This document shows positions 1-46,523 of a stretch of DNA of 46,523 nt, one piece after another. The notes beneath the pieces were generated by a model. That model saw only the letters and a list, made by a program, of their open reading frames with translations, was not told the origin of the DNA and did no database searches. Positions within the stretch are counted from its first letter, which is position 1; each line of letters begins with the position of its first letter. A program made the translations under genes and the position numbers. The DNA comes from an uncultured Bacteroidaceae bacterium (GTDB taxonomy: Bacteria; Bacillota; Clostridia; Christensenellales; CAG-917), in the NCBI GenBank assembly GCA_964367645.1, contig CAYIYN010000001.1, positions 1-46,523 of the forward strand, read 5' to 3'.

Positions 1-74
1 ATATTATGATTTTGTAGTTATATTTAGGGAAATCGTGTCGAGAAATAAAAGACTTTGTAAAAAGACCAAAACCT

Positions 75-896
75 TCAAAAATTATGTGACAACTTAACGA
101 AATCATCAAGCGTCAGCGATTCTCCCCTAACCATCGGCGGCAGTCCCGCTGCACAAATCTTAATGTCGGCATCGACTTTGGAAAGCCCGAAAGACGCGCA
201 TAGATTATTATTCAAAGTTTTGCGCCGCATGGCAAAAGCGGAGCGCACAAGACGATGTATCAATGCTTTATTTTCGCCTTCCAATTTGTGTTCATCGATG
301 TCAATTCTGACCACCGCACTGTCCACGTTTGGAGATGGATAAAAACATTTTCTGTCGATTTTTCGGCAGATTTTTGCCTCTCCGCGGGATAAAATTGCAA
401 GCGTTATTGCCGAATATTCCGGTTTACCCGCTGTTGCCACAAGGCGGTCTGCGACTTCTCTTTGCACGGTAACGGTCAAAGAAACAACCTTTAAGTTGCT
501 CTCCAAAAAGCGCATTATGAGCGGAGTCGTTATATAATAGGGCAAATTTGCCACAACCTTAAACGCCGCATCGCCAACGATAGATTTAAACTCTTCATCG
601 GACATTTTCAGTACGTCACGAAAAATAATTTCTACGTTTTCAAAACCTTTAAGATTTTGTTCTGATACGGGCTGAAGATTTTTGTCGACTTCAAAAGAAA
701 ACACTTTCCCCGAATGCTCGGCTAAAGTCCGAGTTAGGGTGCCTGCCCCTGTGCCTATTTCAACAACCACGTCACCGGATTCTACCCCGCTGTCCGACAC
801 AATACCTTTCAGTAGATTCTCATCAAAAATAAAATTTTGACCAAGAGCCTTGTTAAAGCGGAAATTGGTGTCTTTTAGCAGCTCTGCAATTTTCAT
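75..896 (-). CDS. rsmA: 16S rRNA (adenine-N6,N6)-dimethyltransferase RsmA/KsgA
   Basis: 273-aa ORF. It has the N-terminal 'LGQNFI' motif and the SAM-binding 'VVEIGTGAGTLT' motif typical of KsgA/Erm methyltransferases. A purine-rich AAGGAAA lies upstream of the ATG at 896. Confidence 0.9.
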   Translation of the reverse strand: MKIAELLKDTNFRFNKALGQNFIFDENLLKGIVSDSGVESGDVVVEIGTGAGTLTRTLAEHSGKVFSFEVDKNLQPVSEQNLKGFENVEIIFRDVLKMSDEEFKSIVGDAAFKVVANLPYYITTPLIMRFLESNLKVVSLTVTVQREVADRLVATAGKPEYSAITLAILSRGEAKICRKIDRKCFYPSPNVDSAVVRIDIDEHKLEGENKALIHRLVRSAFAMRRKTLNNNLCASFGLSKVDADIKICAAGLPPMVRGESLTLDDFVKLSHNF

Positions 897-1178
897 TTAC
901 AAAATTTTCCTTTTTGCTACCGTATATTATTATGGCTTAGACACAGATTAACTGCGTACCTGATTGGCAAAAGCCGAAGGTGCACTGAAATCGGAACGCG
1001 GTATATTCTTCGTTCCCTTTTCTATTTATACGGACTTTGTCAATTACTTTACGACTTCCACCAACTGCGTACCGCTGTTTTCCTTCCGTATGGATTATCG
1101 TCAAATTCCCAAAATTTATGGATTGTTGCATTTTACGGCAAAAATGATGCGATAGAAATTTGCGAAAACTATTATATT

Positions 1179-1808
1179 TTAATACTCGTCGTCTTCGTGG
1201 ATAGTATCTCTCACTCTGAAATGCGCGCCGACTTCTTTTGCGATTTTGCGGCAGGCTTCGACCTCTTCTTCTCCGATAAAATCCACCACAGAAAGTGTGG
1301 TGTCAATTCCGTTTTCCACACATGCCTTTGCAAATTCCAAAATTGCGTCGTAGGCCTGTTCGCCGAATTTACTGCGGCAAATCTCTTGATATCCGGACGG
1401 AGTCGACGCGTTTAATGATATCGAAACCGCATCAATATACGGAGCGATCAACTTGGGAATGTCGTTTCTCTTGTTGATAAGCGCCGCCTGCCCGTTTGTA
1501 TTTATCCTCGTTTTGCACCCCATTCTTTTTAGATACGGCGCGACCTGGCTTAAAACAGGAAGAGCATACATCGGTTCTCCGAAACCGCAAAAGACAAGTT
1601 CTTTGTACTTTTTCAAGTTATAAGTCGAAAGGTCTTCCTTAACATCGTCAAAAGACGGCTCGCCATTTAGGCGCAAGTCGTTGTCGCCAACTCCTTTTTT
1701 GAAGTTGCGGATACAAAACTCGCAAGCATTTGAGCATCGATTGGTAAGGTTGATATAAAGGCTGTCACCAAACTCATAAACGTATGTCTTCATTTTTTCA
1801 CTTTCCAT
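1179..1808 (-). CDS. radical SAM protein, TatD-associated type
   Basis: 209-aa ORF with the canonical CxxxCxxC cluster motif 'CSNACEFC' near the N-terminus. It starts 11 nt after the tatD stop on the same strand. From memory it matches the TIGRFAMs 'TatD family-associated radical SAM' family. An alternative start is Met6 at 1793. Confidence 0.8.
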   Translation of the reverse strand: MESEKMKTYVYEFGDSLYINLTNRCSNACEFCIRNFKKGVGDNDLRLNGEPSFDDVKEDLSTYNLKKYKELVFCGFGEPMYALPVLSQVAPYLKRMGCKTRINTNGQAALINKRNDIPKLIAPYIDAVSISLNASTPSGYQEICRSKFGEQAYDAILEFAKACVENGIDTTLSVVDFIGEEEVEACRKIAKEVGAHFRVRDTIHEDDEY

Positions 1809-1819
1809 TGTTTATTCTA

Positions 1820-2593
1820 TCAAAATTGCCTCTTAAACAGCGATTTTGCATTTTTAGTTGTGATTTCTTCTAGGCTTTCTCTTTCAATTTCAAGCACCTG
1901 CGACGCCTTGTCGCAGACTAGATTGACCCATTTTGGGAAGTTGGTTTGCCCGCGATACGGCACGGGAGTCATATAAGGCGCATCTGTTTCAAGCAGCAAT
2001 CTGTCTTTGGGCACGCATAAAAGCGATTTGATATTATGCGTTGCGTTGTTGAACGTTATCGCTCCTCCAAAACTGAAATAAGCGTCTAGTTTTGAAAAGA
2101 TTTTTACGTATTCGGGCGAGCCTGAGTAGCAGTGAAGCAGAACTCCGTCAGCCAGCAGATTATGGTTTTCAAACAAGATTTTTCTTGCGTCTTCATACGC
2201 CTCGCGCACATGCAAAATTACGGGTTTTCCCAATGAGTGCGCAAGTTCCAACTGTTCAATAAACACACGTTTTTGTATATCGCGCGGTGAAAAATCATAA
2301 TGATAGTCAAGACCGATTTCACCGATAGCGACAACTTTTTCGTCTATTGCCATATCGCAAAAAAGGTCGTACATTTCATTTGTGGCATCTTTACTATCGT
2401 GCGGGTGCATACCGACAGCGGCATAAACGTTGGTAAAATCACGTGCCAACTCATAGCACTTATCGGAAGACTGCTCGTCATAGCCGACGGTTATAAGCGC
2501 ACTCAAACCGTCGGAGTGCATGTCATTAACGATGCTTTCTACGCTGTTTAATAGTCTTTCGTCGCTAAGATGGCAATGAGTATCAACAAGCAT
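1820..2593 (-). CDS. tatD: TatD family metal-dependent hydrolase/DNase
   Basis: The start was moved to the internal 'MLVDTHCHL' (a typical TatD N-terminus with the HxH metal motif). ATG 2593..2591 overlaps the metG stop as TAATG. The ORF-track start at 2698 would overlap 105 nt of metG. Confidence 0.9.
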   Translation of the reverse strand: MLVDTHCHLSDERLLNSVESIVNDMHSDGLSALITVGYDEQSSDKCYELARDFTNVYAAVGMHPHDSKDATNEMYDLFCDMAIDEKVVAIGEIGLDYHYDFSPRDIQKRVFIEQLELAHSLGKPVILHVREAYEDARKILFENHNLLADGVLLHCYSGSPEYVKIFSKLDAYFSFGGAITFNNATHNIKSLLCVPKDRLLLETDAPYMTPVPYRGQTNFPKWVNLVCDKASQVLEIERESLEEITTKNAKSLFKRQF

Positions 2594-4524
2594 TATCTCA
2601 CCGTAGAACCGTTTTCGATTTTCTTTTCTGGTGATACCAACACAACCTCGGTATCGTTGCTGGCACAAAGGAGCATTCCTTGGCTCTCTATGCCGCAAAG
2701 CATAGCAGGTTTCAAATTTGAAACTATGACAACCGATTTGCCGACCATTTCCTCGGGAGTATAGTACTGCGCAATACCGCTTACAATAGTGCGTGTTTCC
2801 TCACCGATTTTTACAGTGGATTTAAGCAATTTTTTGGCTTTTGCTACTTTTTCGCAAGCCAAAACTTCGCCGACTTTCAGTTGAATTTTGGCAAAGTCGT
2901 CTATCGTAATCTCACCGATATCAACCACGTTTTCAACTTTAATCGGCGCCTTGCGGCTGTTATACATTGCATCCACTTTCTCCGCGATTTCTTTGCCGTC
3001 AAATCTTGCAAACAGTTTTTCGGGTGAAGATGTCACTTTTGTGCCGCTTTTTAGCAGTCCAAACTTTTCTATATCGGAATAACATCTTGCCTTTGAACCA
3101 AACATTTCAAGAGTTTTTAGAGCAGTGCTTGGCATAAACGGCTCTAAAAGCGAAGTTGCGATAACAACAGTTTCGGACAAATTGTAGAGCACCGTTGCAA
3201 GCCTGTCTTTATTCGCCTCGTCACGCGCCAGCGCCCAAGGTGCAGTTTCGTCGATATATTTGTTTGCACGGCGGAAGATTGCAAACACTTCCGTCAAAGC
3301 ATCGGCAATACGGAAACCGTCCATCTTGGCTTTGACTTTCTGATATGCGCCTGCCGCCATTACTTTTAGTTCTTCGTCAACAGGTTCGCTAACGCCTTGA
3401 TTTGACACCACACCATCGAAATACTTGTTGAGCATCGCCAGTGTGCGGCTTACCAAATTGCCGAACACGTTGGCGAGGTCGCTATTTATCGTTTCGGTGA
3501 CCAAATCCCAGTTTATTACTCCGTCATTGTCAAAAGGCATTTGCGAAAGCAGAAAATATCTGACTGCATCCACACCGTAAAACGACACCATATCGTCGGC
3601 GTATATCACGTTTCCTCGGCTCTTTGACATCTTGCCGCCGTCTTGTAACAACCACGGATGCCCAAAAACCTGTTTGGGGAGCGGGATGCCCAACGCCATC
3701 AAAAAAATAGGCCAGTAAATTGTGTGAAAACGAACTATATCTTTGCCGATAACGTGTACATTTGCCGGCCAGTATTTTGTGAACAGTTCGCCGTTTTCGC
3801 CGTCAACGTCGTAATAAATGCCTGTGATATAGTTCGAAAGTGCGTCAAGCCAGACATACACGACGTGCTTATCGTCAAAATCAACCAGTATACCCCACTT
3901 GAACGACGTGCGAGAAACGCATAGGTCTTGCAAACCGGGCTTAAGAAAGTTGTTGACCATTTCGTTTTTTCTGGACAACGGCAAAATAAAATCGGGATTG
4001 TCTTCATAATATTTGAGCAACTTGTCGGCATATTTGCTCATACGGAAGAAATACGCCTCTTCTTCTGCCAAATGCACTTCTCTGTGGCAATCCGGGCATT
4101 TCCCGTCAATAAGTTGGCTCTCCGTCCAAAAAGATTCGCAAGGCGTGCAATACCAGCCGTGATATGAGCCTTTGTAAATATCATCCTGCTCATAAAACTT
4201 TTTGAACATTTTTTGGATTTGTTTTTCGTGATACGGTTCCGTTGTGCGGATAAAGCGATCGTAGGAAGTGTCCATCAAATCCCAAATACGCTTTATCTCC
4301 GAGGCTATTTCGTCCACAAATTTTTGGGGTGTTTTTCCTGCAGCCTGCGCTTTTTGCTCTATCTTTTCACCATGTTCGTCAGTACCCGTTTGAAAAAAAA
4401 CGTCATAACCTTGTTTGCGTTTAAAGCGTGCAAGCGCGTCTGTCAAAACTATCTCGTACGTGTTGCCGATATGCGGCTTGCCCGATGTGTAAGTTATTGC
4501 GGTGGTAATATAAAACTTTTCCAT
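2593..4524 (-). CDS. metG: methionine--tRNA ligase with C-terminal tRNA-binding domain
   Basis: 643 aa. It has the class-I HIGH motif 'GKPHIGNTYE', the KMSKS motif 'GGKMSKSRGN', and Zn-knuckle cysteines 'CTPCES...CPDCHRE'. The C-terminus has a Trbp111/EMAP-like OB-fold segment ('KVGEVLACEKV...IVSGIAQYY'). Confidence 0.95.
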   Translation of the reverse strand: MEKFYITTAITYTSGKPHIGNTYEIVLTDALARFKRKQGYDVFFQTGTDEHGEKIEQKAQAAGKTPQKFVDEIASEIKRIWDLMDTSYDRFIRTTEPYHEKQIQKMFKKFYEQDDIYKGSYHGWYCTPCESFWTESQLIDGKCPDCHREVHLAEEEAYFFRMSKYADKLLKYYEDNPDFILPLSRKNEMVNNFLKPGLQDLCVSRTSFKWGILVDFDDKHVVYVWLDALSNYITGIYYDVDGENGELFTKYWPANVHVIGKDIVRFHTIYWPIFLMALGIPLPKQVFGHPWLLQDGGKMSKSRGNVIYADDMVSFYGVDAVRYFLLSQMPFDNDGVINWDLVTETINSDLANVFGNLVSRTLAMLNKYFDGVVSNQGVSEPVDEELKVMAAGAYQKVKAKMDGFRIADALTEVFAIFRRANKYIDETAPWALARDEANKDRLATVLYNLSETVVIATSLLEPFMPSTALKTLEMFGSKARCYSDIEKFGLLKSGTKVTSSPEKLFARFDGKEIAEKVDAMYNSRKAPIKVENVVDIGEITIDDFAKIQLKVGEVLACEKVAKAKKLLKSTVKIGEETRTIVSGIAQYYTPEEMVGKSVVIVSNLKPAMLCGIESQGMLLCASNDTEVVLVSPEKKIENGSTVR

Positions 4525-4647
4525 AAAACCTCTTTTGGCGGCGCGAATGGAACGCCGTCATACTTGATTTAATTATTATACAACCAAACGGTATGTTTGT
4601 AAACGGAATTAAGGCATAGCCTCTCTGACGAAGACGTAAAATAGTGT

Positions 4648-5214
4648 GTGAACATAGCTTTTACCGCATTGAGTTTAATATCGCTTATTCTTCTTTTCGT
4701 GTCGTCGCCCGAAACGGCTTTTCCTGCAATGATAGAAGGAGTGCGCGGCGCAATCACACTCATTTTGAAACTGCTGGCAATATACGCGGTTTGGCTTTCC
4801 GTGCTTAAAATGATGCAAGCTACCAATCTTGACAAAAAACTCTCACGCGCTATGAGCCCCATAATCAGGCGAATTTTCAAAAACGAAAGCGAAGAGTCAT
4901 ACAGTTGGATAACCGTGAATCTTGCAAGCAATATGCTTGGTATGGGCGGCGCCAGCACACCCGCGGGCATAGAGGCTATGGCATCAATGAGTCCAATGGA
5001 AGGGGTGGCAAGCGACAATATGCTGCTTTTGCTCGTTATTAACGCCACGTCAATTCAACTTATCCCTGCGACGGTTATTGCACTTAGAGCAACGGCAGGC
5101 AGTTCAAATGCCGCGTCTATATTCTTTCCTTCATTGATTGCTTCCACCATTGCCACATTGACAGGCTGTATTCTGTGCAAGTTGTTTGCAAAAAAAGGCA
5201 AGTCTGAAAAATGA
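4648..5214 (+). CDS. spmA: spore maturation protein A (nucleoside-recognition/Gate domain membrane protein)
   Basis: 188-aa polytopic membrane ORF with a GTG start. Its size, hydrophobic profile and ATGA-overlapped pairing with a second, similar ~170-aa membrane ORF match the SpmA/SpmB pair of spore-forming Firmicutes. Confidence 0.7.
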   Translation: MNIAFTALSLISLILLFVSSPETAFPAMIEGVRGAITLILKLLAIYAVWLSVLKMMQATNLDKKLSRAMSPIIRRIFKNESEESYSWITVNLASNMLGMGGASTPAGIEAMASMSPMEGVASDNMLLLLVINATSIQLIPATVIALRATAGSSNAASIFFPSLIASTIATLTGCILCKLFAKKGKSEK

Positions 5215-5717
5215 GCGTTTATCTTTTGCCGATTCTAATGATAATTATGTTCGTATACTGCCTTGTCAAACGGGTGAAAGTATATGATTGTTTTTTGGAC
5301 GGAGCACGCGACAGTCTTGACCTTGTCAAAACAATTTTCCCGTATATCGCCGCAATTTATGTGTGCCTTGAATTGTTTAAGCAAAGCGGATTAAGTCACA
5401 TCGTTTCAGGCTGGCTCTCCGTGCCTTTTTCATACCTTGGAATACCGACAGAAATCACGGAACTAATACTGCTTGTGCCTATATCGGGAAACGGAACTAT
5501 TGCTCTTCTAGAACAGATTATCGAAGAGCACGGAGTGGACAGTTATCCCGCACGCTGCGCCGCTACGATTGCAGGCGCAACAGAAACAATTTTTTACATA
5601 TCGGCAGTTTATTTCTCGAAATGCAAGGTAAAAAACCTTCGTTATGCAATTCCCGTTTCTCTTTTCTCTTCGCTGTTCGGCAACGTTGTCGCATGTTTGC
5701 TCTGCAAAATAATGTAA
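5211..5717 (+). CDS. spmB: spore maturation protein B
   Basis: 168-aa membrane ORF. Its ATG at 5211 overlaps the spmA stop (ATGA), which suggests translational coupling. It looks like a Gate-domain protein. Confidence 0.7.
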   Translation: MSVYLLPILMIIMFVYCLVKRVKVYDCFLDGARDSLDLVKTIFPYIAAIYVCLELFKQSGLSHIVSGWLSVPFSYLGIPTEITELILLVPISGNGTIALLEQIIEEHGVDSYPARCAATIAGATETIFYISAVYFSKCKVKNLRYAIPVSLFSSLFGNVVACLLCKIM

Positions 5718-5730
5718 TTTTTATTATAAT

Positions 5731-5798
5731 TTTGCATGATTTGTGGCTAATAGCAATGCTGATTTTTGCATGATTTGTGGCTAATAGCAATGCTGATT
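5731..5798. repeat. perfect 34-bp tandem duplication (tttgcatgatttgtggctaatagcaatgctgatt x2, plus a partial third copy tttgc)
   Basis: Read directly: 5731..5764 is identical to 5765..5798. It lies 14 nt downstream of the spmB stop in an intergenic region. Confidence 0.9.
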
Positions 5799-5882
5799 TT
5801 TGCCTATAACGCCGATATTATTTGGGCAAATATTATACTGTTTGTGTCAAATTCTATTCTGTTTTTTTCGCACAAAAAACCA

Positions 5883-5912
5883 AAAAGCACCTTTTTCAAG
5901 GTGCTTTTGCTT
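5883..5912. terminator. bidirectional rho-independent terminator between convergent spmB and the XRE-cupin gene
   Basis: Hairpin AAAAGCACC-tttttcaa-GGTGCTTTT, flanked by an A-run on the left and a T-run on the right. Confidence 0.7.
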
Positions 5913-5946
5913 CGGTTTAAGACAAGAAAACTATGTGATATTTGTT

Positions 5947-6498
5947 TTACTCGTTGATAATTGTCAAGAACTTTGCGGGATTTCCACCCATTGCAAGTTG
6001 CACGTGCGAGAATGACGGGTCAAAATAAATACTGTCGCCTGTACGCAAAAAATAGTCGACGTTGTCAACGATGACTCTAAGTTCGCCTTCCAAAACATAG
6101 TTGAATTCTTGCCCGCCGTGCACCACAAGTTCAGGAGTGTCTGTGGGTGCGATGGTGACAAGCATAGGATTCATAGTCTTGTTTTTAAACTCGTTTGCAA
6201 GCGAAGTGAACGAATATCCTTCGTAGCGCTTTATGGACGCTCCTTTGCCGTCGTAGACAACAAAAACCTTGTCCTTATCGGGCAAATTGCCGGTGATTAC
6301 GTATCCCGGTTCCGTCTTCAATATGGACGCAAAGTGGTAAATAACGTTTATCGGCACTTCCTTTTCGCCGTTTTCATATTCGACATATTCTTTTTCATCA
6401 ATGGACAGAAGCGCCGCCATCTCTTTTTGGGAATAATCGGAAAAGGTTCGCAGTTCGATAAGACGTTTTGCGATGGCCAGTATGTCAGTGGTGTGCAT
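5947..6498 (-). CDS. XRE-family HTH transcriptional regulator with C-terminal cupin domain
   Basis: 183 aa. The N-terminus has a Cro/C1-type HTH ('IAKRLIELRTFSDYSQKEMAALLSIDEKEYVEYENGEKEVPINVIYHFASIL'). The C-terminus has a cupin_2-like barrel ('HGGQEFNYVLEGELRV...GDSIYFDPSFSH'). Confidence 0.85.
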   Translation of the reverse strand: MHTTDILAIAKRLIELRTFSDYSQKEMAALLSIDEKEYVEYENGEKEVPINVIYHFASILKTEPGYVITGNLPDKDKVFVVYDGKGASIKRYEGYSFTSLANEFKNKTMNPMLVTIAPTDTPELVVHGGQEFNYVLEGELRVIVDNVDYFLRTGDSIYFDPSFSHVQLAMGGNPAKFLTIINE

Positions 6499-6515
6499 AA
6501 ACCCTCCTTCGGGCT

Positions 6516-6713
6516 TTATTTTGCCGCTTCGTTTAGTTTTGAAATCAAATCGTTGAGGTCAAGGTCGTGTACGACAGCCGCCTCTTCTATGGTTTCGTTG
6601 TGTGCGAGTGCGCAACCAAGACAATGCAGTCCGCTGTCTGTCAAAATTTTAGCAAGTTTTTCTGCATCTCCATGTTGAAGCACGTCAATTATAAGCATGT
6701 CCTTTGTTATCAT
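6516..6713 (-). CDS. DUF1858 / hybrid-cluster-protein-associated redox disulfide domain protein
   Basis: 65 aa with an 'HCLGC' CxxC motif in the characteristic 'GLHCLGCALAHNETIEEAA..H..D...L...LN' context. A strong GGAGG sits 8 nt upstream of the ATG at 6713. It lies 17 nt upstream of the XRE-cupin gene. Confidence 0.75.
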   Translation of the reverse strand: MITKDMLIIDVLQHGDAEKLAKILTDSGLHCLGCALAHNETIEEAAVVHDLDLNDLISKLNEAAK

Positions 6714-6772
6714 ATTTACCTCCGTGGCGGCTAGCCGCCGATTATTATTTATTTTGTTTTTACAAATGCTTA

Positions 6773-7831
6773 CTATGTAAAAAGGTTGCTGTTTATCACG
6801 AAATACGCTATCACCGCAATAATTCCCAGTGCAAACATAATGGTAGCACCCACACGTAGCGGCGAAACGGGATAATCGCCCGTTGACACGCCGGTGCGAC
6901 CGTTTACGATAAAGCGATACATCTTCTCTCGGTACTTATATCCGCAAACCCAAAGGGGCACCAACATATAGTTGAAACGCGTATTTATAAAATGTGGGTC
7001 TACTCTTAGATAATCCACAACGTCATAGTGATATCCGCTCAAGATTCCGCTTTTTATCTGTGCAATAATCTGTTCTTTTGCTATACTGAACGAATCGTCA
7101 AGTCCCGTGTCGTAACGCTCCGAACTAAACCCCGCAAGATACTCTTTTTTGTATTCTTCAATATTTTCAATATCGAAAGGCAATATTTTGGTCATTTCCT
7201 TTTGATTAAGTTGACGGCTTGCCTCCACAACTACGTTGCAGAAATAACGATTGTAGTTGCCGCTGACCATAAACCAACGCGTGCGGCGCTCCTGATGTCG
7301 GTTCTGACCGCTGCCTACGGTGACGTAATAGTATTCGCCCAAACGTCCTTCGTATGCAGTGACAGAGTCGGTATCAAACTTAAACGATGGCACGTATACA
7401 CCGCTGAAACGGTCTGCCACAAAAGTCTTTTTTGCCTTCGTAGGCGCATAAACGCGCCTTTTTATCCACTTTTTGCCCGCTTCAAGTGCTTTTTCGCGCG
7501 AAAGGGCAAAAGGAAGAATACTGTCGGGCTTCAGCCCTAAAATATTTTCACGCTTGACAATATTTGTAGCCCCGCAAAAAGGACAAGCGGCAGCAGTTGT
7601 AAATTCTTCGAGCTCAACCTCTCCGCTGCAATTTGGGCATGTATACGTCGCTCCCCCTAAGACCACTCCCCCTGCGCTCTTTTCTTTATAGAAATCTCTT
7701 GAAAGAGTGCGGATTTTTTGGACGGTTTTTATGCTGTCACAATACGGACAACGAAGCGCACCCATATTCGGGTCGAAAATCATATCCGCACCGCAACTGG
7801 CACATTTAATTACGGATACTTCTTCCGACAT
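6773..7831 (-). CDS. zinc-ribbon membrane-anchored protein (YdjG-like)
   Basis: 352 aa. It has two N-terminal Cys4 ribbons ('CASCG...CPYCDS' and 'CPNCSG...CPFCGA') and one C-terminal TM helix ('GATIMFALGIIAVIAYFVI'). It starts 3 nt after the stop of the upstream SPFH gene. The pairing recalls B. subtilis ydjG/ydjI (from memory). Confidence 0.6.
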   Translation of the reverse strand: MSEEVSVIKCASCGADMIFDPNMGALRCPYCDSIKTVQKIRTLSRDFYKEKSAGGVVLGGATYTCPNCSGEVELEEFTTAAACPFCGATNIVKRENILGLKPDSILPFALSREKALEAGKKWIKRRVYAPTKAKKTFVADRFSGVYVPSFKFDTDSVTAYEGRLGEYYYVTVGSGQNRHQERRTRWFMVSGNYNRYFCNVVVEASRQLNQKEMTKILPFDIENIEEYKKEYLAGFSSERYDTGLDDSFSIAKEQIIAQIKSGILSGYHYDVVDYLRVDPHFINTRFNYMLVPLWVCGYKYREKMYRFIVNGRTGVSTGDYPVSPLRVGATIMFALGIIAVIAYFVINSNLFT

Positions 7832-7834
7832 ATA

Positions 7835-8959
7835 TTATTTAATTTTTGCTCCGCATTCGGGACAGAATTTTGCTTTTGTCTTTAGGCTTGCTCCGCATTT
7901 TGGACAAACTGCAGTCATTGCCGCGCCGCAATCCGGACAGAATTTTGCATTTGAGTCAACTGCTGCCCCGCATTTAACACAGGAGGTCTTGCCAACACCC
8001 AAATTTTTCTCGCCGCATTCGGGACAGAATTTTGCTCCTTCTGCCATTGCCGCGCCGCATTTTGAACATTTCTCCGTTTTTTTTGCGGGAGCAGTCGCAG
8101 CGTCTATGCCTGCGGCAAAACCTGCGCCTACTCTAGCACCCGCACCCAAACCCACTCCCATTGCGGCAAAAGCTCCGCCTGCGCCGGGATTTTTGGCTGC
8201 ATCGCGCATTGCCTGAACACTTTCGTACTGAGCGTATGCGCCCATCTTGTCGCCGATAACGCCAAGAGCGGTACGCTGGTCCATCGCCTTTTCCACAGAT
8301 TCGGGCAATTTTAGGTTCTTTATCAAAACCTCGTCAACGGCAAGGCCAATTTTTCCAAATTTTTCACAGGCTTTATCTCTTGTGGTATCGCCAAGTTCAC
8401 GATAATTTGCCGCAAGTTGCAAAGCGGGAATTTCGCATTCGCCCATGAGGTCCGTAAGTTCCATCAGAATAATGCTTTTTAGATAATCTTTTATCTGCTC
8501 CGTTGTGCAAGATTTGAGCGTGCCGAAATATTCTCTCATAAAAAGTTGAGGATTGCACACGTGGAAGGCGAACTCTCCGTGACCCATAACTCTTATCATG
8601 CCAAAGTCCTTATCAGGAAGCATGACGGGATTTGTGGTGCCCCATTTTAGTCCTGTAAACTGCTTTAGATTGACAAAATAAACGTCAATCTGTTTGGGGT
8701 TTTCCCAAACATATTTCCAGTTTGCAGCCTGAGTCAAAAGTGGTGTTGCTCCTTCGTCCAACTTCCAGTGACCTTCAGTAAAGACGTCTTCTATCGCACC
8801 GCGATAGACAAAAATAGCCGCCTGCGCAGGTCTAACAATAAGTTCTGACCCTTTCATTATGGCATATCTGTCCGAACTTTCAAACTTATGAACAAGCATG
8901 CCCGGTGTGTTGTCGACCCATTCGACAACTTTAAGCATATTCTTTTTTAGAAATCCCAT
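7835..8959 (-). CDS. SPFH/stomatin-prohibitin-like protein with C-terminal triple zinc ribbon (YdjI / COG4260-like)
   Basis: 374 aa. The N-terminal ~270 aa look like an SPFH-type domain, followed by a Gly/Ala-rich linker and three 'CxxCG..(8)..AKFCPxCG' ribbons. GGAGG lies 8 nt upstream of the ATG at 8959. Confidence 0.7.
   Translation of the reverse strand: MGFLKKNMLKVVEWVDNTPGMLVHKFESSDRYAIMKGSELIVRPAQAAIFVYRGAIEDVFTEGHWKLDEGATPLLTQAANWKYVWENPKQIDVYFVNLKQFTGLKWGTTNPVMLPDKDFGMIRVMGHGEFAFHVCNPQLFMREYFGTLKSCTTEQIKDYLKSIILMELTDLMGECEIPALQLAANYRELGDTTRDKACEKFGKIGLAVDEVLIKNLKLPESVEKAMDQRTALGVIGDKMGAYAQYESVQAMRDAAKNPGAGGAFAAMGVGLGAGARVGAGFAAGIDAATAPAKKTEKCSKCGAAMAEGAKFCPECGEKNLGVGKTSCVKCGAAVDSNAKFCPDCGAAMTAVCPKCGASLKTKAKFCPECGAKIK
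7838..8083 (-). repeat. three in-frame ~66-72 nt repeats encoding double-Cys zinc ribbons
   Basis: The repeated peptides are KCSKCGAAMAEGAKFCPECGEK, SCVKCGAAVDSNAKFCPDCGAAM and VCPKCGASLKTKAKFCPECGAKIK. The repeated DNA 'ccgcattcgggacagaattttgc' is visible on the plus strand. Confidence 0.8.
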
Positions 8960-8988
8960 AATTTAGCCTCCAAAAATAGCTGTATTTT

Positions 8989-9017
8989 ATTATATCATTC
9001 AGCCTTGCTTTTTTCAA
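8989..9017 (-). promoter_or_regulatory. putative sigma-A promoter of the SPFH/zinc-ribbon operon
   Basis: On the minus strand: TTGAAA (-35), a 17-nt spacer, then TGaTATAAT (extended -10). It ends about 30 nt upstream of the ATG at 8959. Confidence 0.5.
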
Positions 9018-9047
9018 GCCAATTCTAAATTATCAATATATCTTCAT

Positions 9048-10094
9048 TCACACCAAGAGCATCATCGCAGGAATCGTGATGATGCAAAACAATGTGGATA
9101 AAAGTATCGAGTTTGCAGCCGTTTTTTGGTCCGCTCCGTACAGTTCCGCAAGATTGAGATTCATTGACGCACAAGGCATGCCTGAAAGCAATACAAGTGC
9201 GGCGCGCAACGTGGGTGCGATGTCAAACGGCATAAGCACTAGATATACGGCAAGCGGAAAAACCACAATTTTGACCGCTGTCGAAATGTAGACCTTCCAA
9301 TCGGTAAACATTTCTTTAAGAGGAGCCAGTGCAAACCTCATGCCCAAAATCAGCATACACATAGGAGCCGTCATGTCTGCGAGGAAGTTGATTATCTTGT
9401 TTATGGAAGTCAGCCATACGTTGCCGGACAGCTTTGACGTTGTAACTCCTGCAAAAAACAACGGAAGTGCTATGAGTAGCGTTATCGTTTGTGGGTTTAA
9501 GAGTGCCTTTTTTATTTTTATATGTTTTTTATCGCCGGTAAGCACATACGCACCCACCGTCCAACACATCAAATTCATCGATACTATATATACGGCGGAA
9601 TACGCAATAGTTTCAGGATTATTTGGGAATAAAAACTGAAGCACCGGCACACCGAAGAAACCGACATTGCCAAAAGTGCAAACGCACACCATCATTCGGT
9701 ATGCCCTGCCCCTCATCGTGTGTTCAATTTGTGCCTTAAGCTCCGACTCTGCGCATTCTTTTCCTCCGTCTAAATAACCCTCTTCTAAAAATTTCAGAGA
9801 GGTTTCGGGATTGTCAAATTTTTTATAGAATATGAGCCATAGAATCAGTAACAGTATTCCCTGCGCCAAAAGCGAAAAAGCAAAGACGATGCCGAGGTTT
9901 GCTATCAACTCTTTGGAATATTCAACTTCCATAAATGAGCGCAGCGACAAGAAAGGCTGACACACATAGAGCAAAACCGCAGAAAAATATGTCATTGCGT
10001 TGGGCTTTACCAACTTTATTTTCATCAAAATAAAGCCGGGGATTGCCATTGCGACAAGCAAAAGCACGTTTACTGCAGTTGTTGTAAATTCCAT
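9048..10094 (-). CDS. AEC (auxin efflux carrier) family permease
   Basis: 348 aa with about 10 TM helices in a 5+5 arrangement around a hydrophilic central loop. The N-terminus 'AMAIPGFILMKIKLV...LLYVCQPFLSLRSF' is typical of Mem_trans proteins. Confidence 0.8.
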   Translation of the reverse strand: MEFTTTAVNVLLLVAMAIPGFILMKIKLVKPNAMTYFSAVLLYVCQPFLSLRSFMEVEYSKELIANLGIVFAFSLLAQGILLLILWLIFYKKFDNPETSLKFLEEGYLDGGKECAESELKAQIEHTMRGRAYRMMVCVCTFGNVGFFGVPVLQFLFPNNPETIAYSAVYIVSMNLMCWTVGAYVLTGDKKHIKIKKALLNPQTITLLIALPLFFAGVTTSKLSGNVWLTSINKIINFLADMTAPMCMLILGMRFALAPLKEMFTDWKVYISTAVKIVVFPLAVYLVLMPFDIAPTLRAALVLLSGMPCASMNLNLAELYGADQKTAANSILLSTLFCIITIPAMMLLV

Positions 10095-10200
10095 ATTAAT
10101 TTTTTTAGTTTTTGGTCGAGTACGATCAAAATGTTGTATATTTTCTTTTTGAATGGGATAAGTGCGCCTTTTTTAGCGGCTTATTCTTACCTCTGCCGTC

Positions 10201-10228
10201 AAGTGGAGATGCTTCCGCATCTCCACTT
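10201..10228 (-). terminator. 12-bp perfect stem-loop 35 nt downstream of the giant gene stop (putative terminator or 3' stabiliser)
   Basis: AAGTGGAGATGC-ttcc-GCATCTCCACTT. No clear U-tract follows on the minus strand, so intrinsic termination is uncertain. Confidence 0.5.
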
Positions 10229-10262
10229 GTTCAGATTATTCCTTTTTGAACGATTGAGGAAT

Positions 10263-13200
10263 TTAAATCAAGCCCGCAGTTCTTGCAACAATTATTGTGG
10301 TCTGAGTTCCCTCTTTCTGTCCGTTAGGTCTAAACGTGCTGATATAGTCTGTGATTGCTGACGTGGAGTCTACCACCGCACCGATGACGGGCGTTAGCAC
10401 GTAAATGACTTTTCTGTTGTTCTGCGAAGGCAGAGTGTAGGTGCTGCTTGACGAAGCGATTACGATTGCGTGAGAAACTATCGCCTTGCTTGGTTCGTTA
10501 GAAGTTTCGTTGATGTCAAACGCGTAAGCCATGCCGTACCAGGCAATCTGTGCACCGTTTGCAGTCTTTGTGGTGAGCGTCGTTCCGCCTGTTCCGCTTG
10601 TGAGTCCGGTTGTGGAATATCCGCTCATATCGACTGCGGTTATGCCAAACGGAATGTTGATCTTTTCACCGGTTCCTAGTTGGATACCTGCATTGTACTT
10701 GTTTGGTGCAGTTCCGTTTCTGCACTCGTTTACCGTAACTTTGAAGTTTGCAGGCATGCTGAGCGTCACATAACTGAATATTCTCGAATTTATGCCGCTG
10801 TTACGGTGCGATTCGTCCCAACCGGTGCCAACGTTGGTTGCCGCCCAACCGCCGACTTCAAGATTCTGCATATCCACACCCGCACTTATGATGTCCGGAT
10901 TGGAAATTGCGAACGTCACTTTGTAGGCTTGAGGCAGGTTGTAACTCTTGTTGGCGAGAGGCGAAATAACATACGGTGTGACAGCCGTGCCTCCGCTTAT
11001 GGCTGAGTTGTAGTTTGAGTTTGCCGAGCCATTGCGCGAGCCTGCAATCAGAGTTGTTCCATTCGATTCTTCATCGAGATAGAAGTCCGTTGTGATGCTG
11101 GTTGCAATCATCTTTTGAACAAGGAACGGCACTTTGAAGGTTTGCGTTGTCTTGTCCGCACCGACAAGGAATGCTTGCAGATAGACCACGCCGCCCTTGT
11201 ATTCGGGTCGGAAGGATGCAAAGTTCCATATCAGTTTGTAATTTTCGTCACCGCTTACACTATATGTGACTGCGCCGCCGTTTTCAGTGTCAACCGTCAA
11301 TGTGTCAGGCAATACCATATCGGATTGCAAATATTCATATGGGTTGATGTAGGTTTGCCCACTTGCGACAACGCCGTCATAATAACCGGTAAGTGCTTCA
11401 AGCGATTCGTTGCCGTTGGTGGAAACTCTTTGTGCCTTTCTTGAGTTGACAACAAATCTGCACTCCACTTTCTGTTCCGCAACGCTTTCGGTTGTTCCGC
11501 CGATAATCGCTCTTATGACATATTCACCGCCTTCCCATGAAACCGAGCCTGCCGATGCTGCAACGCCGAAGTCCCAAGTAATGGGCACGCTTACGGTGTC
11601 ACCGCCGACAAGTGTTACCGTGCCGCTGTTCGGGAAATACTTGTAGAAGTCGTTAACTTCTGAGAAGATATCCAAATCGACAAACGGATCGAAGGTAAAG
11701 GTGGGAACCCCGCCTACCATTTGCATTTTGCTGGAATTCGCTCCGTCAGCGAAGTTTTCCGACGTGAACGATATGCCGCTAATCGAACTATTGGTTATCT
11801 GTACAGGTACGCGAACCGACGTATAAGACGTGTTTGCTACGGTTGCACCGCCGACGACTATGTTGACGGGGCTGGTTATCTTTGCTGTTGCGTAAGCCGA
11901 GCCGCCGTTGACAGGATCGCTTCCTGTGTAGTTGTATGACAGTGACGTGAAGTCCCAATCAACGCTTAGCGACTGTGACACCGTGTAAACAAACACGTAG
12001 TACTTGGTGGCATCGTATCCTACAGGCAGTGTTTCAACATACTTGTACGTTCTCGATTTTGTGTTGTAGGTGTAGTAGTACGGAGTCTTTGACGTATCGC
12101 GAACTTGTTCGCCGCTGACTGAGTCAAGAGTTGTCACAACGTTGCCTGAAGCATCAACCGTTCCGTTTCCGAGTACCTTGTAGAGGTATCTGGAAGAATC
12201 GCCCGCCCATCTCACGTGCGACAAATCACTGAGTGAATGACCGCTGTGCCAAGCAGACAGAGTCACGAACTTGCCGTCTGCATAGAACGTTGTATCGCTC
12301 TCATAGTTGCCGTCAAAGTATGCGTCGTCAGAACCGCCTTCAGTGCTATAAACGTTGAACACCTTTCCGTTTGCCGCGCTGTAACGAATATCGTTGAATG
12401 ACATCGTTGGCGATGCAACGTCGGAATTGTAGCGGTTCAAATTGACTGCTTTGAAGATAAAGTCGATTTCCATCGGTTTTCCGTTGCCGGTTAAGAAGAG
12501 TTCTACACTCATATCGGCTGTGGGATATACGCGAATAGTTGCCTTTGTCGCGTAGTCTTTTGACGTGTCTATGGAGCGAAGGTACTCGGCAATATCTGCA
12601 ATCGAGATTGTGATGTAGTAATCTTTGATCTCTTCGCTGCCTGCAAACTTAATTCTCAGTTTGTTGGGCAGGTCGGGATCGCCGAAGCTGTAAACGTTGC
12701 TGACAGTTGCCGATATAGGCAGATGTGTTTTGTTGTCGTAGGCGATTTCCACAAGGTTACCCTTTGTGGAATCGGTGGACCCATAAGTATGGACATAAGT
12801 TGAGTAGCGTTCCGTCACGCTGCCAAGTGTAAAGTCGTCAAACGAGAACTGAGCAGACTTGACAACTCTGTTGAGAACGGTAAGCGGCACTGTGAACGGT
12901 TGTGTTGAGCCCTTAGAATAGCGTGCGACGGAATGTCCGACTTCGTATGCACCCTCTTCATAATCCTCTATTGCAACAAAGTCTATCGTTGTGCCATCTC
13001 CGTCTGTGACGAGATAATACGCGCCGTCTTCTGCTGCATAGATATAGGTGAAGTTAAGCACATTGTCGGGATTGACCATACCTGCCGCGATGATGACACT
13101 GTTTGCGGGCCACTGCACCAAGAAGGTCTTTACTGTTCCGTCTGCCAATTTTGCGTCAAGCGCTATGGGCAGGTTCATGCCGCCTTGCTCCGAACCGAAG

Positions 13201-16200
13201 GATGAATACATGAAAGGATCCACGACTATCGAACGATACAGAGGATTGACTATGCGGGATATTGCTTTGTTTAGAACGGTGAACTCATAATCGATTGCGA
13301 TTGCTTTTGACTGAGTTCCCGTATTGTAGAGCAAGTTAACTGTCAAAGTGATTGCTTCGCCGTAGTACTTGCCGGGATTGGTATAGAAGTCGGCGGGAAG
13401 CGTGTAAGTTGCCTTGACGCCGTCAACGCTTGTTTCAACACCCTCAAGAGCGACTGAAACGTTGCTTCCGCTGCCAAACGCTGTGGAACTTTCTCCCAAA
13501 GGATCGATTTCATTGCCGTTTTCCCAAACTATGCCGCTGACAGTAACTGCTGCAACGTCAAGAGCAACGGTAATATCAACCGTCCTCCCGTTTGTCGCCG
13601 TAACGGTGACCGTTACGTTGCCGTTGTAACCTGCCGCGTCGTAATCTACGTTCCAATCAAGACCGATAGTTTCATCGTTGCCGTCGATTGTCATAGTGCC
13701 GGTTTCGGGCAGACCTTCAAAGAACTTATCCGCAGTCAAACTGTAGATATATCCCGTCGCAGTTTGAATGCCGCCAAAGTTGAGGATATAGTCCTCAACA
13801 ATTTGGAAAGTGTATTCCAACTCGGCAAGATTGCCTCCTACGTAAGCGATGCGGGTGAATTGTCCTGCCGCGATTTCTTGTTCGCCGGGCAGAGTTGTAT
13901 CGTTCCATTCAACACTCACGTTGTACGCAACTGTTCCGCTGGTGAAATTGACGGTTGCCGTTGTGGGCCAAATCCATTCTACAAACGGAGAGTAGCTAAC
14001 TAAGGCGATACCACCCGTTCCGAATCCGTCGATTTCGACTGAATCGACATCCGGTGCCATTGATTTCATCTTAAGACCGCTTGCAGATCTGGTGACAAGA
14101 TAAATCTTGACGTCCAGTCCGCCTTCAGGGTAGCGAAGTAGAGCGGCATCGTAGAAATAGAGTTTGCGCACCACATAATCACCATTGGCGTCATTCTGAA
14201 TTTCAGCGTTTGTAGGAGCGGAATTATTTACCCAACCGAGCACCCCTTCCAAACTCTTTTCGGTGTCGTAATCGGTGAGTTTAACCGTTGCGTATGTGGG
14301 AAGTACCCAGCTGTCCAGACGGTTATATTCCATGGTAAACGCCGCTTGATTACCGGTGTAGGACACACTGGATGACAGCGTGTTGCCGTCAAAGGTTAGC
14401 GTGCCGCCCGTTAGGTTGCCCTCGCCGTCGCGGTGAGTCGTATCAAGAGTAATGTCTGTTACGGATACGTTGGGCAGGTTGAGCGGTATTCTTATTCTCT
14501 GGTTGGCTATCGTCATATAGACATAAGACAAGCCGCCTGCCGCGGAAACAGCCATAGTGTTTGTTTCGATTGCGTTGACGTAAGCAATTTCCTTGCTTCC
14601 GTCGCTGAGTTCGACAACAACGACTGTGCCGTTTCTCAAATCGCCCCATTCAGCCACGTTAAAGTAGTTGTCGCTATTTTCAGCATAGGAGTCGGACATA
14701 ATGTTGAATGCCTCACCTCCGCTCATAAACTGAGCATAGCCCGTTGCCGTGTAATTGGCGATGTTGGTAAGTTCATTGTCCGAGATGACGTAGTTACCTT
14801 CAACCATACGGTTAATTAAGCCGTTTCCGTAGAGATCCTCTGCCCCCGAGCCTGAATAGAAGTACACTTTTGTGATACTCTTTGCGGGAACAGAAAGTTT
14901 AAGCGTTATGCGTTGAGAAACATAACCAGTATCGGTCTTGACATTCCCCAAAGGATTTCCGTTTGTATCGAGTACGTCGGCTTCGACAGTCGCGTAAATC
15001 GTACCTGCTCTGTAGATATTTTCTAGAGGCTTGGTCAAAGCGGAGTTGGAATAGTATTTAATGGTTTCCCATTTGGGAGTCATATAATGCGCCGTGGTGC
15101 CTGCTTCTGCATAGTTTACAAGCAGAGTGTTGTAGTTCATTTCAACGCCTTCTTCTTCCCAAGTGTATTCATACCACTTAGGATTGAAGGTCGCCTCTTT
15201 CTGCACTCTGACAGACGTAGTGGTCGCAGTCATCTTTGTAACGTTAATCTTGACATAAACTTCTTGGATTCCGCTGGTATGAGTACCGATGAGCAGTTTG
15301 GCATACAGTGTGCCGTCGCCCTTGAATCCTTGATAAGTATAGTTGTCTGAAGACAAGCCTGTCGCACGAGAATAAGTCGTTCCGTCCGAATTGAGCACAT
15401 AAGGAGCTTCAATCGAGAGCGAACCGCTGCTCAGTGTCACCAACCCGTCAATGTTCTTGAAGTTGACTTTGGCGTTCAAAGCGAAGCTGGTGTCATTGAT
15501 TTCGTTGAAGGCGTAGGAGTCGAAGACCAAAGATTTATTCTCCAGCGAATCGAATACGCGCGGTGCAACATAAATGCGGACCGTAACGGGCTGAGCCACG
15601 TTGCCGTTGCCGCTTACATACTCGCTGTCGGTGCTTAGGTTGCCTGTCAAGCCTGCAATTGCTTTGCCGGTTTCATCGTAGATAATGACGGTGTTAAAAA
15701 TGTCACCGCCGACGTATGCAGTAACTTTGACGTCGATGCCTTTATAATAATCATAGCCATTGCCTTCAACAGCGATTGCAGCAAGTCTTGCATAGAGTTC
15801 TGTCAAATCCCACTTCACGCTTAGGTCGGTGAAACTCTTGCCTGAAGTGTATCTGCCGCTCATCTTGGTGAACGAACTGACATAATCCGCAAGGCTGTAA
15901 CCGTCGCTTAGTATGCTGTCGAGTTTGAACGCATCGAAACTTTCCATATTTGGCAGATAAGTGCCATCGGATTTTGTCAAACGCGTGATTTTGCTGTCAT
16001 TGACGTCGTATCCTGTGACACTGACTTCCACGGAGTCTTTTATTTCGTTACTACCGCCCCATTGATAGGTAAATCCGACGTTATACAAGCCGCCTGCCCA
16101 ACCGAATGAGAAATCATCGGTGCCTCTTAACAAGGTGCCTTCATAGTCCCACGAAATTGTGCCGGCAGGAGCATATCTGCCTGTGGGCAGTTTGCTGTAA

Positions 16201-16899
16201 TCAAGCACAGCATAGACCGCTTCGCCAATGGTTTCCGTTACGATTGAACCGTCCTCGTTGTACTGCAATGCCGCAGTATAAGCAGGCATAAGTTGGTAAA
16301 CGTTTTCGTCATCATTGAGCAACTCGTTGCCTTCCGCATCACTGCCAAGCGTAGGATTGCCCTGCAATCTCGCTTTGAGCATATCGCCTTCGTCGTTTGT
16401 TGCGTATGTTCCAAACGTGTATGTGCCGCCCGTCAGGAAACGTATCCTCACCAAGTCGGGCAGAGAAGGATTGTATTTGCTTGAAGCGGTGTTGATGTCA
16501 ATCATCAACGTTTTCTGCTCATAACTGACTTCTTGTCCCGCAGGAGCGGTGTTGACGTAGGCGTATATATTGCTCAGTGCATAATCGTTTGTGATATACA
16601 CAGGAATTGCATACAGCACCACGTTGAGCGCGTAGCCGTAGACGTTTCCTGCAAAGTAACGACCGCTGCTATCCAGTGTCGCCGCCGTATAGTTGACCGC
16701 GGAGGCGTCCCAAATGATGGCAGTGCCGCCCAAATAGTCCTGATCTCCGAGAGTGGTCGTGCCTACGCTGTCCAGTTGGTTGCGAGTCCAGGTTACTTTG
16801 GCTTTTTGCGGGAATATGTTTCCGTTTTCAAGCATGTATTCGTTCAAAGTGCCGCTATAGCCGTTGCTTGTTGTCGCCCAGCGTCTGCCGGGATCGGTG
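10263..16899 (-). other. C-terminal ~2,200-aa array of Ig-like (Big_4-style) beta-sandwich repeats of the giant lipoprotein
   Basis: At least a dozen occurrences of '[LF]P..(A/T)(T/K)V.....(D)G......V.W[DN]'. Examples are 'LPTYATVKLTDYDTEKSLEGVLGWVN', 'WPTTATVNFTSGTVAYNVSVEWND', 'LPETGTMTIDGNDETIGLDWNV', 'LPIALDAKLADGTVKTFLVQWP' and 'FPNSGTVTLVGGDTVSVPITWDF'. The start boundary is approximate. Confidence 0.5.
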
Positions 16900-19800
16900 A
16901 CGACGATTTCTTCGGGCGCTTCAACCTGACCGTTCATAAGTTCCGCTGTTTCCGCTTCCAAGAAGCCGAGCATAGGATCCTTTATTGAAGTATTGCTGTT
17001 GGCATACGGGGTGATTCTCAGCGAGAGCCAGTCAAACGAGCCGTCGTCTTTGGTTGTGTAATGCGGACTTGTCCCGCTCGACCAAGACAACTCATCGTCA
17101 TAGCCGTTGCCGTTTGCGTAATACTGGAAGCCTTCCGAGCGGTAAATTGCACTTGTGTTACCGACAACGTAAGTTTTTCCGAGGTTATTGATTGTGGTGC
17201 TATTTTTGCATTCATATCTCTGCGTTATCGCGCTGCGGTAGAAGTTCATCGCCGCGCCGGGACCTGCCTTTTCGCAGTTTATGTACAATTCTATTGCCTG
17301 AATGCCCTTGCTCATCGTATATCCGCTAAGGCCGTAATCCGCGGCGTTTGGCATAAGGTCGATATAGATATTTGCCGTAGGATTGCAAGCCGTTGCGGTT
17401 GCAAACGGTAGAGGCAGAATTGTCGCAACGAGTTTGGACAAGTTTTGAGTGGTGTTAGACGCTAGGAATGTTGCAAGTCCCGCGAGGTTGGTACCTGTAA
17501 GTGTTGTGATTAGGTCTTCTAGCAGCCAACTGTAAATGGTTGCCGGCAAGCTGCGCACGTAAGGCTCCATAAGGTTGACACGCACAGAAGTCGGTTGATT
17601 GTTGGTTAGCGACTGATCGATTTGTTCGAACAAATTGTAAAGTTCATTGGTTGCATGTTCACCGTTCAGCGCATAGTTGTTAAACTCATATGCACGACGA
17701 GATGTCAAGCCGTCACCATAAAGTTGACCAACCGCACCGGCATTATAAGCACTTGCGTTGGCTAGCTTTACCATATCGATGAAGTAGTTCGTTTCCTGCT
17801 GGTTTTGGTCGATTCCGCCGTCGGTAGTTCCTTCCATCTTGTTCTGGAACAGACCGAGAACCGTGCAGTACAAGAACACGAGCAATTCGTTAAACGCGTC
17901 TTTGTTGAATTCAACCTGCACCGAGATAAACCTCGTGTCATCGGCTCGTCCGGCTGGTATTGCACTCATTCCTGCATAGTAAGGAATATATCCGTTGGAG
18001 TTGAACAAATTCAAACTCAAGCCTTCGACAAGACCGACCAATTCAAGAGGATATTTGTATGCAGAATAATCCGCTGCCGTCCCTGCTTCTGCAGTTTTTT
18101 CCTTATCTGCAGTGGTCATTGCTTCGCTCGCAGTGTCCGCAGTGGGATATGCATAAGTCGCTGTGTCACCGTCGCCGGTCTTCAGCAGTCCGATGAACGG
18201 AGAGCCGTCGTCGTTTTGAAGCGCGATACCGCCTACGGTGTCATTGATGATGCCGTTTATGAAGTCGGAGCCGATGTCCAAATTCTTCAAATACAAGCTG
18301 TTGTTGCTGAATCCGATGCCGATCTGTAGATTGTTACCTTCGCCGGTTTGACGGTTTGGATGGACGGCATCTAGGAACAGATAAATTCTGTAACCGTTTG
18401 TTCCGCTACCCCATTTTTGGTTGGCTCGTACACCGGTAAGCGTTGCTTTTGTATAGACGTTTTCGGTTTCAACATAGGTTTCAGCACCGCCGCCGGAGTT
18501 ATAACCGACTGCTCCCGTCCACACCTTTCTGTCGATGTCAATTTTCAGTGCGGGGTTAATGCTGTCGATGATATTTTGAATAAGCGACGAGGTACCTGCC
18601 GACTTGGAATAGGTCACGCCGACATAGCCGTAAGAAACCGTGTCCACCAAATGTTCGATGTCCAGAGTCTTTTTGCCGATTGCTACGCTCAAGTCTTTGA
18701 TGTCAACCGCCAAAACAGTGCCTCTGCTGTCCAAGACAGCGTTGATACCAAGATTGTTTATTGCAGTCTTATCAGTGGTGTTACCCGGTACCAAATCGTA
18801 GTTTAGCACCAGCGCAACAGACTGAATGGGAGGCATAGTGATCCCTAGCGTTGACAAATCCAAGCCCAAAATTCCAAGCAAGACGTCAAGCATGCTGCGT
18901 TCCATCTTAATTGCAAGCCTGCCGGATTCGAGTTCGATTTCCAGGAATATTGCCATCGCTGCCGCTATTGCAGTTTCGTCCTCTGTGGAGGATGCGCTCG
19001 CATTCACGCCTCCTGCAGTCAAAGCGTCCGAAGTCGAACCCGCATTAACGTCCACTGTTGCCTGTTTGCCGCCTAATATGCCCGCAAAGCCCTGAAGTTT
19101 AATCTTGCCGAGTCCAAGGCCGCTGGCGTCGACATAAAGCGCGTCGGAGAACGTTGTTCCGTTCGGGCTAAGTTTATAGATGTTGTTGGTCTTTTCAAGT
19201 CTTGAGGAGCCAAGATAGTAGGCTGACAAGAACTTCTCGTTGGAAAGTGCACCGATGGTTATATCCAAAGCAAAGTCGCTGTAGATGATACCGCTGATGC
19301 CGTATGCCAAAATTGCAGGCAGGTTGATGTCTGCTTTCAAAGCAATATCAATGACGAATGTTTGCGAAGGCAATGTAATGCCAAAACTGGACTTATAGTT
19401 GCCGTTTGCGTCTTCAACATACTCATCTTCCACCAGCGAATAGCGCGTGCCGTAATACTTGCCGCTAAGCACTTTCTTGAATGTGCCGCTGCTGTTTGCG
19501 GTTCCGTTTGCGTCATATCTTTGTCCGGTGTAACGTGTGTCCTCATACTTGAAATAGGACTTTCCGGCAACGTACGAAGTATCGGTAGTAACGACGTAGT
19601 CGCTTCCGTTATATTCGCTGACGCCTGCTATGTTGCGATATGTTGTACTGTTTGGATCCTTTTCAGAATCAGACAATTCCGTCCATGTGCCGTAGCGCTC
19701 CGCAAATGTGAGCGCAACGTAGGCATTCTGACCGTTCTTTTCAAGTTCTGTAAGAGCGGTATAGCCGTTAATAAGGTCAACACCGCCAAGCAGTCCGCCA

Positions 19801-22800
19801 AGCAGTCCGAGAGCCCAGTTGATAAAGGTTTCATTAAATCCTTCGTCATAGGCACCGAGTCCTGAAGAAGTTATTGTAAGAGAAAGATTAAGACCTACTC
19901 CTATGTTATCAAGGCCGATAGCACCTGTTTCAATGTTATAGACTTCCGAGTATGCGATGACTTTATCGCCCGTTTCAGACACTATGTAGCTGTCTTCTTG
20001 ATATTTGTAATCGCCTTCTAAAGCAGATACAAAATTAAAGCCCGTGCCGACTGCCGCCGATTCAAGTTGCGCGTCGGTGCGTTTAACATACAAATCTCCG
20101 GACTGGATATACTTTCCTCTTTCCGTTGCACCTGCAGCCACAATGTTATAGCGTTGTCCGCTGTATTCTTCACCGCTTTCAAGGCTAACAAATCCTCCGA
20201 GAATGTGGTTGTATCTTGTGAGTCCGGCATGCGTCGCCGCGTTGTAATTTTCATGCAATTTTGCAAGATAGTCGCCGCTCTTGTGAGCGTTTATCCCTAA
20301 CTCCATGACATCAATCGAACCGTACAGACCTTCTGTGAACTTGGCAGCAATGCTAAGATGCGTTGTGCGGTCGTCAGTGCCGTATTCGTTGGGCACATAT
20401 CCGAAACTCTCGATGAACACGTCGCCGAGGTTGGGGAGAAGGTCATGCAATTCGTCACCGCGTGCCGCATAAATTCTGTTTGCGATGGCGTTGATTGTTG
20501 CAAGAGATAACTGCAGTGAGAAGTACTGAGGATTGATGATTGCCGCCAGGTACGCCTTGTCGTGCAGCGTAATATTGCCTGCATTCTCAATGGACGCGGC
20601 ATACGCTTCGCTTTCGCCCGTTGCCGGTTCGTGTCCAAGGAATCCGCCGAGAGCGTCCTCCAATATGGAACTTAGTCCCAGTCCTCCGATAGAAATCTTT
20701 GCTGTGCTGCCAAGCAGAGCCGTGCCGTCGATATAAATATTGTCGTTGTATAGATACACTGCAAGAAGCGCCTGTTCGTTAAGTACTCCCGCATCGTCAT
20801 ATTGAATGATTTCAAGTGCAATCACCGTCTGGGTGAAATCTACAAAATCAAGGAATGCGTTGATGTTGAGTCTTAAGAAAGGCCCGATCGCGTTGCCGAT
20901 TTCATCGGTTATCCTTGCGCGGAAAATAGAGCCGGTGTAGTCGCCGGTGCTGTCAATAAGCCCTAGAACAAGTCCGATTAGTTCCGATAAGTCGACCACG
21001 TTGGCATCGTTTGTTGTGTCATCACTGCCATAGAGGCTGATGTTAAGTCCGATGTCAAGCGACAAAGTGGACTGTTTGAAGTCAGCATAATCGGTAATCG
21101 GTGTGTCTTCCTCGTCAATATATACGCCAACGCTGTTTGTTGCAACCGTAAGTTTGTCCTTGTTTAACCACAAACTGAGGTTTCCGATTCCAAGTCTTAA
21201 CGCAAGGTCGCCTATCTTGAGATATTTGCCCGTTGCGCTTTCGGAGAAGCCAATACCGCTTGCATTTACATCGTATCTGTTGCCTGCCCATTCGGGATAA
21301 GCAAAGTCAATCAGTGCATACTCGGTGCTGGACAACATCATATAAGCACTTGTTGAAGTAAGATCGGTACGAGTTGTGCTTATGTAGCCGTTGCCATCGC
21401 TGTCGATGTCGAACGTGACGCCGCTCCAATCCGTTTCCGCCCACTCGTTATAAGTTGCTTTGAGCAGATACTCGGGTTTGTCATATGCTTCAGCCGTTAC
21501 GATATACTGGCCGCTTTCCGACACGGTGAACGTGCTGTCGCCACTGAGTGCGTATCTTGTAACGCCCATTCCTGCCGTCACAGAACCATAAATAAGCGAA
21601 TAATTATTTCCGCCCGTAGTTATGCCACGGAGAACGTATTCGCCGCTTGTGCCTTCTGCTCTTGCATAGCCTGTCGCGTCGGCAACAATATAAGTGGTAC
21701 CGGTCCAGTCTTCGCCGTAAGTACCCTCATATTCGGCAAGTGTGATAAATTCTTCATAACCTGCCGCAAATCCAAGGTTAACGATAATGGAGGGCTGTCC
21801 GCCGCCGAGGTTGATGACCACGCCGGAGGTATCCATGTCGTTGGTTATCTTGAGTTTGGGTAGATATTGAGCGATGCTTTCCATTTCGGGAGAAAGCATT
21901 GAGATGAGGTCGCCGAAAAGGTCTGCATTAAGACCCACTGCGACGATATCGTTGGCAACCAACAGTTGTCCCAAGATAATATTCAAAATATCCCAAATGT
22001 TTTCGGGGATAATGCCGGTATTTGTGCCTTCCGGAGCCGCTGCGATGGCTTCTGCCGACGCAGTGTCGGTTTCACCGCCAAGTCCGCTAAGGTCGATTCC
22101 TTCGATTTTAAGTTTTCCAAAGAAGTCCCCGAAGCCTACTACTCTGCCAATATCGCCAAGATTGAGATAGAGATTGAGCAGACCTTCGTCCGTAATTTGA
22201 GCCCAAATTTCTACACAAGCAATATTATCCGCACCGTGGAAGTTGGTATTGTAGGTGAACTTGATGTATGCTTCCAGTCCACGGAGCATGTCAAACACGC
22301 CTGCGCCGCCGGATATGCCTTCAATAAGATTGCCAATGTCGAGTTTAACTTTGAGGTCAAGCGTGCCGCCGATTACGCTTGTGAATTCAGTGTTCGATGT
22401 CGAAATCGACGCCAAGATGAATTCAAAATAAGAGTAGAGGTCGGTGTCAATAAATTTGGACATCTGTTTCGTCCAGTTGATGACGTCGCTGAGTTCAAGG
22501 TCGACATCAAGCGACAATCCGATTTCAGCAGTTTCAAGATCTCCAAGCAATTCCACTATATCAAGGTCACCGCCGTTGATAAGGTTGTTCAGGTTCAAAC
22601 TCATAACACGGGTGTAGTTGGAGAAGTCCCTGTTTGGTTTATAGTAAGCCTTGTCAATGCTTAGCGATGCAAAGTCGGTGACCTTTGTGAAGTTGGACAC
22701 GTCTGTTGAGTAAGGCATTGCATTGATGCCGTCATTGAGCACATACAAATCGCCCTTGACTTCGGGGTCCCAAATAGGCGCGCCGTATTCGTCAAACAGA

Positions 22801-25800
22801 GCACTGTCAAGAACTCTCACGTAAGAGATAGCGGGCAATCTGTACATCCATATGCCTTCGCTCTTGAACTCGTTGAACTGTGTTTCGGTGTATACTTCGT
22901 CCGCTTTGACATAATATTTGAAATCCGTCTTTTGGACAAAAGGTCCTACTTGGACAGCGTCGGCGAGAACTACACCGGAGTCGGTTATGCCGTCGGCAAG
23001 TTTGCCCTTATTGACTGCATTGCCCACTTTAAGATATGCGTCCTCATACGAAACTGAGTCGTCGCGTATGAAGTTGGCGTAATAATTGATATAGTTGTCT
23101 GCAACGTCCGGTTGCTGTTCTATGGTCGTTATATTCTTGTAGGTGGTGTCCTTTGCAGTAAAGCTTTCAATCGTTCCGAAGTCTATAACAGAACTGTCTT
23201 CGGTGCCGTTGAACAACTGTAACACCAGCGTCAAGTCAAGCACGCCTTGTGTACCGTCCGCGGTAAACACGTCGAGGGTAAATCCGACGCTCCAAGGAGC
23301 AAGGTTCAGTTTGAGTTTGACCATAAAGTTGGGCAGTTCTATGCTACCCAAGTCGACACCGAGAGCATTGAGCAACAACTCAAAGAATCCCTTTGTGATT
23401 TGAACAGCCAATGCGCGCGTCAATATATTGATATACGCGCCCGCAAGGAGCGGATTTGCCGCAGTTTCGACATAACCGCCGGATTCGGAACTTGCCGCAG
23501 TCAACGCTTCGCTGCTGCTTCCTCCGAGTATCGCTTCGCTATCGCCCGCAAGAAGTCCCGCCAACAATTCTTCAATTGTATAATCACTCAAATCAATGGC
23601 AAGTTTCGCGCCTTCACCGAATATCCATTCAAGGTCGACGCACAGACCCGCAATACCGGTATCGGCATCGTGAGTGTAGTAAATGCCAAGGAAGTGAGTC
23701 AAAGTGCCGTCCGTCTGATCTGTTGCATCGTTTTCACGACGCCACATATCAATGGCTAGATCGAGGTCATAAATTTCAAGTGAAAGACCGGGCGTCCAGT
23801 TAAGTTTGAATGCAAGGTTTATCTTGATTTCAAACAAAATTTCGCCTGTGAAGCTTTCCATTATTCTGACCATTACGCCGTCGAGGTCGCCAAGTAGACC
23901 GCCCAAAACCTCCGCAAGTGTTGTTTCGACTCCCGTGGTGTAGAGCACGTATTGGAAGTTGTCGGAAGATGTCTGGAAATATTCGCCTTGATTTGTCGTA
24001 AAGCGTTTTTCAGGTGCGACGTAGGCAGGCGATAACGGATTTATAAGAGAAGCCATTGTATACGGAATTTCTCTGCCTGCATTGAGCAGGTCCAGATAAT
24101 CGGCAACGCTGACGTAATCGTAATAACCCGTTGTGTACAAACCTCCGCGGATTGTCAGCGAAATGAAGTACATATCGTCGCTGTCCACGTATTCGATGGA
24201 ATTCGCTCTATAAGTGGTTGCAACACTTCCTTCGGGCTTTTCTATAAAGCCTCTTTCTTCATCGCTCCACACATAGTTTCCTTCCTCGTCTTCTGTGTAT
24301 GCGCTATACAGCGTCGTAGCGTAGAGGATAGCGTTCATTTCTTCATAGGTTGCAACGTCATAGTGGTAAGTGTACAGATACTCGGAGAGTGACATATATC
24401 CTCTCGTCCAAGCGTCGTAAACATAAGATTTGATTTCTTCTGCGCTGAGTGCCGTCGCCGCAGGCTCGTTTTCAAGTGCGGTGTTGAGCGTGAAGTTACG
24501 GCTTACAAGATTCCAATAGTAAGTTCCTTCTGCGCCGTTTATTTGAGTGGATTTTTCAAAGGATGCATAGTCGATATACTCAACGTTAAGCACGTTTTCG
24601 GAAGTAACGCGGACGTATTTAACGGCTTCCGCATCGACTCCGTAACGCTCATAATTTTCCGCAGTGTCTTTTACGTATACATTGCGGTACCACTCTTGCT
24701 CATACAGATAGGCTTTGGTCAGTCTGACATAGACGTCAAAACTTTCGCCGATATCGACTCTCAAGAAGAAGTCGGGATTATTGCTGCAATCGGGATCATT
24801 TGCAAAGTTTTTGCCTGACGTAAAGTCAATCATTTCATCTGCCGCAAAGTTGACTTTTGTGGGTCCCTCGCCGCCGAAAAGGCTGACTACGTTAACAAAT
24901 TCGTTGCCGCTGAAGACATACAAATCCTCAACCGTAATGGCAAAATATTCGCCGCGATAATACATATATCTGAGATTGTTTGCACTTCCGTCGCTGTTGA
25001 CGTAATTTTCTACAATCTTGATGCCCGTATCCGTTTCCGCGCCGTTCAAATACGCCGTCCTCTCCGTTTGATTAAGAATCCATTCGTTTTTGGTTTCTTC
25101 TCCACCGATAAATCCATACAAATAGTCTTCCGCCTTGATATAGAGGTCATACTCGGGGGCGGCAACGCCGTTTTCGGTTTCATATTCGTCTTTTGTAATG
25201 TACTTATACCCTTGCACGCCAAATTCAGGAGAACCGATGTTGATACCGAGTTCGTACTCCCAAAGATAAAGTTGTACCGTTATCAAAGGTTTTCTGACAG
25301 TTTTGTCAATTTGAGCGACCAACATGTCTTCGTCATTCAATCTCGTGAAAGTATATAGTTCGATTGCGGTGTATGGGCTGGTGTCGCTTACATATTCATA
25401 CTGCCCGTCGCCCGTGTTTACATAGGAGCCTGCACCTGAGGTTGTTATGTAGAAAGCATAATCTCCAAGGGCAGCCTCTTTTTGTGCCGAAGACGCGGTT
25501 TCTGCCAAAACGTAACTGTTGACGACGTAAATGTACGCTCCGTTGTCTTCGCTGTTGAAGGTGTAGTTATCGCCGTCTTTGTCAAATGTCACAAAACATT
25601 TTTCCGCGTTATCTTTTTCTATGGACGTAGCTTTGGTCAGTTCTTGATAGTGGAAGTCGTTTATACCACTGCCTGTTATGACTTTGATATAAGCCTCGTA
25701 AGTAGACAGTGTATAGAAGTGCTTGCCGGAAATAAGATAAGCGGCTTCTTGCTCTGCGGTCAAGTCGGAACGAAGTTGGTAGAGCCCCTTACTGTCAATA

Positions 25801-28800
25801 TAGTAAGTGCCTGTTTCGTCGTTTTCTACCTTTTCAAAGCGGAACTCGGATACCTTCAACTCATCAAGGTTAGGTCCGCTTCCGTTGCTAACGCGCAATG
25901 AATCTTCTTCGGCTTGCGAGTAGTCCTTGTAGAAGTACGTCGCATTGTCGGTGTTGATTTGAACGAAAGGCTTTTTGGTGAAGTTGTAATTGAACTCCAG
26001 TTTGCTGTCGCCCGTCATCAATAGCCCGATAATTTGATTGATGTAATCCGGATTGACAATGACTTGTATGAACATTGAAGTAATACGGATACCCCAAGCA
26101 AACGCGGTTAGGTAGCCTGCGATTTCGTTGCTAAGTAGCGGCAGAGCGGTTGCACTTGCGGTTTCGTCATCGGCAACCGACAGCGCTTCGCTTTCCGATG
26201 CACCCAGTGAGATGCCTCCTTCGAGCAAAGATGCCAATGCATCGCGCAAACCGTAACTGTTGATGTAGATGCTGGGTATTGAGAAATAACTTAGGTCAAT
26301 ATACAAACCTCCGCGCACTCTCTCATATTGTCCCAACGGGTTGGCATAGCAGTAAGTTGCGTCGTACGAATAGAACGTATCAATCAAAGGATCCATTCCT
26401 TCATAACGGGGTTGATAAGTTTCGGTTGTTTCATTGTAGAAATATTCGCCCGTATGATTTTCATAGTAATGATCGTAGCGGTCTTCTAATGCAATTTCTT
26501 CAAGAGCCGCTCCGCTCCTCTTCTCAAATTGACCGCTGACTACATACAGACCAAGCAGCGTATGTGTTTCTTCAAAGTATTCGTTGCCGAACTTCCTGTC
26601 GGCAGTCGTTTGGATGATTATGGATGCATTGATATAACTGAGCAAATCACCGATATTTATGCTATCGATATTGGCTATGACGTTCTTGAAGATTTCGATT
26701 ATATCCATAATGGACATATCTTCATTGATGTTGCCAATGCCCGAGTTAAAATCAAACTGACGGAAGTAGTTGAGCAACGCGGCGAATTTTATTTCCACGT
26801 TGATAACCAGTTCTATCTTGCGGTTGACGTCACCGCCGCCGTCCGCCATAGCGGAAATGATGGCTGCAAGATTATCGTAATCTTCCTCAGGGAAGAAGTA
26901 TCCCAAAACTTCGGTGAGGTCAATGTCGTTTTCGGCTCCGGACTTGAATGATGTTGTTATATCAATAGTTTCCGTGAGCATGAAACGGTCAATTTGGGTG
27001 ATTTCCTGATACTCTGCAATTTCTTCTGCCGTGAGCGTATAGTTATGCTCCAACATAAACGAGATGTTCAAGTTGCGGATTGCCACCAAAAGATTGAGTT
27101 CGGCATCGGTGGCTTCGAGGTTGCCCGCATCGGAAGATGTACGTCTGAAATACGTCGTGTTTGCGTCGATATCGCCGATATTTAGCAATTCATTGCGGTC
27201 AAAGCGCGCGCCTGATATAACTTCGCCTTTGGCAACAGCACGGTATTTTCCGCTTGCCGCGTCAAACACGTACATACCTGTGGCGTTGTTTGACGAGAAC
27301 CAGTAGTCGCCTTCAACTGCCACACCTTCCATAACGCCTTTTGCCTGAATCTGCGTTCTATCGGTGACTTCTATATAGCGGTCGCCTTCAAGTCCGAGCG
27401 TTACTTCGACAACGAGGTCAACCCCGTCGTTGAAATTCAGTTGAATGCCTGCGCCTGCGATGAGTTGGTCAGAGATATAGTCATCGAGATCCAAACCTTC
27501 GACCAGCAGTTCAATCAACATTCTTATGAACTTGTTGGCAATGTTTACCATAAGTTGACGCTTGCTGATAAGCAGCAGCACGTCGAATTCCGAGTTGACA
27601 ACGCTTGCGGCGCTAAGTGCTTCGCTGTCGGCAGATGACGGAATTTCATTTTCTGTATAAATATCTTTGACGAGAATATCTCCAAGATATTGTTCGATGA
27701 GGCCGGAAATCAAGTCGCTTGTTATGCTCAATTTGGGCATTTCGAGTACCGCAGCATCAAGATAGAAGATGTTCTGCAAATAATACAGACCTATCCACAG
27801 TTTTTCTGCGCCGGTTTCGGTAATGCTGAAGAATTCCACAGAAATTTCGGAGTTTGTCAGTTTTGACATATCCAAGATAATGGAAACGTCCAAACGGAAA
27901 TGAGCCGAAGAATAACCTTTCGCCGTTTCGGGCATTTCAATGACGATGCCTTCGATGTCACCGAGCAATTTGGAGAATATGGTTCCTATGTCCAGAAGCC
28001 CTTCCGTGACGCCCAGTTCAAGTTCAATGGAGAAATTGAGTGCCACTGAGGATTCGTAGAACGGCATAAGCGGAATCACCACCTCGGGATTATCGCGCGA
28101 TACGCCGTTAAGGACATAATCGGGGATAAGTTTGTCGCTTGCACCGAAAGCAAGAGCGATGCCGCCGAGTTTAATCCCCAATGAAATATCTTCGACGTTG
28201 ATGTCAAGTCCGATATAGAACTCATCAATTTTGGTATAAGGACTCAATCTGCGGTAATTGGTGCCCGAATATTCCAACTCATAACCGTATGCACGGTCTG
28301 CAAAGTGGTCTATTTCGCGGTATGCGCAGCCGTAGAAGATGTAATATGTGGTACCGACGTCATACGTTGTCGTATTTGTTTCCGATTTGCCGGTAAGGCT
28401 GCCTTCGTCGTCAATATAAAGCGTGTAGTTGGAACGCAGGAAGAATTCCGCATTATCGGCGAATTCGTCGCCTTCCCAGTTGCCTATGACAGCATAGTTG
28501 CCGTCTGTATCGTTTAAAGACCAAGTGATTTTATCGTAATACGAATATCTTTCAAAGACGGGTATGACAAGTCCGTAAACGTCTTGGTATGCGGTTTCTC
28601 CGTCGGATAGCGTTACCACTCTGTCTTGTTGCAGATAGTACACTGCAGCATGAGTAAACGCCTCATCGTCTTCTATCGTGGCGGCGAAAGTTACGTCATA
28701 GAGAGTCGCGCCCGCGGGTGCGCCGGTGCCGTCGTATATGGAAATATAATAATCAGTTCCGTTTGTCACTTTGTAATACGCGCCCGCGGCACTTTCGGTC

Positions 28801-31800
28801 ACCGTATCAACTTTATATGTAGTACCTTCGTAGATATTAGCAATTACTGCTTCTTCGTCAACGCCTGTGCCGAGTCCGTCGGTAAAGGGTTCATATTCGT
28901 ATCTTCCGGAGTCAAATCCTAAAGTTATATCAAATACGTTAAATATCTCTTCAACCGAGCCAAGATCGGGGAGCAGTACCGCAAGAACCATGGCAATAAG
29001 TGATTTCATCAAAACGATTTGTATGCCGAGGTCGGAATAAAGCAGCATCAAGGTGGCGTCACGTTCAACCGTAATATCAGCTGACGATGCAGCAAGTGCA
29101 GAGTTGTCGGAGGCGCCTTCGCCCGAATCTTCGGCGGTGGCATCTTCGCCCGTTATCAATCTCATCAGCAATTCGGTGAAGTTTGGAACGTAAGAATAGT
29201 TGCCGGCAATATCAAAGAGGTTGGTACCGTCAAGATAGAGCATTCCTCTGTACAGATAAATTCCTGCCATAATGGTGGGTTTACCTTCGGAATTTAAGAG
29301 TATCTCGCCGTTTTCGTCGAGTTCAAGCAATTCAAGCGCTATCTCGATGGTGTCTAAGTCGCTGTTCTCAAGGAATTTAACAAATTTGCTTTCCTTGCCG
29401 TATACGGCGATTGTGCCGTTTGATACACCGCTGGCGTGTCTAGTGGCATCATATGCCACATAACTGCCGCCTTCCAGAATAAACTTGTCTTCATCGGCAG
29501 CCGCCGCGATTTGATCTTGGGTCATCACATAAAATGTATCCTCTCCAAGCAAAGCTGCGATGTCTACGGCTGCAAGATCGACTTTGAGGGAAACGCGGCC
29601 CAAAACAGTGTCGCCGAATACGCTCGTCGTCTTTGCCGCAATAAGGACGTCGGAAAGCCAGTTTTCAATTAAGCCCCCGAGTCTGTCGTTGCTTGCAATC
29701 GCCTTTGAGTCGAATGACAAACCGAGATTTAGACTGAGTTTAATATTTTGACTGTCGTAATTGGTAGAATACCGCTCATATGCCAGTTTATCTGAACTCA
29801 AACCGCTCAAACTGACATTTCTTAGATATGTCTGCGTGCTTACAACTTCGCCTTCCGCAATTGCACGGTAGCTGTCAAGCGAAGCGTCAAACACAAAGTT
29901 TCCGTTTGCACTTTCTACGTAGTTGTAGACCTTTTCGGCAGTGGAAATAGCATAGCGCGCGTCTGCCGCCACACCGGAAATTGTTGCAGAGGCATCGAAG
30001 ATTCTCTTCAAAATTGTATCTTCCGTATACGTGCCCTGCACGTTCTTGCTGAACACATAGTAATCTCTTGCCGCGATGTCAACTCTGATTTCTTGTGTCG
30101 CCGTGTCTGAAATCACAAAATATCTGGATTTGTAACTGTCTGCAGCACCTGAACCGACGACTTCATAGATTGCATTTATTTCTGTAAGCTCGCTGTATAC
30201 TGCGGGACTTGCTTGTGTAGCAGGAACGGAATCGTACACCAAAGCACCCGCCATATTACGGACAACGTGACGTTCATATCTTTGCGCTTCGCCGATATTT
30301 TCATCTGCCTTAATAAGACGGAAAGCATTGCTTGCTATATCGAACATATACGCGCCTTCTGCATTGGGCAGGAAGGTATAATAACTTTCGGCAGAAGGTT
30401 TGTAATAGTCGGCTGTGTCGCCGTTTATCAGTCCGACTATGTTGACGATATAATCGGTTATGTCAACAAAGTGCAGCAATTCGGAGGCATCGACGATGCC
30501 TTCGTAGTCGGTTTTTGCAATATCCAGTTTAAGTCCCAGACCGAGTTTGAGCCCTACGTTGTAGCCCGTTGCCGTGACCATCTTGATGCCAAGCGACAAT
30601 TTGTCGTCCATATCGGCATCGTTGAATTTCAAGAATATACCGCTTTGATTTTCGTCAAAGTCGATGCCTTCCATTTCAAAATCAATGTTGAGCAAGAACT
30701 TGATGAATGCGGGCAACATATCGGAATAGAACAGAATATCGATGCTGTCAAAGTTGTTGTACCAAAACTCGCCGCCACCCTTATATCTCGGTGATACCTG
30801 CAGAATTATTCTTCTGATGAGTACGTTGAGCAGTCCGAGAATATCAAATGAAGCGGATTCTTCTTCGTCCGCGGTGGTAAGTGCTTCGGCAGAGCCTACT
30901 CCGATGAGTCCTAGCAAGAAGTTCAAATCAAGTTTGATTTGAGGTCCGCCGAGGTCGGAGGTGTCGAGGAAAATCTCGCCTTCAATCAAATAGATTCCCA
31001 GTTTCGCTTCGGTAAACTCGCCGGGATTGAAGATAAGTTCCACTCCGAGGTCCAAAGCCGCCAAAATTAATTCAAGCGAGAATTCGAGTTCGTCAAACTT
31101 GCCTTGAAGAATGTCGTCAAAGCCTATGGCTTCAAGGTCAAGTGCGCCCGAAAGTTTTAGAACGAAATTATCGCTCATCTCGTCGTTGAGGTAGATATTG
31201 AGCCCCAATTGTTGGAACAGAGCATTGAGCAGGTTCTTTACCAGACCTTCTTCCATGCCGGTGACAAGACCTTTCACTGCGTCAAGTCCTACGATAAAGT
31301 CAACCAAACCGCCAAGTTCAATAGGGTCTTTTATGTAGAGTCCGTTGGGATCTTGCACATACACGCCGTCTGTTACACGTTTGGAGTAACGGTCGGCATC
31401 GTCATAGAGCGCAGCACTTGCCGCGTCAAGCAAAATATATGTGGAGTCAAGACCGTATTCAATGGCGATTTCCAGTTCAAAATAGACAATCTTGTTGTCT
31501 TCGTAATCCTGGAAGCGGTCGTCGCCCTCCTGCGCGCCCGTGTATTTATAGTAGACCTTATCCACTAGATACTCGGTATCGGCAGTCTTTGTATAGACCG
31601 ATGCATTCTTTTCATAAGCGTGTGCAATGTTAAACTGCGATTCGCCTTCCGCCTTATCACCTACGGTGAGCACAGAATAATTGCCGTCAAGCGACCATTT
31701 ATAGCGTGCTTCGCTTATCATCGATTCAACTTTGCTGTTTCTGTTTGCGGAAATCTTTGGTTGCAAGATGTATACGCCGAAATTTATCAGTTCGCTTGCC

Positions 31801-34800
31801 AAATCAATCTTGAGTGCCACTTCGGCGAAATCGATGTCCAAAGACAGCTCCATGCCGTAGTCGGGCAACCTTTCGATGGCCGACGCAATATCGCTGTTAT
31901 CAGTGCCTTCAGTTGAGGTCAAGTTAATGATTAACCCGATAATCGACATGATAACTTGCTGTGTGACAAGCAGAGAAATCTTGTCGTTTGCAAGAGCAAG
32001 GAGAATTTCAAATGCCTCTTGTTCTTCGCCTTCGGAGGCGGCAAGAGCCTCACCGTCATCCTCGCTGCTTCCAAAACCTTCAAGCAGACCTTGTATCGAG
32101 CCGATAAGTAGGCTTGCAAACTGGGTGTCGTGGATAACGAAGTCCTTTTCGGACAGAATGCCCATATCAACCCAAATGTCGGAGCCGTCCATATAGACGC
32201 CAAGCATGGGTTCGCCTTTGACAACGTTGTATAGTTCAAACACAATTTGAGTGCTTTCCGGGTTCTCGAGCGAAAGGTTGGCGCCCAAAACCAATTGAAT
32301 ATCGAAAAGTATGTCTTCGGTAATTTCAACGCCGAATGCCAGCATGATTTCTTGCGCGAAGATGCTGATTATATCGTTAATAGGAAGTTCGCCGTCTTCC
32401 CAAACTCCCGTCGTCTGATTGAGTTGAAGTTTCAATTCAAGAGTGAGGTCAAGGCTCAAATCAGAGAAGTTATCAAAGCCGGTGTATGCGCTGTCGATAA
32501 CAGGGAAGTAAGGATTTACCACGGTCTTGTTCTTTGCAAAGCCGATGCTGAGTCCTGTCAGTTCAATCCCTAGTCTGAGAGGATCGATGCCGACTGAAAT
32601 GCCCAGTCCGTAGCCGTTCATGCCGTAGTCCAGTCTAAGATAACTGTTTTCTGGGTTTAGTTGGACAAATTGTTCGACATCAATTTGCTTTCCTGCAAGC
32701 AGTCCGACGATCATGCCTATCATGCCCGACGCAAGGTAAACGGTCAGGCTTTCGCTGTCCATCGTTAGACCGTGGATTGCTCCGCCGATAACTGTTGTAA
32801 TCGTGTCGAGAATACTAGGCTCGGTTTCTGCCGCCGCTTCTGCTTCGGAATCGCTTGCCGCACCCGCATCGGATTCCCCGTTTGCGCCAACGCCCGAGAG
32901 CAATGCCGCCAAATTCATGCCGGCAAGTTTGAGATGTACGTCGTCTATTATGTCAACGTTGCCGTCGATATAAAGAGTGCTTGTAGCAAGTTCCGTAACT
33001 GCGTTAGGATTGTCGCAAAGCAGAGTTATCGCAAGCATACGCGCCGCTTGAGCGTGAGCCTGAGTATCCGTTACCGCTTCATAATTGCCGTTGTAAATTT
33101 CGATGATAATGTCGGAGTGCGACAGCAGATAATTTATATCACCGATTTTGTTGGGATTGAACCGTAAGACTGCGGCAATGCGGAAACCAAGTTGCTGAAT
33201 AATGTCATAGTCGATGTCAAACGCAATCAGCAGTCTGTCTAACAGACTGACAACACTTTCGTTGGTTGTTGCGGGATCCAAGAAAAGATTTACCCAGTCG
33301 CCCACAGGCCATTCCGAATTATCGGTGTTGAAAGCCTCGAGGTCAATGGTGCCGGTCAACTCCACAAAAACCTGTTCGAGTCCTAAGGAAATATCGCCGA
33401 ATTCGTCAAAACTCAGCAGACTCATCAGAGTGTAGCCCGTGTCGGAACCGTCGAACACAAACTGTTCTTTTCCGTTTATGGGATTGATTGACTTTTTGTT
33501 GTGGTAACTGTCGATAGAAAGACTAAGTCCGTCAACATAAATTTGAACTTTGCCGGTTTCGTTGTTATCTGCGTCTTTGACTACAACTCCGAGGTCAAGC
33601 AAGTTTTTGCTTTCTGCCCAGGACAGTTCAAGCCACACGTCGAGTCCGACGGCGTTAATACCCACTGTATCCCAAAGGAACTCGGCAAGACCTTGAACAA
33701 GTTCTATGCGGAAGCTTTCTGTGGATAATTTTGCCGCAAGTTCAAATGCGATATCAAAATTCGCGGAGTCAAACTGCCAGTCGGCTGCCGCGCTTGCTTC
33801 GTTTTTGGGATTGACATAGATGCCTTCATAATCCCACTTAAACGTGCCGTTTTCGTCTTCAACGTACGCTTCTACGGCTTCGTATCTGGTTCCGATATAA
33901 GCATCGCCTTCGACGATGGCGGTATAACCCGTGGCGACATATTTATACGTGCCGCTTGCGGATTCAACATAATTGTTGCCTACTTTTTCATATCGGACGC
34001 CAATGTATGATTCTCCTGCGGCTATCTCTATGTATTCATAAACCGGTTTGTATGCTCCTTCGTCAGACTGCTTATAGCGAACACCCTTGCTGTAACGAGG
34101 TCCGTCATAATAAGCGGCGTTGTTAGAATCCATTTGCTCTGCCGTCAGTTCAGAATAACTGTTGAGAAGGAGAGGCAGAATAATTTCAAACAAATCCAGT
34201 TCAAGCGCCACTTTATCAATACCGAAATTGGTGGCGTCGAGATAGATTTTGCCGTCCAGATAGTAGATGCCGATAAGTAATTTTTGGTCCGGAGTCCCCC
34301 TATCTTTGCTTATTTCGATGAGCAGTTCCGATTCGTTGCCGGCAGTATAGACGGCATCCGTGCGTTTAAGCAGCACGTCGAAAAGTGGTTTGAGGTCAAG
34401 TGAGGCCTCAACACCAAGATTGTAGTCAAGGTTGAGCGTTTCTCCGAATATGAGGTCGCCGCCGCCGCCCAAGGGCGTCGTGCCTGCGTTGATTGTGCCC
34501 TCTATGCCGAGGTTTAGAGCAAGCCAAACGTACGGTTCGGCAAACACGTCAACAAATTGATATTCACTGTCCGCAGGGTCGAGGTTTGAGCCTGCGGGCA
34601 CTTCATTGATGCCTGCGTTAAGATTGCCCAGCGCGATGTCGAGTTCAAAATTGCCGCCTATGCCTGCATAAACAAGAAGTTCAAGCTCCGTCAAATTTAA
34701 GCCGTCGGCGAGCGTCACGCGGATACCACCGTTGAATGGTTCGTCTTCAATGCCGATTGCAAATTCTGCGGGCAGTCCGCCGATAAGTGTGAATAATTTT

Positions 34801-37421
34801 TTTATGAGGTTGGTTGCGAGATAAATTTCAAGATAATTGTCGCTCAGCTGTATTCCTTGAATAAGCGCGGCGATGATACCGATGATGTCGGTGTCGCCAT
34901 CTGCGGCGGAAATCGCTTCGCCGCCTGCCGCAACGGCCTCTGACGTACCGCTGAGGAAAGGCTTGATGTCAACCATTACGTTGAGGCCACCCAAAATGTC
35001 ATTGCGCGTGTGCAAATACACAACCAAATTGTCCAGCCAAATTTCAATGGCGGACTCTGTTGCGCCTTGTTTATAGAGCGACAAGTGCACTTTTGATTTG
35101 ATGAGGCTATCTGTGCCTTCGGACAAGTCGAGGTTGCCTTCGACTTCAAGTACAAAGGTGGAATCGACCGTTTCGAGGAACTGAATTAGAGCCTGGAAGA
35201 GCAACGAGCCGTCGCCCATGCCGTATTCTAACGAAGTGAAATCGCCTTCAAGAGCGTAAAGCCCGACTTCGGCTTTCATCGCGACGTAAACTGAACTGAT
35301 TGCTCCCAAAATCGATTCGCCCGTAAGACCTTCGGAAAAATCCATAGGAGCAAATTCCCTTGCGTGTGCGGAAAGTCCCGGTCCGTCCTTGAATTGATTG
35401 ATGCGGTTGTTGAAATATTCCGCATTTGAAAGTGTTCCGAAACGCAATCCGAGTTTCAGACCGACGCCCAAAACTCTTGCGCTTTCAACTGTGCCGCCGC
35501 TTGAAGAGCCAAGCGCGATGTCAACGTCGAGTTCTTTGTTTTCGCCAAATCCGAGATTCCTAAAGACAACGGATGCCGCAGTAACAGGTATTGTGCCTCC
35601 TGCCATGTCGCCGGTGAAGATAAGTCCCCACAAAAAGTCGAGGATTTCCTGCGTCAGCGAAAGGTTCAAACTTTGAATGTTGAAGATATTGCCGTCTTTG
35701 ACAAGTTCGCACTGTGCAAGGATTGCGCTGATCATTCCCATCGTGTCGGTTATAGCGGCAGAATTCCCTTCGGGATCGGACACCAAACTCTGCACGATTT
35801 CGCCGTTATCAAGTTTGTCGGTGACTGCAGTGTACATATCGACCGAAGTCTGCGCTTCGGCTTCGGCTTCGCCGCTGAGCAATCCGCTGACCAAATCTCT
35901 CACCGTTCCGCCGAGTGCTCCCTTTATGACGTCGACGAGTTTGTAAATCAGTTCGCTTATGAGGGCGTTCATATTGACGTCTTCGATGACGAATTTACCG
36001 GTGCCGACTATACCTGACAAATCGATATAAACCGACTCCTGACTGCCAACGTAATAAATTCCGGCTCTAAGTCCTCCGTTATCACCGAGGATTTCCACAA
36101 GGAGATTGGTTTTCGCGTTGTCATGAGTGTTGATAACGCCGTTGATGTTTACGGTCAAACTGTACGTATCACCCGACAAGCCTATCGTCTTTTGCATTAG
36201 AGGGCTGTCAGGCGTGATAACGTCTTGCAACAGACCGGTCAGCAAAGTGCCGAAAGCGCCCACTGCGCCGCCGATTGTAATTTCCTTGTTCGCTGTGTCT
36301 ATTGCAAGGCGCAGAGAAAGATCGAGTGTGAGAATTGAATAATCTTTTGCCGCCTGAATGTCTATGCCGCGCTCTTGAATGGCGGTTGCGACATCAAGCT
36401 CGGGTTCAATGCCCGTTGAGAAGTTTTTAAATCCGAGAGAAATGCCGACTTCGTGGCTGTAATTGCCCAAATCGGTCTTCTTGCCGAATGAGTTTAGAGA
36501 AATGTCAAAGCCGAGATTAAGCGCAGTCATTGCGCCATTTGTGATATCGACTACGACTTCGATTGCCAAATCTTGAAGAGAACTGAATTTATTGAGGTTA
36601 AGACCGAGGAGATTGAAAAGTAAATCGACTATAGCAGTTTGATCCGCCAGCAAATCGCCGACAATGCCGGAAACGATGCCGAGCAGGCTGCCCAAAGACA
36701 TAGGCATGACAACGCGCTCCTTGCCGCCGCCTAAGTCAACAACGTAGGGATCTTTTATGAGCATTGTGCACAAAAGCGCACTCAAAGGTTGATCGCCGAG
36801 CAAATCGAGAAGATCTCCAGCGTTCATACTTAGCAAATCGGTGAAAATCAGTTGAGAAATAGTGCCGCCGAGAAGACCGCTGATGATGTCCGCCGCCCCG
36901 ACAAAGAGTTTCGTGAAATCGATATCGTCGGTTGAAACGACGTAAGCGCCTTTTTTAAGACCGGTACAATCCATCACCAGTTGGCTGTCGTAATAATAAA
37001 CACCGACCAGCAACTGCTGCGTATTGGAGAAAGCGCCCGACGCGGTGTCGTAATTGATTTTTATAAGTTCAAACAAAAACTCCGAATTTTCGTCGTTTTC
37101 AACGTCGAATGACCCTGCAAGACGTACGGTGAATTCATTTCCCGTTTCGTCTTTCAAATAGTCAAGGTACATCGTGACGTCGAAGTTTATGAACTTGTCG
37201 TCATTCCTTCCCGCCACTCCGAAACAGGCATTTTGGAGTTTATCCCAAGCAACCAACGGCGTTATGTAGGAAGGATCGTCTTCAATATAGTTTGGCGGTG
37301 TCGGGGGCACGATCGGCTTGTTGCCCGATACATCGCCGACATTGGACGTGGAACATGCGACGAAAACGCCGAGTAACGACACGACCAAGATCAAAAGCAG
37401 CGCTAATTTCAATCTCTTCAT
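10263..37421 (-). CDS. giant modular surface lipoprotein (9,052 aa), function unknown
   Basis: One stop-free frame runs for 27.2 kb. I chose the ATG at 37421 over the ORF-track start at 37478 because AGGAGGAAATT precedes it directly and the product then begins with a signal peptide, MKRLKLALLLILVVSLLGVFVAC. The protein contains repeated modules, acidic linkers, Tyr-rich inserts and a C-terminal Ig-like array (see findings). Confidence 0.9.
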   Translation of the reverse strand: MKRLKLALLLILVVSLLGVFVACSTSNVGDVSGNKPIVPPTPPNYIEDDPSYITPLVAWDKLQNACFGVAGRNDDKFINFDVTMYLDYLKDETGNEFTVRLAGSFDVENDENSEFLFELIKINYDTASGAFSNTQQLLVGVYYYDSQLVMDCTGLKKGAYVVSTDDIDFTKLFVGAADIISGLLGGTISQLIFTDLLSMNAGDLLDLLGDQPLSALLCTMLIKDPYVVDLGGGKERVVMPMSLGSLLGIVSGIVGDLLADQTAIVDLLFNLLGLNLNKFSSLQDLAIEVVVDITNGAMTALNLGFDISLNSFGKKTDLGNYSHEVGISLGFKNFSTGIEPELDVATAIQERGIDIQAAKDYSILTLDLSLRLAIDTANKEITIGGAVGAFGTLLTGLLQDVITPDSPLMQKTIGLSGDTYSLTVNINGVINTHDNAKTNLLVEILGDNGGLRAGIYYVGSQESVYIDLSGIVGTGKFVIEDVNMNALISELIYKLVDVIKGALGGTVRDLVSGLLSGEAEAEAQTSVDMYTAVTDKLDNGEIVQSLVSDPEGNSAAITDTMGMISAILAQCELVKDGNIFNIQSLNLSLTQEILDFLWGLIFTGDMAGGTIPVTAASVVFRNLGFGENKELDVDIALGSSSGGTVESARVLGVGLKLGLRFGTLSNAEYFNNRINQFKDGPGLSAHAREFAPMDFSEGLTGESILGAISSVYVAMKAEVGLYALEGDFTSLEYGMGDGSLLFQALIQFLETVDSTFVLEVEGNLDLSEGTDSLIKSKVHLSLYKQGATESAIEIWLDNLVVYLHTRNDILGGLNVMVDIKPFLSGTSEAVAAGGEAISAADGDTDIIGIIAALIQGIQLSDNYLEIYLATNLIKKLFTLIGGLPAEFAIGIEDEPFNGGIRVTLADGLNLTELELLVYAGIGGNFELDIALGNLNAGINEVPAGSNLDPADSEYQFVDVFAEPYVWLALNLGIEGTINAGTTPLGGGGDLIFGETLNLDYNLGVEASLDLKPLFDVLLKRTDAVYTAGNESELLIEISKDRGTPDQKLLIGIYYLDGKIYLDATNFGIDKVALELDLFEIILPLLLNSYSELTAEQMDSNNAAYYDGPRYSKGVRYKQSDEGAYKPVYEYIEIAAGESYIGVRYEKVGNNYVESASGTYKYVATGYTAIVEGDAYIGTRYEAVEAYVEDENGTFKWDYEGIYVNPKNEASAAADWQFDSANFDIAFELAAKLSTESFRIELVQGLAEFLWDTVGINAVGLDVWLELSWAESKNLLDLGVVVKDADNNETGKVQIYVDGLSLSIDSYHNKKSINPINGKEQFVFDGSDTGYTLMSLLSFDEFGDISLGLEQVFVELTGTIDLEAFNTDNSEWPVGDWVNLFLDPATTNESVVSLLDRLLIAFDIDYDIIQQLGFRIAAVLRFNPNKIGDINYLLSHSDIIIEIYNGNYEAVTDTQAHAQAARMLAITLLCDNPNAVTELATSTLYIDGNVDIIDDVHLKLAGMNLAALLSGVGANGESDAGAASDSEAEAAAETEPSILDTITTVIGGAIHGLTMDSESLTVYLASGMIGMIVGLLAGKQIDVEQFVQLNPENSYLRLDYGMNGYGLGISVGIDPLRLGIELTGLSIGFAKNKTVVNPYFPVIDSAYTGFDNFSDLSLDLTLELKLQLNQTTGVWEDGELPINDIISIFAQEIMLAFGVEITEDILFDIQLVLGANLSLENPESTQIVFELYNVVKGEPMLGVYMDGSDIWVDMGILSEKDFVIHDTQFASLLIGSIQGLLEGFGSSEDDGEALAASEGEEQEAFEILLALANDKISLLVTQQVIMSIIGLIINLTSTEGTDNSDIASAIERLPDYGMELSLDIDFAEVALKIDLASELINFGVYILQPKISANRNSKVESMISEARYKWSLDGNYSVLTVGDKAEGESQFNIAHAYEKNASVYTKTADTEYLVDKVYYKYTGAQEGDDRFQDYEDNKIVYFELEIAIEYGLDSTYILLDAASAALYDDADRYSKRVTDGVYVQDPNGLYIKDPIELGGLVDFIVGLDAVKGLVTGMEEGLVKNLLNALFQQLGLNIYLNDEMSDNFVLKLSGALDLEAIGFDDILQGKFDELEFSLELILAALDLGVELIFNPGEFTEAKLGIYLIEGEIFLDTSDLGGPQIKLDLNFLLGLIGVGSAEALTTADEEESASFDILGLLNVLIRRIILQVSPRYKGGGEFWYNNFDSIDILFYSDMLPAFIKFLLNIDFEMEGIDFDENQSGIFLKFNDADMDDKLSLGIKMVTATGYNVGLKLGLGLKLDIAKTDYEGIVDASELLHFVDITDYIVNIVGLINGDTADYYKPSAESYYTFLPNAEGAYMFDIASNAFRLIKADENIGEAQRYERHVVRNMAGALVYDSVPATQASPAVYSELTEINAIYEVVGSGAADSYKSRYFVISDTATQEIRVDIAARDYYVFSKNVQGTYTEDTILKRIFDASATISGVAADARYAISTAEKVYNYVESANGNFVFDASLDSYRAIAEGEVVSTQTYLRNVSLSGLSSDKLAYERYSTNYDSQNIKLSLNLGLSFDSKAIASNDRLGGLIENWLSDVLIAAKTTSVFGDTVLGRVSLKVDLAAVDIAALLGEDTFYVMTQDQIAAAADEDKFILEGGSYVAYDATRHASGVSNGTIAVYGKESKFVKFLENSDLDTIEIALELLELDENGEILLNSEGKPTIMAGIYLYRGMLYLDGTNLFDIAGNYSYVPNFTELLMRLITGEDATAEDSGEGASDNSALAASSADITVERDATLMLLYSDLGIQIVLMKSLIAMVLAVLLPDLGSVEEIFNVFDITLGFDSGRYEYEPFTDGLGTGVDEEAVIANIYEGTTYKVDTVTESAAGAYYKVTNGTDYYISIYDGTGAPAGATLYDVTFAATIEDDEAFTHAAVYYLQQDRVVTLSDGETAYQDVYGLVIPVFERYSYYDKITWSLNDTDGNYAVIGNWEGDEFADNAEFFLRSNYTLYIDDEGSLTGKSETNTTTYDVGTTYYIFYGCAYREIDHFADRAYGYELEYSGTNYRRLSPYTKIDEFYIGLDINVEDISLGIKLGGIALAFGASDKLIPDYVLNGVSRDNPEVVIPLMPFYESSVALNFSIELELGVTEGLLDIGTIFSKLLGDIEGIVIEMPETAKGYSSAHFRLDVSIILDMSKLTNSEISVEFFSITETGAEKLWIGLYYLQNIFYLDAAVLEMPKLSITSDLISGLIEQYLGDILVKDIYTENEIPSSADSEALSAASVVNSEFDVLLLISKRQLMVNIANKFIRMLIELLVEGLDLDDYISDQLIAGAGIQLNFNDGVDLVVEVTLGLEGDRYIEVTDRTQIQAKGVMEGVAVEGDYWFSSNNATGMYVFDAASGKYRAVAKGEVISGARFDRNELLNIGDIDANTTYFRRTSSDAGNLEATDAELNLLVAIRNLNISFMLEHNYTLTAEEIAEYQEITQIDRFMLTETIDITTSFKSGAENDIDLTEVLGYFFPEEDYDNLAAIISAMADGGGDVNRKIELVINVEIKFAALLNYFRQFDFNSGIGNINEDMSIMDIIEIFKNVIANIDSINIGDLLSYINASIIIQTTADRKFGNEYFEETHTLLGLYVVSGQFEKRSGAALEEIALEDRYDHYYENHTGEYFYNETTETYQPRYEGMDPLIDTFYSYDATYCYANPLGQYERVRGGLYIDLSYFSIPSIYINSYGLRDALASLLEGGISLGASESEALSVADDETASATALPLLSNEIAGYLTAFAWGIRITSMFIQVIVNPDYINQIIGLLMTGDSKLEFNYNFTKKPFVQINTDNATYFYKDYSQAEEDSLRVSNGSGPNLDELKVSEFRFEKVENDETGTYYIDSKGLYQLRSDLTAEQEAAYLISGKHFYTLSTYEAYIKVITGSGINDFHYQELTKATSIEKDNAEKCFVTFDKDGDNYTFNSEDNGAYIYVVNSYVLAETASSAQKEAALGDYAFYITTSGAGSYVNTGDGQYEYVSDTSPYTAIELYTFTRLNDEDMLVAQIDKTVRKPLITVQLYLWEYELGINIGSPEFGVQGYKYITKDEYETENGVAAPEYDLYIKAEDYLYGFIGGEETKNEWILNQTERTAYLNGAETDTGIKIVENYVNSDGSANNLRYMYYRGEYFAITVEDLYVFSGNEFVNVVSLFGGEGPTKVNFAADEMIDFTSGKNFANDPDCSNNPDFFLRVDIGESFDVYVRLTKAYLYEQEWYRNVYVKDTAENYERYGVDAEAVKYVRVTSENVLNVEYIDYASFEKSTQINGAEGTYYWNLVSRNFTLNTALENEPAATALSAEEIKSYVYDAWTRGYMSLSEYLYTYHYDVATYEEMNAILYATTLYSAYTEDEEGNYVWSDEERGFIEKPEGSVATTYRANSIEYVDSDDMYFISLTIRGGLYTTGYYDYVSVADYLDLLNAGREIPYTMASLINPLSPAYVAPEKRFTTNQGEYFQTSSDNFQYVLYTTGVETTLAEVLGGLLGDLDGVMVRIMESFTGEILFEIKINLAFKLNWTPGLSLEIYDLDLAIDMWRRENDATDQTDGTLTHFLGIYYTHDADTGIAGLCVDLEWIFGEGAKLAIDLSDYTIEELLAGLLAGDSEAILGGSSSEALTAASSESGGYVETAANPLLAGAYINILTRALAVQITKGFFELLLNALGVDLGSIELPNFMVKLKLNLAPWSVGFTLDVFTADGTQGVLDLTLVLQLFNGTEDSSVIDFGTIESFTAKDTTYKNITTIEQQPDVADNYINYYANFIRDDSVSYEDAYLKVGNAVNKGKLADGITDSGVVLADAVQVGPFVQKTDFKYYVKADEVYTETQFNEFKSEGIWMYRLPAISYVRVLDSALFDEYGAPIWDPEVKGDLYVLNDGINAMPYSTDVSNFTKVTDFASLSIDKAYYKPNRDFSNYTRVMSLNLNNLINGGDLDIVELLGDLETAEIGLSLDVDLELSDVINWTKQMSKFIDTDLYSYFEFILASISTSNTEFTSVIGGTLDLKVKLDIGNLIEGISGGAGVFDMLRGLEAYIKFTYNTNFHGADNIACVEIWAQITDEGLLNLYLNLGDIGRVVGFGDFFGKLKIEGIDLSGLGGETDTASAEAIAAAPEGTNTGIIPENIWDILNIILGQLLVANDIVAVGLNADLFGDLISMLSPEMESIAQYLPKLKITNDMDTSGVVINLGGGQPSIIVNLGFAAGYEEFITLAEYEGTYGEDWTGTTYIVADATGYARAEGTSGEYVLRGITTGGNNYSLIYGSVTAGMGVTRYALSGDSTFTVSESGQYIVTAEAYDKPEYLLKATYNEWAETDWSGVTFDIDSDGNGYISTTRTDLTSTSAYMMLSSTEYALIDFAYPEWAGNRYDVNASGIGFSESATGKYLKIGDLALRLGIGNLSLWLNKDKLTVATNSVGVYIDEEDTPITDYADFKQSTLSLDIGLNISLYGSDDTTNDANVVDLSELIGLVLGLIDSTGDYTGSIFRARITDEIGNAIGPFLRLNINAFLDFVDFTQTVIALEIIQYDDAGVLNEQALLAVYLYNDNIYIDGTALLGSTAKISIGGLGLSSILEDALGGFLGHEPATGESEAYAASIENAGNITLHDKAYLAAIINPQYFSLQLSLATINAIANRIYAARGDELHDLLPNLGDVFIESFGYVPNEYGTDDRTTHLSIAAKFTEGLYGSIDVMELGINAHKSGDYLAKLHENYNAATHAGLTRYNHILGGFVSLESGEEYSGQRYNIVAAGATERGKYIQSGDLYVKRTDAQLESAAVGTGFNFVSALEGDYKYQEDSYIVSETGDKVIAYSEVYNIETGAIGLDNIGVGLNLSLTITSSGLGAYDEGFNETFINWALGLLGGLLGGVDLINGYTALTELEKNGQNAYVALTFAERYGTWTELSDSEKDPNSTTYRNIAGVSEYNGSDYVVTTDTSYVAGKSYFKYEDTRYTGQRYDANGTANSSGTFKKVLSGKYYGTRYSLVEDEYVEDANGNYKSSFGITLPSQTFVIDIALKADINLPAILAYGISGIIYSDFALDITIGALSNEKFLSAYYLGSSRLEKTNNIYKLSPNGTTFSDALYVDASGLGLGKIKLQGFAGILGGKQATVDVNAGSTSDALTAGGVNASASSTEDETAIAAAMAIFLEIELESGRLAIKMERSMLDVLLGILGLDLSTLGITMPPIQSVALVLNYDLVPGNTTDKTAINNLGINAVLDSRGTVLAVDIKDLSVAIGKKTLDIEHLVDTVSYGYVGVTYSKSAGTSSLIQNIIDSINPALKIDIDRKVWTGAVGYNSGGGAETYVETENVYTKATLTGVRANQKWGSGTNGYRIYLFLDAVHPNRQTGEGNNLQIGIGFSNNSLYLKNLDIGSDFINGIINDTVGGIALQNDDGSPFIGLLKTGDGDTATYAYPTADTASEAMTTADKEKTAEAGTAADYSAYKYPLELVGLVEGLSLNLFNSNGYIPYYAGMSAIPAGRADDTRFISVQVEFNKDAFNELLVFLYCTVLGLFQNKMEGTTDGGIDQNQQETNYFIDMVKLANASAYNAGAVGQLYGDGLTSRRAYEFNNYALNGEHATNELYNLFEQIDQSLTNNQPTSVRVNLMEPYVRSLPATIYSWLLEDLITTLTGTNLAGLATFLASNTTQNLSKLVATILPLPFATATACNPTANIYIDLMPNAADYGLSGYTMSKGIQAIELYINCEKAGPGAAMNFYRSAITQRYECKNSTTINNLGKTYVVGNTSAIYRSEGFQYYANGNGYDDELSWSSGTSPHYTTKDDGSFDWLSLRITPYANSNTSIKDPMLGFLEAETAELMNGQVEAPEEIVVTDPGRRWATTSNGYSGTLNEYMLENGNIFPQKAKVTWTRNQLDSVGTTTLGDQDYLGGTAIIWDASAVNYTAATLDSSGRYFAGNVYGYALNVVLYAIPVYITNDYALSNIYAYVNTAPAGQEVSYEQKTLMIDINTASSKYNPSLPDLVRIRFLTGGTYTFGTYATNDEGDMLKARLQGNPTLGSDAEGNELLNDDENVYQLMPAYTAALQYNEDGSIVTETIGEAVYAVLDYSKLPTGRYAPAGTISWDYEGTLLRGTDDFSFGWAGGLYNVGFTYQWGGSNEIKDSVEVSVTGYDVNDSKITRLTKSDGTYLPNMESFDAFKLDSILSDGYSLADYVSSFTKMSGRYTSGKSFTDLSVKWDLTELYARLAAIAVEGNGYDYYKGIDVKVTAYVGGDIFNTVIIYDETGKAIAGLTGNLSTDSEYVSGNGNVAQPVTVRIYVAPRVFDSLENKSLVFDSYAFNEINDTSFALNAKVNFKNIDGLVTLSSGSLSIEAPYVLNSDGTTYSRATGLSSDNYTYQGFKGDGTLYAKLLIGTHTSGIQEVYVKINVTKMTATTTSVRVQKEATFNPKWYEYTWEEEGVEMNYNTLLVNYAEAGTTAHYMTPKWETIKYYSNSALTKPLENIYRAGTIYATVEADVLDTNGNPLGNVKTDTGYVSQRITLKLSVPAKSITKVYFYSGSGAEDLYGNGLINRMVEGNYVISDNELTNIANYTATGYAQFMSGGEAFNIMSDSYAENSDNYFNVAEWGDLRNGTVVVVELSDGSKEIAYVNAIETNTMAVSAAGGLSYVYMTIANQRIRIPLNLPNVSVTDITLDTTHRDGEGNLTGGTLTFDGNTLSSSVSYTGNQAAFTMEYNRLDSWVLPTYATVKLTDYDTEKSLEGVLGWVNNSAPTNAEIQNDANGDYVVRKLYFYDAALLRYPEGGLDVKIYLVTRSASGLKMKSMAPDVDSVEIDGFGTGGIALVSYSPFVEWIWPTTATVNFTSGTVAYNVSVEWNDTTLPGEQEIAAGQFTRIAYVGGNLAELEYTFQIVEDYILNFGGIQTATGYIYSLTADKFFEGLPETGTMTIDGNDETIGLDWNVDYDAAGYNGNVTVTVTATNGRTVDITVALDVAAVTVSGIVWENGNEIDPLGESSTAFGSGSNVSVALEGVETSVDGVKATYTLPADFYTNPGKYYGEAITLTVNLLYNTGTQSKAIAIDYEFTVLNKAISRIVNPLYRSIVVDPFMYSSFGSEQGGMNLPIALDAKLADGTVKTFLVQWPANSVIIAAGMVNPDNVLNFTYIYAAEDGAYYLVTDGDGTTIDFVAIEDYEEGAYEVGHSVARYSKGSTQPFTVPLTVLNRVVKSAQFSFDDFTLGSVTERYSTYVHTYGSTDSTKGNLVEIAYDNKTHLPISATVSNVYSFGDPDLPNKLRIKFAGSEEIKDYYITISIADIAEYLRSIDTSKDYATKATIRVYPTADMSVELFLTGNGKPMEIDFIFKAVNLNRYNSDVASPTMSFNDIRYSAANGKVFNVYSTEGGSDDAYFDGNYESDTTFYADGKFVTLSAWHSGHSLSDLSHVRWAGDSSRYLYKVLGNGTVDASGNVVTTLDSVSGEQVRDTSKTPYYYTYNTKSRTYKYVETLPVGYDATKYYVFVYTVSQSLSVDWDFTSLSYNYTGSDPVNGGSAYATAKITSPVNIVVGGATVANTSYTSVRVPVQITNSSISGISFTSENFADGANSSKMQMVGGVPTFTFDPFVDLDIFSEVNDFYKYFPNSGTVTLVGGDTVSVPITWDFGVAASAGSVSWEGGEYVIRAIIGGTTESVAEQKVECRFVVNSRKAQRVSTNGNESLEALTGYYDGVVASGQTYINPYEYLQSDMVLPDTLTVDTENGGAVTYSVSGDENYKLIWNFASFRPEYKGGVVYLQAFLVGADKTTQTFKVPFLVQKMIATSITTDFYLDEESNGTTLIAGSRNGSANSNYNSAISGGTAVTPYVISPLANKSYNLPQAYKVTFAISNPDIISAGVDMQNLEVGGWAATNVGTGWDESHRNSGINSRIFSYVTLSMPANFKVTVNECRNGTAPNKYNAGIQLGTGEKINIPFGITAVDMSGYSTTGLTSGTGGTTLTTKTANGAQIAWYGMAYAFDINETSNEPSKAIVSHAIVIASSSSTYTLPSQNNRKVIYVLTPVIGAVVDSTSAITDYISTFRPNGQKEGTQTTIIVARTAGLI
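16900..37352 (-). other. N-terminal ~6,800-aa region of divergent modules (protein-level repeats) of the giant lipoprotein
   Basis: 13 acidic linkers, at least 15 copies of the G-[IV]-Y-Y...Y-[IL]-D motif, and Tyr-rich inserts, all read from the translation. Boundaries are approximate. Confidence 0.6.
37353..37421 (-). other. lipoprotein (SPase II) signal peptide with lipobox F-V-A-C
   Basis: MKRLK (positive n-region), then LALLLILVVSLLGV (hydrophobic core), then FVA|C. The Cys codon TGT is at 37355..37353. A Ser/Thr/Pro-rich tether follows (STSNVGDVSGNKPIVPPTPPN). Confidence 0.8.
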
Positions 37422-37435
37422 AATTTCCTCCTGCT

Positions 37436-37454
37436 GCGCCTTACGCGTAAGCGC
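37436..37454 (-). promoter_or_regulatory. palindrome in the 5' UTR of the giant gene (possible operator or RNA hairpin)
   Basis: TTACGCGTAA (37441..37450) is a perfect 10-bp palindrome. It extends to GCGC(c)TTACGCGTAAGCGC and lies between the predicted -10 element and the SD. Confidence 0.35.
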
Positions 37455-37482
37455 ACGCCAGCACAGAATAATATACATTATG

Positions 37483-37511
37483 ATTTTATCGCCAAATAGT
37501 TATATTGTCAA
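37483..37511 (-). promoter_or_regulatory. putative sigma-A promoter of the giant gene
   Basis: On the minus strand: TTGACA (37511..37506), a 17-nt spacer, then TAAAAT (37488..37483). The -10 element ends about 60 nt upstream of the ATG at 37421. Confidence 0.6.
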
Positions 37512-37560
37512 TGCAATTTCTTAAAATATTTTTTGGGAAAGCGCACCCAAATTTTGACAA

Positions 37561-37590
37561 CTAAAACCGCGCCTTAAATTGGGCGCGGTA
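37561..37590 (-). terminator. rho-independent terminator of the GH20 gene
   Basis: On the minus strand: ACCGCGCC-caatttaa-GGCGCGGT followed by TTTTAG. It lies about 55 nt downstream of the stop at 37645, which insulates the giant gene from upstream transcription. Confidence 0.7.
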
Positions 37591-37644
37591 GATATACGAA
37601 AACATGAATTGGCGGCAAAAGTATGCGAAAAAAATATTTTTTCG

Positions 37645-39186
37645 CTATTGCCCGCTTTTTCTGCCCTTTTTTGCGCTGCGCTGATTTTTTATTGACGTAA
37701 ATGCGTCGACGTCAATCGTATTTATAAAGAACTTCGCAATCTTGTAAGTCCCGGAAAACACGTCGGGATTGGCTTCCTTTATGCTCGCAAAACCAACGTC
37801 GTTCAGTTGGAGCAAACCAAGTACGTTATACAGTCTTTTTTTGAAATCGGCGTAATCTTTTTTGCTGTCCGCCCAAGCAGAATTTGCAACTGCCAAAGCG
37901 CGCGGAAACGCCTGATAATACAACCTATCGGCGTCCGCGATCCATTCCGTCCAAAGCGGACACTCGAGTCCTATGACGTTTTCCATGCTTTTTTCGTCGA
38001 AAAATGTCGAAATTTCAAATTTATATGCCTTTTTCAGCGAGGACATCATGTAGGGATAATCAAGATAGTACGGGACAAATTTCGACACTACGGTTTTTCT
38101 GCCGGCGGAGGCGGCGGAGATAACTCTCAAAGGATTTTTGCCGTCCTGCCAATACTGGCAAACGACGCCTTCGTCCAACATTCCGCTGTTTAGCGCCTCG
38201 TTCCAAACTATTGGTTCTTTATTGAGGTTTTTCAGCATTCTAACGACTCTGTTTGTGAAATAACCCTGAAGTTGTTCAAAGTCTTTCAAACCCTCTTTTT
38301 TAACAATTTTTTTGCATTTCTCACAGTTTTCCCATTGAACTTTAGGCACTTCGTCGCCGCCTATGTGGAAGTATTTCGAGGGAAAAATTTCAGCCACTTC
38401 TTTGAGCAATTTTTCAAGAAAAACATAGTTGCTTTCTTTTCCCGCACAAATAATTCTGCTGTCTATGCCGTAACGCTCGGCTACGTCATAAATTTCACCC
38501 GTGCAGGACAATTCCGGTTTGGCTGCCAGCATTGCAACCGTATGTCCGGGAAGGTCGATTTCTGGGATAACTTCGATAAATCTTTCCTTTGCATACACCA
38601 CTATTTCCTTGATATCCAATTTGGTGAAATAACCTCCGACGGGCACGCCGTCGCCGCGCGTACCCTTTCTGAAGTTACCCTTTTCGTTCAATATCGGGAA
38701 TTCGGTGCTTTCCAGCCTATAGCCTTGATTGTCCGACAGATGCAGATGCAATTTGTTCATTTTTGTAAGTGCAAGCACATCTATTAACTTTTTTACGACT
38801 TCTTTGTCGAAAAAGTGCCTTACTACGTCGAGCATAAAACCACGGTAACCAAAACGCGGAGAATCGCTAATCACACAGTTGTCAAGCGTTGCGATACCGT
38901 CACTATAGGCATCGAAAATGAGTTGCTTCAGCGTCATCGCAGCGTGAAAAAGGCCTTCTTCGGTGTTAGAAACCGCTTTTATATTGCCGTCTATCACCAA
39001 TTTATAATCCGCGTCACACTCTCCCAAAACAAAATCCGCCTTGTTAGATGCACTGTTTTTGAAGTCCAAGAAGTTCAATTCCGAAATAATAATCTTTGCG
39101 GGTGCCTTAATAATTGTGTCTGCGGAAAAGACTGTTTTCCCGTCTTTTTTCTCTTCGTTTGTGGGCTTGGGTAAAATATTAAACAT
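37645..39186 (-). CDS. beta-N-acetylhexosaminidase (GH20)
   Basis: It has the GH20 catalytic signature 'YFHIGGDEV' and the motifs 'RFGYRGFMLDVVRHF' and 'NKLHLHLSDNQGYRLE'. The start was moved to 'MFNILPK' (ATG at 39186), which is preceded by GGAGGCAAT. No signal peptide is obvious. Confidence 0.9.
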   Translation of the reverse strand: MFNILPKPTNEEKKDGKTVFSADTIIKAPAKIIISELNFLDFKNSASNKADFVLGECDADYKLVIDGNIKAVSNTEEGLFHAAMTLKQLIFDAYSDGIATLDNCVISDSPRFGYRGFMLDVVRHFFDKEVVKKLIDVLALTKMNKLHLHLSDNQGYRLESTEFPILNEKGNFRKGTRGDGVPVGGYFTKLDIKEIVVYAKERFIEVIPEIDLPGHTVAMLAAKPELSCTGEIYDVAERYGIDSRIICAGKESNYVFLEKLLKEVAEIFPSKYFHIGGDEVPKVQWENCEKCKKIVKKEGLKDFEQLQGYFTNRVVRMLKNLNKEPIVWNEALNSGMLDEGVVCQYWQDGKNPLRVISAASAGRKTVVSKFVPYYLDYPYMMSSLKKAYKFEISTFFDEKSMENVIGLECPLWTEWIADADRLYYQAFPRALAVANSAWADSKKDYADFKKRLYNVLGLLQLNDVGFASIKEANPDVFSGTYKIAKFFINTIDVDAFTSIKNQRSAKKGRKSGQ

Positions 39187-39272
39187 ATTGCCTCCATACG
39201 CGCTTTTACGCAATAAAATAATTTTAGCAGTTGCATATTGTAAAGTCAAGATGTCCTTTGACATCTAACTTT

Positions 39273-39788
39273 ATGCGTGTTATTCTAAATCAAATGAGAG
39301 CGGGCGGATGTTTGATTGGAGGAGCGCTTACAACTGCGCTTGGCGTTTTATGGCGGATAATAAAAGCAGTTTGTTCAGTTATCGGCAAAGGCATTTATTA
39401 TTTCGGTCTATATGTGCCAATCGCCTATCTTATCTACGGTGCCGTGCTCTATTTCATCTTCGACTTCCGGCTTTTCGTCCCGACTACGGACGGAAGTCTT
39501 TATACGGCGGGCTTTTGCATAACACTCATTTGTTCGGTGATAATTGCCTACAAAAACATAATTCTACGCCCTTACCGTAAGTATTTTGCCAAGCAAGACG
39601 TCATCGAATATGACACTTCTAATGCGGGCAAAAACGCTCCGGAAGCACCCAAAATATACAAAAGCAAAGTCAATCCCGATGTAATTGTGTATGAGTATTA
39701 CAACCGCTATGACCTCTATGAAGAGCACGGCGACGGACTCAAACAAGTTGCAACCGAATACAAATTGAAAAAGGAGAAGAGATGGTAG
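39273..39788 (+). CDS. hypothetical membrane protein
   Basis: The ORF has 2-3 predicted TM helices ('GGALTTALGVLW', 'YYFGLYVPIAYLIYGAVLYFIF', 'AGFCITLICSVIIAY'). Its stop overlaps the start of the next gene. The start is uncertain (TTG 39231, ATG 39273 or ATG 39294) and none has a clear SD. Confidence 0.5.
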   Translation: MRVILNQMRAGGCLIGGALTTALGVLWRIIKAVCSVIGKGIYYFGLYVPIAYLIYGAVLYFIFDFRLFVPTTDGSLYTAGFCITLICSVIIAYKNIILRPYRKYFAKQDVIEYDTSNAGKNAPEAPKIYKSKVNPDVIVYEYYNRYDLYEEHGDGLKQVATEYKLKKEKRW

Positions 39789-40747
39789 AGCCATCCGTGG
39801 CAGGCACGATAAAATCCGCAAAAATTCCGCCCGTCAAACGCGGAATACTCGCCCTTCACGAAGAAGGCATCCTCGGTTTCACAAAGCATCCGAAAAAACG
39901 CATTTGGGAAATCGACTTTTTGCGCGGTTTTTGCGTTCTTCTTATGATATTGGACCACACCGCGATACTCCTTGCCGATTTTTTCGGACCGATTTGGTAT
40001 GGCAGAAGTCTTGTTGGAGATGGGATTGGCCCCGCTCTTTGCCGTCTGTGCGCCACATATTTGAACAGCAATTTGAGAGAAATAGGTCATCCCATTGTTT
40101 TGTTTTTCTTCTTTTCGATATGCGGAATTTCTTGCTCTTTGTCACGCAATAATTTGAAACGCGCCCTGCAACTTTCCTTTCTTGCATTGACACTTTCAGT
40201 TTTGACTTACGTGACCGATTTCGTCTTGGGTATAAAAGGCACGTTCATTCATTTCGGCGTTCTGCATTTTTTGTCGTTCTGTCTGTTGTCATACGCGTTC
40301 TTGGAGCTAATTTCAAAGAAAAACAAAATTGTCATATCTCTTTTTGCGATTGCTGCCGTGGTTGCCACAAGCCTCGTCTATCACCTTTATCGACCGACTG
40401 AGGCAATCCCCGGAATATGGCAATTCTTTTTGGGCAACGCCTACATCGACTACGGCATGCCGATAACCTACACGCATATTGACTCATACTCTTTGTATCA
40501 TTTCAGTCCATTGGACTTTTTCCCGATAGTGCCCTGGATAGCGTTTTTTTATTTCGGTGTGCTTGTTCAACCTCTCATTTACGGCAAAAAACGCAGCCTC
40601 TTGGCAGTGTTGGACAGGGGTTGGCAGCGACCCGTATCATTCTTAGGCCGCCACGCTCTCATAATTTACGCACTTCATACTGTTGTTATCGGATTGATTT
40701 TGATGGTAATCAGTCAAATAGTTTTTGGGACTTGGGGATTGATTTAA
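39782..40747 (+). CDS. DUF1624 / heparan-alpha-glucosaminide N-acetyltransferase-like membrane protein
   Basis: 321 aa and polytopic. It has the family signature 'RIWEIDFLRGFCVLLMILDH' near the N-terminus. AAGGAGAAGAG lies directly upstream of the ATG at 39782. Confidence 0.75.
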   Translation: MVEPSVAGTIKSAKIPPVKRGILALHEEGILGFTKHPKKRIWEIDFLRGFCVLLMILDHTAILLADFFGPIWYGRSLVGDGIGPALCRLCATYLNSNLREIGHPIVLFFFFSICGISCSLSRNNLKRALQLSFLALTLSVLTYVTDFVLGIKGTFIHFGVLHFLSFCLLSYAFLELISKKNKIVISLFAIAAVVATSLVYHLYRPTEAIPGIWQFFLGNAYIDYGMPITYTHIDSYSLYHFSPLDFFPIVPWIAFFYFGVLVQPLIYGKKRSLLAVLDRGWQRPVSFLGRHALIIYALHTVVIGLILMVISQIVFGTWGLI

Positions 40748-40802
40748 ATTTGCAAACAATCAATACTTTGACGTTTGACTGTTTGGCTTATCGCGCTGTC
40801 AA

Positions 40803-40836
40803 AATAAAAAAACACCTGCACTGCGGGTGTTTTAAT
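40803..40836. terminator. bidirectional rho-independent terminator
   Basis: An A-run, then ACACCTGC-act-GCGGGTGT (one G.U pair), then TTTTAATTT. It sits between the convergent DUF1624 gene and the PH-domain gene. Confidence 0.7.
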
Positions 40837-40877
40837 TTGTGAATTTGTCGTTTATCTTTGCAAGCAGATATCTTTGC

Positions 40878-41453
40878 TTAAATTTCATCGTCGAAATTTC
40901 TTTTTGTTGCAGGAGTGAGGGTCAATCGCATCGTCTTGTTTTCGTCTTTTTCCGTGCGGGTTTTTTGTTTCGTAATCTTCTGGGCAAATCTTTCGGGCTG
41001 TACCACCCATTTCACTACAAGCGGTTTCTCTGCGTCTGTGATTATTGTCACGTTTCCATAGCGTAGTAAACGCTGAAATAACCTCTGTTTTGTTTCCACA
41101 GATTTTATTTCGTTTATGGGAAGTTGCGCGTTTTTCAAAGAAATAACGCCCGAGCGCGCTACAAACTTTTCCTGAGTGATAAGCGCCTCTTTTCTATAAC
41201 GGCTGACAGCCTCTATAAGAATTGCCAAAAGCACGACTCCCGCACAACCCAAAAGTATGTATTTAAGAACGGCTTCCGAAAGAAATTCCTTTTTTATAAG
41301 TCCTTCGATTTGGTCTGCAAAAATCCAGATAACGGCAAGAATACCGCCCAAAACAGCGGCCAAAAACACTTCGCGCAAAAACACCCAGTAAGTGAATTTT
41401 GCTTTGGCGACAATTCTTTCGGATTTTGAATATGTTCTTTCCAGTTCTCTCAT
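40878..41453 (-). CDS. bacterial PH-domain (bPH_2/YdbT-like) membrane protein
   Basis: 191 aa. Two TM helices are followed by 'FVARSGVISLKNAQLPINEIKSVETKQRLFQRLLRYGNVTIITD', the typical bPH_2 pattern. Confidence 0.75.
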   Translation of the reverse strand: MRELERTYSKSERIVAKAKFTYWVFLREVFLAAVLGGILAVIWIFADQIEGLIKKEFLSEAVLKYILLGCAGVVLLAILIEAVSRYRKEALITQEKFVARSGVISLKNAQLPINEIKSVETKQRLFQRLLRYGNVTIITDAEKPLVVKWVVQPERFAQKITKQKTRTEKDENKTMRLTLTPATKRNFDDEI

Positions 41454-41503
41454 ATCTCAAAGTTCTCTCACATATCAAATTGTATGCGCAATGGAACAAC
41501 CTG

Positions 41504-43474
41504 TCAATAGTTCGCTTTTACGCAAAGAGGAAAGTGCGACATTCTTACGTTTGTGCAACCAATGGGCACATACGACCTCTCCATTGTTTCTTCTGAAAAT
41601 TGAGGTTTTTTGGGTATTAAGGGGACACCGTTCAAGTCATAATCCCAGTTTGGCACGTTTTTGCTTTTGATTTTAAGCTCAAACGGCGGTCTGTCATGCG
41701 AGAACGGAATTTCACCTATCGCGTTGACTATGGTCTGTTCGTTGTCATAAGGGCGTCGCAGTCCGTTTGAAGAGTGCTTTGATACGACGGGAGCAAAGTT
41801 CCATCTCTTCACAAATCGTACGTCGAAAATATGCATGTCCTCGGCAGAAGCGCCAATCTCGGAAACGAACCTCGATGCCAAAAGCACGTTCCCTTTCATC
41901 AAGGATATCGTATCGTCTTGGTTTTCAACCGCAACGAGGGGTATATCCAGTTTGAGCATAAAAGTGCTTCCCTTTTTCAGTACGCACTTTACCGAAATGG
42001 ATTTAGTTCCGGTGGCAACCACTTGTCCGCCCGATACAAGTTGCATCGCGGTATTCCTAGGCACGCGAAAATTGATTTTAAGTTCCGGGTCGCCTTCCGC
42101 TTCTTCAACTTTGAAAATAATAGTGTTGCGGAAAGGATAGCCGGTTTCTTCTTTTATTCTTATGCGGTATCCGTCAACCACGGTTTCGATGGAGCACGGC
42201 GCGTAGGTGAGAAAATCCAGTTCCTTTTCTCTTGTCATGCACAGTGACTGCATAAAGAGAGGATATGCGGAAATGAGTGCAACCGCTCCGCGGGAGAGCT
42301 TGCCTCTTATAAAAGCATTGCCGTATACGGTGTCTTTAAACTTTGAGGCTCGTTCCACCGACGCTTCTTCTTGGTTTGGCAACACGATGTCTTGAACGGC
42401 ACTCACATCTTCAAACGCCGCCGCAGGGATGACGTTGAACGCAATCTGCTCGAGAAGATCGGCCGAGTGGGAGTCGTTTGTTTCCGCAAGCACTTCCACA
42501 AGCGACTCTATCATTTCCACTGCGCTTTCAACGTCGATACCGCGTGTCGGGACGGTGCCTGCAAGACGGAAGTCCGATGAAAACATTCCGGTGGCGTTTC
42601 CGTGATATCGCTCAACGTTTGCAATAAGATTCAGCGAGAGTTCTTTAAGTTCGTCATCACCAATAAAACGACCGTAAACGCAAGGATATTTGACGGCCTT
42701 TGCAACGCTTACGCCGGAAGTTTGCACTGCGAAACAATGAGAGGATTTTTTCCATTCCTTGTTCGCTTTGTCAACGGTCAAAACTTTTGCATCCGGCAAG
42801 TCGCTTTCCGTCGCGTTATCATAACTTTCAACAAACTTTTTTACCCTTGCCGCCGCCATCTGCGAAATATAATTGTTTGCAGGTTTTTTGTAGGGGAAAT
42901 GCTCCGCAAGTTTGAACCAGTTTGTGCTTGTTTCTCTCAGCCTTTCTGCAAGGTCGTGCAGCCACTCCGCGTCGGTTTCTTTGAACACTCTCTCTATAGC
43001 GGGTATCTCTTCAAGCAGACGCGCTCTGGAGTGATACCAGCAAGGAGTAATGCCAAAGGTATTGAATTGATTTTTGAAAAACTTTCTTAGCAAAACAAGA
43101 GCCTTTTCGTCGCCCGTCAGTTCGTAATAGCTAAGAACTGTCTTAATCGCTTCGATTTGGGGAGAAAGAAATCTGCCTTCGTCGGGACCAAAATCGCCGC
43201 CTTCGTTGGCGCTTGAAAAAATCGGCGACATAAAACTTTCCATTTTTTCTTTCAAAACGGATTCGTTCAAGACGCCTGCAAGCAAAATCAAACCGCGAAC
43301 ATAGCGGGGAAACGTTTCTCCCTCTACCCATTCTCCGTCACTCAAAAGTTCGCTGTTGCAACCGAGTTTTTTCTGCAAGTTGTTTGTCAGTTTTATTTGT
43401 GAGAGCAGCCAACCTTCCGGCTTTATTGCACCCGGCGGTAGTATATTCAATCTGTCAATCGTGTTTCTCGGCAT
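41504..43474 (-). CDS. putative glycoside hydrolase, DUF1680/GH127-like (low-confidence family call)
   Basis: The start was moved to 'MPRNTIDRLNILPPGAIKPEGWL' (ATG at 43474), preceded by AGGAGAAGT. The ORF-track start at 43687 would overlap apgM. The ~656-aa size, the N-terminal 'v.l.pG...p.g' motif, the 'EETGYPFRNTIIFKV' beta-sandwich segment and the C-terminal 'YVPIG..NVRMSHFP' resemble GH127-type proteins from memory. Confidence 0.55.
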   Translation of the reverse strand: MPRNTIDRLNILPPGAIKPEGWLLSQIKLTNNLQKKLGCNSELLSDGEWVEGETFPRYVRGLILLAGVLNESVLKEKMESFMSPIFSSANEGGDFGPDEGRFLSPQIEAIKTVLSYYELTGDEKALVLLRKFFKNQFNTFGITPCWYHSRARLLEEIPAIERVFKETDAEWLHDLAERLRETSTNWFKLAEHFPYKKPANNYISQMAAARVKKFVESYDNATESDLPDAKVLTVDKANKEWKKSSHCFAVQTSGVSVAKAVKYPCVYGRFIGDDELKELSLNLIANVERYHGNATGMFSSDFRLAGTVPTRGIDVESAVEMIESLVEVLAETNDSHSADLLEQIAFNVIPAAAFEDVSAVQDIVLPNQEEASVERASKFKDTVYGNAFIRGKLSRGAVALISAYPLFMQSLCMTREKELDFLTYAPCSIETVVDGYRIRIKEETGYPFRNTIIFKVEEAEGDPELKINFRVPRNTAMQLVSGGQVVATGTKSISVKCVLKKGSTFMLKLDIPLVAVENQDDTISLMKGNVLLASRFVSEIGASAEDMHIFDVRFVKRWNFAPVVSKHSSNGLRRPYDNEQTIVNAIGEIPFSHDRPPFELKIKSKNVPNWDYDLNGVPLIPKKPQFSEETMERSYVPIGCTNVRMSHFPLCVKANY

Positions 43475-43546
43475 ACTTCTCCTAAAATTGTAAAAGACAC
43501 AACGTGCGCGTAGAGCACATAAGTATTGACAATTTAGCATAGAAAA

Positions 43547-43575
43547 TTGACAAATGCAAGGAAAAGCTCTAAACT
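43547..43575 (+). promoter_or_regulatory. putative sigma-A promoter of apgM
   Basis: TTGACA (43547..43552), a 17-nt spacer, then TAAACT (43570..43575). A GAGG lies 6 nt before the ATG at 43601. Confidence 0.4.
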
Positions 43576-43600
43576 TTAATAACACACAAACGAGGCACTT

Positions 43601-44821
43601 ATGAAATATGCATTGATTCTTGGCGACGGAATGGCGGATTATCCCATCGAAAAACTCGGCGGGCTGACTCCCCTTTGCGTCGCACACAAACCCTGTATAG
43701 ACGCTATGGCAAAGAGCGGAAAAATAGGAATGGTCAAAACTGTTCCCGACGGCATGAAACCCGGCAGCGACGTCGCTAACTTGGGCGCGCTGGGCTACGA
43801 TGCCAAAGTCTGTTACACAGGACGCAGCCCTCTCGAGGCTCTGTCAATCGGCATAGATATGAAAGCCGACGATTTGGCGCTGCGCACCAATCTTGTCACC
43901 CTAAGCAACGATGAACCTTTTGAAAACAAAACGATGGTGGACTATTCCGCCGGTGAAATCACAACCGACGAAAGCCGCGAGTTGATGAGGTTTATAAACG
44001 AAAAACTAGGCGACAAAATTTTTAGTTTTTACGGCGGAGTCAGTTACCGTCATTGTTTGATTATCTCCAAAACGGAAGACGGCGACAAGGACGAAATGAA
44101 CCTTACACCGCCTCACGACATAAGCAAAAAAGTCATTGGGGATTATCTGCCCAAGGGCAAATATAGCGAAAAACTAACCTCGCTTATCAAACAATCTTAC
44201 GACTTGCTAAAAGATCACCCAATCAACGTTAAGCGTGTTTTAAACCATCAAAAACCGGCAAACAGCATATGGTTTTGGGGACAAGGAACTCGCCCGACGC
44301 TGGATAATTTCAAATCGCGCTTCGGCAAAAGCGGCGGTATGATAAGCGCCGTCGATTTGCTAAAAGGCATCGCTATCGGAGCGGGAATGACAAGCGTGGA
44401 CGTCGAAGGAGCAACGGGCACTCTAAGTTCCAATTTCGACGGAAAAGCACAGGCGGCGATTGACCTTCTCGACAGCGGAAAGGACTTTGTTTTCGTTCAT
44501 CTTGAAGCCCCCGACGAGTGCGGACATCAAGGTGATTTGGAAGGCAAAATTAAGGCGATTGAAGTCATTGACCAAAAGATAGTCTGCCCTATTAAGCGTC
44601 ATTTTGAAGAGCGAAAAGAAGACTTTGCAATGCTTGTTATGCCCGATCACCGCACGCCGATATCAATCCTCACACACTCATCGGAGCCTGTGCCATTTTT
44701 GCTGTATTCTTCAAAGGAAAACTTGGGCGGCACATCTTCATACGACGAATTCAGCGCAGAAAAAAGCGGTGTCTATTATGACAAACCATGGGATTTGACA
44801 AAAGAATTTTTATCGCTTTAA
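43601..44821 (+). CDS. apgM: cofactor-independent phosphoglycerate mutase, archaeal-type (ApgM / metalloenzyme superfamily)
   Basis: 406 aa. The N-terminus 'MKYALILGDGMADYPI..LGG.TPL..A..P..D' with 'GSDVANLGALGYD' and the later 'HLEAPDECGHQGD' are hallmark ApgM motifs. The closely related 'proposed homoserine kinase' subfamily cannot be excluded by eye. Confidence 0.85.
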   Translation: MKYALILGDGMADYPIEKLGGLTPLCVAHKPCIDAMAKSGKIGMVKTVPDGMKPGSDVANLGALGYDAKVCYTGRSPLEALSIGIDMKADDLALRTNLVTLSNDEPFENKTMVDYSAGEITTDESRELMRFINEKLGDKIFSFYGGVSYRHCLIISKTEDGDKDEMNLTPPHDISKKVIGDYLPKGKYSEKLTSLIKQSYDLLKDHPINVKRVLNHQKPANSIWFWGQGTRPTLDNFKSRFGKSGGMISAVDLLKGIAIGAGMTSVDVEGATGTLSSNFDGKAQAAIDLLDSGKDFVFVHLEAPDECGHQGDLEGKIKAIEVIDQKIVCPIKRHFEERKEDFAMLVMPDHRTPISILTHSSEPVPFLLYSSKENLGGTSSYDEFSAEKSGVYYDKPWDLTKEFLSL

Positions 44822-44843
44822 AATTCATTAAGTAAAAACATAC

Positions 44844-44933
44844 AAGTTGCACTTACATAAATGGCAGTTACACAAATTGCAATTACATAAATTGCAGTTA
44901 CACAAATTGCACTTACATAAACTGCACTGTAAA
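44844..44933. repeat. 15-bp tandem repeat x6 (consensus AAATTGCANTTACAY), alternating as a 30-bp super-unit
   Basis: Units read directly: aagttgcacttacat, aaatggcagttacac, aaattgcaattacat, aaattgcagttacac, aaattgcacttacat, aaactgcactgtaaa. The array lies between convergent genes. Confidence 0.85.
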
Positions 44934-44990
44934 AATGCGATGCCGAAAATTCGGTTTAGACTAAAAGACAGCCGAAAAAATTTATTACAA

Positions 44991-45015
44991 AAAAGAGGAG
45001 CAACGCTCCTCTTTT
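44991..45015. terminator. bidirectional rho-independent terminator
   Basis: AAAAGAGGAGC-aac-GCTCCTCTTTT, between apgM (+) and the membrane-protein gene (-). Confidence 0.7.
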
Positions 45016-45069
45016 CATTTACTCAAATGCTTATCAAAATCATAGTCACGCTTTAATTTGCAATTTTCG

Positions 45070-45720
45070 TTAGGTTTTTTTGCTGTCTTTTTTCTGACCG
45101 TAAAGGCTTTTCATTGCCGCCGTGCGGATTTTGTTTTCCTTTTGTTTTCCGTCAACGAAAGTGACAACTTTTACGGCGATTTTTTTGCCGCGGTGTTTAT
45201 AAACGGCTTTGATGACCATAATGGAAATCTTTAAAGCCACTTGCACAATCGCAACGACAAATGTAAAAACAAACATCAAAAGTTGCACAACTCCGTCAAA
45301 TCCCTGCACCGCGATACCTGCCATAGACACGGCGGAAATAGCGAGGAACATTATGTTGACAAGCCCCTTAAAAATGACTATCAGTTTTTTGTAAAGAGCC
45401 AGCGCCTTTTTCCCTTTACCCTCGTTTTTAGTGCCCAATGACACTCCGACAATCACAATAAAAACGACAATCCAAACAGCTAGCAATGCGATGAGTGCGG
45501 AGTTAAATCTGGAAGGTATCCAATTGTTGACCATAAACAAGATAACGGAAACGATTGTGTATACAACGCAAATAAGCGTCCACACAAAACTTGCAATCTG
45601 CGTCCTGCCCTCGTTTGTGGCGGTGCTGATATCTTCCGTAAGGACATCGTTCTGTACGCTTGCATCGCCGTTTGAAACAGAATCTGAATTTTTGGTTGAT
45701 TTTGTGAAGGGGAGTTTCAT
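45070..45720 (-). CDS. hypothetical polytopic membrane protein
   Basis: 216 aa. A hydrophilic N-terminus is followed by about 4 TM helices and a Lys-rich C-terminal tail. I recognise no family. Confidence 0.6.
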   Translation of the reverse strand: MKLPFTKSTKNSDSVSNGDASVQNDVLTEDISTATNEGRTQIASFVWTLICVVYTIVSVILFMVNNWIPSRFNSALIALLAVWIVVFIVIVGVSLGTKNEGKGKKALALYKKLIVIFKGLVNIMFLAISAVSMAGIAVQGFDGVVQLLMFVFTFVVAIVQVALKISIMVIKAVYKHRGKKIAVKVVTFVDGKQKENKIRTAAMKSLYGQKKDSKKT

Positions 45721-45729
45721 AATCCGATT

Positions 45730-46523
45730 TTAAGCCATAACTGCAACTTCGTCAATATTGCGTTCAATTAGGTCAAGGAAACGGACGATAATTTTGTCGT
45801 CGTCGCTGTTTCCGCAAACCGCAACGCTGAAAGTCACCGCACCGTTGAATGTCGTAAATGCCAGTTGCATATAGGGCTTCCCCTTGATTGCGCCCGTATA
45901 CCAGCCGTCACATAGATTGACATTGCCCATTTTGTATTCCTGAGGTTTGATTTGTCCGATGTTGCTCATACCCACGAGCGGATTCTTATAGCCGATTTTG
46001 ATTGCAATCTCACTTATAAAATGCGGCAAAACGGTATAAGCAAGATTGAGGAGAGGCAGACCGTATAATCCCAAAAATTTGTCTTTTTTGTTATCCGCCA
46101 TCGCCTCGGACACATTTTTCAAAGTTTCTTTCATATCCTTGCCCACGCCGTTTATTGTGCAAGACATAAATCCGGTATGGTTTGTCAGTCCCGTTTCCGC
46201 TCCGCCGTGTTTTAGGTGACGCCTAAGGTCCACCATACTTTGAATGGTAAAACTTTCGTTTTTGTTTAGCCCGATAAGTTCATAAAGCGACCTAAAATAC
46301 ACTGCCAGCAAAACGTCGTTTATGGTGAATCCGAATCTTTTCCCAGCCGCATGCATAGCGCCGAATTTCTCTGCCGATATGGTGCGTCTGACAACGCGGT
46401 TGACATCGCCCTTGCGACTTTCTGTAAGCGGAAAAGCGTGTGCACCCGCCACTTGACTGACGTTTCTGAAAAGCCCTTTCGCCGTCTTTTTATCCTCTTC
46501 GCTTAGGCCGCTGTATATCATAT
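45730..46523 (-). CDS. hypothetical protein, C-terminal part (possibly a condensation/WS-DGAT-like acyltransferase); 5' end probably outside the window
   Basis: The open frame runs to the window edge. The visible 263 aa lack an N-terminal catalytic motif (no HHxxxDG is seen), which is consistent with a truncated view. The function call is weak. Confidence 0.5.
   Translation of the reverse strand, partial: MIYSGLSEEDKKTAKGLFRNVSQVAGAHAFPLTESRKGDVNRVVRRTISAEKFGAMHAAGKRFGFTINDVLLAVYFRSLYELIGLNKNESFTIQSMVDLRRHLKHGGAETGLTNHTGFMSCTINGVGKDMKETLKNVSEAMADNKKDKFLGLYGLPLLNLAYTVLPHFISEIAIKIGYKNPLVGMSNIGQIKPQEYKMGNVNLCDGWYTGAIKGKPYMQLAFTTFNGAVTFSVAVCGNSDDDKIIVRFLDLIERNIDEVAVMA

Follow-up and report, generated by a model that had tools for sequence, protein, structure and literature searches.

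The 27-kb reading frame in this DNA was confirmed as a genuine gene for a predicted lipoprotein of about 1 MDa, not an assembly artefact, and about three quarters of the encoded protein is a repeated module undescribed before. Giant bacterial surface proteins are a known kind; the module that builds this one was previously unknown. On balance we favour a model in which the protein would be held in the membrane and extend outside the cell as a surface fibre with Ig-like domains at its far end, acting as an adhesin or spacer (probability about one half).

Within the window (the whole stretch of DNA that was analysed, 46,523 nucleotides), a single frame on the minus strand, 37421..10263, translates into 9,052 codons with no internal stop; the chance of a frame of this length staying open, computed from the regional base composition, is about 1e-209. 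The longest form in the ORF listing is 10263..37478 (minus strand), which yields 9,071 aa from the first ATG. We took the ATG at 37421..37419 as the start because AGGAGG sits 5 nt upstream of it, and rejected the in-frame ATG at 37478, which lacks a Shine-Dalgarno sequence and lies at the -10 hexamer. The mature protein has a mass of 984 kDa and a pI of 4.2. The signals flanking and opening the gene are as follows.

37483..37511, minus strand: promoter-like site TTGACA-17-TAAAAT (11 of 12 matches), downstream of the terminator-like hairpin of the GH20 gene
37427..37432, minus strand: Shine-Dalgarno sequence AGGAGG, separated by 5 nt from the start codon at 37421, read from the sequence
37353..37421, minus strand: lipoprotein signal peptide, aa 1-23 (MKRLK, hydrophobic core, lipobox FVAC with Cys23)
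10263..10265, minus strand: stop codon TAA, from the ORF listing and the sequence
10201..10228, minus strand: 13-bp stem-loop 3′ of the stop without a U-tract (dG -24.2 kcal/mol)

The start, Shine-Dalgarno sequence, promoter-like site and lipobox that the original prediction had read as marks of a real gene were thus all located, and the downstream stem-loop that it described is present as a 13-bp structure at 10201-10228, which a terminator scan did not call. The gene may be monocistronic, as that prediction proposed. The terminator-like hairpin of the upstream GH20 gene lies at 37566-37589. One 27-nt array is the sole DNA tandem repeat and no long homopolymer runs were found, so repeat-driven mis-assembly is unlikely. 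Phase variation through simple repeats was rejected on the absence of homopolymer tracts.

The original prediction had proposed a search for orthologues. An exhaustive HMMER search of 1.84 billion proteins uncovered a family of 54 representatives, all of which appear to be orthologues or fragments except for one weak match (P0057). A word-indexed search (1,500 aa; profiles) gave only 2-3 proteins and missed sequences of its own alignment, and is therefore insensitive for this family. Seven of the representatives are full-length orthologues (7,286-7,924 aa) and are collinear with the window protein from end to end. Their sources are assemblies from NCBI, ENA and Logan, and the contigs that carry them measure up to 370 kb; since full-length orthologues from independent assemblies are collinear, the contiguity of the gene is indirectly supported. 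A search of the literature found no description of this giant-protein family. In protein databases the family is mostly missed, with gene callers fragmenting it at scaffold gaps and, in GC-rich relatives, reporting antisense shadow ORFs in place of the giant gene.

Comparison with a 92%-identical relative (L003) over 930 codons gave a dN/dS of 0.11 at a dS of 0.37. That the frame is a mis-assembly, or a pseudogene that no longer functions, is hardly credible. The gene is broken in several related assemblies (L001, L002, L008 and L009), but the breaks in L008 and L009 fall on runs of N in the scaffolds, and in the GTDB representatives L004 and L005 the frame stays open for at least 4,730 and at least 4,802 aa, respectively, up to the end of the fetched DNA. 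The seven collinear orthologues, the dN/dS value and the lack of DNA repeats that could cause mis-joins all argue against such an artefact.

Identity to orthologues is roughly 30% across most of the length and lower in lineage-variable stretches. For the same genome pair the giant protein is 38-42% identical, against 53-76% for the flanking proteins, and this faster evolution fits a surface-exposed protein. Neighbouring genes encode KsgA, TatD, MetRS, iPGM and an SpmA/B-like (Gate) pair, with the GH20 gene upstream, and both flanks are syntenic around orthologues. Runs ERR5295859 and SRR34068990 contain an identical copy of this GH20 neighbour. No plasmid or phage homologues were found, and a mobile-cargo origin was rejected on that basis. 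Housekeeping neighbours, shared flanks and the lack of plasmid or phage homologues together indicate vertical, lineage-encoded inheritance, in agreement with the stable, lineage-encoded structure that the original prediction had suggested. The host belongs to an uncultured Clostridia lineage that is probably spore-forming; with the SpmA/B-like Gate pair nearby, it looks like a monoderm spore-former. At least one genome of the lineage is labelled as a human-gut MAG.

The N-terminus, MKRLKLALLLILVVSLLGVFVAC, carries a lipobox with Cys23, as read from the translation. A lipoprotein signal peptide was recognised by positive charge in its n-region, a hydrophobic stretch at its core and a lipobox of the pattern [LVI][ASTVI][GAS]C, and each has its counterpart here; position -3 is F in the window protein and L or F in orthologues, F being an accepted variant. 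All full-length orthologues have the lipobox [LF][VTAI]AC, and Ala22-Cys23 is invariant in both alignments (A1 and A2). The signal peptide is the top 19-aa hydrophobic window (Kyte-Doolittle 2.88), with few others above 1.8 and a maximum among these of 2.31, and the N-terminal segment is the only strongly hydrophobic one. Cysteine makes up 0.2% of residues and the net charge is about -700. By its sequence, the 9,052-aa product is a very acidic, secreted protein that is predicted to be lipid-anchored via Cys23.

Searched in ten tiles against Pfam and in ten against NCBIfam, the protein has no match in aa 1-6800. A PDB sequence search returned no match, profiles built on its N-terminal part, its neck and its C-terminal part found nothing credible among PDB sequences, and a Pfam scan of family members found nothing recurrent. 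The motif GG.G.D is absent from all 9,052 aa. The sole LP.[TSA]G sequence is LPETG at aa 7904, about 1,150 aa before the end; one orthologue inspected by eye does not have it, and the C-terminus (...IIVARTAGLI) carries no sorting signal. The original prediction that classical building blocks are lacking is borne out by the empty tiles over aa 1-6800, the missing GGxGxD and the missing C-terminal LPXTG. One refinement concerns the N-terminal ~6,100 aa, which are not free of repeats: this region is a cryptic tandem array of about 14 very divergent large modules seen by profiles only.

Several known classes were rejected on these searches. An RTX/T1SS giant adhesin has neither the expected GG.G.D motif in 9,052 aa nor a Pfam match to support it, and a sortase-anchored (LPXTG) surface protein is at odds with a single internal LPETG and no C-terminal sorting signal. 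An Rhs or polymorphic toxin was dismissed because no Pfam family matches and the last 650 aa, far from being polymorphic, are conserved among orthologues and align collinearly (39% mean column identity). A giant protein of the Omnitrophota type was set aside because only the signal peptide is strongly hydrophobic and no Pfam domain of that type is present.

The modules escaped a BLASTP self-comparison, which showed no repeats, and were revealed by profile methods alone. Alignments of individual modules matched one another in hhalign with up to 98.4% probability over 381 columns, and a junction HMM found 12-15 copies per orthologue, typically about 14, and 0 copies in shuffled or reversed controls. 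When each junction was left out of the HMM in turn, 14 of the 14 junctions in the window protein were recovered. The closing element of every module is a conserved hairpin, LLGIYYxdGxLYLDxsxLG..KxxV..DL..LL. Behind it, most junctions have a linker rich in Gly and acidic residues, with a conserved sEAvTAaD at its core, before the next module opens with a helix and a strand. Within the linker core the HMM emission probabilities are 0.48 for E, 0.70 for A and 0.59 for A. The linker regions have low pLDDT in the AF2 model, and the motif is conserved across paralogous junctions and orthologues. As read from the sequence, long strands in the modules alternate hydrophobic and polar residues.

19059..37352, minus strand: tandem array of about 14 anciently duplicated, much diverged alpha/beta modules of 260-880 aa each, aa 24-6121 (hhalign, junction HMM, AF2)
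36846..37019, minus strand: junction motif 1, aa 135-192 (leave-one-out HMM, E 6e-7), without linker motif
35697..36068, minus strand: junction motif 2, aa 452-575 (leave-one-out HMM, E 8e-10), without linker motif
34767..35060, minus strand: junction motif 3, aa 788-885 (HMM), linker GEAISAAD at aa 834
33648..34286, minus strand: junction motif 4, aa 1046-1258 (HMM), split by a window-specific Tyr-rich insertion, aa 1088-1168
32670..33017, minus strand: junction motif 5, aa 1469-1584 (HMM)
31911..32216, minus strand: junction motif 6, aa 1736-1837 (HMM, E 3e-16), linker GEALAASE at aa 1790
30684..31013, minus strand: junction motif 7, aa 2137-2246 (HMM), linker AEALTTAD at aa 2178
28956..29276, minus strand: junction motif 8, aa 2716-2822 (HMM)
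27480..27806, minus strand: junction motif 9, aa 3206-3314 (HMM), linker SEALSAAS at aa 3266
26049..26375, minus strand: junction motif 10, aa 3683-3791 (HMM, E 1.5e-17), linker SEALSVAD at aa 3744
23343..23699, minus strand: junction motif 11, aa 4575-4693 (HMM), linker SEALTAAS at aa 4637
21876..22226, minus strand: junction motif 12, aa 5066-5182 (HMM)
20460..20777, minus strand: junction motif 13, aa 5549-5654 (HMM, E 9e-18)
18849..19241, minus strand: junction motif 14, aa 6061-6191 (HMM), the last of the array

Lineage-variable Tyr-rich insertions of the form Y.G.RY...NG.YK look, by eye, like aromatic hairpin cell-wall-binding repeats.

The structure of aa 40-900 was modelled with AF2 (pLDDT 68.9, pTM 0.56) from an alignment of sequences trimmed by hand, as a 48-row MAFFT alignment had misplaced fragments. 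The model consists of curved antiparallel sheets and helices, in which strands of 10-16 residues alternate with helices. Its top Foldseek match is the ApoB-100 beta-barrel (E 6e-4), alongside the Staphylococcus aureus structure 4eg9 (probability 1.00, TM-target 0.43, E about 1e-3), of which the literature search also found no description, and Porphyromonas gingivalis LolB (probability 0.82, TM-target 0.22, E about 1e-3). These matches are weak overall, with TM-query at most 0.15 and rmsd of 10-26 Å. No TamB or VPS13 structure occurs in the top 50 matches, nothing of the AsmA or Lpt-bridge kind lies near the top, LptD entries rank 17th or lower, and a comparison with viral structures was uninformative. 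LolA-clan Pfam families did not match the window protein or 45 family members at E <= 10, nor was there a PDB profile match. We rejected an AsmA-like or bridge-like lipid transfer protein on finding no AsmA/DUF490 Pfam match, a lipobox in place of a TM anchor and no TamB or VPS13 in the top 50. The sequence and profile searches of Pfam and PDB, proposed earlier as a check, placed the N-terminal region in no characterised family.

Downstream of the array the protein changes character.

16821..19058, minus strand: conserved non-repeated 'neck', aa 6122-6867 (invariant columns; does not align to the modules)
10266..16820, minus strand: probable array of divergent beta domains of ~100-130 aa, Ig-like (Big_4-like), aa 6868-9052 (W-motif, hhalign, Big_4)
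13101..13178, minus strand: Big_4 (PF07532) core, aa 8082-8107 (26.8 bits against a gathering cut-off of 22.1, E 3.8e-6)

The neck and the adjoining first Ig-like domains are among the best-conserved stretches (36-39% identity to P0006, aa 6022-7285), and the invariant motifs of the neck include NLFNSNGYQPY and NPSxNxYIDxAP..GIQAIE. It gave no PDB or Pfam match and no hhalign match to the modules. The Big_4 core is the only Pfam match above its gathering score in the whole protein; an orthologue fragment (P0059) also has a precomputed PF07532 (Big_4) match, and a jackhmmer search started from the Big_4 region did not expand. Throughout the C-terminal part the motif [IV]xW[DN]...GGxY recurs every 85-250 aa, and C-terminal segments match one another in hhalign with up to 92% probability and the Big_4 region with 56-60%. 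Aa 6868-9052 thus probably form a series of Ig-like domains, with weak profile similarity apart from the one Big_4 match. Profile and Pfam searches found no recognised carbohydrate- or protein-binding domain at the C-terminus.

Megadalton size, an acidic extracellular chain, a long module array and some Ig-like domains are shared with giant fibrillar adhesins, namely Ebh of Staphylococcus aureus and the BIg/RTX adhesins SiiE, LapA and MpIBP, and all are presumed to reach well out from the cell. The repeats of those adhesins are near-identical units of ~100 aa, whereas the repeats here are very divergent and large (260-880 aa), and FIVAR/GA, BIg, cadherin and RTX motifs are absent. The predicted anchor also differs, being an N-terminal lipobox, where those adhesins use a TM segment at the C-terminus, an LPXTG signal or a T1SS retention module. 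With LolA, LolB, LppX and S. aureus SAOUHSC_02783 (PDB 4eg9) the modelled modules would share a curved antiparallel sheet with helices on its concave side. Carriers of the LolA/LolB/LppX type are often lipoproteins, and the known members are single domains of ~200 aa; in the giant protein a single chain joins about 14 modules of far greater size, with no sequence-profile similarity to LolA/LolB and weak structural scores. AsmA/TamB/YhdP, VPS13/ATG2 and ApoB-type proteins are likewise very long, beta-rich, built of repeated beta units and anchored at one end. The giant protein differs from AsmA, TamB and VPS13 in its lipobox in place of a TM helix, its apparently monoderm host and the lack of an AsmA/DUF490 match. 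Like the giants of West-Roberts et al. (10.1101/2023.11.21.568195), it is encoded in a MAG of an uncultured bacterium and has large unannotated stretches that need structure prediction. In that study the Clostridia giants have RCC1, Listeria-Bacteroides repeats, YG repeats, dockerins or LRRs, and the full-length Omnitrophota giants have many TM regions and SecA-like (DEAD) domains (10.1101/2023.11.21.568195); none of these features is present in our protein.

In the favoured model of a surface fibre, the protein would be exported by Sec and processed by Lgt/LspA, and a diacylglycerol on its N-terminus would then hold it in the outer leaflet of the cytoplasmic membrane. From there the modules would make up a long stalk that crosses the cell wall and continues outside it, with an extended reach that may be around 100 nm or longer (a rough estimate from typical domain sizes), and the Ig-like array and neck at the distal end would be the ligand- or surface-contacting part. 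As the anchor is an N-terminal lipobox, the polarity of the fibre would be reversed relative to sortase-anchored Gram-positive adhesins. We infer this stalk-and-tip geometry with a model that covers aa 40-900 at moderate confidence. The structures matched by the modules (LolB, 4eg9 and the ApoB barrel) are lipid-binding folds and may point to a ligand-carrying role at least as much as to a pure stalk, and a simple spacer role does not account for the conserved linker motif.

Such a ligand-carrying role is the core of one alternative, in which the modules would be LolA/LolB/LppX-like open half-barrels on a string. Hydrophobic molecules such as lipids, glycolipids or the acyl chains of lipoproteins would be bound by them or handed on between the membrane and either the cell surface or a partner cell, in a monoderm analogue of the Lpt bridge or of AsmA-like and VPS13-like proteins. 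We consider this unlikely. Foldseek ranks lipid-binding open barrels first (ApoB-100, 4eg9 and LolB), the long strands alternate hydrophobic and polar residues and one end is predicted to be membrane-anchored; the matches are weak, however, TamB, AsmA, VPS13 and the Lpt bridge are not near the top, the 45 members searched at E <= 10 have no sequence match to LolA-clan Pfam families, and the apparently monoderm host would have no outer membrane to bridge. More specifically, ~14 LolA/LolB-like half-barrels might line up as a hydrophobic track with a length of tens of nanometres, which would start at the cytoplasmic membrane, cross the wall and end at the Ig-like binding tip. Along it, lipids or other hydrophobic cargo would reach the surface or be exchanged with a host or partner cell, and the SEAvTAAD linkers would be hinges or processing sites. 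We regard this proposal as improbable. A role within the cell envelope is a rather unlikely reading: the protein would be a scaffold (a belt, ruler or matrix within or along the wall or membrane), with the Tyr-rich insertions and Ig-like domains binding wall polymers. Extreme size, strong acidity, the predicted lipid anchor, one conserved position among core genes and the resemblance of the Y.G.RY...NG.YK insertions to cell-wall-binding repeats are consistent with such a scaffold, but SLH, CW_binding, LysM and SH3b were not detected in the Pfam/NCBIfam tiles, and evolution faster than that of the neighbours is more typical of exposed proteins. The linkers could also be where a protease, or some other modifying enzyme, recognises the protein, which would make it a precursor that is cut into many surface or secreted module proteins. 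A linear motif conserved across junctions and orthologues within a Gly/Ser/acid-rich, low-pLDDT linker would suit this polyprotein, yet it seems quite improbable: no protease gene is conserved beside the giant gene, the lipid anchor would remain on the first module only, junctions 1 and 2 do not have the motif, and a short conserved motif in a linker may also have a structural task, such as that of a docking strand.

Few proteins approach 1 MDa, and those known mostly consist of recognisable repeats that hardly differ from one another. In this one, about 6,800 of 9,052 residues have no Pfam, NCBIfam or PDB sequence match yet are under purifying selection, and the giant gene keeps a fixed chromosomal position across an uncultured Clostridia lineage. 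With this family comes a large module of a new type, and also a predicted mode of anchoring that is unusual for a giant protein, with an N-terminal lipid anchor and the Ig-like part at the far end. If the modules are indeed lipid-binding half-barrels, the family would bear on how monoderms handle hydrophobic molecules beyond the membrane. If the protein is an adhesin, it would be a candidate major determinant of the attachment of these uncultured organisms in their habitat.

The minus strand of the window carries a single reading frame at 10263..37478 (ORF listing of the window) whose translation contains no internal stop; given the local base composition, the chance of 9,052 open codons is ~1e-209. 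The preferred start is the ATG at 37421, yielding 9,052 codons. An alternative in-frame ATG at 37478 was rejected, as it lacks a ribosome-binding site and coincides with the -10 hexamer. The GH20 gene upstream has a terminator-like hairpin, and the promoter-like site directly follows it. The expression signals are:

37511..37483, minus strand: promoter-like TTGACA-17-TAAAAT, 11 of 12 matches
37427-37432, minus strand: AGGAGG, 5 nt spacer to the ATG
3′ of the stop codon, minus strand: 13-bp stem-loop, dG -24 kcal/mol, without a U-tract

The continuous frame, strong Shine-Dalgarno start, consensus-like promoter and downstream stem-loop of the original prediction were thereby confirmed. A 27-nt array is the only DNA tandem repeat within the giant gene and long homopolymer runs are absent from it; because the gene is nearly free of such elements, both repeat-driven mis-assembly and simple-repeat phase variation are unlikely. 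The G+C content of the gene (window 10263-37478) is 0.45-0.49 versus 0.42-0.45 in the flanks, 2-5 points richer, with a GC skew of approximately zero. The higher G+C may be an effect of the Gly/Ala/Asp/Glu-rich composition rather than of foreign origin.

Searched exhaustively by HMMER with aa 24-1200, a set of 1.84 billion representative proteins yielded only 54 matches, 53 of which appear to belong to a single family as orthologues or fragments (the exception is a weak match, P0057). The seven full-length orthologues (7,286-7,924 aa) all begin with a lipobox and can be aligned collinearly with residues 1 to about 9,045 of the window protein, with 23-39% identity per segment. In the full-length alignment of eight sequences identity is ~30% across most of the length; aa 1088-1168, 1907-1965, 2337-2548 and 5750-5823 are insertions specific to the window protein, and the stretch at about aa 7250-8000 is more variable. 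Full-length members are present in NCBI, ENA and Logan assemblies, on contigs of up to 370 kb, and none has an assigned name; the exact window sequence is absent from a collection of 15 billion proteins. The gene is vertically inherited and under purifying selection, with dN/dS of 0.11 and dS of 0.37 over 930 codons compared with a 92%-identical relative (L003).

The giant gene appears broken in some assemblies. The frame switches of two relatives (L008 and L009) fall on runs of N in their scaffolds. The GTDB representatives L004 and L005 keep the frame open for at least 4,730 and 4,802 aa, respectively, to the limit of the examined DNA. In GC-richer relatives shadow ORFs as long as 3,447 aa occur on the strand opposite the giant gene, including one on the minus strand of L004 (12305-22648). 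In L008 (1-9531) the public minus-strand gene calls, one of them of 2,899 aa, run antisense to the true frame, which stays open for 3,319 aa, and in L009 almost no genes are called across the region. Shadow ORFs and scaffold gaps help to account for the near-absence of the family from protein databases. One N-terminal fragment among the 45 members of the family alignment strongly matches the NAGPA (phosphodiester glycosidase) Pfam family (E 8e-24); it represents a fusion variant or else an erroneous join in the gene call.

The giant protein has a four-part modular architecture. It begins with a Sec-type signal peptide with a lipobox, as anticipated for a lipoprotein, and no second strongly hydrophobic segment follows; the protein contains 0.2% Cys, with a pI of 4.2 and a net charge of about -700. 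Ten overlapping tiles searched against Pfam and NCBIfam gave a single above-threshold match, Big_4 at aa 8082-8107 (26.8 bits, cut-off 22.1), with sub-threshold Ig-like matches nearby. PDB sequence searches with both protein halves and with profiles of three regions returned no match, and BLASTP self-comparison detected no internal repeats.

A motif, G[IV]YYxdGxLY[LIV]D, recurs along the protein, and most copies are followed after about 35-45 residues by an acidic linker, SEA[LV][ST]A[AD][DE]. A junction HMM iterated to convergence from six window copies found 12-15 copies per protein in all eight full-length proteins, and none in locally shuffled or reversed sequences. In the window protein its 15 envelopes correspond to 14 junctions, all of which (14/14) were recovered by an HMM built without the window rows. 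The strongest positions are Tyr9 (0.78), Tyr16 (0.68) and Asp18 (0.62), with Glu53 (0.48), Ala54 (0.70) and Ala57 (0.59) in the linker. When the eight-sequence alignment was split at the junctions and the pieces compared by hhalign, piece 8 aligned with piece 12 (probability 98.4%, 381 columns), piece 3 with piece 5 (97.3%, 204 columns) and piece 6 with piece 8 (91%, 341 columns). The pieces are therefore homologous over most of their length, and aa 24-6121 is a tandem array of ~14 modules, each 260-880 aa long, that arose by ancient duplication. The proposal that the N-terminal ~6,800 aa lack the usual repeats therefore held for known repeat families, but not for aa 24-6121, where HMM and hhalign reveal the modules.

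Linkers lie at aa 834, 1790, 2178, 3266, 3744 and 4637 (for example window 26166-26189 for aa 3745-3752). Their core is conserved across paralogous junctions and across orthologues despite a low-confidence, Gly/Ser-rich setting, and might serve for processing, modification or docking. With 883 aa, the module between junctions 10 and 11 is the longest; it holds a poorly conserved insertion rich in Tyr (9-11%; window 23922-26024, aa ~3800-4500). Further Tyr-rich, lineage-variable insertions are:

33828-34160, minus strand: aa 1088-1198
19953-20174, minus strand: aa 5750-5823
about 19380-19720, minus strand: aa 5900-6013

The Tyr-rich insertions are built of a short hairpin-like repeat, Y.G.RY......YV....NG.YK (G.RY observed 9 times, 1.3 expected), which orthologues carry scattered at other positions. 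A similar stretch weakly matches P0057 (E 1.2e-4), an unrelated protein containing dockerin and GLUG. By eye the repeat resembles aromatic cell-wall- or glucan-binding repeats, and no Pfam family matches it.

AF2 with four sequences gave a pLDDT of 30. A model of aa 40-900 from a hand-trimmed 45-sequence alignment reached a pLDDT of 68.9 and a pTM of 0.56, with 477 residues at or above 70. In this model each module has about 8-11 long strands of 10-16 residues, interrupted by short helices; the helices at the junctions are longer, and confidence in the linkers is low. Foldseek matches in the PDB were weak. First came the ApoB-100 beta-barrel (E 6e-4), then 4eg9, a hypothetical protein of S. 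aureus (E 9e-4, probability 1.00, TM-target 0.43), and P. gingivalis LolB (E 1.3e-3, probability 0.82), followed by porins, LptD and hot-dog dehydratases. Their common feature is a curved open antiparallel sheet around helices. We describe the module fold as LolA/LolB-like; membership is not claimed because the Foldseek scores are weak, and sequence profiles gave no support for it.

Within the neck (aa 6122-6867), aa 6122-6699 did not align with the modules by hhalign. The neck, which has many invariant residues, and the adjoining first Ig-like domains are among the best-conserved stretches (36-39% identity to the database protein P0006 over aa 6022-7285). From about aa 6870 onward the pattern [IV]xW[DN]...GGxY recurs every 85-250 aa; in hhalign comparisons C-terminal segments align among themselves at up to 92% and with the Big_4 region at 56-60%, and an orthologous C-terminal fragment (P0059) has a precomputed Big_4 match. 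We read this part as a probable series of divergent Ig-like domains, only one of which reaches a curated threshold.

As had been described, the giant gene lies among housekeeping genes; these include KsgA, TatD, MetRS and iPGM. Its neighbours in the window are:

KsgA, a radical-SAM protein, TatD and MetRS
4648-5717, plus strand: Gate-domain (SpmA/B-like) pair; then a cupin-HTH regulator
6773-10094, minus strand: zinc-ribbon protein (352 aa), SPFH/Band-7 protein (three C-terminal zinc ribbons) and Mem_trans permease, directly downstream of the giant gene, which comes next
beyond the giant gene: GH20 hexosaminidase, HGSNAT-like acyltransferase, bPH_2 protein, GH127-like protein and iPGM

The upstream set also adjoins orthologues in L001, L002 and L004, and L008 and L009 share the downstream set; the gene therefore occupies a conserved chromosomal position. 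Homologues were absent from the plasmid and phage collections, in agreement with the proposed lack of mobile cargo. The permease, SPFH and zinc-ribbon trio keeps its place in the window, L008 and L009, which could reflect a functional link or merely conserved gene order. Relatives of 60% GC (L001/L004 7417-9245; L002 3791-5628) have two additional genes between GH20 and the giant gene, one for a 291-aa product of unknown function and one for a deacetylase of the PIG-L family; the window lacks both. Compared with their L008 counterparts, the flanking proteins of the window show 53-76% identity and the giant protein 38-42%, so that it evolves about twice as fast as its neighbours. Fast evolution is frequent among exposed proteins.

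The two adjoining Gate-domain proteins, of 188 and 168 aa, are similar to the spore-maturation pair SpmA/SpmB, which suggests that the host is a spore-forming monoderm Firmicute. The two GTDB genomes with distant orthologues are labelled "uncultured Clostridia bacterium" (L004) and "Clostridia bacterium HGM11451" (L005). The third GTDB match (L003, CAYJCS010000123.1, 4,583 bp), whose product is 92% identical to the N-terminus of the window protein, comes from a MAG that bears the label "uncultured Bacteroidaceae bacterium"; in view of the synteny and the Clostridia labels of the other loci, this is probably a binning error.

Taken together, these results are consistent with a model in which the protein would be exported and lipid-anchored by its N-terminus to the outer side of the monoderm cytoplasmic membrane, the module array forming a long stalk and the neck and Ig-like array a distal, interacting end. 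We give a surface fibre, adhesin or spacer a probability of about 0.5. The structural matches suggest a carrier or conduit for hydrophobic ligands, which we consider unlikely, and an in-wall scaffold is doubtful to the same degree. Cleavage of a polyprotein at the conserved linkers is the only reading to account for the linker motif, and is nonetheless improbable overall. That the gene is an artefact or pseudogene is very improbable.

In inferred function, the proposed fibre is closest to the giant fibrillar surface proteins Ebh, SiiE, LapA and MpIBP. However, their defining FIVAR/GA, BIg, RTX and LPXTG elements are missing, as the original prediction had held for classical building blocks, and the polarity of anchoring is opposite. 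The giant proteins of Clostridia and Omnitrophota described in bioRxiv 10.1101/2023.11.21.568195 carry RCC1, Listeria-Bacteroides, YG or dockerin repeats, or many TM segments with SecA-like domains, whereas the protein described here has none of these. No published description of the family was found in the literature. The protein is predicted to be a giant surface protein made of modules of a kind not described before and held by an N-terminal lipid anchor; the family is solid, surprising and wholly unannotated.

Follow-up and report, generated by a model that had tools for sequence, protein, structure and literature searches.

Few genes of uncultured gut bacteria are as poorly understood as those for giant surface proteins. 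The window analysed here (the whole stretch of DNA, 46,523 nucleotides) encodes a giant protein that is matched by no curated family and no solved structure, and in which a first-pass annotation had listed thirteen acidic Ala/Ser/Glu linkers with a conserved S-E-A-L-x-A-A core. The question raised by this locus is why so short a core should be better conserved than the modules around it, and which of the three functions suggested for it (a processing site, a modification site or a docking helix) explains it. Of these the processing site, as a putative role, fits best; docking, modification and structural roles are also considered below.

A rare family of giant lipoproteins

The giant-protein family is rare: 74 representatives were found among 1.84 billion proteins, all of them in MAGs of uncultured Clostridia only. 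Exhaustive profile searching was required to make the family visible, word-indexed searches being insufficient; the latter returned two relatives only with aa 1500–2850 as the query and one small fragment with the unit profile (A3). The orthologues are collinear with the giant protein and 6,500–7,900 aa in length. Pfam (E ≤ 0.01) and NCBIfam searches with the whole protein matched no family, Pfam searches with 39 unit sequences gave no match, and neither a single segment nor the unit profile retrieved any PDB sequence. No description of the family was found in literature searches. The C-terminal 2,600 aa contain no match to the regular expression for the core and none to Pfam or NCBIfam. In full-length relatives, conservation over the last 700 aa extends to the extreme C-terminus; a search of metagenomes with the final 1,071 aa gave no match. 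The features discussed here are collected in Table 1.

Met20 (nt 37421) is probably the true start of the giant ORF. The segment that begins there has the basic n-region, h-region and lipobox of a Sec/SPase II substrate, and every N-terminally complete relative displays the same n-region, h-region and xxAC/xxGC pattern, with the lipobox variants TFVAC, TLAAC, LLVGC, SLVAC and GLIAC. On this reading, in which the lipobox was assigned by eye, the giant protein is predicted to be a membrane-anchored surface lipoprotein.

Table 1. Features of the giant gene in the window and the corresponding core motifs in orthologues.
Feature	Position (nt)	Strand	Residues (aa)	Description	Cores in orthologues or relatives
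Giant ORF	10263..37478	(-)	9,071 aa	From ORF list and translation
Signal peptide, lipoprotein type	37353..37421	(-)	from Met20	MKRLKLALLLILVVSLLGVFVAC; lipobox Cys is aa 42; read from sequence
Repeat array	18069..37187	(-)	98-6470	~14 homologous repeat units; iterated HMM
Modelled unit	31869..32813	(-)	1556-1870	One minimal unit, linker J4 and start of next unit; AlphaFold2
Linker 1 of first-pass annotation	35844..35873	(-)	536-545	GEAEAEAQTS; acidic, outside the conserved-core set	No core
J2	34887..34949	(-)	844-864	Two cores, SEAVAAGG (34920-34943) and GEAISAAD (34899-34922)	SEAVSVAD, SEALTSDE, SDAISVAE, GSALASGE
J2x	34104..34169	(-)	1104-1125	NSYSELTAEQ...; degenerate core SELTAEQM (34131-34154), without the Ala	GGASEAVSAAGGG (P0009), GTSAISAAGG (P0001), GGAAALTAAEE (P0011)
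J3	32814..32894	(-)	1529-1555	Core degenerate here, DSEAEAAA (32829-32852; SEAEAAAE register)	ASALVAAD, GEAVTTAD, NEAVTTAD, IDAVSAAD
J4	32007..32078	(-)	1801-1824	Core GEALAASE (32031-32054); coil, pLDDT <50	E1810 and A1811 invariant (10-sequence orthologue alignment)
J5	30843..30902	(-)	2193-2212	Core AEALTTAD (30867-30890)	SEAVTAAD, SEAMTADG; T2201 invariant, E2198 nearly so (10-sequence orthologue alignment)
J6	29076..29150	(-)	2777-2801	Core NSALAASS (29082-29105)	AQALTAAE, TQAVTAAE; some with 40-100-aa Cys-rich inserts ahead of core
J7	27582..27641	(-)	3280-3299	Core SEALSAAS (27603-27626)	SEAITADD, AEAITADD, SEAVAAED
J8	26139..26204	(-)	3759-3780	Core SEALSVAD (26169-26192)	SEAITAAD, GEAVTAAD, SEALTADD
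J9	23451..23546	(-)	4645-4676	Core SEALTAAS (23490-23513); weaker upstream copy DSEAILGG	SEAVTAAE, GEALTAAG, SEALTAAD
J10	22014..22079	(-)	5134-5155	Core AEAIAAAP (22032-22055)	SEAVTAAD, TEAVTAAD, GEAIAAAD
J11	20574..20636	(-)	5615-5635	Core SEAYAASI (20589-20612)	SEAVTAAI, AEAVTATI, GEALPASI; I-E after core also conserved
J12	18951..19046	(-)	6145-6176	Core SDALTAGG (19008-19031); second copy ETAIAAAM	SAALSAAD, GSALATGG, SEAVGAAD
J13	18069..18143	(-)	6446-6470	Core SEAMTTAD (18105-18128); weaker copy AEAGTAAD; final junction ahead of C-terminal region	GEALATAE, TAAVSASD
C-terminal region	10266..18068	(-)	6471-9071	2,600 aa; different, unannotated domains, no acidic linker cores

Linkers separate homologous units of an undescribed domain

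An iterated HMM seeded with aa 1556–1870 resolved the N-terminal ~6,400 aa of the giant protein into ~14 diverged homologous copies of one unit. It gave 17 significant matches in this protein, each to a whole unit or to its N- or C-part, and 367 across the family. The minimal unit comprises ~270 aa; in longer units, Tyr-rich inserts separate the N-part from the C-part. The repeats are barely detectable by BLAST, and the unit bodies have diverged to ~20% identity with the core retained. In the iterated profile the units start within a few residues after a linker and end just before the next one, confirming the proposal that the linkers delimit modules. The stated spacing of the linkers (270–890 aa) holds, and the five intervals placed at about 480–530 aa are reproduced by core-to-core distances of 493, 478, 486, 481 and 527 aa. 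The linkers themselves are acidic Gly/Ser/Ala-rich loops of 20–30 residues, present after nearly every unit and modelled as unstructured.

The list of thirteen linkers required some revision. All 13 strings occur exactly once in the ORF translation, and the positions of 10 are exact; the other three, which were off by 2–10 nt, are amended in Table 1 (linker 1 from 35844–35876, J2 from 34889–34951 and J4 from 32017–32088). Linker 1 is a false site, and a junction had been missed at J2x, where a unit match ends at aa 1119, inside the junction.

The AlphaFold2 model of aa 1556–1870, computed from the 39 unit sequences, has a pLDDT of 76.4 and a pTM of 0.66, with values above 90 in the unit body. 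The unit is a beta-rich, previously undescribed domain. The Leu/Ile-rich segment that had been pointed out after each linker corresponds to the N-terminal helix/beta-hairpin/helix of the next unit (pLDDT 82–94), and the core (residues 254–262 of the model, aa 1809–1817) is predicted as coil with a pLDDT below 50, a low value that in a model is no proof of disorder. A two-unit run (851 aa, 10 orthologues) gave a pLDDT of 45.7, too poor to assess the packing of the core at the unit interface. A Foldseek comparison of the unit model with the PDB yielded a best E of 0.24, query TM-scores ≤0.21 and probabilities ≤0.13, and there was no significant match in BFVD; the unit is therefore not filed as TULIP-like or AsmA-like. 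The insignificant top matches in the PDB included Osh4, JHBP, SPLUNC1, LBP and P47. The PDB sequence and Pfam searches with the units likewise gave nothing that would place the unit among the repeating beta-groove/AsmA-like or TULIP lipid-transfer folds.

The core is conserved beyond linker composition

The core spans 7–9 residues and follows the consensus [SGA]-[ED]-A-[LVIM]-[TSA]-[AST]-[AG]-[DE], in which positions −2, 0, +2, +3 and +4 relative to the central Ala are mostly small (~76% at −2 and 87–91% at +2 and +3) and are followed by an acidic residue. The loose expression [ED]A[LIVMY][TSAG][AVTG][AGS] has 11 matches in the 9,071 aa, all within listed linkers, and a slightly different loose expression likewise gave 11 matches, against 1.4 expected from whole-protein shuffling. 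A Gibbs motif search (one occurrence per sequence) was run on the 13 linkers and on 100 shuffles made within each linker, so that the acidic/Ala/Ser composition was controlled for; it returned z = 6.0, 6.2, 9.2 and 8.6 for widths 5–8, and 0/100 shuffles matched the real score. Across the family, [ED]A[LIVMT][ATS][ATSV][ADGS] is present in 40/122 linkers, compared with 2.5 ± 1.5 in shuffled linkers.

The central Ala is 87% conserved over 243 junctions (a value that may be somewhat inflated, since Ala-rich loops are easy to align) and only two of the 333 unit columns carry more information; its column is 98% A/G/S, with Gly as the main substitute, and the Ala is one of only two positions conserved at ≥90% in the alignment of 39 units (A3). 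Of 12 cores in the alignment of orthologues, 8 fall at the 77th–96th percentile of all 6-aa windows, and the core is kept in orthologues at 20–35% identity. The core is under selection beyond composition; at family level it is better conserved than the module bodies, as first proposed, and it exceeds shuffled controls and persists in orthologues. Synonymous codons differ among the core copies, and an explanation at the DNA level, such as a DNA repeat or conversion tract, was rejected for this reason; the core is conserved as protein sequence, both among paralogous loops and across the family.

Core copies change in concert

The identity between cores was 0.431 for different junctions of the same protein, 0.371 for the same junction in different proteins and 0.343 when both differed, and 0/500 shuffles in a label permutation test were as high as observed. 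The loops of one protein share one flavour, such as Leu-type, Val-type or SALAS-type; the protein of the window, P0010, P0004 and P0028 belong to Leu-type lineages, and P0006, P0008 and P0009 to Val-type ones. At the hydrophobic position of the core, V/(V+L) is 0.00–0.12 in five of the tabulated proteins and 0.86–1.00 in three others, with P0007 at 0.57; the whole-protein ratio is a uniform 0.35–0.43 in all of them, which rules out composition as the cause of the Leu and Val flavours. A shared structural requirement could in principle also be a source of such concerted change. In our view the core is likely to be a short linear motif, all copies of which are read by the same trans-acting factor outside the cytoplasmic membrane.

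A putative processing site

The best candidate for this common reader would be an endoprotease whose cleavage sites must have small residues around the cut, as small-x-small or di-alanine sites do, and polyprotein-like processing or shedding is accordingly our tentative interpretation of the motif. By analogy, the small-residue pattern of the core resembles that of small-x-small or Ala-Ala protease sites. Cleavage would release ~13 fragments of 30–95 kDa from a membrane-tethered precursor, fragments that may stay associated, or would alternatively allow the distal part to be shed in a graded manner. The acidic, flexible flanks would ensure that the site remains exposed.

Known processing systems offer partial parallels. 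The small −3/−1 residues of a type I signal peptidase site (A-x-A) are found in several registers of the core, for example [SGA]-[ED]-A↓ or A-[LV]-[ATS]↓, but an h-region of ~7–15 residues ending 3–7 residues upstream is lacking; the preceding helix is amphipathic and folded (pLDDT >90) and lies a median of 11 mostly polar residues away, and this type of site was rejected. A sortase signal (LPXTG-like) was dismissed as well, the cores being internal, without the Leu-Pro (or Leu-Ala) start and the Gly, and the C-terminus (…IIVARTAGLI) carrying no such signal. In Porphyromonas gingivalis, RgpA, Kgp and HagA consist of homologous modules of a few hundred residues with conserved protease sites between them, and the products re-associate on the surface; these sites are Arg/Lys-specific and are cut by the gingipains themselves. 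The likeness to the giant protein lies in the repeated-module precursor; the modules and organisms are unrelated.

A closer parallel in the site itself is the giant adhesin LapA, which is cut by LapG at a di-alanine site, so that one dedicated protease controls surface retention (PMC10990149). Shared features are a small-residue motif with an Ala-Ala pair (here LTAAS, ISAAD and VTAAD), a flexible segment and a giant, adhesin-like surface protein. The LapG motif is [T/A/P]-A-A-[G/V], of T-A-A-G type in LapA-like giant RTX adhesins. Many cores contain T-A-A or S-A-A with D, S or G as the next residue; they are longer, and the residue in fourth place is usually acidic. LapA, however, has one site, near its N-terminal retention module, and is a type-1-secreted protein of Gram-negative bacteria, whereas the giant protein has 12–13 sites, one per unit, and is a predicted Sec/lipobox lipoprotein of Clostridia. 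No RTX nonapeptide repeats were found in the whole protein by Pfam (E ≤ 0.01), and with an N-terminal lipoprotein signal in place of type-1 secretion features, assignment as a LapA-like RTX adhesin was rejected. The BTLCP protease and LapD are encoded near LapA; in contrast, Pfam scans revealed no BTLCP (LapG), LapD-type regulator or T1SS genes among 18 neighbouring ORFs of the window or among 8 located upstream of the orthologues, nor does a protease gene adjoin the giant gene, whether in the window or within 10 kb upstream at five orthologous loci.

In Mycoplasma hyopneumoniae, a genome-reduced relative of the Firmicutes, adhesins of the P97/P102 family are cleaved within disordered regions at S/T-X-F↓X-D/E by an unknown protease, and the products are retained at the cell surface (PMC3322551). 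These adhesins resemble the giant protein in having a short conserved motif, predicted disorder and large size at the surface. The cores do not follow S/T-X-F↓X-D/E, and Phe is rare in them, so that only the context of a disordered segment in a large surface protein is shared; moreover, the Mycoplasma sites have Phe at P1 and are not placed one per homologous repeat, and their cleavage is demonstrated, whereas that of the giant protein is inferred.

A more far-reaching picture, which we regard as speculative and on balance somewhat improbable, is that of a bacterial polyprotein: a ~1 MDa lipid-anchored precursor with 12–13 co-evolving S-E-A-L/V-T-A-A-D sites that one dedicated putative protease would cut. 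The resulting homologous modules, of 30–95 kDa and with a previously undescribed fold, would form a layer or fibre at the surface of uncultured gut Clostridia, and the Leu/Val switch would be a record of protease-substrate co-evolution. If cleavage does take place, the family would clearly exemplify a bacterial surface structure that matures in the manner of a polyprotein, and the core could be used to search for more substrates. A motif that is present once per domain, family-wide, and that changes in concert is in any case a rare and directly testable handle, as it predicts exact peptide termini for metaproteomes and a partner (protease, modifying enzyme or receptor) whose specificity tracks the flavour. 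The linkers, in turn, are natural boundaries for expressing single units of the new fold.

Docking, structural and modification roles

The evidence for a linear motif with a common reader fits equally well with a loop peptide that binds its partner uncut, although we think this unlikely. Candidate partners would be another copy of the giant protein (in a lateral layer or fibre), a component of the cell wall, or an extracytoplasmic chaperone or foldase that assists the 9,000-aa chain while it is exported; one copy per unit would provide multivalent binding, and E-A-L-x-A-A, as read from the sequence, has high helix propensity with Gly/Ser caps. The sole hydrophobic position, however, is A, G or T throughout some lineages (P0011, P0022 and P0019), leaving almost no hydrophobic anchor for docking, the core is coil in the AlphaFold2 model, and no candidate partner was identified. 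The classic hydrophobic docking helix that had been suggested is weakened by the same observations.

Slightly less probable than docking is a structural role in cis. The core would form a short helix or strand with obligatorily small side chains, packed between the last helix of one unit and the first helix of the following one, and would so fix the relative orientation of the units. A near-invariant Ala with Gly as its main substitute is typical of tight packing, the distances from the core to the flanking folded parts are fairly regular in uninterrupted junctions (medians of 11 residues before and 16 after, moderately variable), and at J11 the core runs directly into conserved residues of the next unit. 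The core is nevertheless low-confidence coil in a model whose remainder exceeds 90, some relatives carry large Cys-rich inserts (40–100 aa) on either side of it, and several linkers contain two copies. A protein-wide switch from Leu to Val would, in addition, require parallel changes in ~12 separate pockets.

Surface proteins of Firmicutes may contain Ala/Ser/Thr-rich O-glycosylated linkers, and the sequon of Bacteroidetes is D-[ST]-[ALIVMT]. These linkers and those of the giant protein are alike in being low-complexity, Ala/Ser/Thr-rich, extracytoplasmic inter-domain loops, and a glycosyltransferase or other enzyme that modifies nearby Ser/Thr, thereby protecting the loops or creating ligands, would be compatible with the evidence for a common reader. 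Ser or Thr occurs in 93% of core 9-mers. The neighbouring genes, in the window or within 10 kb upstream in five orthologous loci, encode a GH20, a PIG-L deacetylase, an HGSNAT-like acyltransferase, a bPH domain protein, a GH127-like protein and iPGM (a look-up of the GH20 returned two short contigs only); three of these, the GlcNAc-related GH20 hexosaminidase, PIG-L de-N-acetylase and HGSNAT-like acetyltransferase, keep synteny with the giant gene across five MAGs. They are, however, of catabolic and deacetylating types rather than glycosyltransferases, and the cores differ from O-glycosylated linkers in having a defined motif in which Ala and Glu, not a hydroxyl residue, are best conserved. 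There is no fixed acceptor: S/T is found at +2 with a frequency of 0.53 and at +3 with 0.35, and at either position with 0.74, against 0.70 expected if the two were independent, so there is no compensation between them; the remaining 26% of cores (e.g. EALAADD and EAIAAAP) have S/T at neither. O-glycosylation at an obligatory, fixed Ser/Thr, as the first-pass annotation had envisaged, is therefore disfavoured, and modification in general appears distinctly improbable.

Finally, the notion that the core has no specific function, being left over from the ancestral repeat or produced by low-complexity composition and alignment (a profile easily finds an Ala to align in Ala-rich loops), is already strongly disfavoured, as the motif is not reproduced by composition-keeping shuffles, persists where the unit bodies have diverged, and combines family-wide conservation with lineage-specific concerted change.

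Results

The first-pass annotation had described thirteen acidic linkers with a conserved S-E-A-L-x-A-A core in the giant protein; all 13 linker strings are present in it, once each, with the spacing that had been reported, and ten of their coordinates are exact (the other three are off by 2–10 nt). A loose regular expression for the core matches 11 times in the whole protein, always within a listed linker. In one-per-sequence Gibbs motif searches the core reached z = 6.0–9.2; of 100 shuffles that preserve the composition of each linker separately, none attained the real score, so the core is more than Ala/Ser/Glu richness. Furthermore, synonymous codons differ among the core copies, which places the constraint at the protein level.

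The count of linkers needs correction: linker 1 has no counterpart core in relatives and is false, and one junction had been missed. At junctions 2–13 the position of the core is the same in the orthologues, with the consensus G-x-[SAG]-E-A-[VILM]-T-A-[AD]-[DEG] ([SA]-A-L-A-[ST]-[GAD]-[DE] in a distant clade). Apart from the false linker, the missed junction and the small coordinate slips, the earlier observation is confirmed. A six-residue core pattern occurs in 40 of 122 family linkers (2.5 ± 1.5 after shuffling). Ala and Glu are the conserved residues of the core, and its hydrophobic position, directly after the core Ala, is A, G or T in some lineages. The core Ala is conserved at 87% over 243 aligned junctions and ranks third of 333 unit columns by information, behind two Tyr of a G-x-Y-Y…G-x-l-Y-l-D hairpin; in a 39-unit alignment, conservation of at least 90% is confined to that hairpin Tyr and the core Ala. 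The claim that the core is better conserved than the module bodies is thereby upheld. At J11 the core is followed by a conserved I-E/I-K, which leads on to residues conserved in the following unit (…TAAIS, TATIE, PASIE, AASIE…), and the J11 core may therefore be partly structured.

Features of the giant gene and its surroundings (nt, window; aa, giant ORF)
Feature	nt	Strand	aa	Remark
Giant ORF	10263-37478	minus	9,071 aa	largest feature of the window
Upstream ATG	37419-37478			start chosen by the ORF finder
GH20	37645-39264			directly upstream of giant gene
HGSNAT-like gene	39782-40747
Linker 1			536-545	false
Overlooked junction			1104-1125	found by unit profile; degenerate core SELTAEQ in the giant protein
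Tyr/Gly-rich insert	33834-34121		1120-1215	example
Tyr/Gly-rich insert			2360-2560	example
Tyr/Gly-rich insert			3860-4420	example
Junction J11	20574-20636
C-terminal region	10266-18068		6471-9071	no acidic linkers

Similarity between modules is barely detected by BLAST, the only module parts it finds alike being two inserts (aa 2496-2589 and aa 3379-3474). A unit profile with aa 1556-1870 as seed, refined by iteration over the family, gave 367 domain matches in the family, 17 of them in the giant protein. N-terminal parts of the unit match directly after each linker and C-terminal parts directly before, confirming that the linkers delimit modules, and long modules are units with Tyr-rich inserts in the middle. 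These inserts, Tyr/Gly-rich and lying between the N-part and the C-part, show recurring G-x-Y…R-Y hairpin-like patterns.

A first structure model of 851 aa (pLDDT 45.7) was too low in confidence for use. A second, comprising one unit together with linker J4 and the beginning of the following unit, with 39 orthologous and paralogous units as input, reached pLDDT 76.4 and pTM 0.66. The modelled unit opens with a helix, beta-hairpin and helix (pLDDT 82–94), which account for the Leu/Ile-rich segment noted after the linkers, and continues with nine strands, most of them long, and a helix at the C-terminus; pLDDT exceeds 90 over much of the body. The nine core residues (aa 1809-1817) are modelled as coil with pLDDT <50, and in this model the core has the character of a short linear motif within a flexible loop. 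Foldseek of the unit model against PDB and BFVD returned nothing significant (best E-values 0.09–0.24), and no match joined a meaningful alignment to a query TM-score above about 0.2; lipid-binding proteins were among the top matches but are insignificant and not evidence of kinship. Searches with the unit profile gave no match among PDB sequences or Pfam families. By these tests, the predicted unit represents a new fold family.

In uninterrupted junctions the core lies a median of 11 residues past the last helix and 16 ahead of the next unit, and several single loops hold two core copies. Linkers of some relatives carry Cys-rich inserts of 40–100 residues (D-x-D-x-D-G-x-C-D-x-C-G) before or after the core, the D-x-D-x-D-G part of which looks like a calcium-binding loop from its sequence; there are none in the window's giant protein. 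They number one to four per linker in L008, L009, L001 and P0006 (e.g. L001 6516-7800, translated). At locus L001 a frame change within linker J5 (L001 6456-6516) divides the orthologue into ORFs of 2,092 aa and >3,313 aa; the change may be genuine or may stem from faulty assembly.

Core identity is 0.431 between different junctions of the same protein, 0.371 between the same junction of different proteins and 0.343 for unrelated pairs; 0 of 500 permutations of the protein labels attained the within-protein value. At the hydrophobic position V/(V+L) is 0.00 in the giant protein and its relatives P0004, P0013 and P0028, 0.12 in P0010, 0.57 in P0007 and 0.86–1.00 in P0006, P0008 and P0009, with whole-protein values of 0.35–0.43 in all of them. 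This uniform flavour within proteins means that about ten separate loops changed in parallel within lineages.

An exhaustive profile search found only 74 family members among 1.84 billion representative proteins, the full-length ones being 6,500–7,900 aa; orthologues share 20–35% identity with the window protein and align collinearly with it. Scanning a single genome per species gave eight loci, seven of which lie in MAGs labelled Clostridia or Clostridiales. The remaining contig (L003, CAYJCS010000123.1), labelled 'uncultured Bacteroidaceae', carries an N-terminus copy 92% identical to that of the window's giant lipoprotein and is probably mis-binned. The relative P0002, at the end of L002, terminates in …CLLYTSPSPRDTR, a translation of the Nextera adapter CTGTCTCTTATACACATCTCCGAGCCCACGAGAC; this contig end is thus adapter sequence, not gene.

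The giant gene sits in ordinary Firmicutes-type chromosomal surroundings; other genes of the window include ksgA, tatD, metG, iPGM, GH20 and genes of radical-SAM, SPFH/zinc-ribbon and GH127-like type. Orthologue comparison favours Met20 (nt 37421) as the true start of the giant ORF, the 19 residues ahead of it (MYIILCWRALTRKAQQEEI) probably not being translated; counted from Met20, the N-terminus is a lipoprotein-type signal, MKRLKLALLLILVVSLLGVFVAC, of a type common to all N-terminally complete relatives. Neither half of the giant protein matched a Pfam or NCBIfam family. Five MAGs (upstream regions of L005–L009) share the order GH20 hexosaminidase, unknown 290-aa protein, PIG-L family de-N-acetylase and giant gene, their neighbour proteins being 45–70% identical to the window's; in the window GH20 adjoins the giant gene and the 290-aa protein and PIG-L gene are absent. 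These neighbours hint at a possible link with GlcNAc handling.

Discussion

The core, present once per repeat and evolving concertedly, probably represents a new linear motif, and the giant Clostridia lipoproteins that bear it form a new family. We consider it probable that one factor, acting in trans outside the membrane, reads all copies of this motif, as such a common reader would be the simplest explanation of their parallel change. The functional alternatives first offered (processing, modification or docking) are narrowed, and the leading candidate for the factor is an endoprotease, which would recognize small residues flanking a single variable side chain, with an acidic residue next, in an exposed loop. 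By analogy, the core pattern resembles small-x-small and di-alanine protease sites. Other surface proteins of large or giant size offer precedents: LapA is cut by LapG at a di-alanine site (PMC10990149), and adhesins of Mycoplasma hyopneumoniae are cleaved within disordered regions at S/T-X-F|X-D/E motifs, with fragments that remain surface-bound (PMC3322551). Neither the window nor the 10 kb upstream of the five orthologous loci contains a protease gene. Assignment of the giant protein to the LapA, signal-peptidase-substrate, sortase-substrate or known-sequon class was rejected, a defining feature of each having been sought and found lacking.

A cis-structural cap at the unit interface remains an alternative, consistent with the small residues and regular spacing of the core; the coil prediction, the inserts in the loops, the doubling of some cores and the concerted switch of flavour all argue against it. 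A modification site also remains, provided that it has no fixed acceptor: a glycosylation or phosphorylation sequon should require a hydroxyl residue at a fixed place, but 74% of cores have S/T at +2 or +3 from the core Ala, where independent frequencies would give 70%, and about a quarter lack it there. A non-cleaved docking motif is weakened by the loss of the sole hydrophobic core residue in whole lineages. For practical purposes, the core is neither a relic nor a composition artefact.

Beyond the repeats, the C-terminal 2,600 aa, which matched no family, are conserved through the last residues in full-length relatives (…T-L-T-A-Y-I-G-A-V-V-D…) and probably contain the functional head of the giant protein.

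Follow-up and report, generated by a model that had tools for sequence, protein, structure and literature searches.

The window analyzed here (the whole stretch of DNA under study, 46,523 nt long) contains a giant gene on the minus strand, and the ORF list and translation place the entire interval 17200-37000 within it (Table 1). Its likely start, the ATG at 37421, has an AGGAGG ribosome-binding site 7 nt upstream and agrees with the equivalent MKKLK... starts of orthologues; further upstream, a terminator-like hairpin (37566-37589) that follows the GH20 gene precedes the promoter-like site of the giant gene. The ORF is uninterrupted over 27 kb, and from this start it yields a product of 9,052 aa (mature form ~9,030 aa, ~984 kDa, pI 4.2, with 18 Cys only) laid out as a lipoprotein signal, 15 copies of a ~250-aa module and a non-repetitive 2,600-aa C-terminal region. 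As mapped by the family HMM, the 15 modules occupy the region between aa 97 and 6397 (nt 18288-37190).

The N-terminus satisfies the lipobox rule for a bacterial lipoprotein ([LVI..][ASTVI][GAS]-C, uncharged just before; PROSITE PS51257-type pattern), lipidation itself being a prediction. An N-terminus of the L-[VIA]-A-C-[NGT] type is present in every listed family member beginning with Met, and these members are probably N-terminally complete because they begin with that residue. A scan of the giant protein for further TM segments yielded none besides the signal peptide, a C-terminal LPXTG sorting signal is absent (the protein ends in ...TTIIVARTAGLI, and its single LPETG is internal, at aa 7923), and no cell-wall-binding or sorting domain was recognized in it. 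The lipoprotein signal peptide is the sole predicted membrane anchor of this protein.

Table 1. Coordinates of the giant gene, its upstream element and the segments of its product in the window (iE and leave-one-out E values refer to the module profiles).
Feature	Residues (aa)	Position (nt)	Strand	Description
Sigma-70-like promoter, TTGACA-17-TAAAAT		37483..37511	(-)	just upstream of the giant gene; consensus scan 11/12, pattern match only
Giant gene		10263..37421	(-)	listed ORF reaches 37478; translation probably begins at the ATG 37419-37421
Signal peptide with lipobox		37353..37421	(-)	MKRLKLALLLILVVSLLGVFVA-C; Cys is aa 42 of the listed ORF; predicted, read from sequence
Pro-rich tether	43-96	37191..37352	(-)	from the putatively lipidated Cys to the first module; from sequence
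M1	97-205	36864..37190	(-)	C-half only; VGVYYYDSQLVMD; HMM positions 152-245, iE 2e-15; leave-one-out E 1.4e-10
M2	281-518	35925..36638	(-)	AGIYYVGSQESVYID; iE 2e-29; leave-one-out E 4.5e-10
M3	576-837	34968..35753	(-)	degenerate AIEIWLDNLVVYLH; iE 9e-22; leave-one-out E 2.2e-4
M4	863-1105	34164..34892	(-)	IGIYYLDGKIYLD; iE 1e-35; leave-one-out E 6e-12
M5	1249-1529	32892..33734	(-)	MLAITLLCDN...STLYID; iE 6e-18; leave-one-out E 1e-5
M6	1556-1801	32076..32813	(-)	LGVYMDGSDIWVD; iE 3e-55; most compact copy, the one modelled
M7	1828-2192	30903..31997	(-)	~130-aa insert; LGIYLIEGEIFLD; iE 1e-22
M8	2212-2777	29148..30845	(-)	AGIYLYRGMLYLD; iE 9e-10 and 3e-13
M9	2812-3268	27675..29045	(-)	insert; IGLYYLQNIFYLD; iE 8e-31
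M10	3302-3756	26211..27575	(-)	insert; reduced signature RGGLYIDLSYF; iE 1e-10; leave-one-out E 8e-9 (C-terminal part)
M11	3784-4644	23547..26129	(-)	LGIYYTHDADTGIAGLCVD; iE 4e-8 and 2e-15
M12	4682-5133	22080..23435	(-)	degenerate LLNLYLNLGD; iE 7e-8 and 7e-4
M13	5159-5615	20634..22004	(-)	insert; LAVYLYNDNIYID; iE 1e-30
M14	5645-6136	19071..20546	(-)	SAYYLG...ALYVD; iE 4e-3 (N-half), 7e-10 (C-half)
M15	6175-6397	18288..18956	(-)	degenerate LQIGIGFSNNSLYLKNLD; iE 6e-6; the last acidic linker (aa ~6435-6473) comes next
Conserved post-module region	6441-6830	16989..18158	(-)	not a module; hhalign probability 0.4% vs module profile
Thr/Ser/Val/Tyr-rich C-terminal region	6831-9071	10266..16988	(-)	non-repetitive; one weak Big_4 match

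The recurring motif of the original prediction is real: all of the peptides quoted for it are found, in one minus-strand frame and within the single ORF 10263..37478, at the positions given to within 1 base (e.g., LAVYLYNDNIYIDGT lies at 20721-20765 instead of 20722-20766). Its literal regular expression is too strict (1 match); the relaxed core [GA][ILVA]Y[YLMV]x(2-14)[ILVM][YFWCVM][ILVM]D yielded 8 matches vs. 0.07 expected (at most 1 in any of 300 shuffles). An HMM seeded on these eight sites recovered further units from outside the seed, and in a leave-one-out analysis all 13 of the 13 C-half units score at E = 6e-12 to 2e-4 against the profile of the other 12, so that the internal periodicity of the protein has strong statistics behind it. 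The full-module HMM, which has 247 positions, was grown by iteration from M6, with 724 instances of relatives as its training set; it maps 15 modules, and the proposed number of at least 15 copies therefore holds at the module level. The Y...Y-x-D signature itself can be made out in about 12-13 copies, those of M3, M12 and M15 being degenerate. Ten of the 11 examples originally quoted are true module ends (those of M1, M2, M4, M6, M7, M8, M9, M11, M13 and M14), the other one being a false positive: NIYIDLMPNAADYG (aa ~6701-6714; NIYIDL...) falls in a non-module region (hhalign probability 0.4%). The region following M15 was likewise considered as a 16th module and is ruled out by the same hhalign probability.

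Identity among the copies is as low as had been anticipated (13-34% to the first unit), and divergence extends to the DNA level, where no repetition beyond chance-sized matches of 26-30 nt is detected. The notion of one ancient structural unit that was much duplicated and heavily diverged is supported. The flanks described for the motif are also seen in the family profile, with alternating hydrophobic/polar strands ahead of it and K-[IV]-K-[IV], a Leu-rich helix and an acidic linker behind it. A comparison of the N-half with the C-half of the module for internal duplication was negative. The motif corresponds to a beta-hairpin, G-[IL]-Y-[YL]-x-G-x-L-Y-[IL]-D, close to the end of each module, and no other beta-hairpin of the domain is as well conserved. 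The domain itself, extracellular and with a core of ~250 aa, had not been described before.

Inserts enlarge individual units from this core to 270-890 aa, the Tyr-rich insertions of the longer modules being located in the loop that joins strands 5 and 6. Such inserts separate the N-half from the C-half in M8 (2212-2339 and 2527-2777) and, with ~530 aa, in M11 (3784-3900 and 4428-4644); a further Tyr-rich segment is found at aa 1137-1199, ahead of M5. The Tyr-rich element as such is small, with 13 copies in 7 proteins. In M12 the N-half spans aa 4682-4788, and the C-half (4974-5133) is the weakest of all modules. Beyond the array, the post-module region is conserved in six family members (P0003, P0004, P0009, P0012, P0040 and P0041). 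The C-terminal region is collinear with that of orthologues; self-BLAST revealed no internal repeats within it, its use as a PDB query returned no match, and its Big_4 (Ig-like) match has a Pfam E-value of 0.023. Relatives of this region carry precomputed PF07532 matches, and a distant family member has matches to CarboxypepD_reg, SdrD_B and Big_4.

Modules are joined by acidic linkers, 14 of which were located in the giant protein (20-35 aa, rich in Ala, Glu, Ser and Asp, and predicted to be disordered). Versions of a linker core, S-E-A-[LVIM]-[TS]-A-A-D, occur in at least 11 of these 14 linkers and, across the family, in 91 of 484 linkers compared to 13.7 (maximum 25) after per-linker shuffling, which shows the core to be constrained beyond composition. 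It is absent or different in more distant members still possessing modules (e.g., P0005 and P0016). A two-module AlphaFold model, weak as it is based on a 20-sequence alignment (pLDDT 61, pTM 0.39, linker pLDDT 33-45), retains the same secondary-structure order in each module and has no confident inter-module packing, which a model of this quality is too weak to exclude.

For the single module, the AlphaFold2 model of M6 (pLDDT 82.1, pTM 0.73) contains 11 mostly long strands of 9-14 residues, arranged in an antiparallel beta-meander, and four helices. Nine long strands have a strictly hydrophobic face, with ~52 helical residues to cover them, and across the 724 instances strand positions alternate between 80-95% L/I/V and polar or acidic residues. 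Covariation analysis of 506 instances revealed nine pairs above every column-shuffle control, corresponding to antiparallel b6-b7, b7-b8, b8-b9 and b10-b11 pairing (with i+j constant in the hairpins) and to a b5-H4 contact; the C-terminal helix touches the N-half sheet of its own module (89-240). This covariation supports the predicted module fold independently of AlphaFold2. The predicted module is a meander of amphipathic antiparallel beta-strands with its hydrophobic face under four amphipathic helices. It looks like a large globular alpha/beta domain and not like a solenoid coil, since the C-terminal helix, by contacting the N-half sheet, closes the unit.

The earlier view that the unit cannot be assigned to a named domain is upheld by every library searched, and the module maps to no described family. 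Pfam-A 2025 has no family in aa 1-5000, its only match being the aforementioned Big_4 in the C-terminal part; NCBIfam r20 gave no family, only a chance blaL match (E 0.047); and 42 module instances run one by one against Pfam produced six unrelated single matches at E<=0.1 (all with E >= 0.025). Among PDB sequences, profile A1 found one designed beta-barrel protein (E 0.68) and the 42-sequence profile A3 found nothing at E<=10. Foldseek comparison of the M6 model with the PDB gave a best E of 0.43 (TM <=0.25), and with the predicted viral structures of BFVD a best E of 0.21. A description of this protein family was not found in the literature. With no structural neighbor in PDB or BFVD, the modelled module is a candidate new fold.

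A profile search of 1.84 billion proteins, with the C-half unit as a query for the exhaustive family search, yielded 125 representative clusters (at 50% identity) at E<=1e-3, of which 21 score at E<=1e-30. Many members are 5,600-7,900 aa long with 10-14 matched stretches each; the source names obtained, all of Clostridia/Eubacteriales MAGs, read 'hypothetical protein' apart from one generic domain label. Collinear orthologues occupy syntenic positions in several independent assemblies of related uncultured Clostridia, one of them (L001) being split into two ORFs. The giant protein is ~31% identical to its syntenic orthologue vs. 40-76% for 14 neighboring genes, and tblastn is blind to the giant gene in a genome where MetRS remains 72% identical; the giant gene evolves fastest among its neighbors. 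A single-protein scan of GTDB genomes returned one 4.6-kb MAG contig labelled Bacteroidaceae, likely a binning error, since MetRS and the named family members point to Clostridia.

The interpretation that we favor, with moderate confidence and with function drawn from analogy, is that of a giant surface protein whose modules, spaced by acidic linkers, make up an extended stalk or coat. Once exported by Sec and lipidated, the protein would stay attached to the cytoplasmic membrane on its outer side; its globular modules, kept apart by flexible acidic linkers that repel one another, would produce a long stalk or brush that crosses the cell wall and projects past it. To bind an external partner (possibly glycans, a host surface or other cells), this stalk may display the Tyr-rich inserts and the C-terminal region, which is distinct and partly Ig-like; alternatively, the protein may constitute a protective polyanionic coat. 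In either case, the modules would serve as structural spacers and not as enzymes. We infer the stalk and adhesin roles from architecture and analogy, and the binding role of the C-terminal region is a guess, since a single weak Ig-like match is what points to it. A surface/adhesin context is favored by the weak Big_4 matches here and in relatives, as well as by the low pI, the few Cys and the fast divergence. Typical spacer domains are Ig-like and comprise ~90 aa; a 250-aa Leu-rich alpha/beta unit in ~15 copies is more elaborate than these, which argues against a spacer role, and a pure spacer role leaves the conserved linker motif unexplained.

A real though minor possibility is that the module is a hydrophobic-ligand-binding half-barrel (of the TULIP, LolA/LolB or LprG kind) and that the array stores, shuttles or relays lipid, glycolipid or lipoprotein-acyl ligands across the envelope; the array would then be the monoderm equivalent of a bridge-like lipid transfer protein, with discrete cups in place of one groove. 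Weak Foldseek tails point in this direction, as they list juvenile-hormone-binding protein, SPLUNC1 and LolB for the M6 model, and OrfX2 of Clostridium botulinum (at the top), LolB, LprF and LptD for the two-module model; these matches, however, are non-significant (probability 0.01-0.35, TM 0.06-0.29), and that of OrfX2 (probability 0.06, TM 0.06) comes from the model with pLDDT 61. Similarly, the only PDB profile match is the designed beta-barrel protein, yet none of the 42 module instances matches a Pfam lipid-transfer family (P47/OrfX, BPI, SMP, LolA, AsmA, DUF490), and nothing among PDB sequences answers to the 42-sequence profile. The modules are unusually rich in Leu, Ile, Val and Phe, and long strands under so few helical residues suggest, by our estimate, a strongly curled sheet; the amphipathic helices nevertheless covary with strands, as in ordinary core packing. 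The predicted lipid anchor in the membrane would suit such a role, whereas flexible linkers of 20-35 aa offer no obvious hand-over path between cups. Also speculative, and doubtful, is a composite in which a new fold uses its curled amphipathic sheet as a hydrophobic-ligand pocket, giving ~15 lipid/glycolipid cups per ~1-MDa lipoprotein, possibly freed or regulated through cleavage at S-E-A-x-T-A-A-D linkers, as part of an as yet unrecognized envelope lipid-handling or surface-coat system of uncultured Clostridia. A polyprotein, with the linker core as a processing site releasing ~15 paralogous units of ~30-90 kDa that form a surface layer or are shed, appears improbable: the constraint on the core and the modules, which look self-contained and include their N- and C-terminal helices in the fold, would fit it, but no protease gene is conserved beside the giant gene, the core is lost or altered in distant members that keep the modules, cleavage would leave the first unit alone anchored, and a short capping helix or a glycosylation site would account for the core just as well.

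The suggestion that short strand-helix units stack along 6,400 residues into a continuous beta-solenoid fibre or extended groove is largely contradicted, and we consider it very improbable, because the repeat is a whole ~250-aa domain, antiparallel and separated by linkers. Alternating hydrophobic/polar strands run throughout the long and repetitive molecule, and the low-confidence two-module model is compatible with inter-module contact. On the other hand, a beta-solenoid has ~18-30 aa per coil and stacks its strands in parallel, as opposed to a period of ~250-890 aa and antiparallel hairpins here; the C-terminal helix contacts the N-half sheet within one module, disordered acidic linkers intervene between modules, and Foldseek gave no match of the beta-helix, beta-taco or AsmA/TamB/VPS13 type. 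An extended groove as such is less firmly contradicted than the solenoid, its positive support being limited to the non-significant Foldseek tails that list lipid-binding half-barrel proteins. An artefact (chance motif, mis-assembled repeat or non-functional pseudogene) is brought to mind by the uncultured source organism and the orthologue in two ORFs, but it has a practically negligible chance given the uninterrupted ORF, the lack of DNA repeats suggesting mis-assembly, the collinear syntenic orthologues in several independent assemblies, the promoter-like site with a strong ribosome-binding site, and the repeat statistics (8 vs. 0.07; leave-one-out).

Among known systems, Gram-positive giants such as Ebh of Staphylococcus aureus, SasG/Aap and the serine-rich repeat adhesins are assembled from familiar domains of modest size (FIVAR-GA, G5-E, Ig-like; ~50-130 aa), with either a C-terminal LPXTG or a TM segment as the usual anchor. 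The giant surface protein envisaged here resembles them in megadalton size, a Sec signal, a tandem array of one domain that presumably extends from the surface, a terminal region of different make-up, fast sequence divergence and a scarcity of cysteines, and differs from them in its undescribed ~250-aa alpha/beta unit, its N-terminal lipobox only and its acidic linkers with a conserved motif. With TULIP/LolB/LprG-type half-barrels (OrfX2, P47, juvenile-hormone-binding protein, BPI/SPLUNC1, LolB, LprF), the predicted module has in common a size of ~180-250 aa and a curved antiparallel sheet wrapping helices, and OrfX2, itself from a Clostridium, carries several such domains in tandem, the modules of the giant protein being likewise in tandem. 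This group makes up most of the non-significant tail of the fold searches; there is, however, no significant structural, sequence or profile match to it, and the order of helices and strands differs. AsmA-like repeating beta-groove proteins (TamB, YhdP, VPS13, ATG2) are likewise very long, with pervasive alternating hydrophobic/polar strands, an N-terminal anchor in the cytoplasmic membrane and an envelope-spanning disposition, the latter two being predicted for the giant protein; their single groove is continuous and lacks disordered linkers, in contrast to the closed, linker-bounded domain predicted here. The AsmA-like group is detected by Pfam AsmA, DUF490 or Chorein models, and neither the giant protein nor the 42 modules match AsmA, DUF490 (TamB) or Chorein_N even at E<=0.1. 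Giant proteins of uncultured gut Clostridia, with presumed surface binding, have been reported to contain RCC1, Listeria-Bacteroides repeat, YG repeat, dockerin and LRR domains ('Giant genes are rare but implicated in cell wall degradation by predatory bacteria', bioRxiv 10.1101/2023.11.21.568195). These are also very large predicted Clostridia proteins with repeated beta-rich domains; their repeats are recognized by Pfam, unlike the 6,400-aa repeat region described here, which has no Pfam match.

Overall, giant surface proteins are of a known kind, and it is the building domain of this one that is not recognized by curated libraries or solved structures. The domain family could enter Pfam/InterPro and thereby annotate ~6,400 currently blank residues per protein, and the linker motif and the Tyr-rich inserts represent testable functional elements. 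With 125 clusters and 724 instances, the module family is conserved as part of the chromosome across a whole group of uncultured Clostridia. The investment of 27 kb per genome, combined with the fastest evolution among neighboring genes, suggests a major part in meeting the environment, and identifying what the protein binds would shed light on the ecology of a lineage that metagenomes alone have revealed.

The recurrent motif reported for window positions 17200-37000 falls within one minus-strand ORF of 9,071 codons, whose product is probably a giant repetitive surface protein, of a known kind, built on an undescribed domain. Its N-terminus, MKRLKLALLLILVVSLLGVFVA-C, is a predicted lipoprotein signal peptide, and a lipobox is present in all listed family members that start with Met. 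The mature protein (about 9,030 aa, ~984 kDa, pI 4.2; 1,249 acidic vs. 537 basic residues) has no second TM-like segment besides the signal peptide and no C-terminal LPXTG. A lone internal LPETG, distant from the C-terminus and not followed by a hydrophobic tail, is most likely a chance match rather than a sortase signal. The likely true start of the gene is the ATG at 37421, with an AGGAGG ribosome-binding site 7 nt upstream and a position matched by orthologue N-termini. The listed start is probably wrong, lying within or beside the -10 element of a near-consensus promoter-like site (TTGACA-17-TAAAAT), which is preceded by a terminator-like hairpin (pattern match) after the GH20 gene.

The original prediction placed at least 15 copies of a signature, G-[IV]-Y-[YL]-x(2-6)-[IL]-[YFW]-[ILV]-D-x(3)-L-G, at the ends of modules. 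As a literal regular expression it matched only once, but its relaxed core gave 8 matches vs. 0.07 expected, and all quoted peptides were found in the frame of the giant ORF, with coordinates right to within one base. An HMM seeded on these 8 sites recovered further units outside the seed and converged at 12 units plus one weak unit; upon leave-one-out analysis, all 13 were significant against a profile of the other twelve (E = 6e-12 to 2e-4). The stretch after each linker is also conserved and, therefore, the unit is the whole linker-to-linker segment. A full-module HMM (247 positions, iterated across the family from the most compact module, M6, gathering 724 instances) maps 15 modules (aa 97-6397), in line with the predicted number; insertions between the N-half and the motif-carrying C-half split or stretch five long modules. 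Among the 11 examples originally cited, NIYIDLMPNAADYG (aa ~6701) was rejected as a module end (hhalign probability 0.4% vs. the module profile); the region holding it is conserved, though not a module. As anticipated, the copies are of low identity (13-34% to the first unit) and the DNA contains no tandem or dispersed repeats beyond chance-size matches; the duplication is, therefore, ancient and not an assembly artefact. The proposed ancient, heavily diverged and unnamed structural unit is thereby confirmed.

AlphaFold2 applied to M6 (aa 1552-1812), using an alignment of 42 sequences from orthologous and paralogous modules, yielded a model (mean pLDDT 82.1, pTM 0.73) with the element order H1, b1, b2, H2, b3, b4, b5, loop, b6, H3, b7, b8, b9, b10, b11, H4, where the b5-b6 loop (residues 96-121), the insert site in long modules, is of low confidence. 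The motif corresponds to the b9-turn-b10 hairpin of this model, with the family consensus L-[LI]-G-[IL]-Y-[YL]-x-[GN]-G-x-L-Y-[IL]-D, its two Tyr being conserved in 507/650 and 513/648 and its Asp in 458/643 family instances. In the family profile, the hairpin is followed by K-[IV]-K-[IV] (b11) and the Leu-rich helix H4, reproducing the predicted flanking pattern; every strand alternates positions of 80-95% L/I/V with D/E/S/N/T/G-dominated ones, and the helices are amphipathic. Mean-field DCA of 506 near-complete instances revealed nine residue pairs above 0.98, the maximum of three column-shuffled controls, as well as additional b7-b8 pairs in one register (i+j = 376), all to be taken as supportive rather than as proof, since column shuffling ignores phylogeny. 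These pairs agree with the modelled topology of an antiparallel meander with the C-terminal helix packed back on the N-half in one closed domain; the two halves are not homologous by hhalign. In a two-module run of low confidence (M3-M4, 20 sequences; pLDDT 60.9, pTM 0.39, linker pLDDT 33-45), both modules show the element order of M6; this outcome would fit modules that are independent and flexibly linked, but does not prove it.

Comparison with known families yielded no Pfam-A match in aa 1-5000 of the giant protein and one weak Big_4 match in its C-terminal part, nothing meaningful in NCBIfam, and scattered chance matches only for 42 module instances scanned singly. The module profile had one match among PDB sequences (a designed beta-barrel protein, E 0.68), and a later profile had none at E<=10. 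A Foldseek search with the confident M6 model gave a best E of 0.43 (TM <=0.25) in PDB and 0.21 in BFVD. Compared with these structures, the module is a candidate new fold, and two published accounts of giant proteins do not describe this module family. Lipid-binding curved-sheet proteins (JHBP, SPLUNC1, LolB, OrfX2, LprF) recur in the weak Foldseek tails, along with porins and OspA (including the tails of the low-confidence two-module model), and would be compatible with modules acting as lipid cups; nevertheless, none of these matches is significant, and we treat the names as a lead for a reading that we consider unlikely, not as evidence of membership. The solenoid of strand-helix units suggested originally is not supported, the unit being a large closed alpha/beta domain, and a continuous groove along the modules appears highly improbable.

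The fourteen Ala/Glu/Ser/Asp-rich inter-module linkers are more than mere low-complexity sequence, as a core, [SG]-E-A-[LVIM]-[TAS]-[AT]-A-D, was detected in 91 of the 484 family linkers vs. 13.7 (maximum 25) in per-linker shuffles. This core may be a target for cleavage or glycosylation, or it may form a capping helix. Its conservation also prompts the idea of polyprotein processing, to which we assign a quite small probability, keeping to a giant surface protein of linked modules. The b5-b6 insertions of its long modules, with a Tyr density of up to 12-16%, contain a ~30-aa Tyr-rich element (consensus ESANGAYVFDAASGAYRAIAAGETYEGQRY; no Pfam match) in at least five clear copies, with 13 copies in 7 family proteins.

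Coordinates of features in the window, in related loci (L001-L006) and in the M6 model
Feature	Sequence	Position	Strand	Residues
Giant gene, listed ORF	window	10263-37478	minus	
Likely start ATG	window	37419-37421	minus	
Listed start ATG (probably wrong)	window	37478	minus	
Promoter-like site	window	37511-37483		
Internal LPETG	window	13708-13722		aa 7923-7927
Linkers with core	window	18100-36000	minus	aa ~847, 1808, 2197, 2787, 3283, 3761, 4655, 5139, 5622, 6148, 6452
Tyr-rich element	window	33880-34070	minus	aa 1137-1199
Tyr-rich element	window	30275-30370	minus	aa 2371-2401
Tyr-rich element	window	29825-29915	minus	aa 2522-2551
Tyr-rich element	window	27200-27290	minus	aa 3397-3426
Mem_trans	window	9048-10094	minus	
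Mem_trans	L003	32120-33154		
Mem_trans	L004	26884-27828		
Mem_trans	L006	20646-21566		
PIG-L	L003	8783-9577		
PIG-L	L005	8879-9703		
SPFH/Band-7 and zinc-ribbon pair	window	6773-8959	minus	
TatD, listed (TTG start 2698)	window	1820-2698	minus	
MetRS	window	2593-4524	minus	
Split giant gene, ORF of 1,353 aa	L001	1745-5806		
Split giant gene, ORF of >3,119 aa	L001	5887-15243		
DCA pairs b6-b7	M6 model			131-178, 128-179
DCA pairs b7-b8	M6 model			180-196, 185-191
DCA pairs b8-b9	M6 model			197-209, 197-206, 195-209
DCA pair b10-b11	M6 model			220-228
DCA pair b5-H4	M6 model			89-240

With three modules as queries, a word-indexed search of 5.8 billion proteins found two relatives only, both fragments of giant orthologues. 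When 1.84 billion cluster representatives were searched exhaustively with a profile of the 13 C-half units (linkers trimmed), 125 proteins matched at E<=1e-3, 50 at E<=1e-10 and 21 at E<=1e-30; many have a length of 5,600-7,900 aa and match in 10-14 stretches. Their source names are only "hypothetical protein" and one "carboxypeptidase-like regulatory domain-containing protein", and the organisms named are Clostridia/Eubacteriales MAGs only. The C-terminal 2,600 aa of the giant protein, without internal repeats, are collinear in the nearest relatives, beyond which the only homologues are same-family fragments, some with a Big_4 match. The sole close relative among GTDB representative genomes (L002, CAYJCS010000123.1, 4.6 kb, 89% identity) comes from a MAG labelled "uncultured Bacteroidaceae bacterium"; this contig is probably mis-binned, as all other evidence points to Clostridia. 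The giant orthologue in the L001 metagenome is divided between two successive ORFs, owing to a frameshift, an error in sequencing or a genuine disruption of the gene.

The giant gene is bordered by ordinary chromosomal genes: KsgA, a radical-SAM protein, TatD, MetRS (nearest relatives all from "Clostridia bacterium" MAGs), Gate-domain proteins, a cupin regulator, a zinc-ribbon protein, an SPFH protein and a Mem_trans transporter on one side, and a GH20 hexosaminidase, an HGSNAT-type acyltransferase, a bPH protein, a GH127-like protein and phosphoglycerate mutase on the other; no tRNAs were found in the window. The listed TatD ORF shares ~100 nt with the end of the MetRS gene, and the real TatD start is probably ~2590, given that the Pfam match starts only at residue 38. 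The gene order is exactly preserved around one family protein (P0004, 7,286 aa) and partly around two others (P0017 and P0013), including the Mem_trans gene immediately downstream, while the divergent P0024 has a different gene context and CarboxypepD_reg, SdrD_B and Big_4 matches. At four of the five loci examined, the Mem_trans gene (PF03547, auxin-efflux-carrier family) is directly downstream in the same orientation, which may represent a functional link or merely inherited synteny. A further gene pair of the window, encoding an SPFH/Band-7 protein that has double zinc ribbons at its C-terminus and then a zinc-ribbon protein of 352 aa, is conserved downstream in L003 and L006. In two relatives, of which one otherwise differs in gene context, the giant gene is immediately preceded by a PIG-L (LmbE-like GlcNAc deacetylase) gene that the window lacks at the equivalent position; along with the GH20, HGSNAT and GH127-like genes close by, this gene is a hint of glycan processing around the locus. 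Compared with the syntenic locus L003, the giant protein is ~31% identical vs. 40-76% for 14 neighbours; in L004 it is undetected by tblastn, with MetRS 72% identical.

Overall, from the observed architecture of the giant protein we infer its function. The polyanionic protein would be anchored by its lipid, with about 15 globular modules strung along flexible acidic linkers; this chain would extend from the membrane across the wall and expose both the Tyr-rich inserts and the C-terminal region, which is distinct and partly Ig-like, on the outside. Such a surface role fits the rapid divergence relative to syntenic neighbours, scarce Cys, the lipobox and the beta-sandwich matches in relatives, and the chain may serve these Clostridia as an adhesin stalk or a surface coat.
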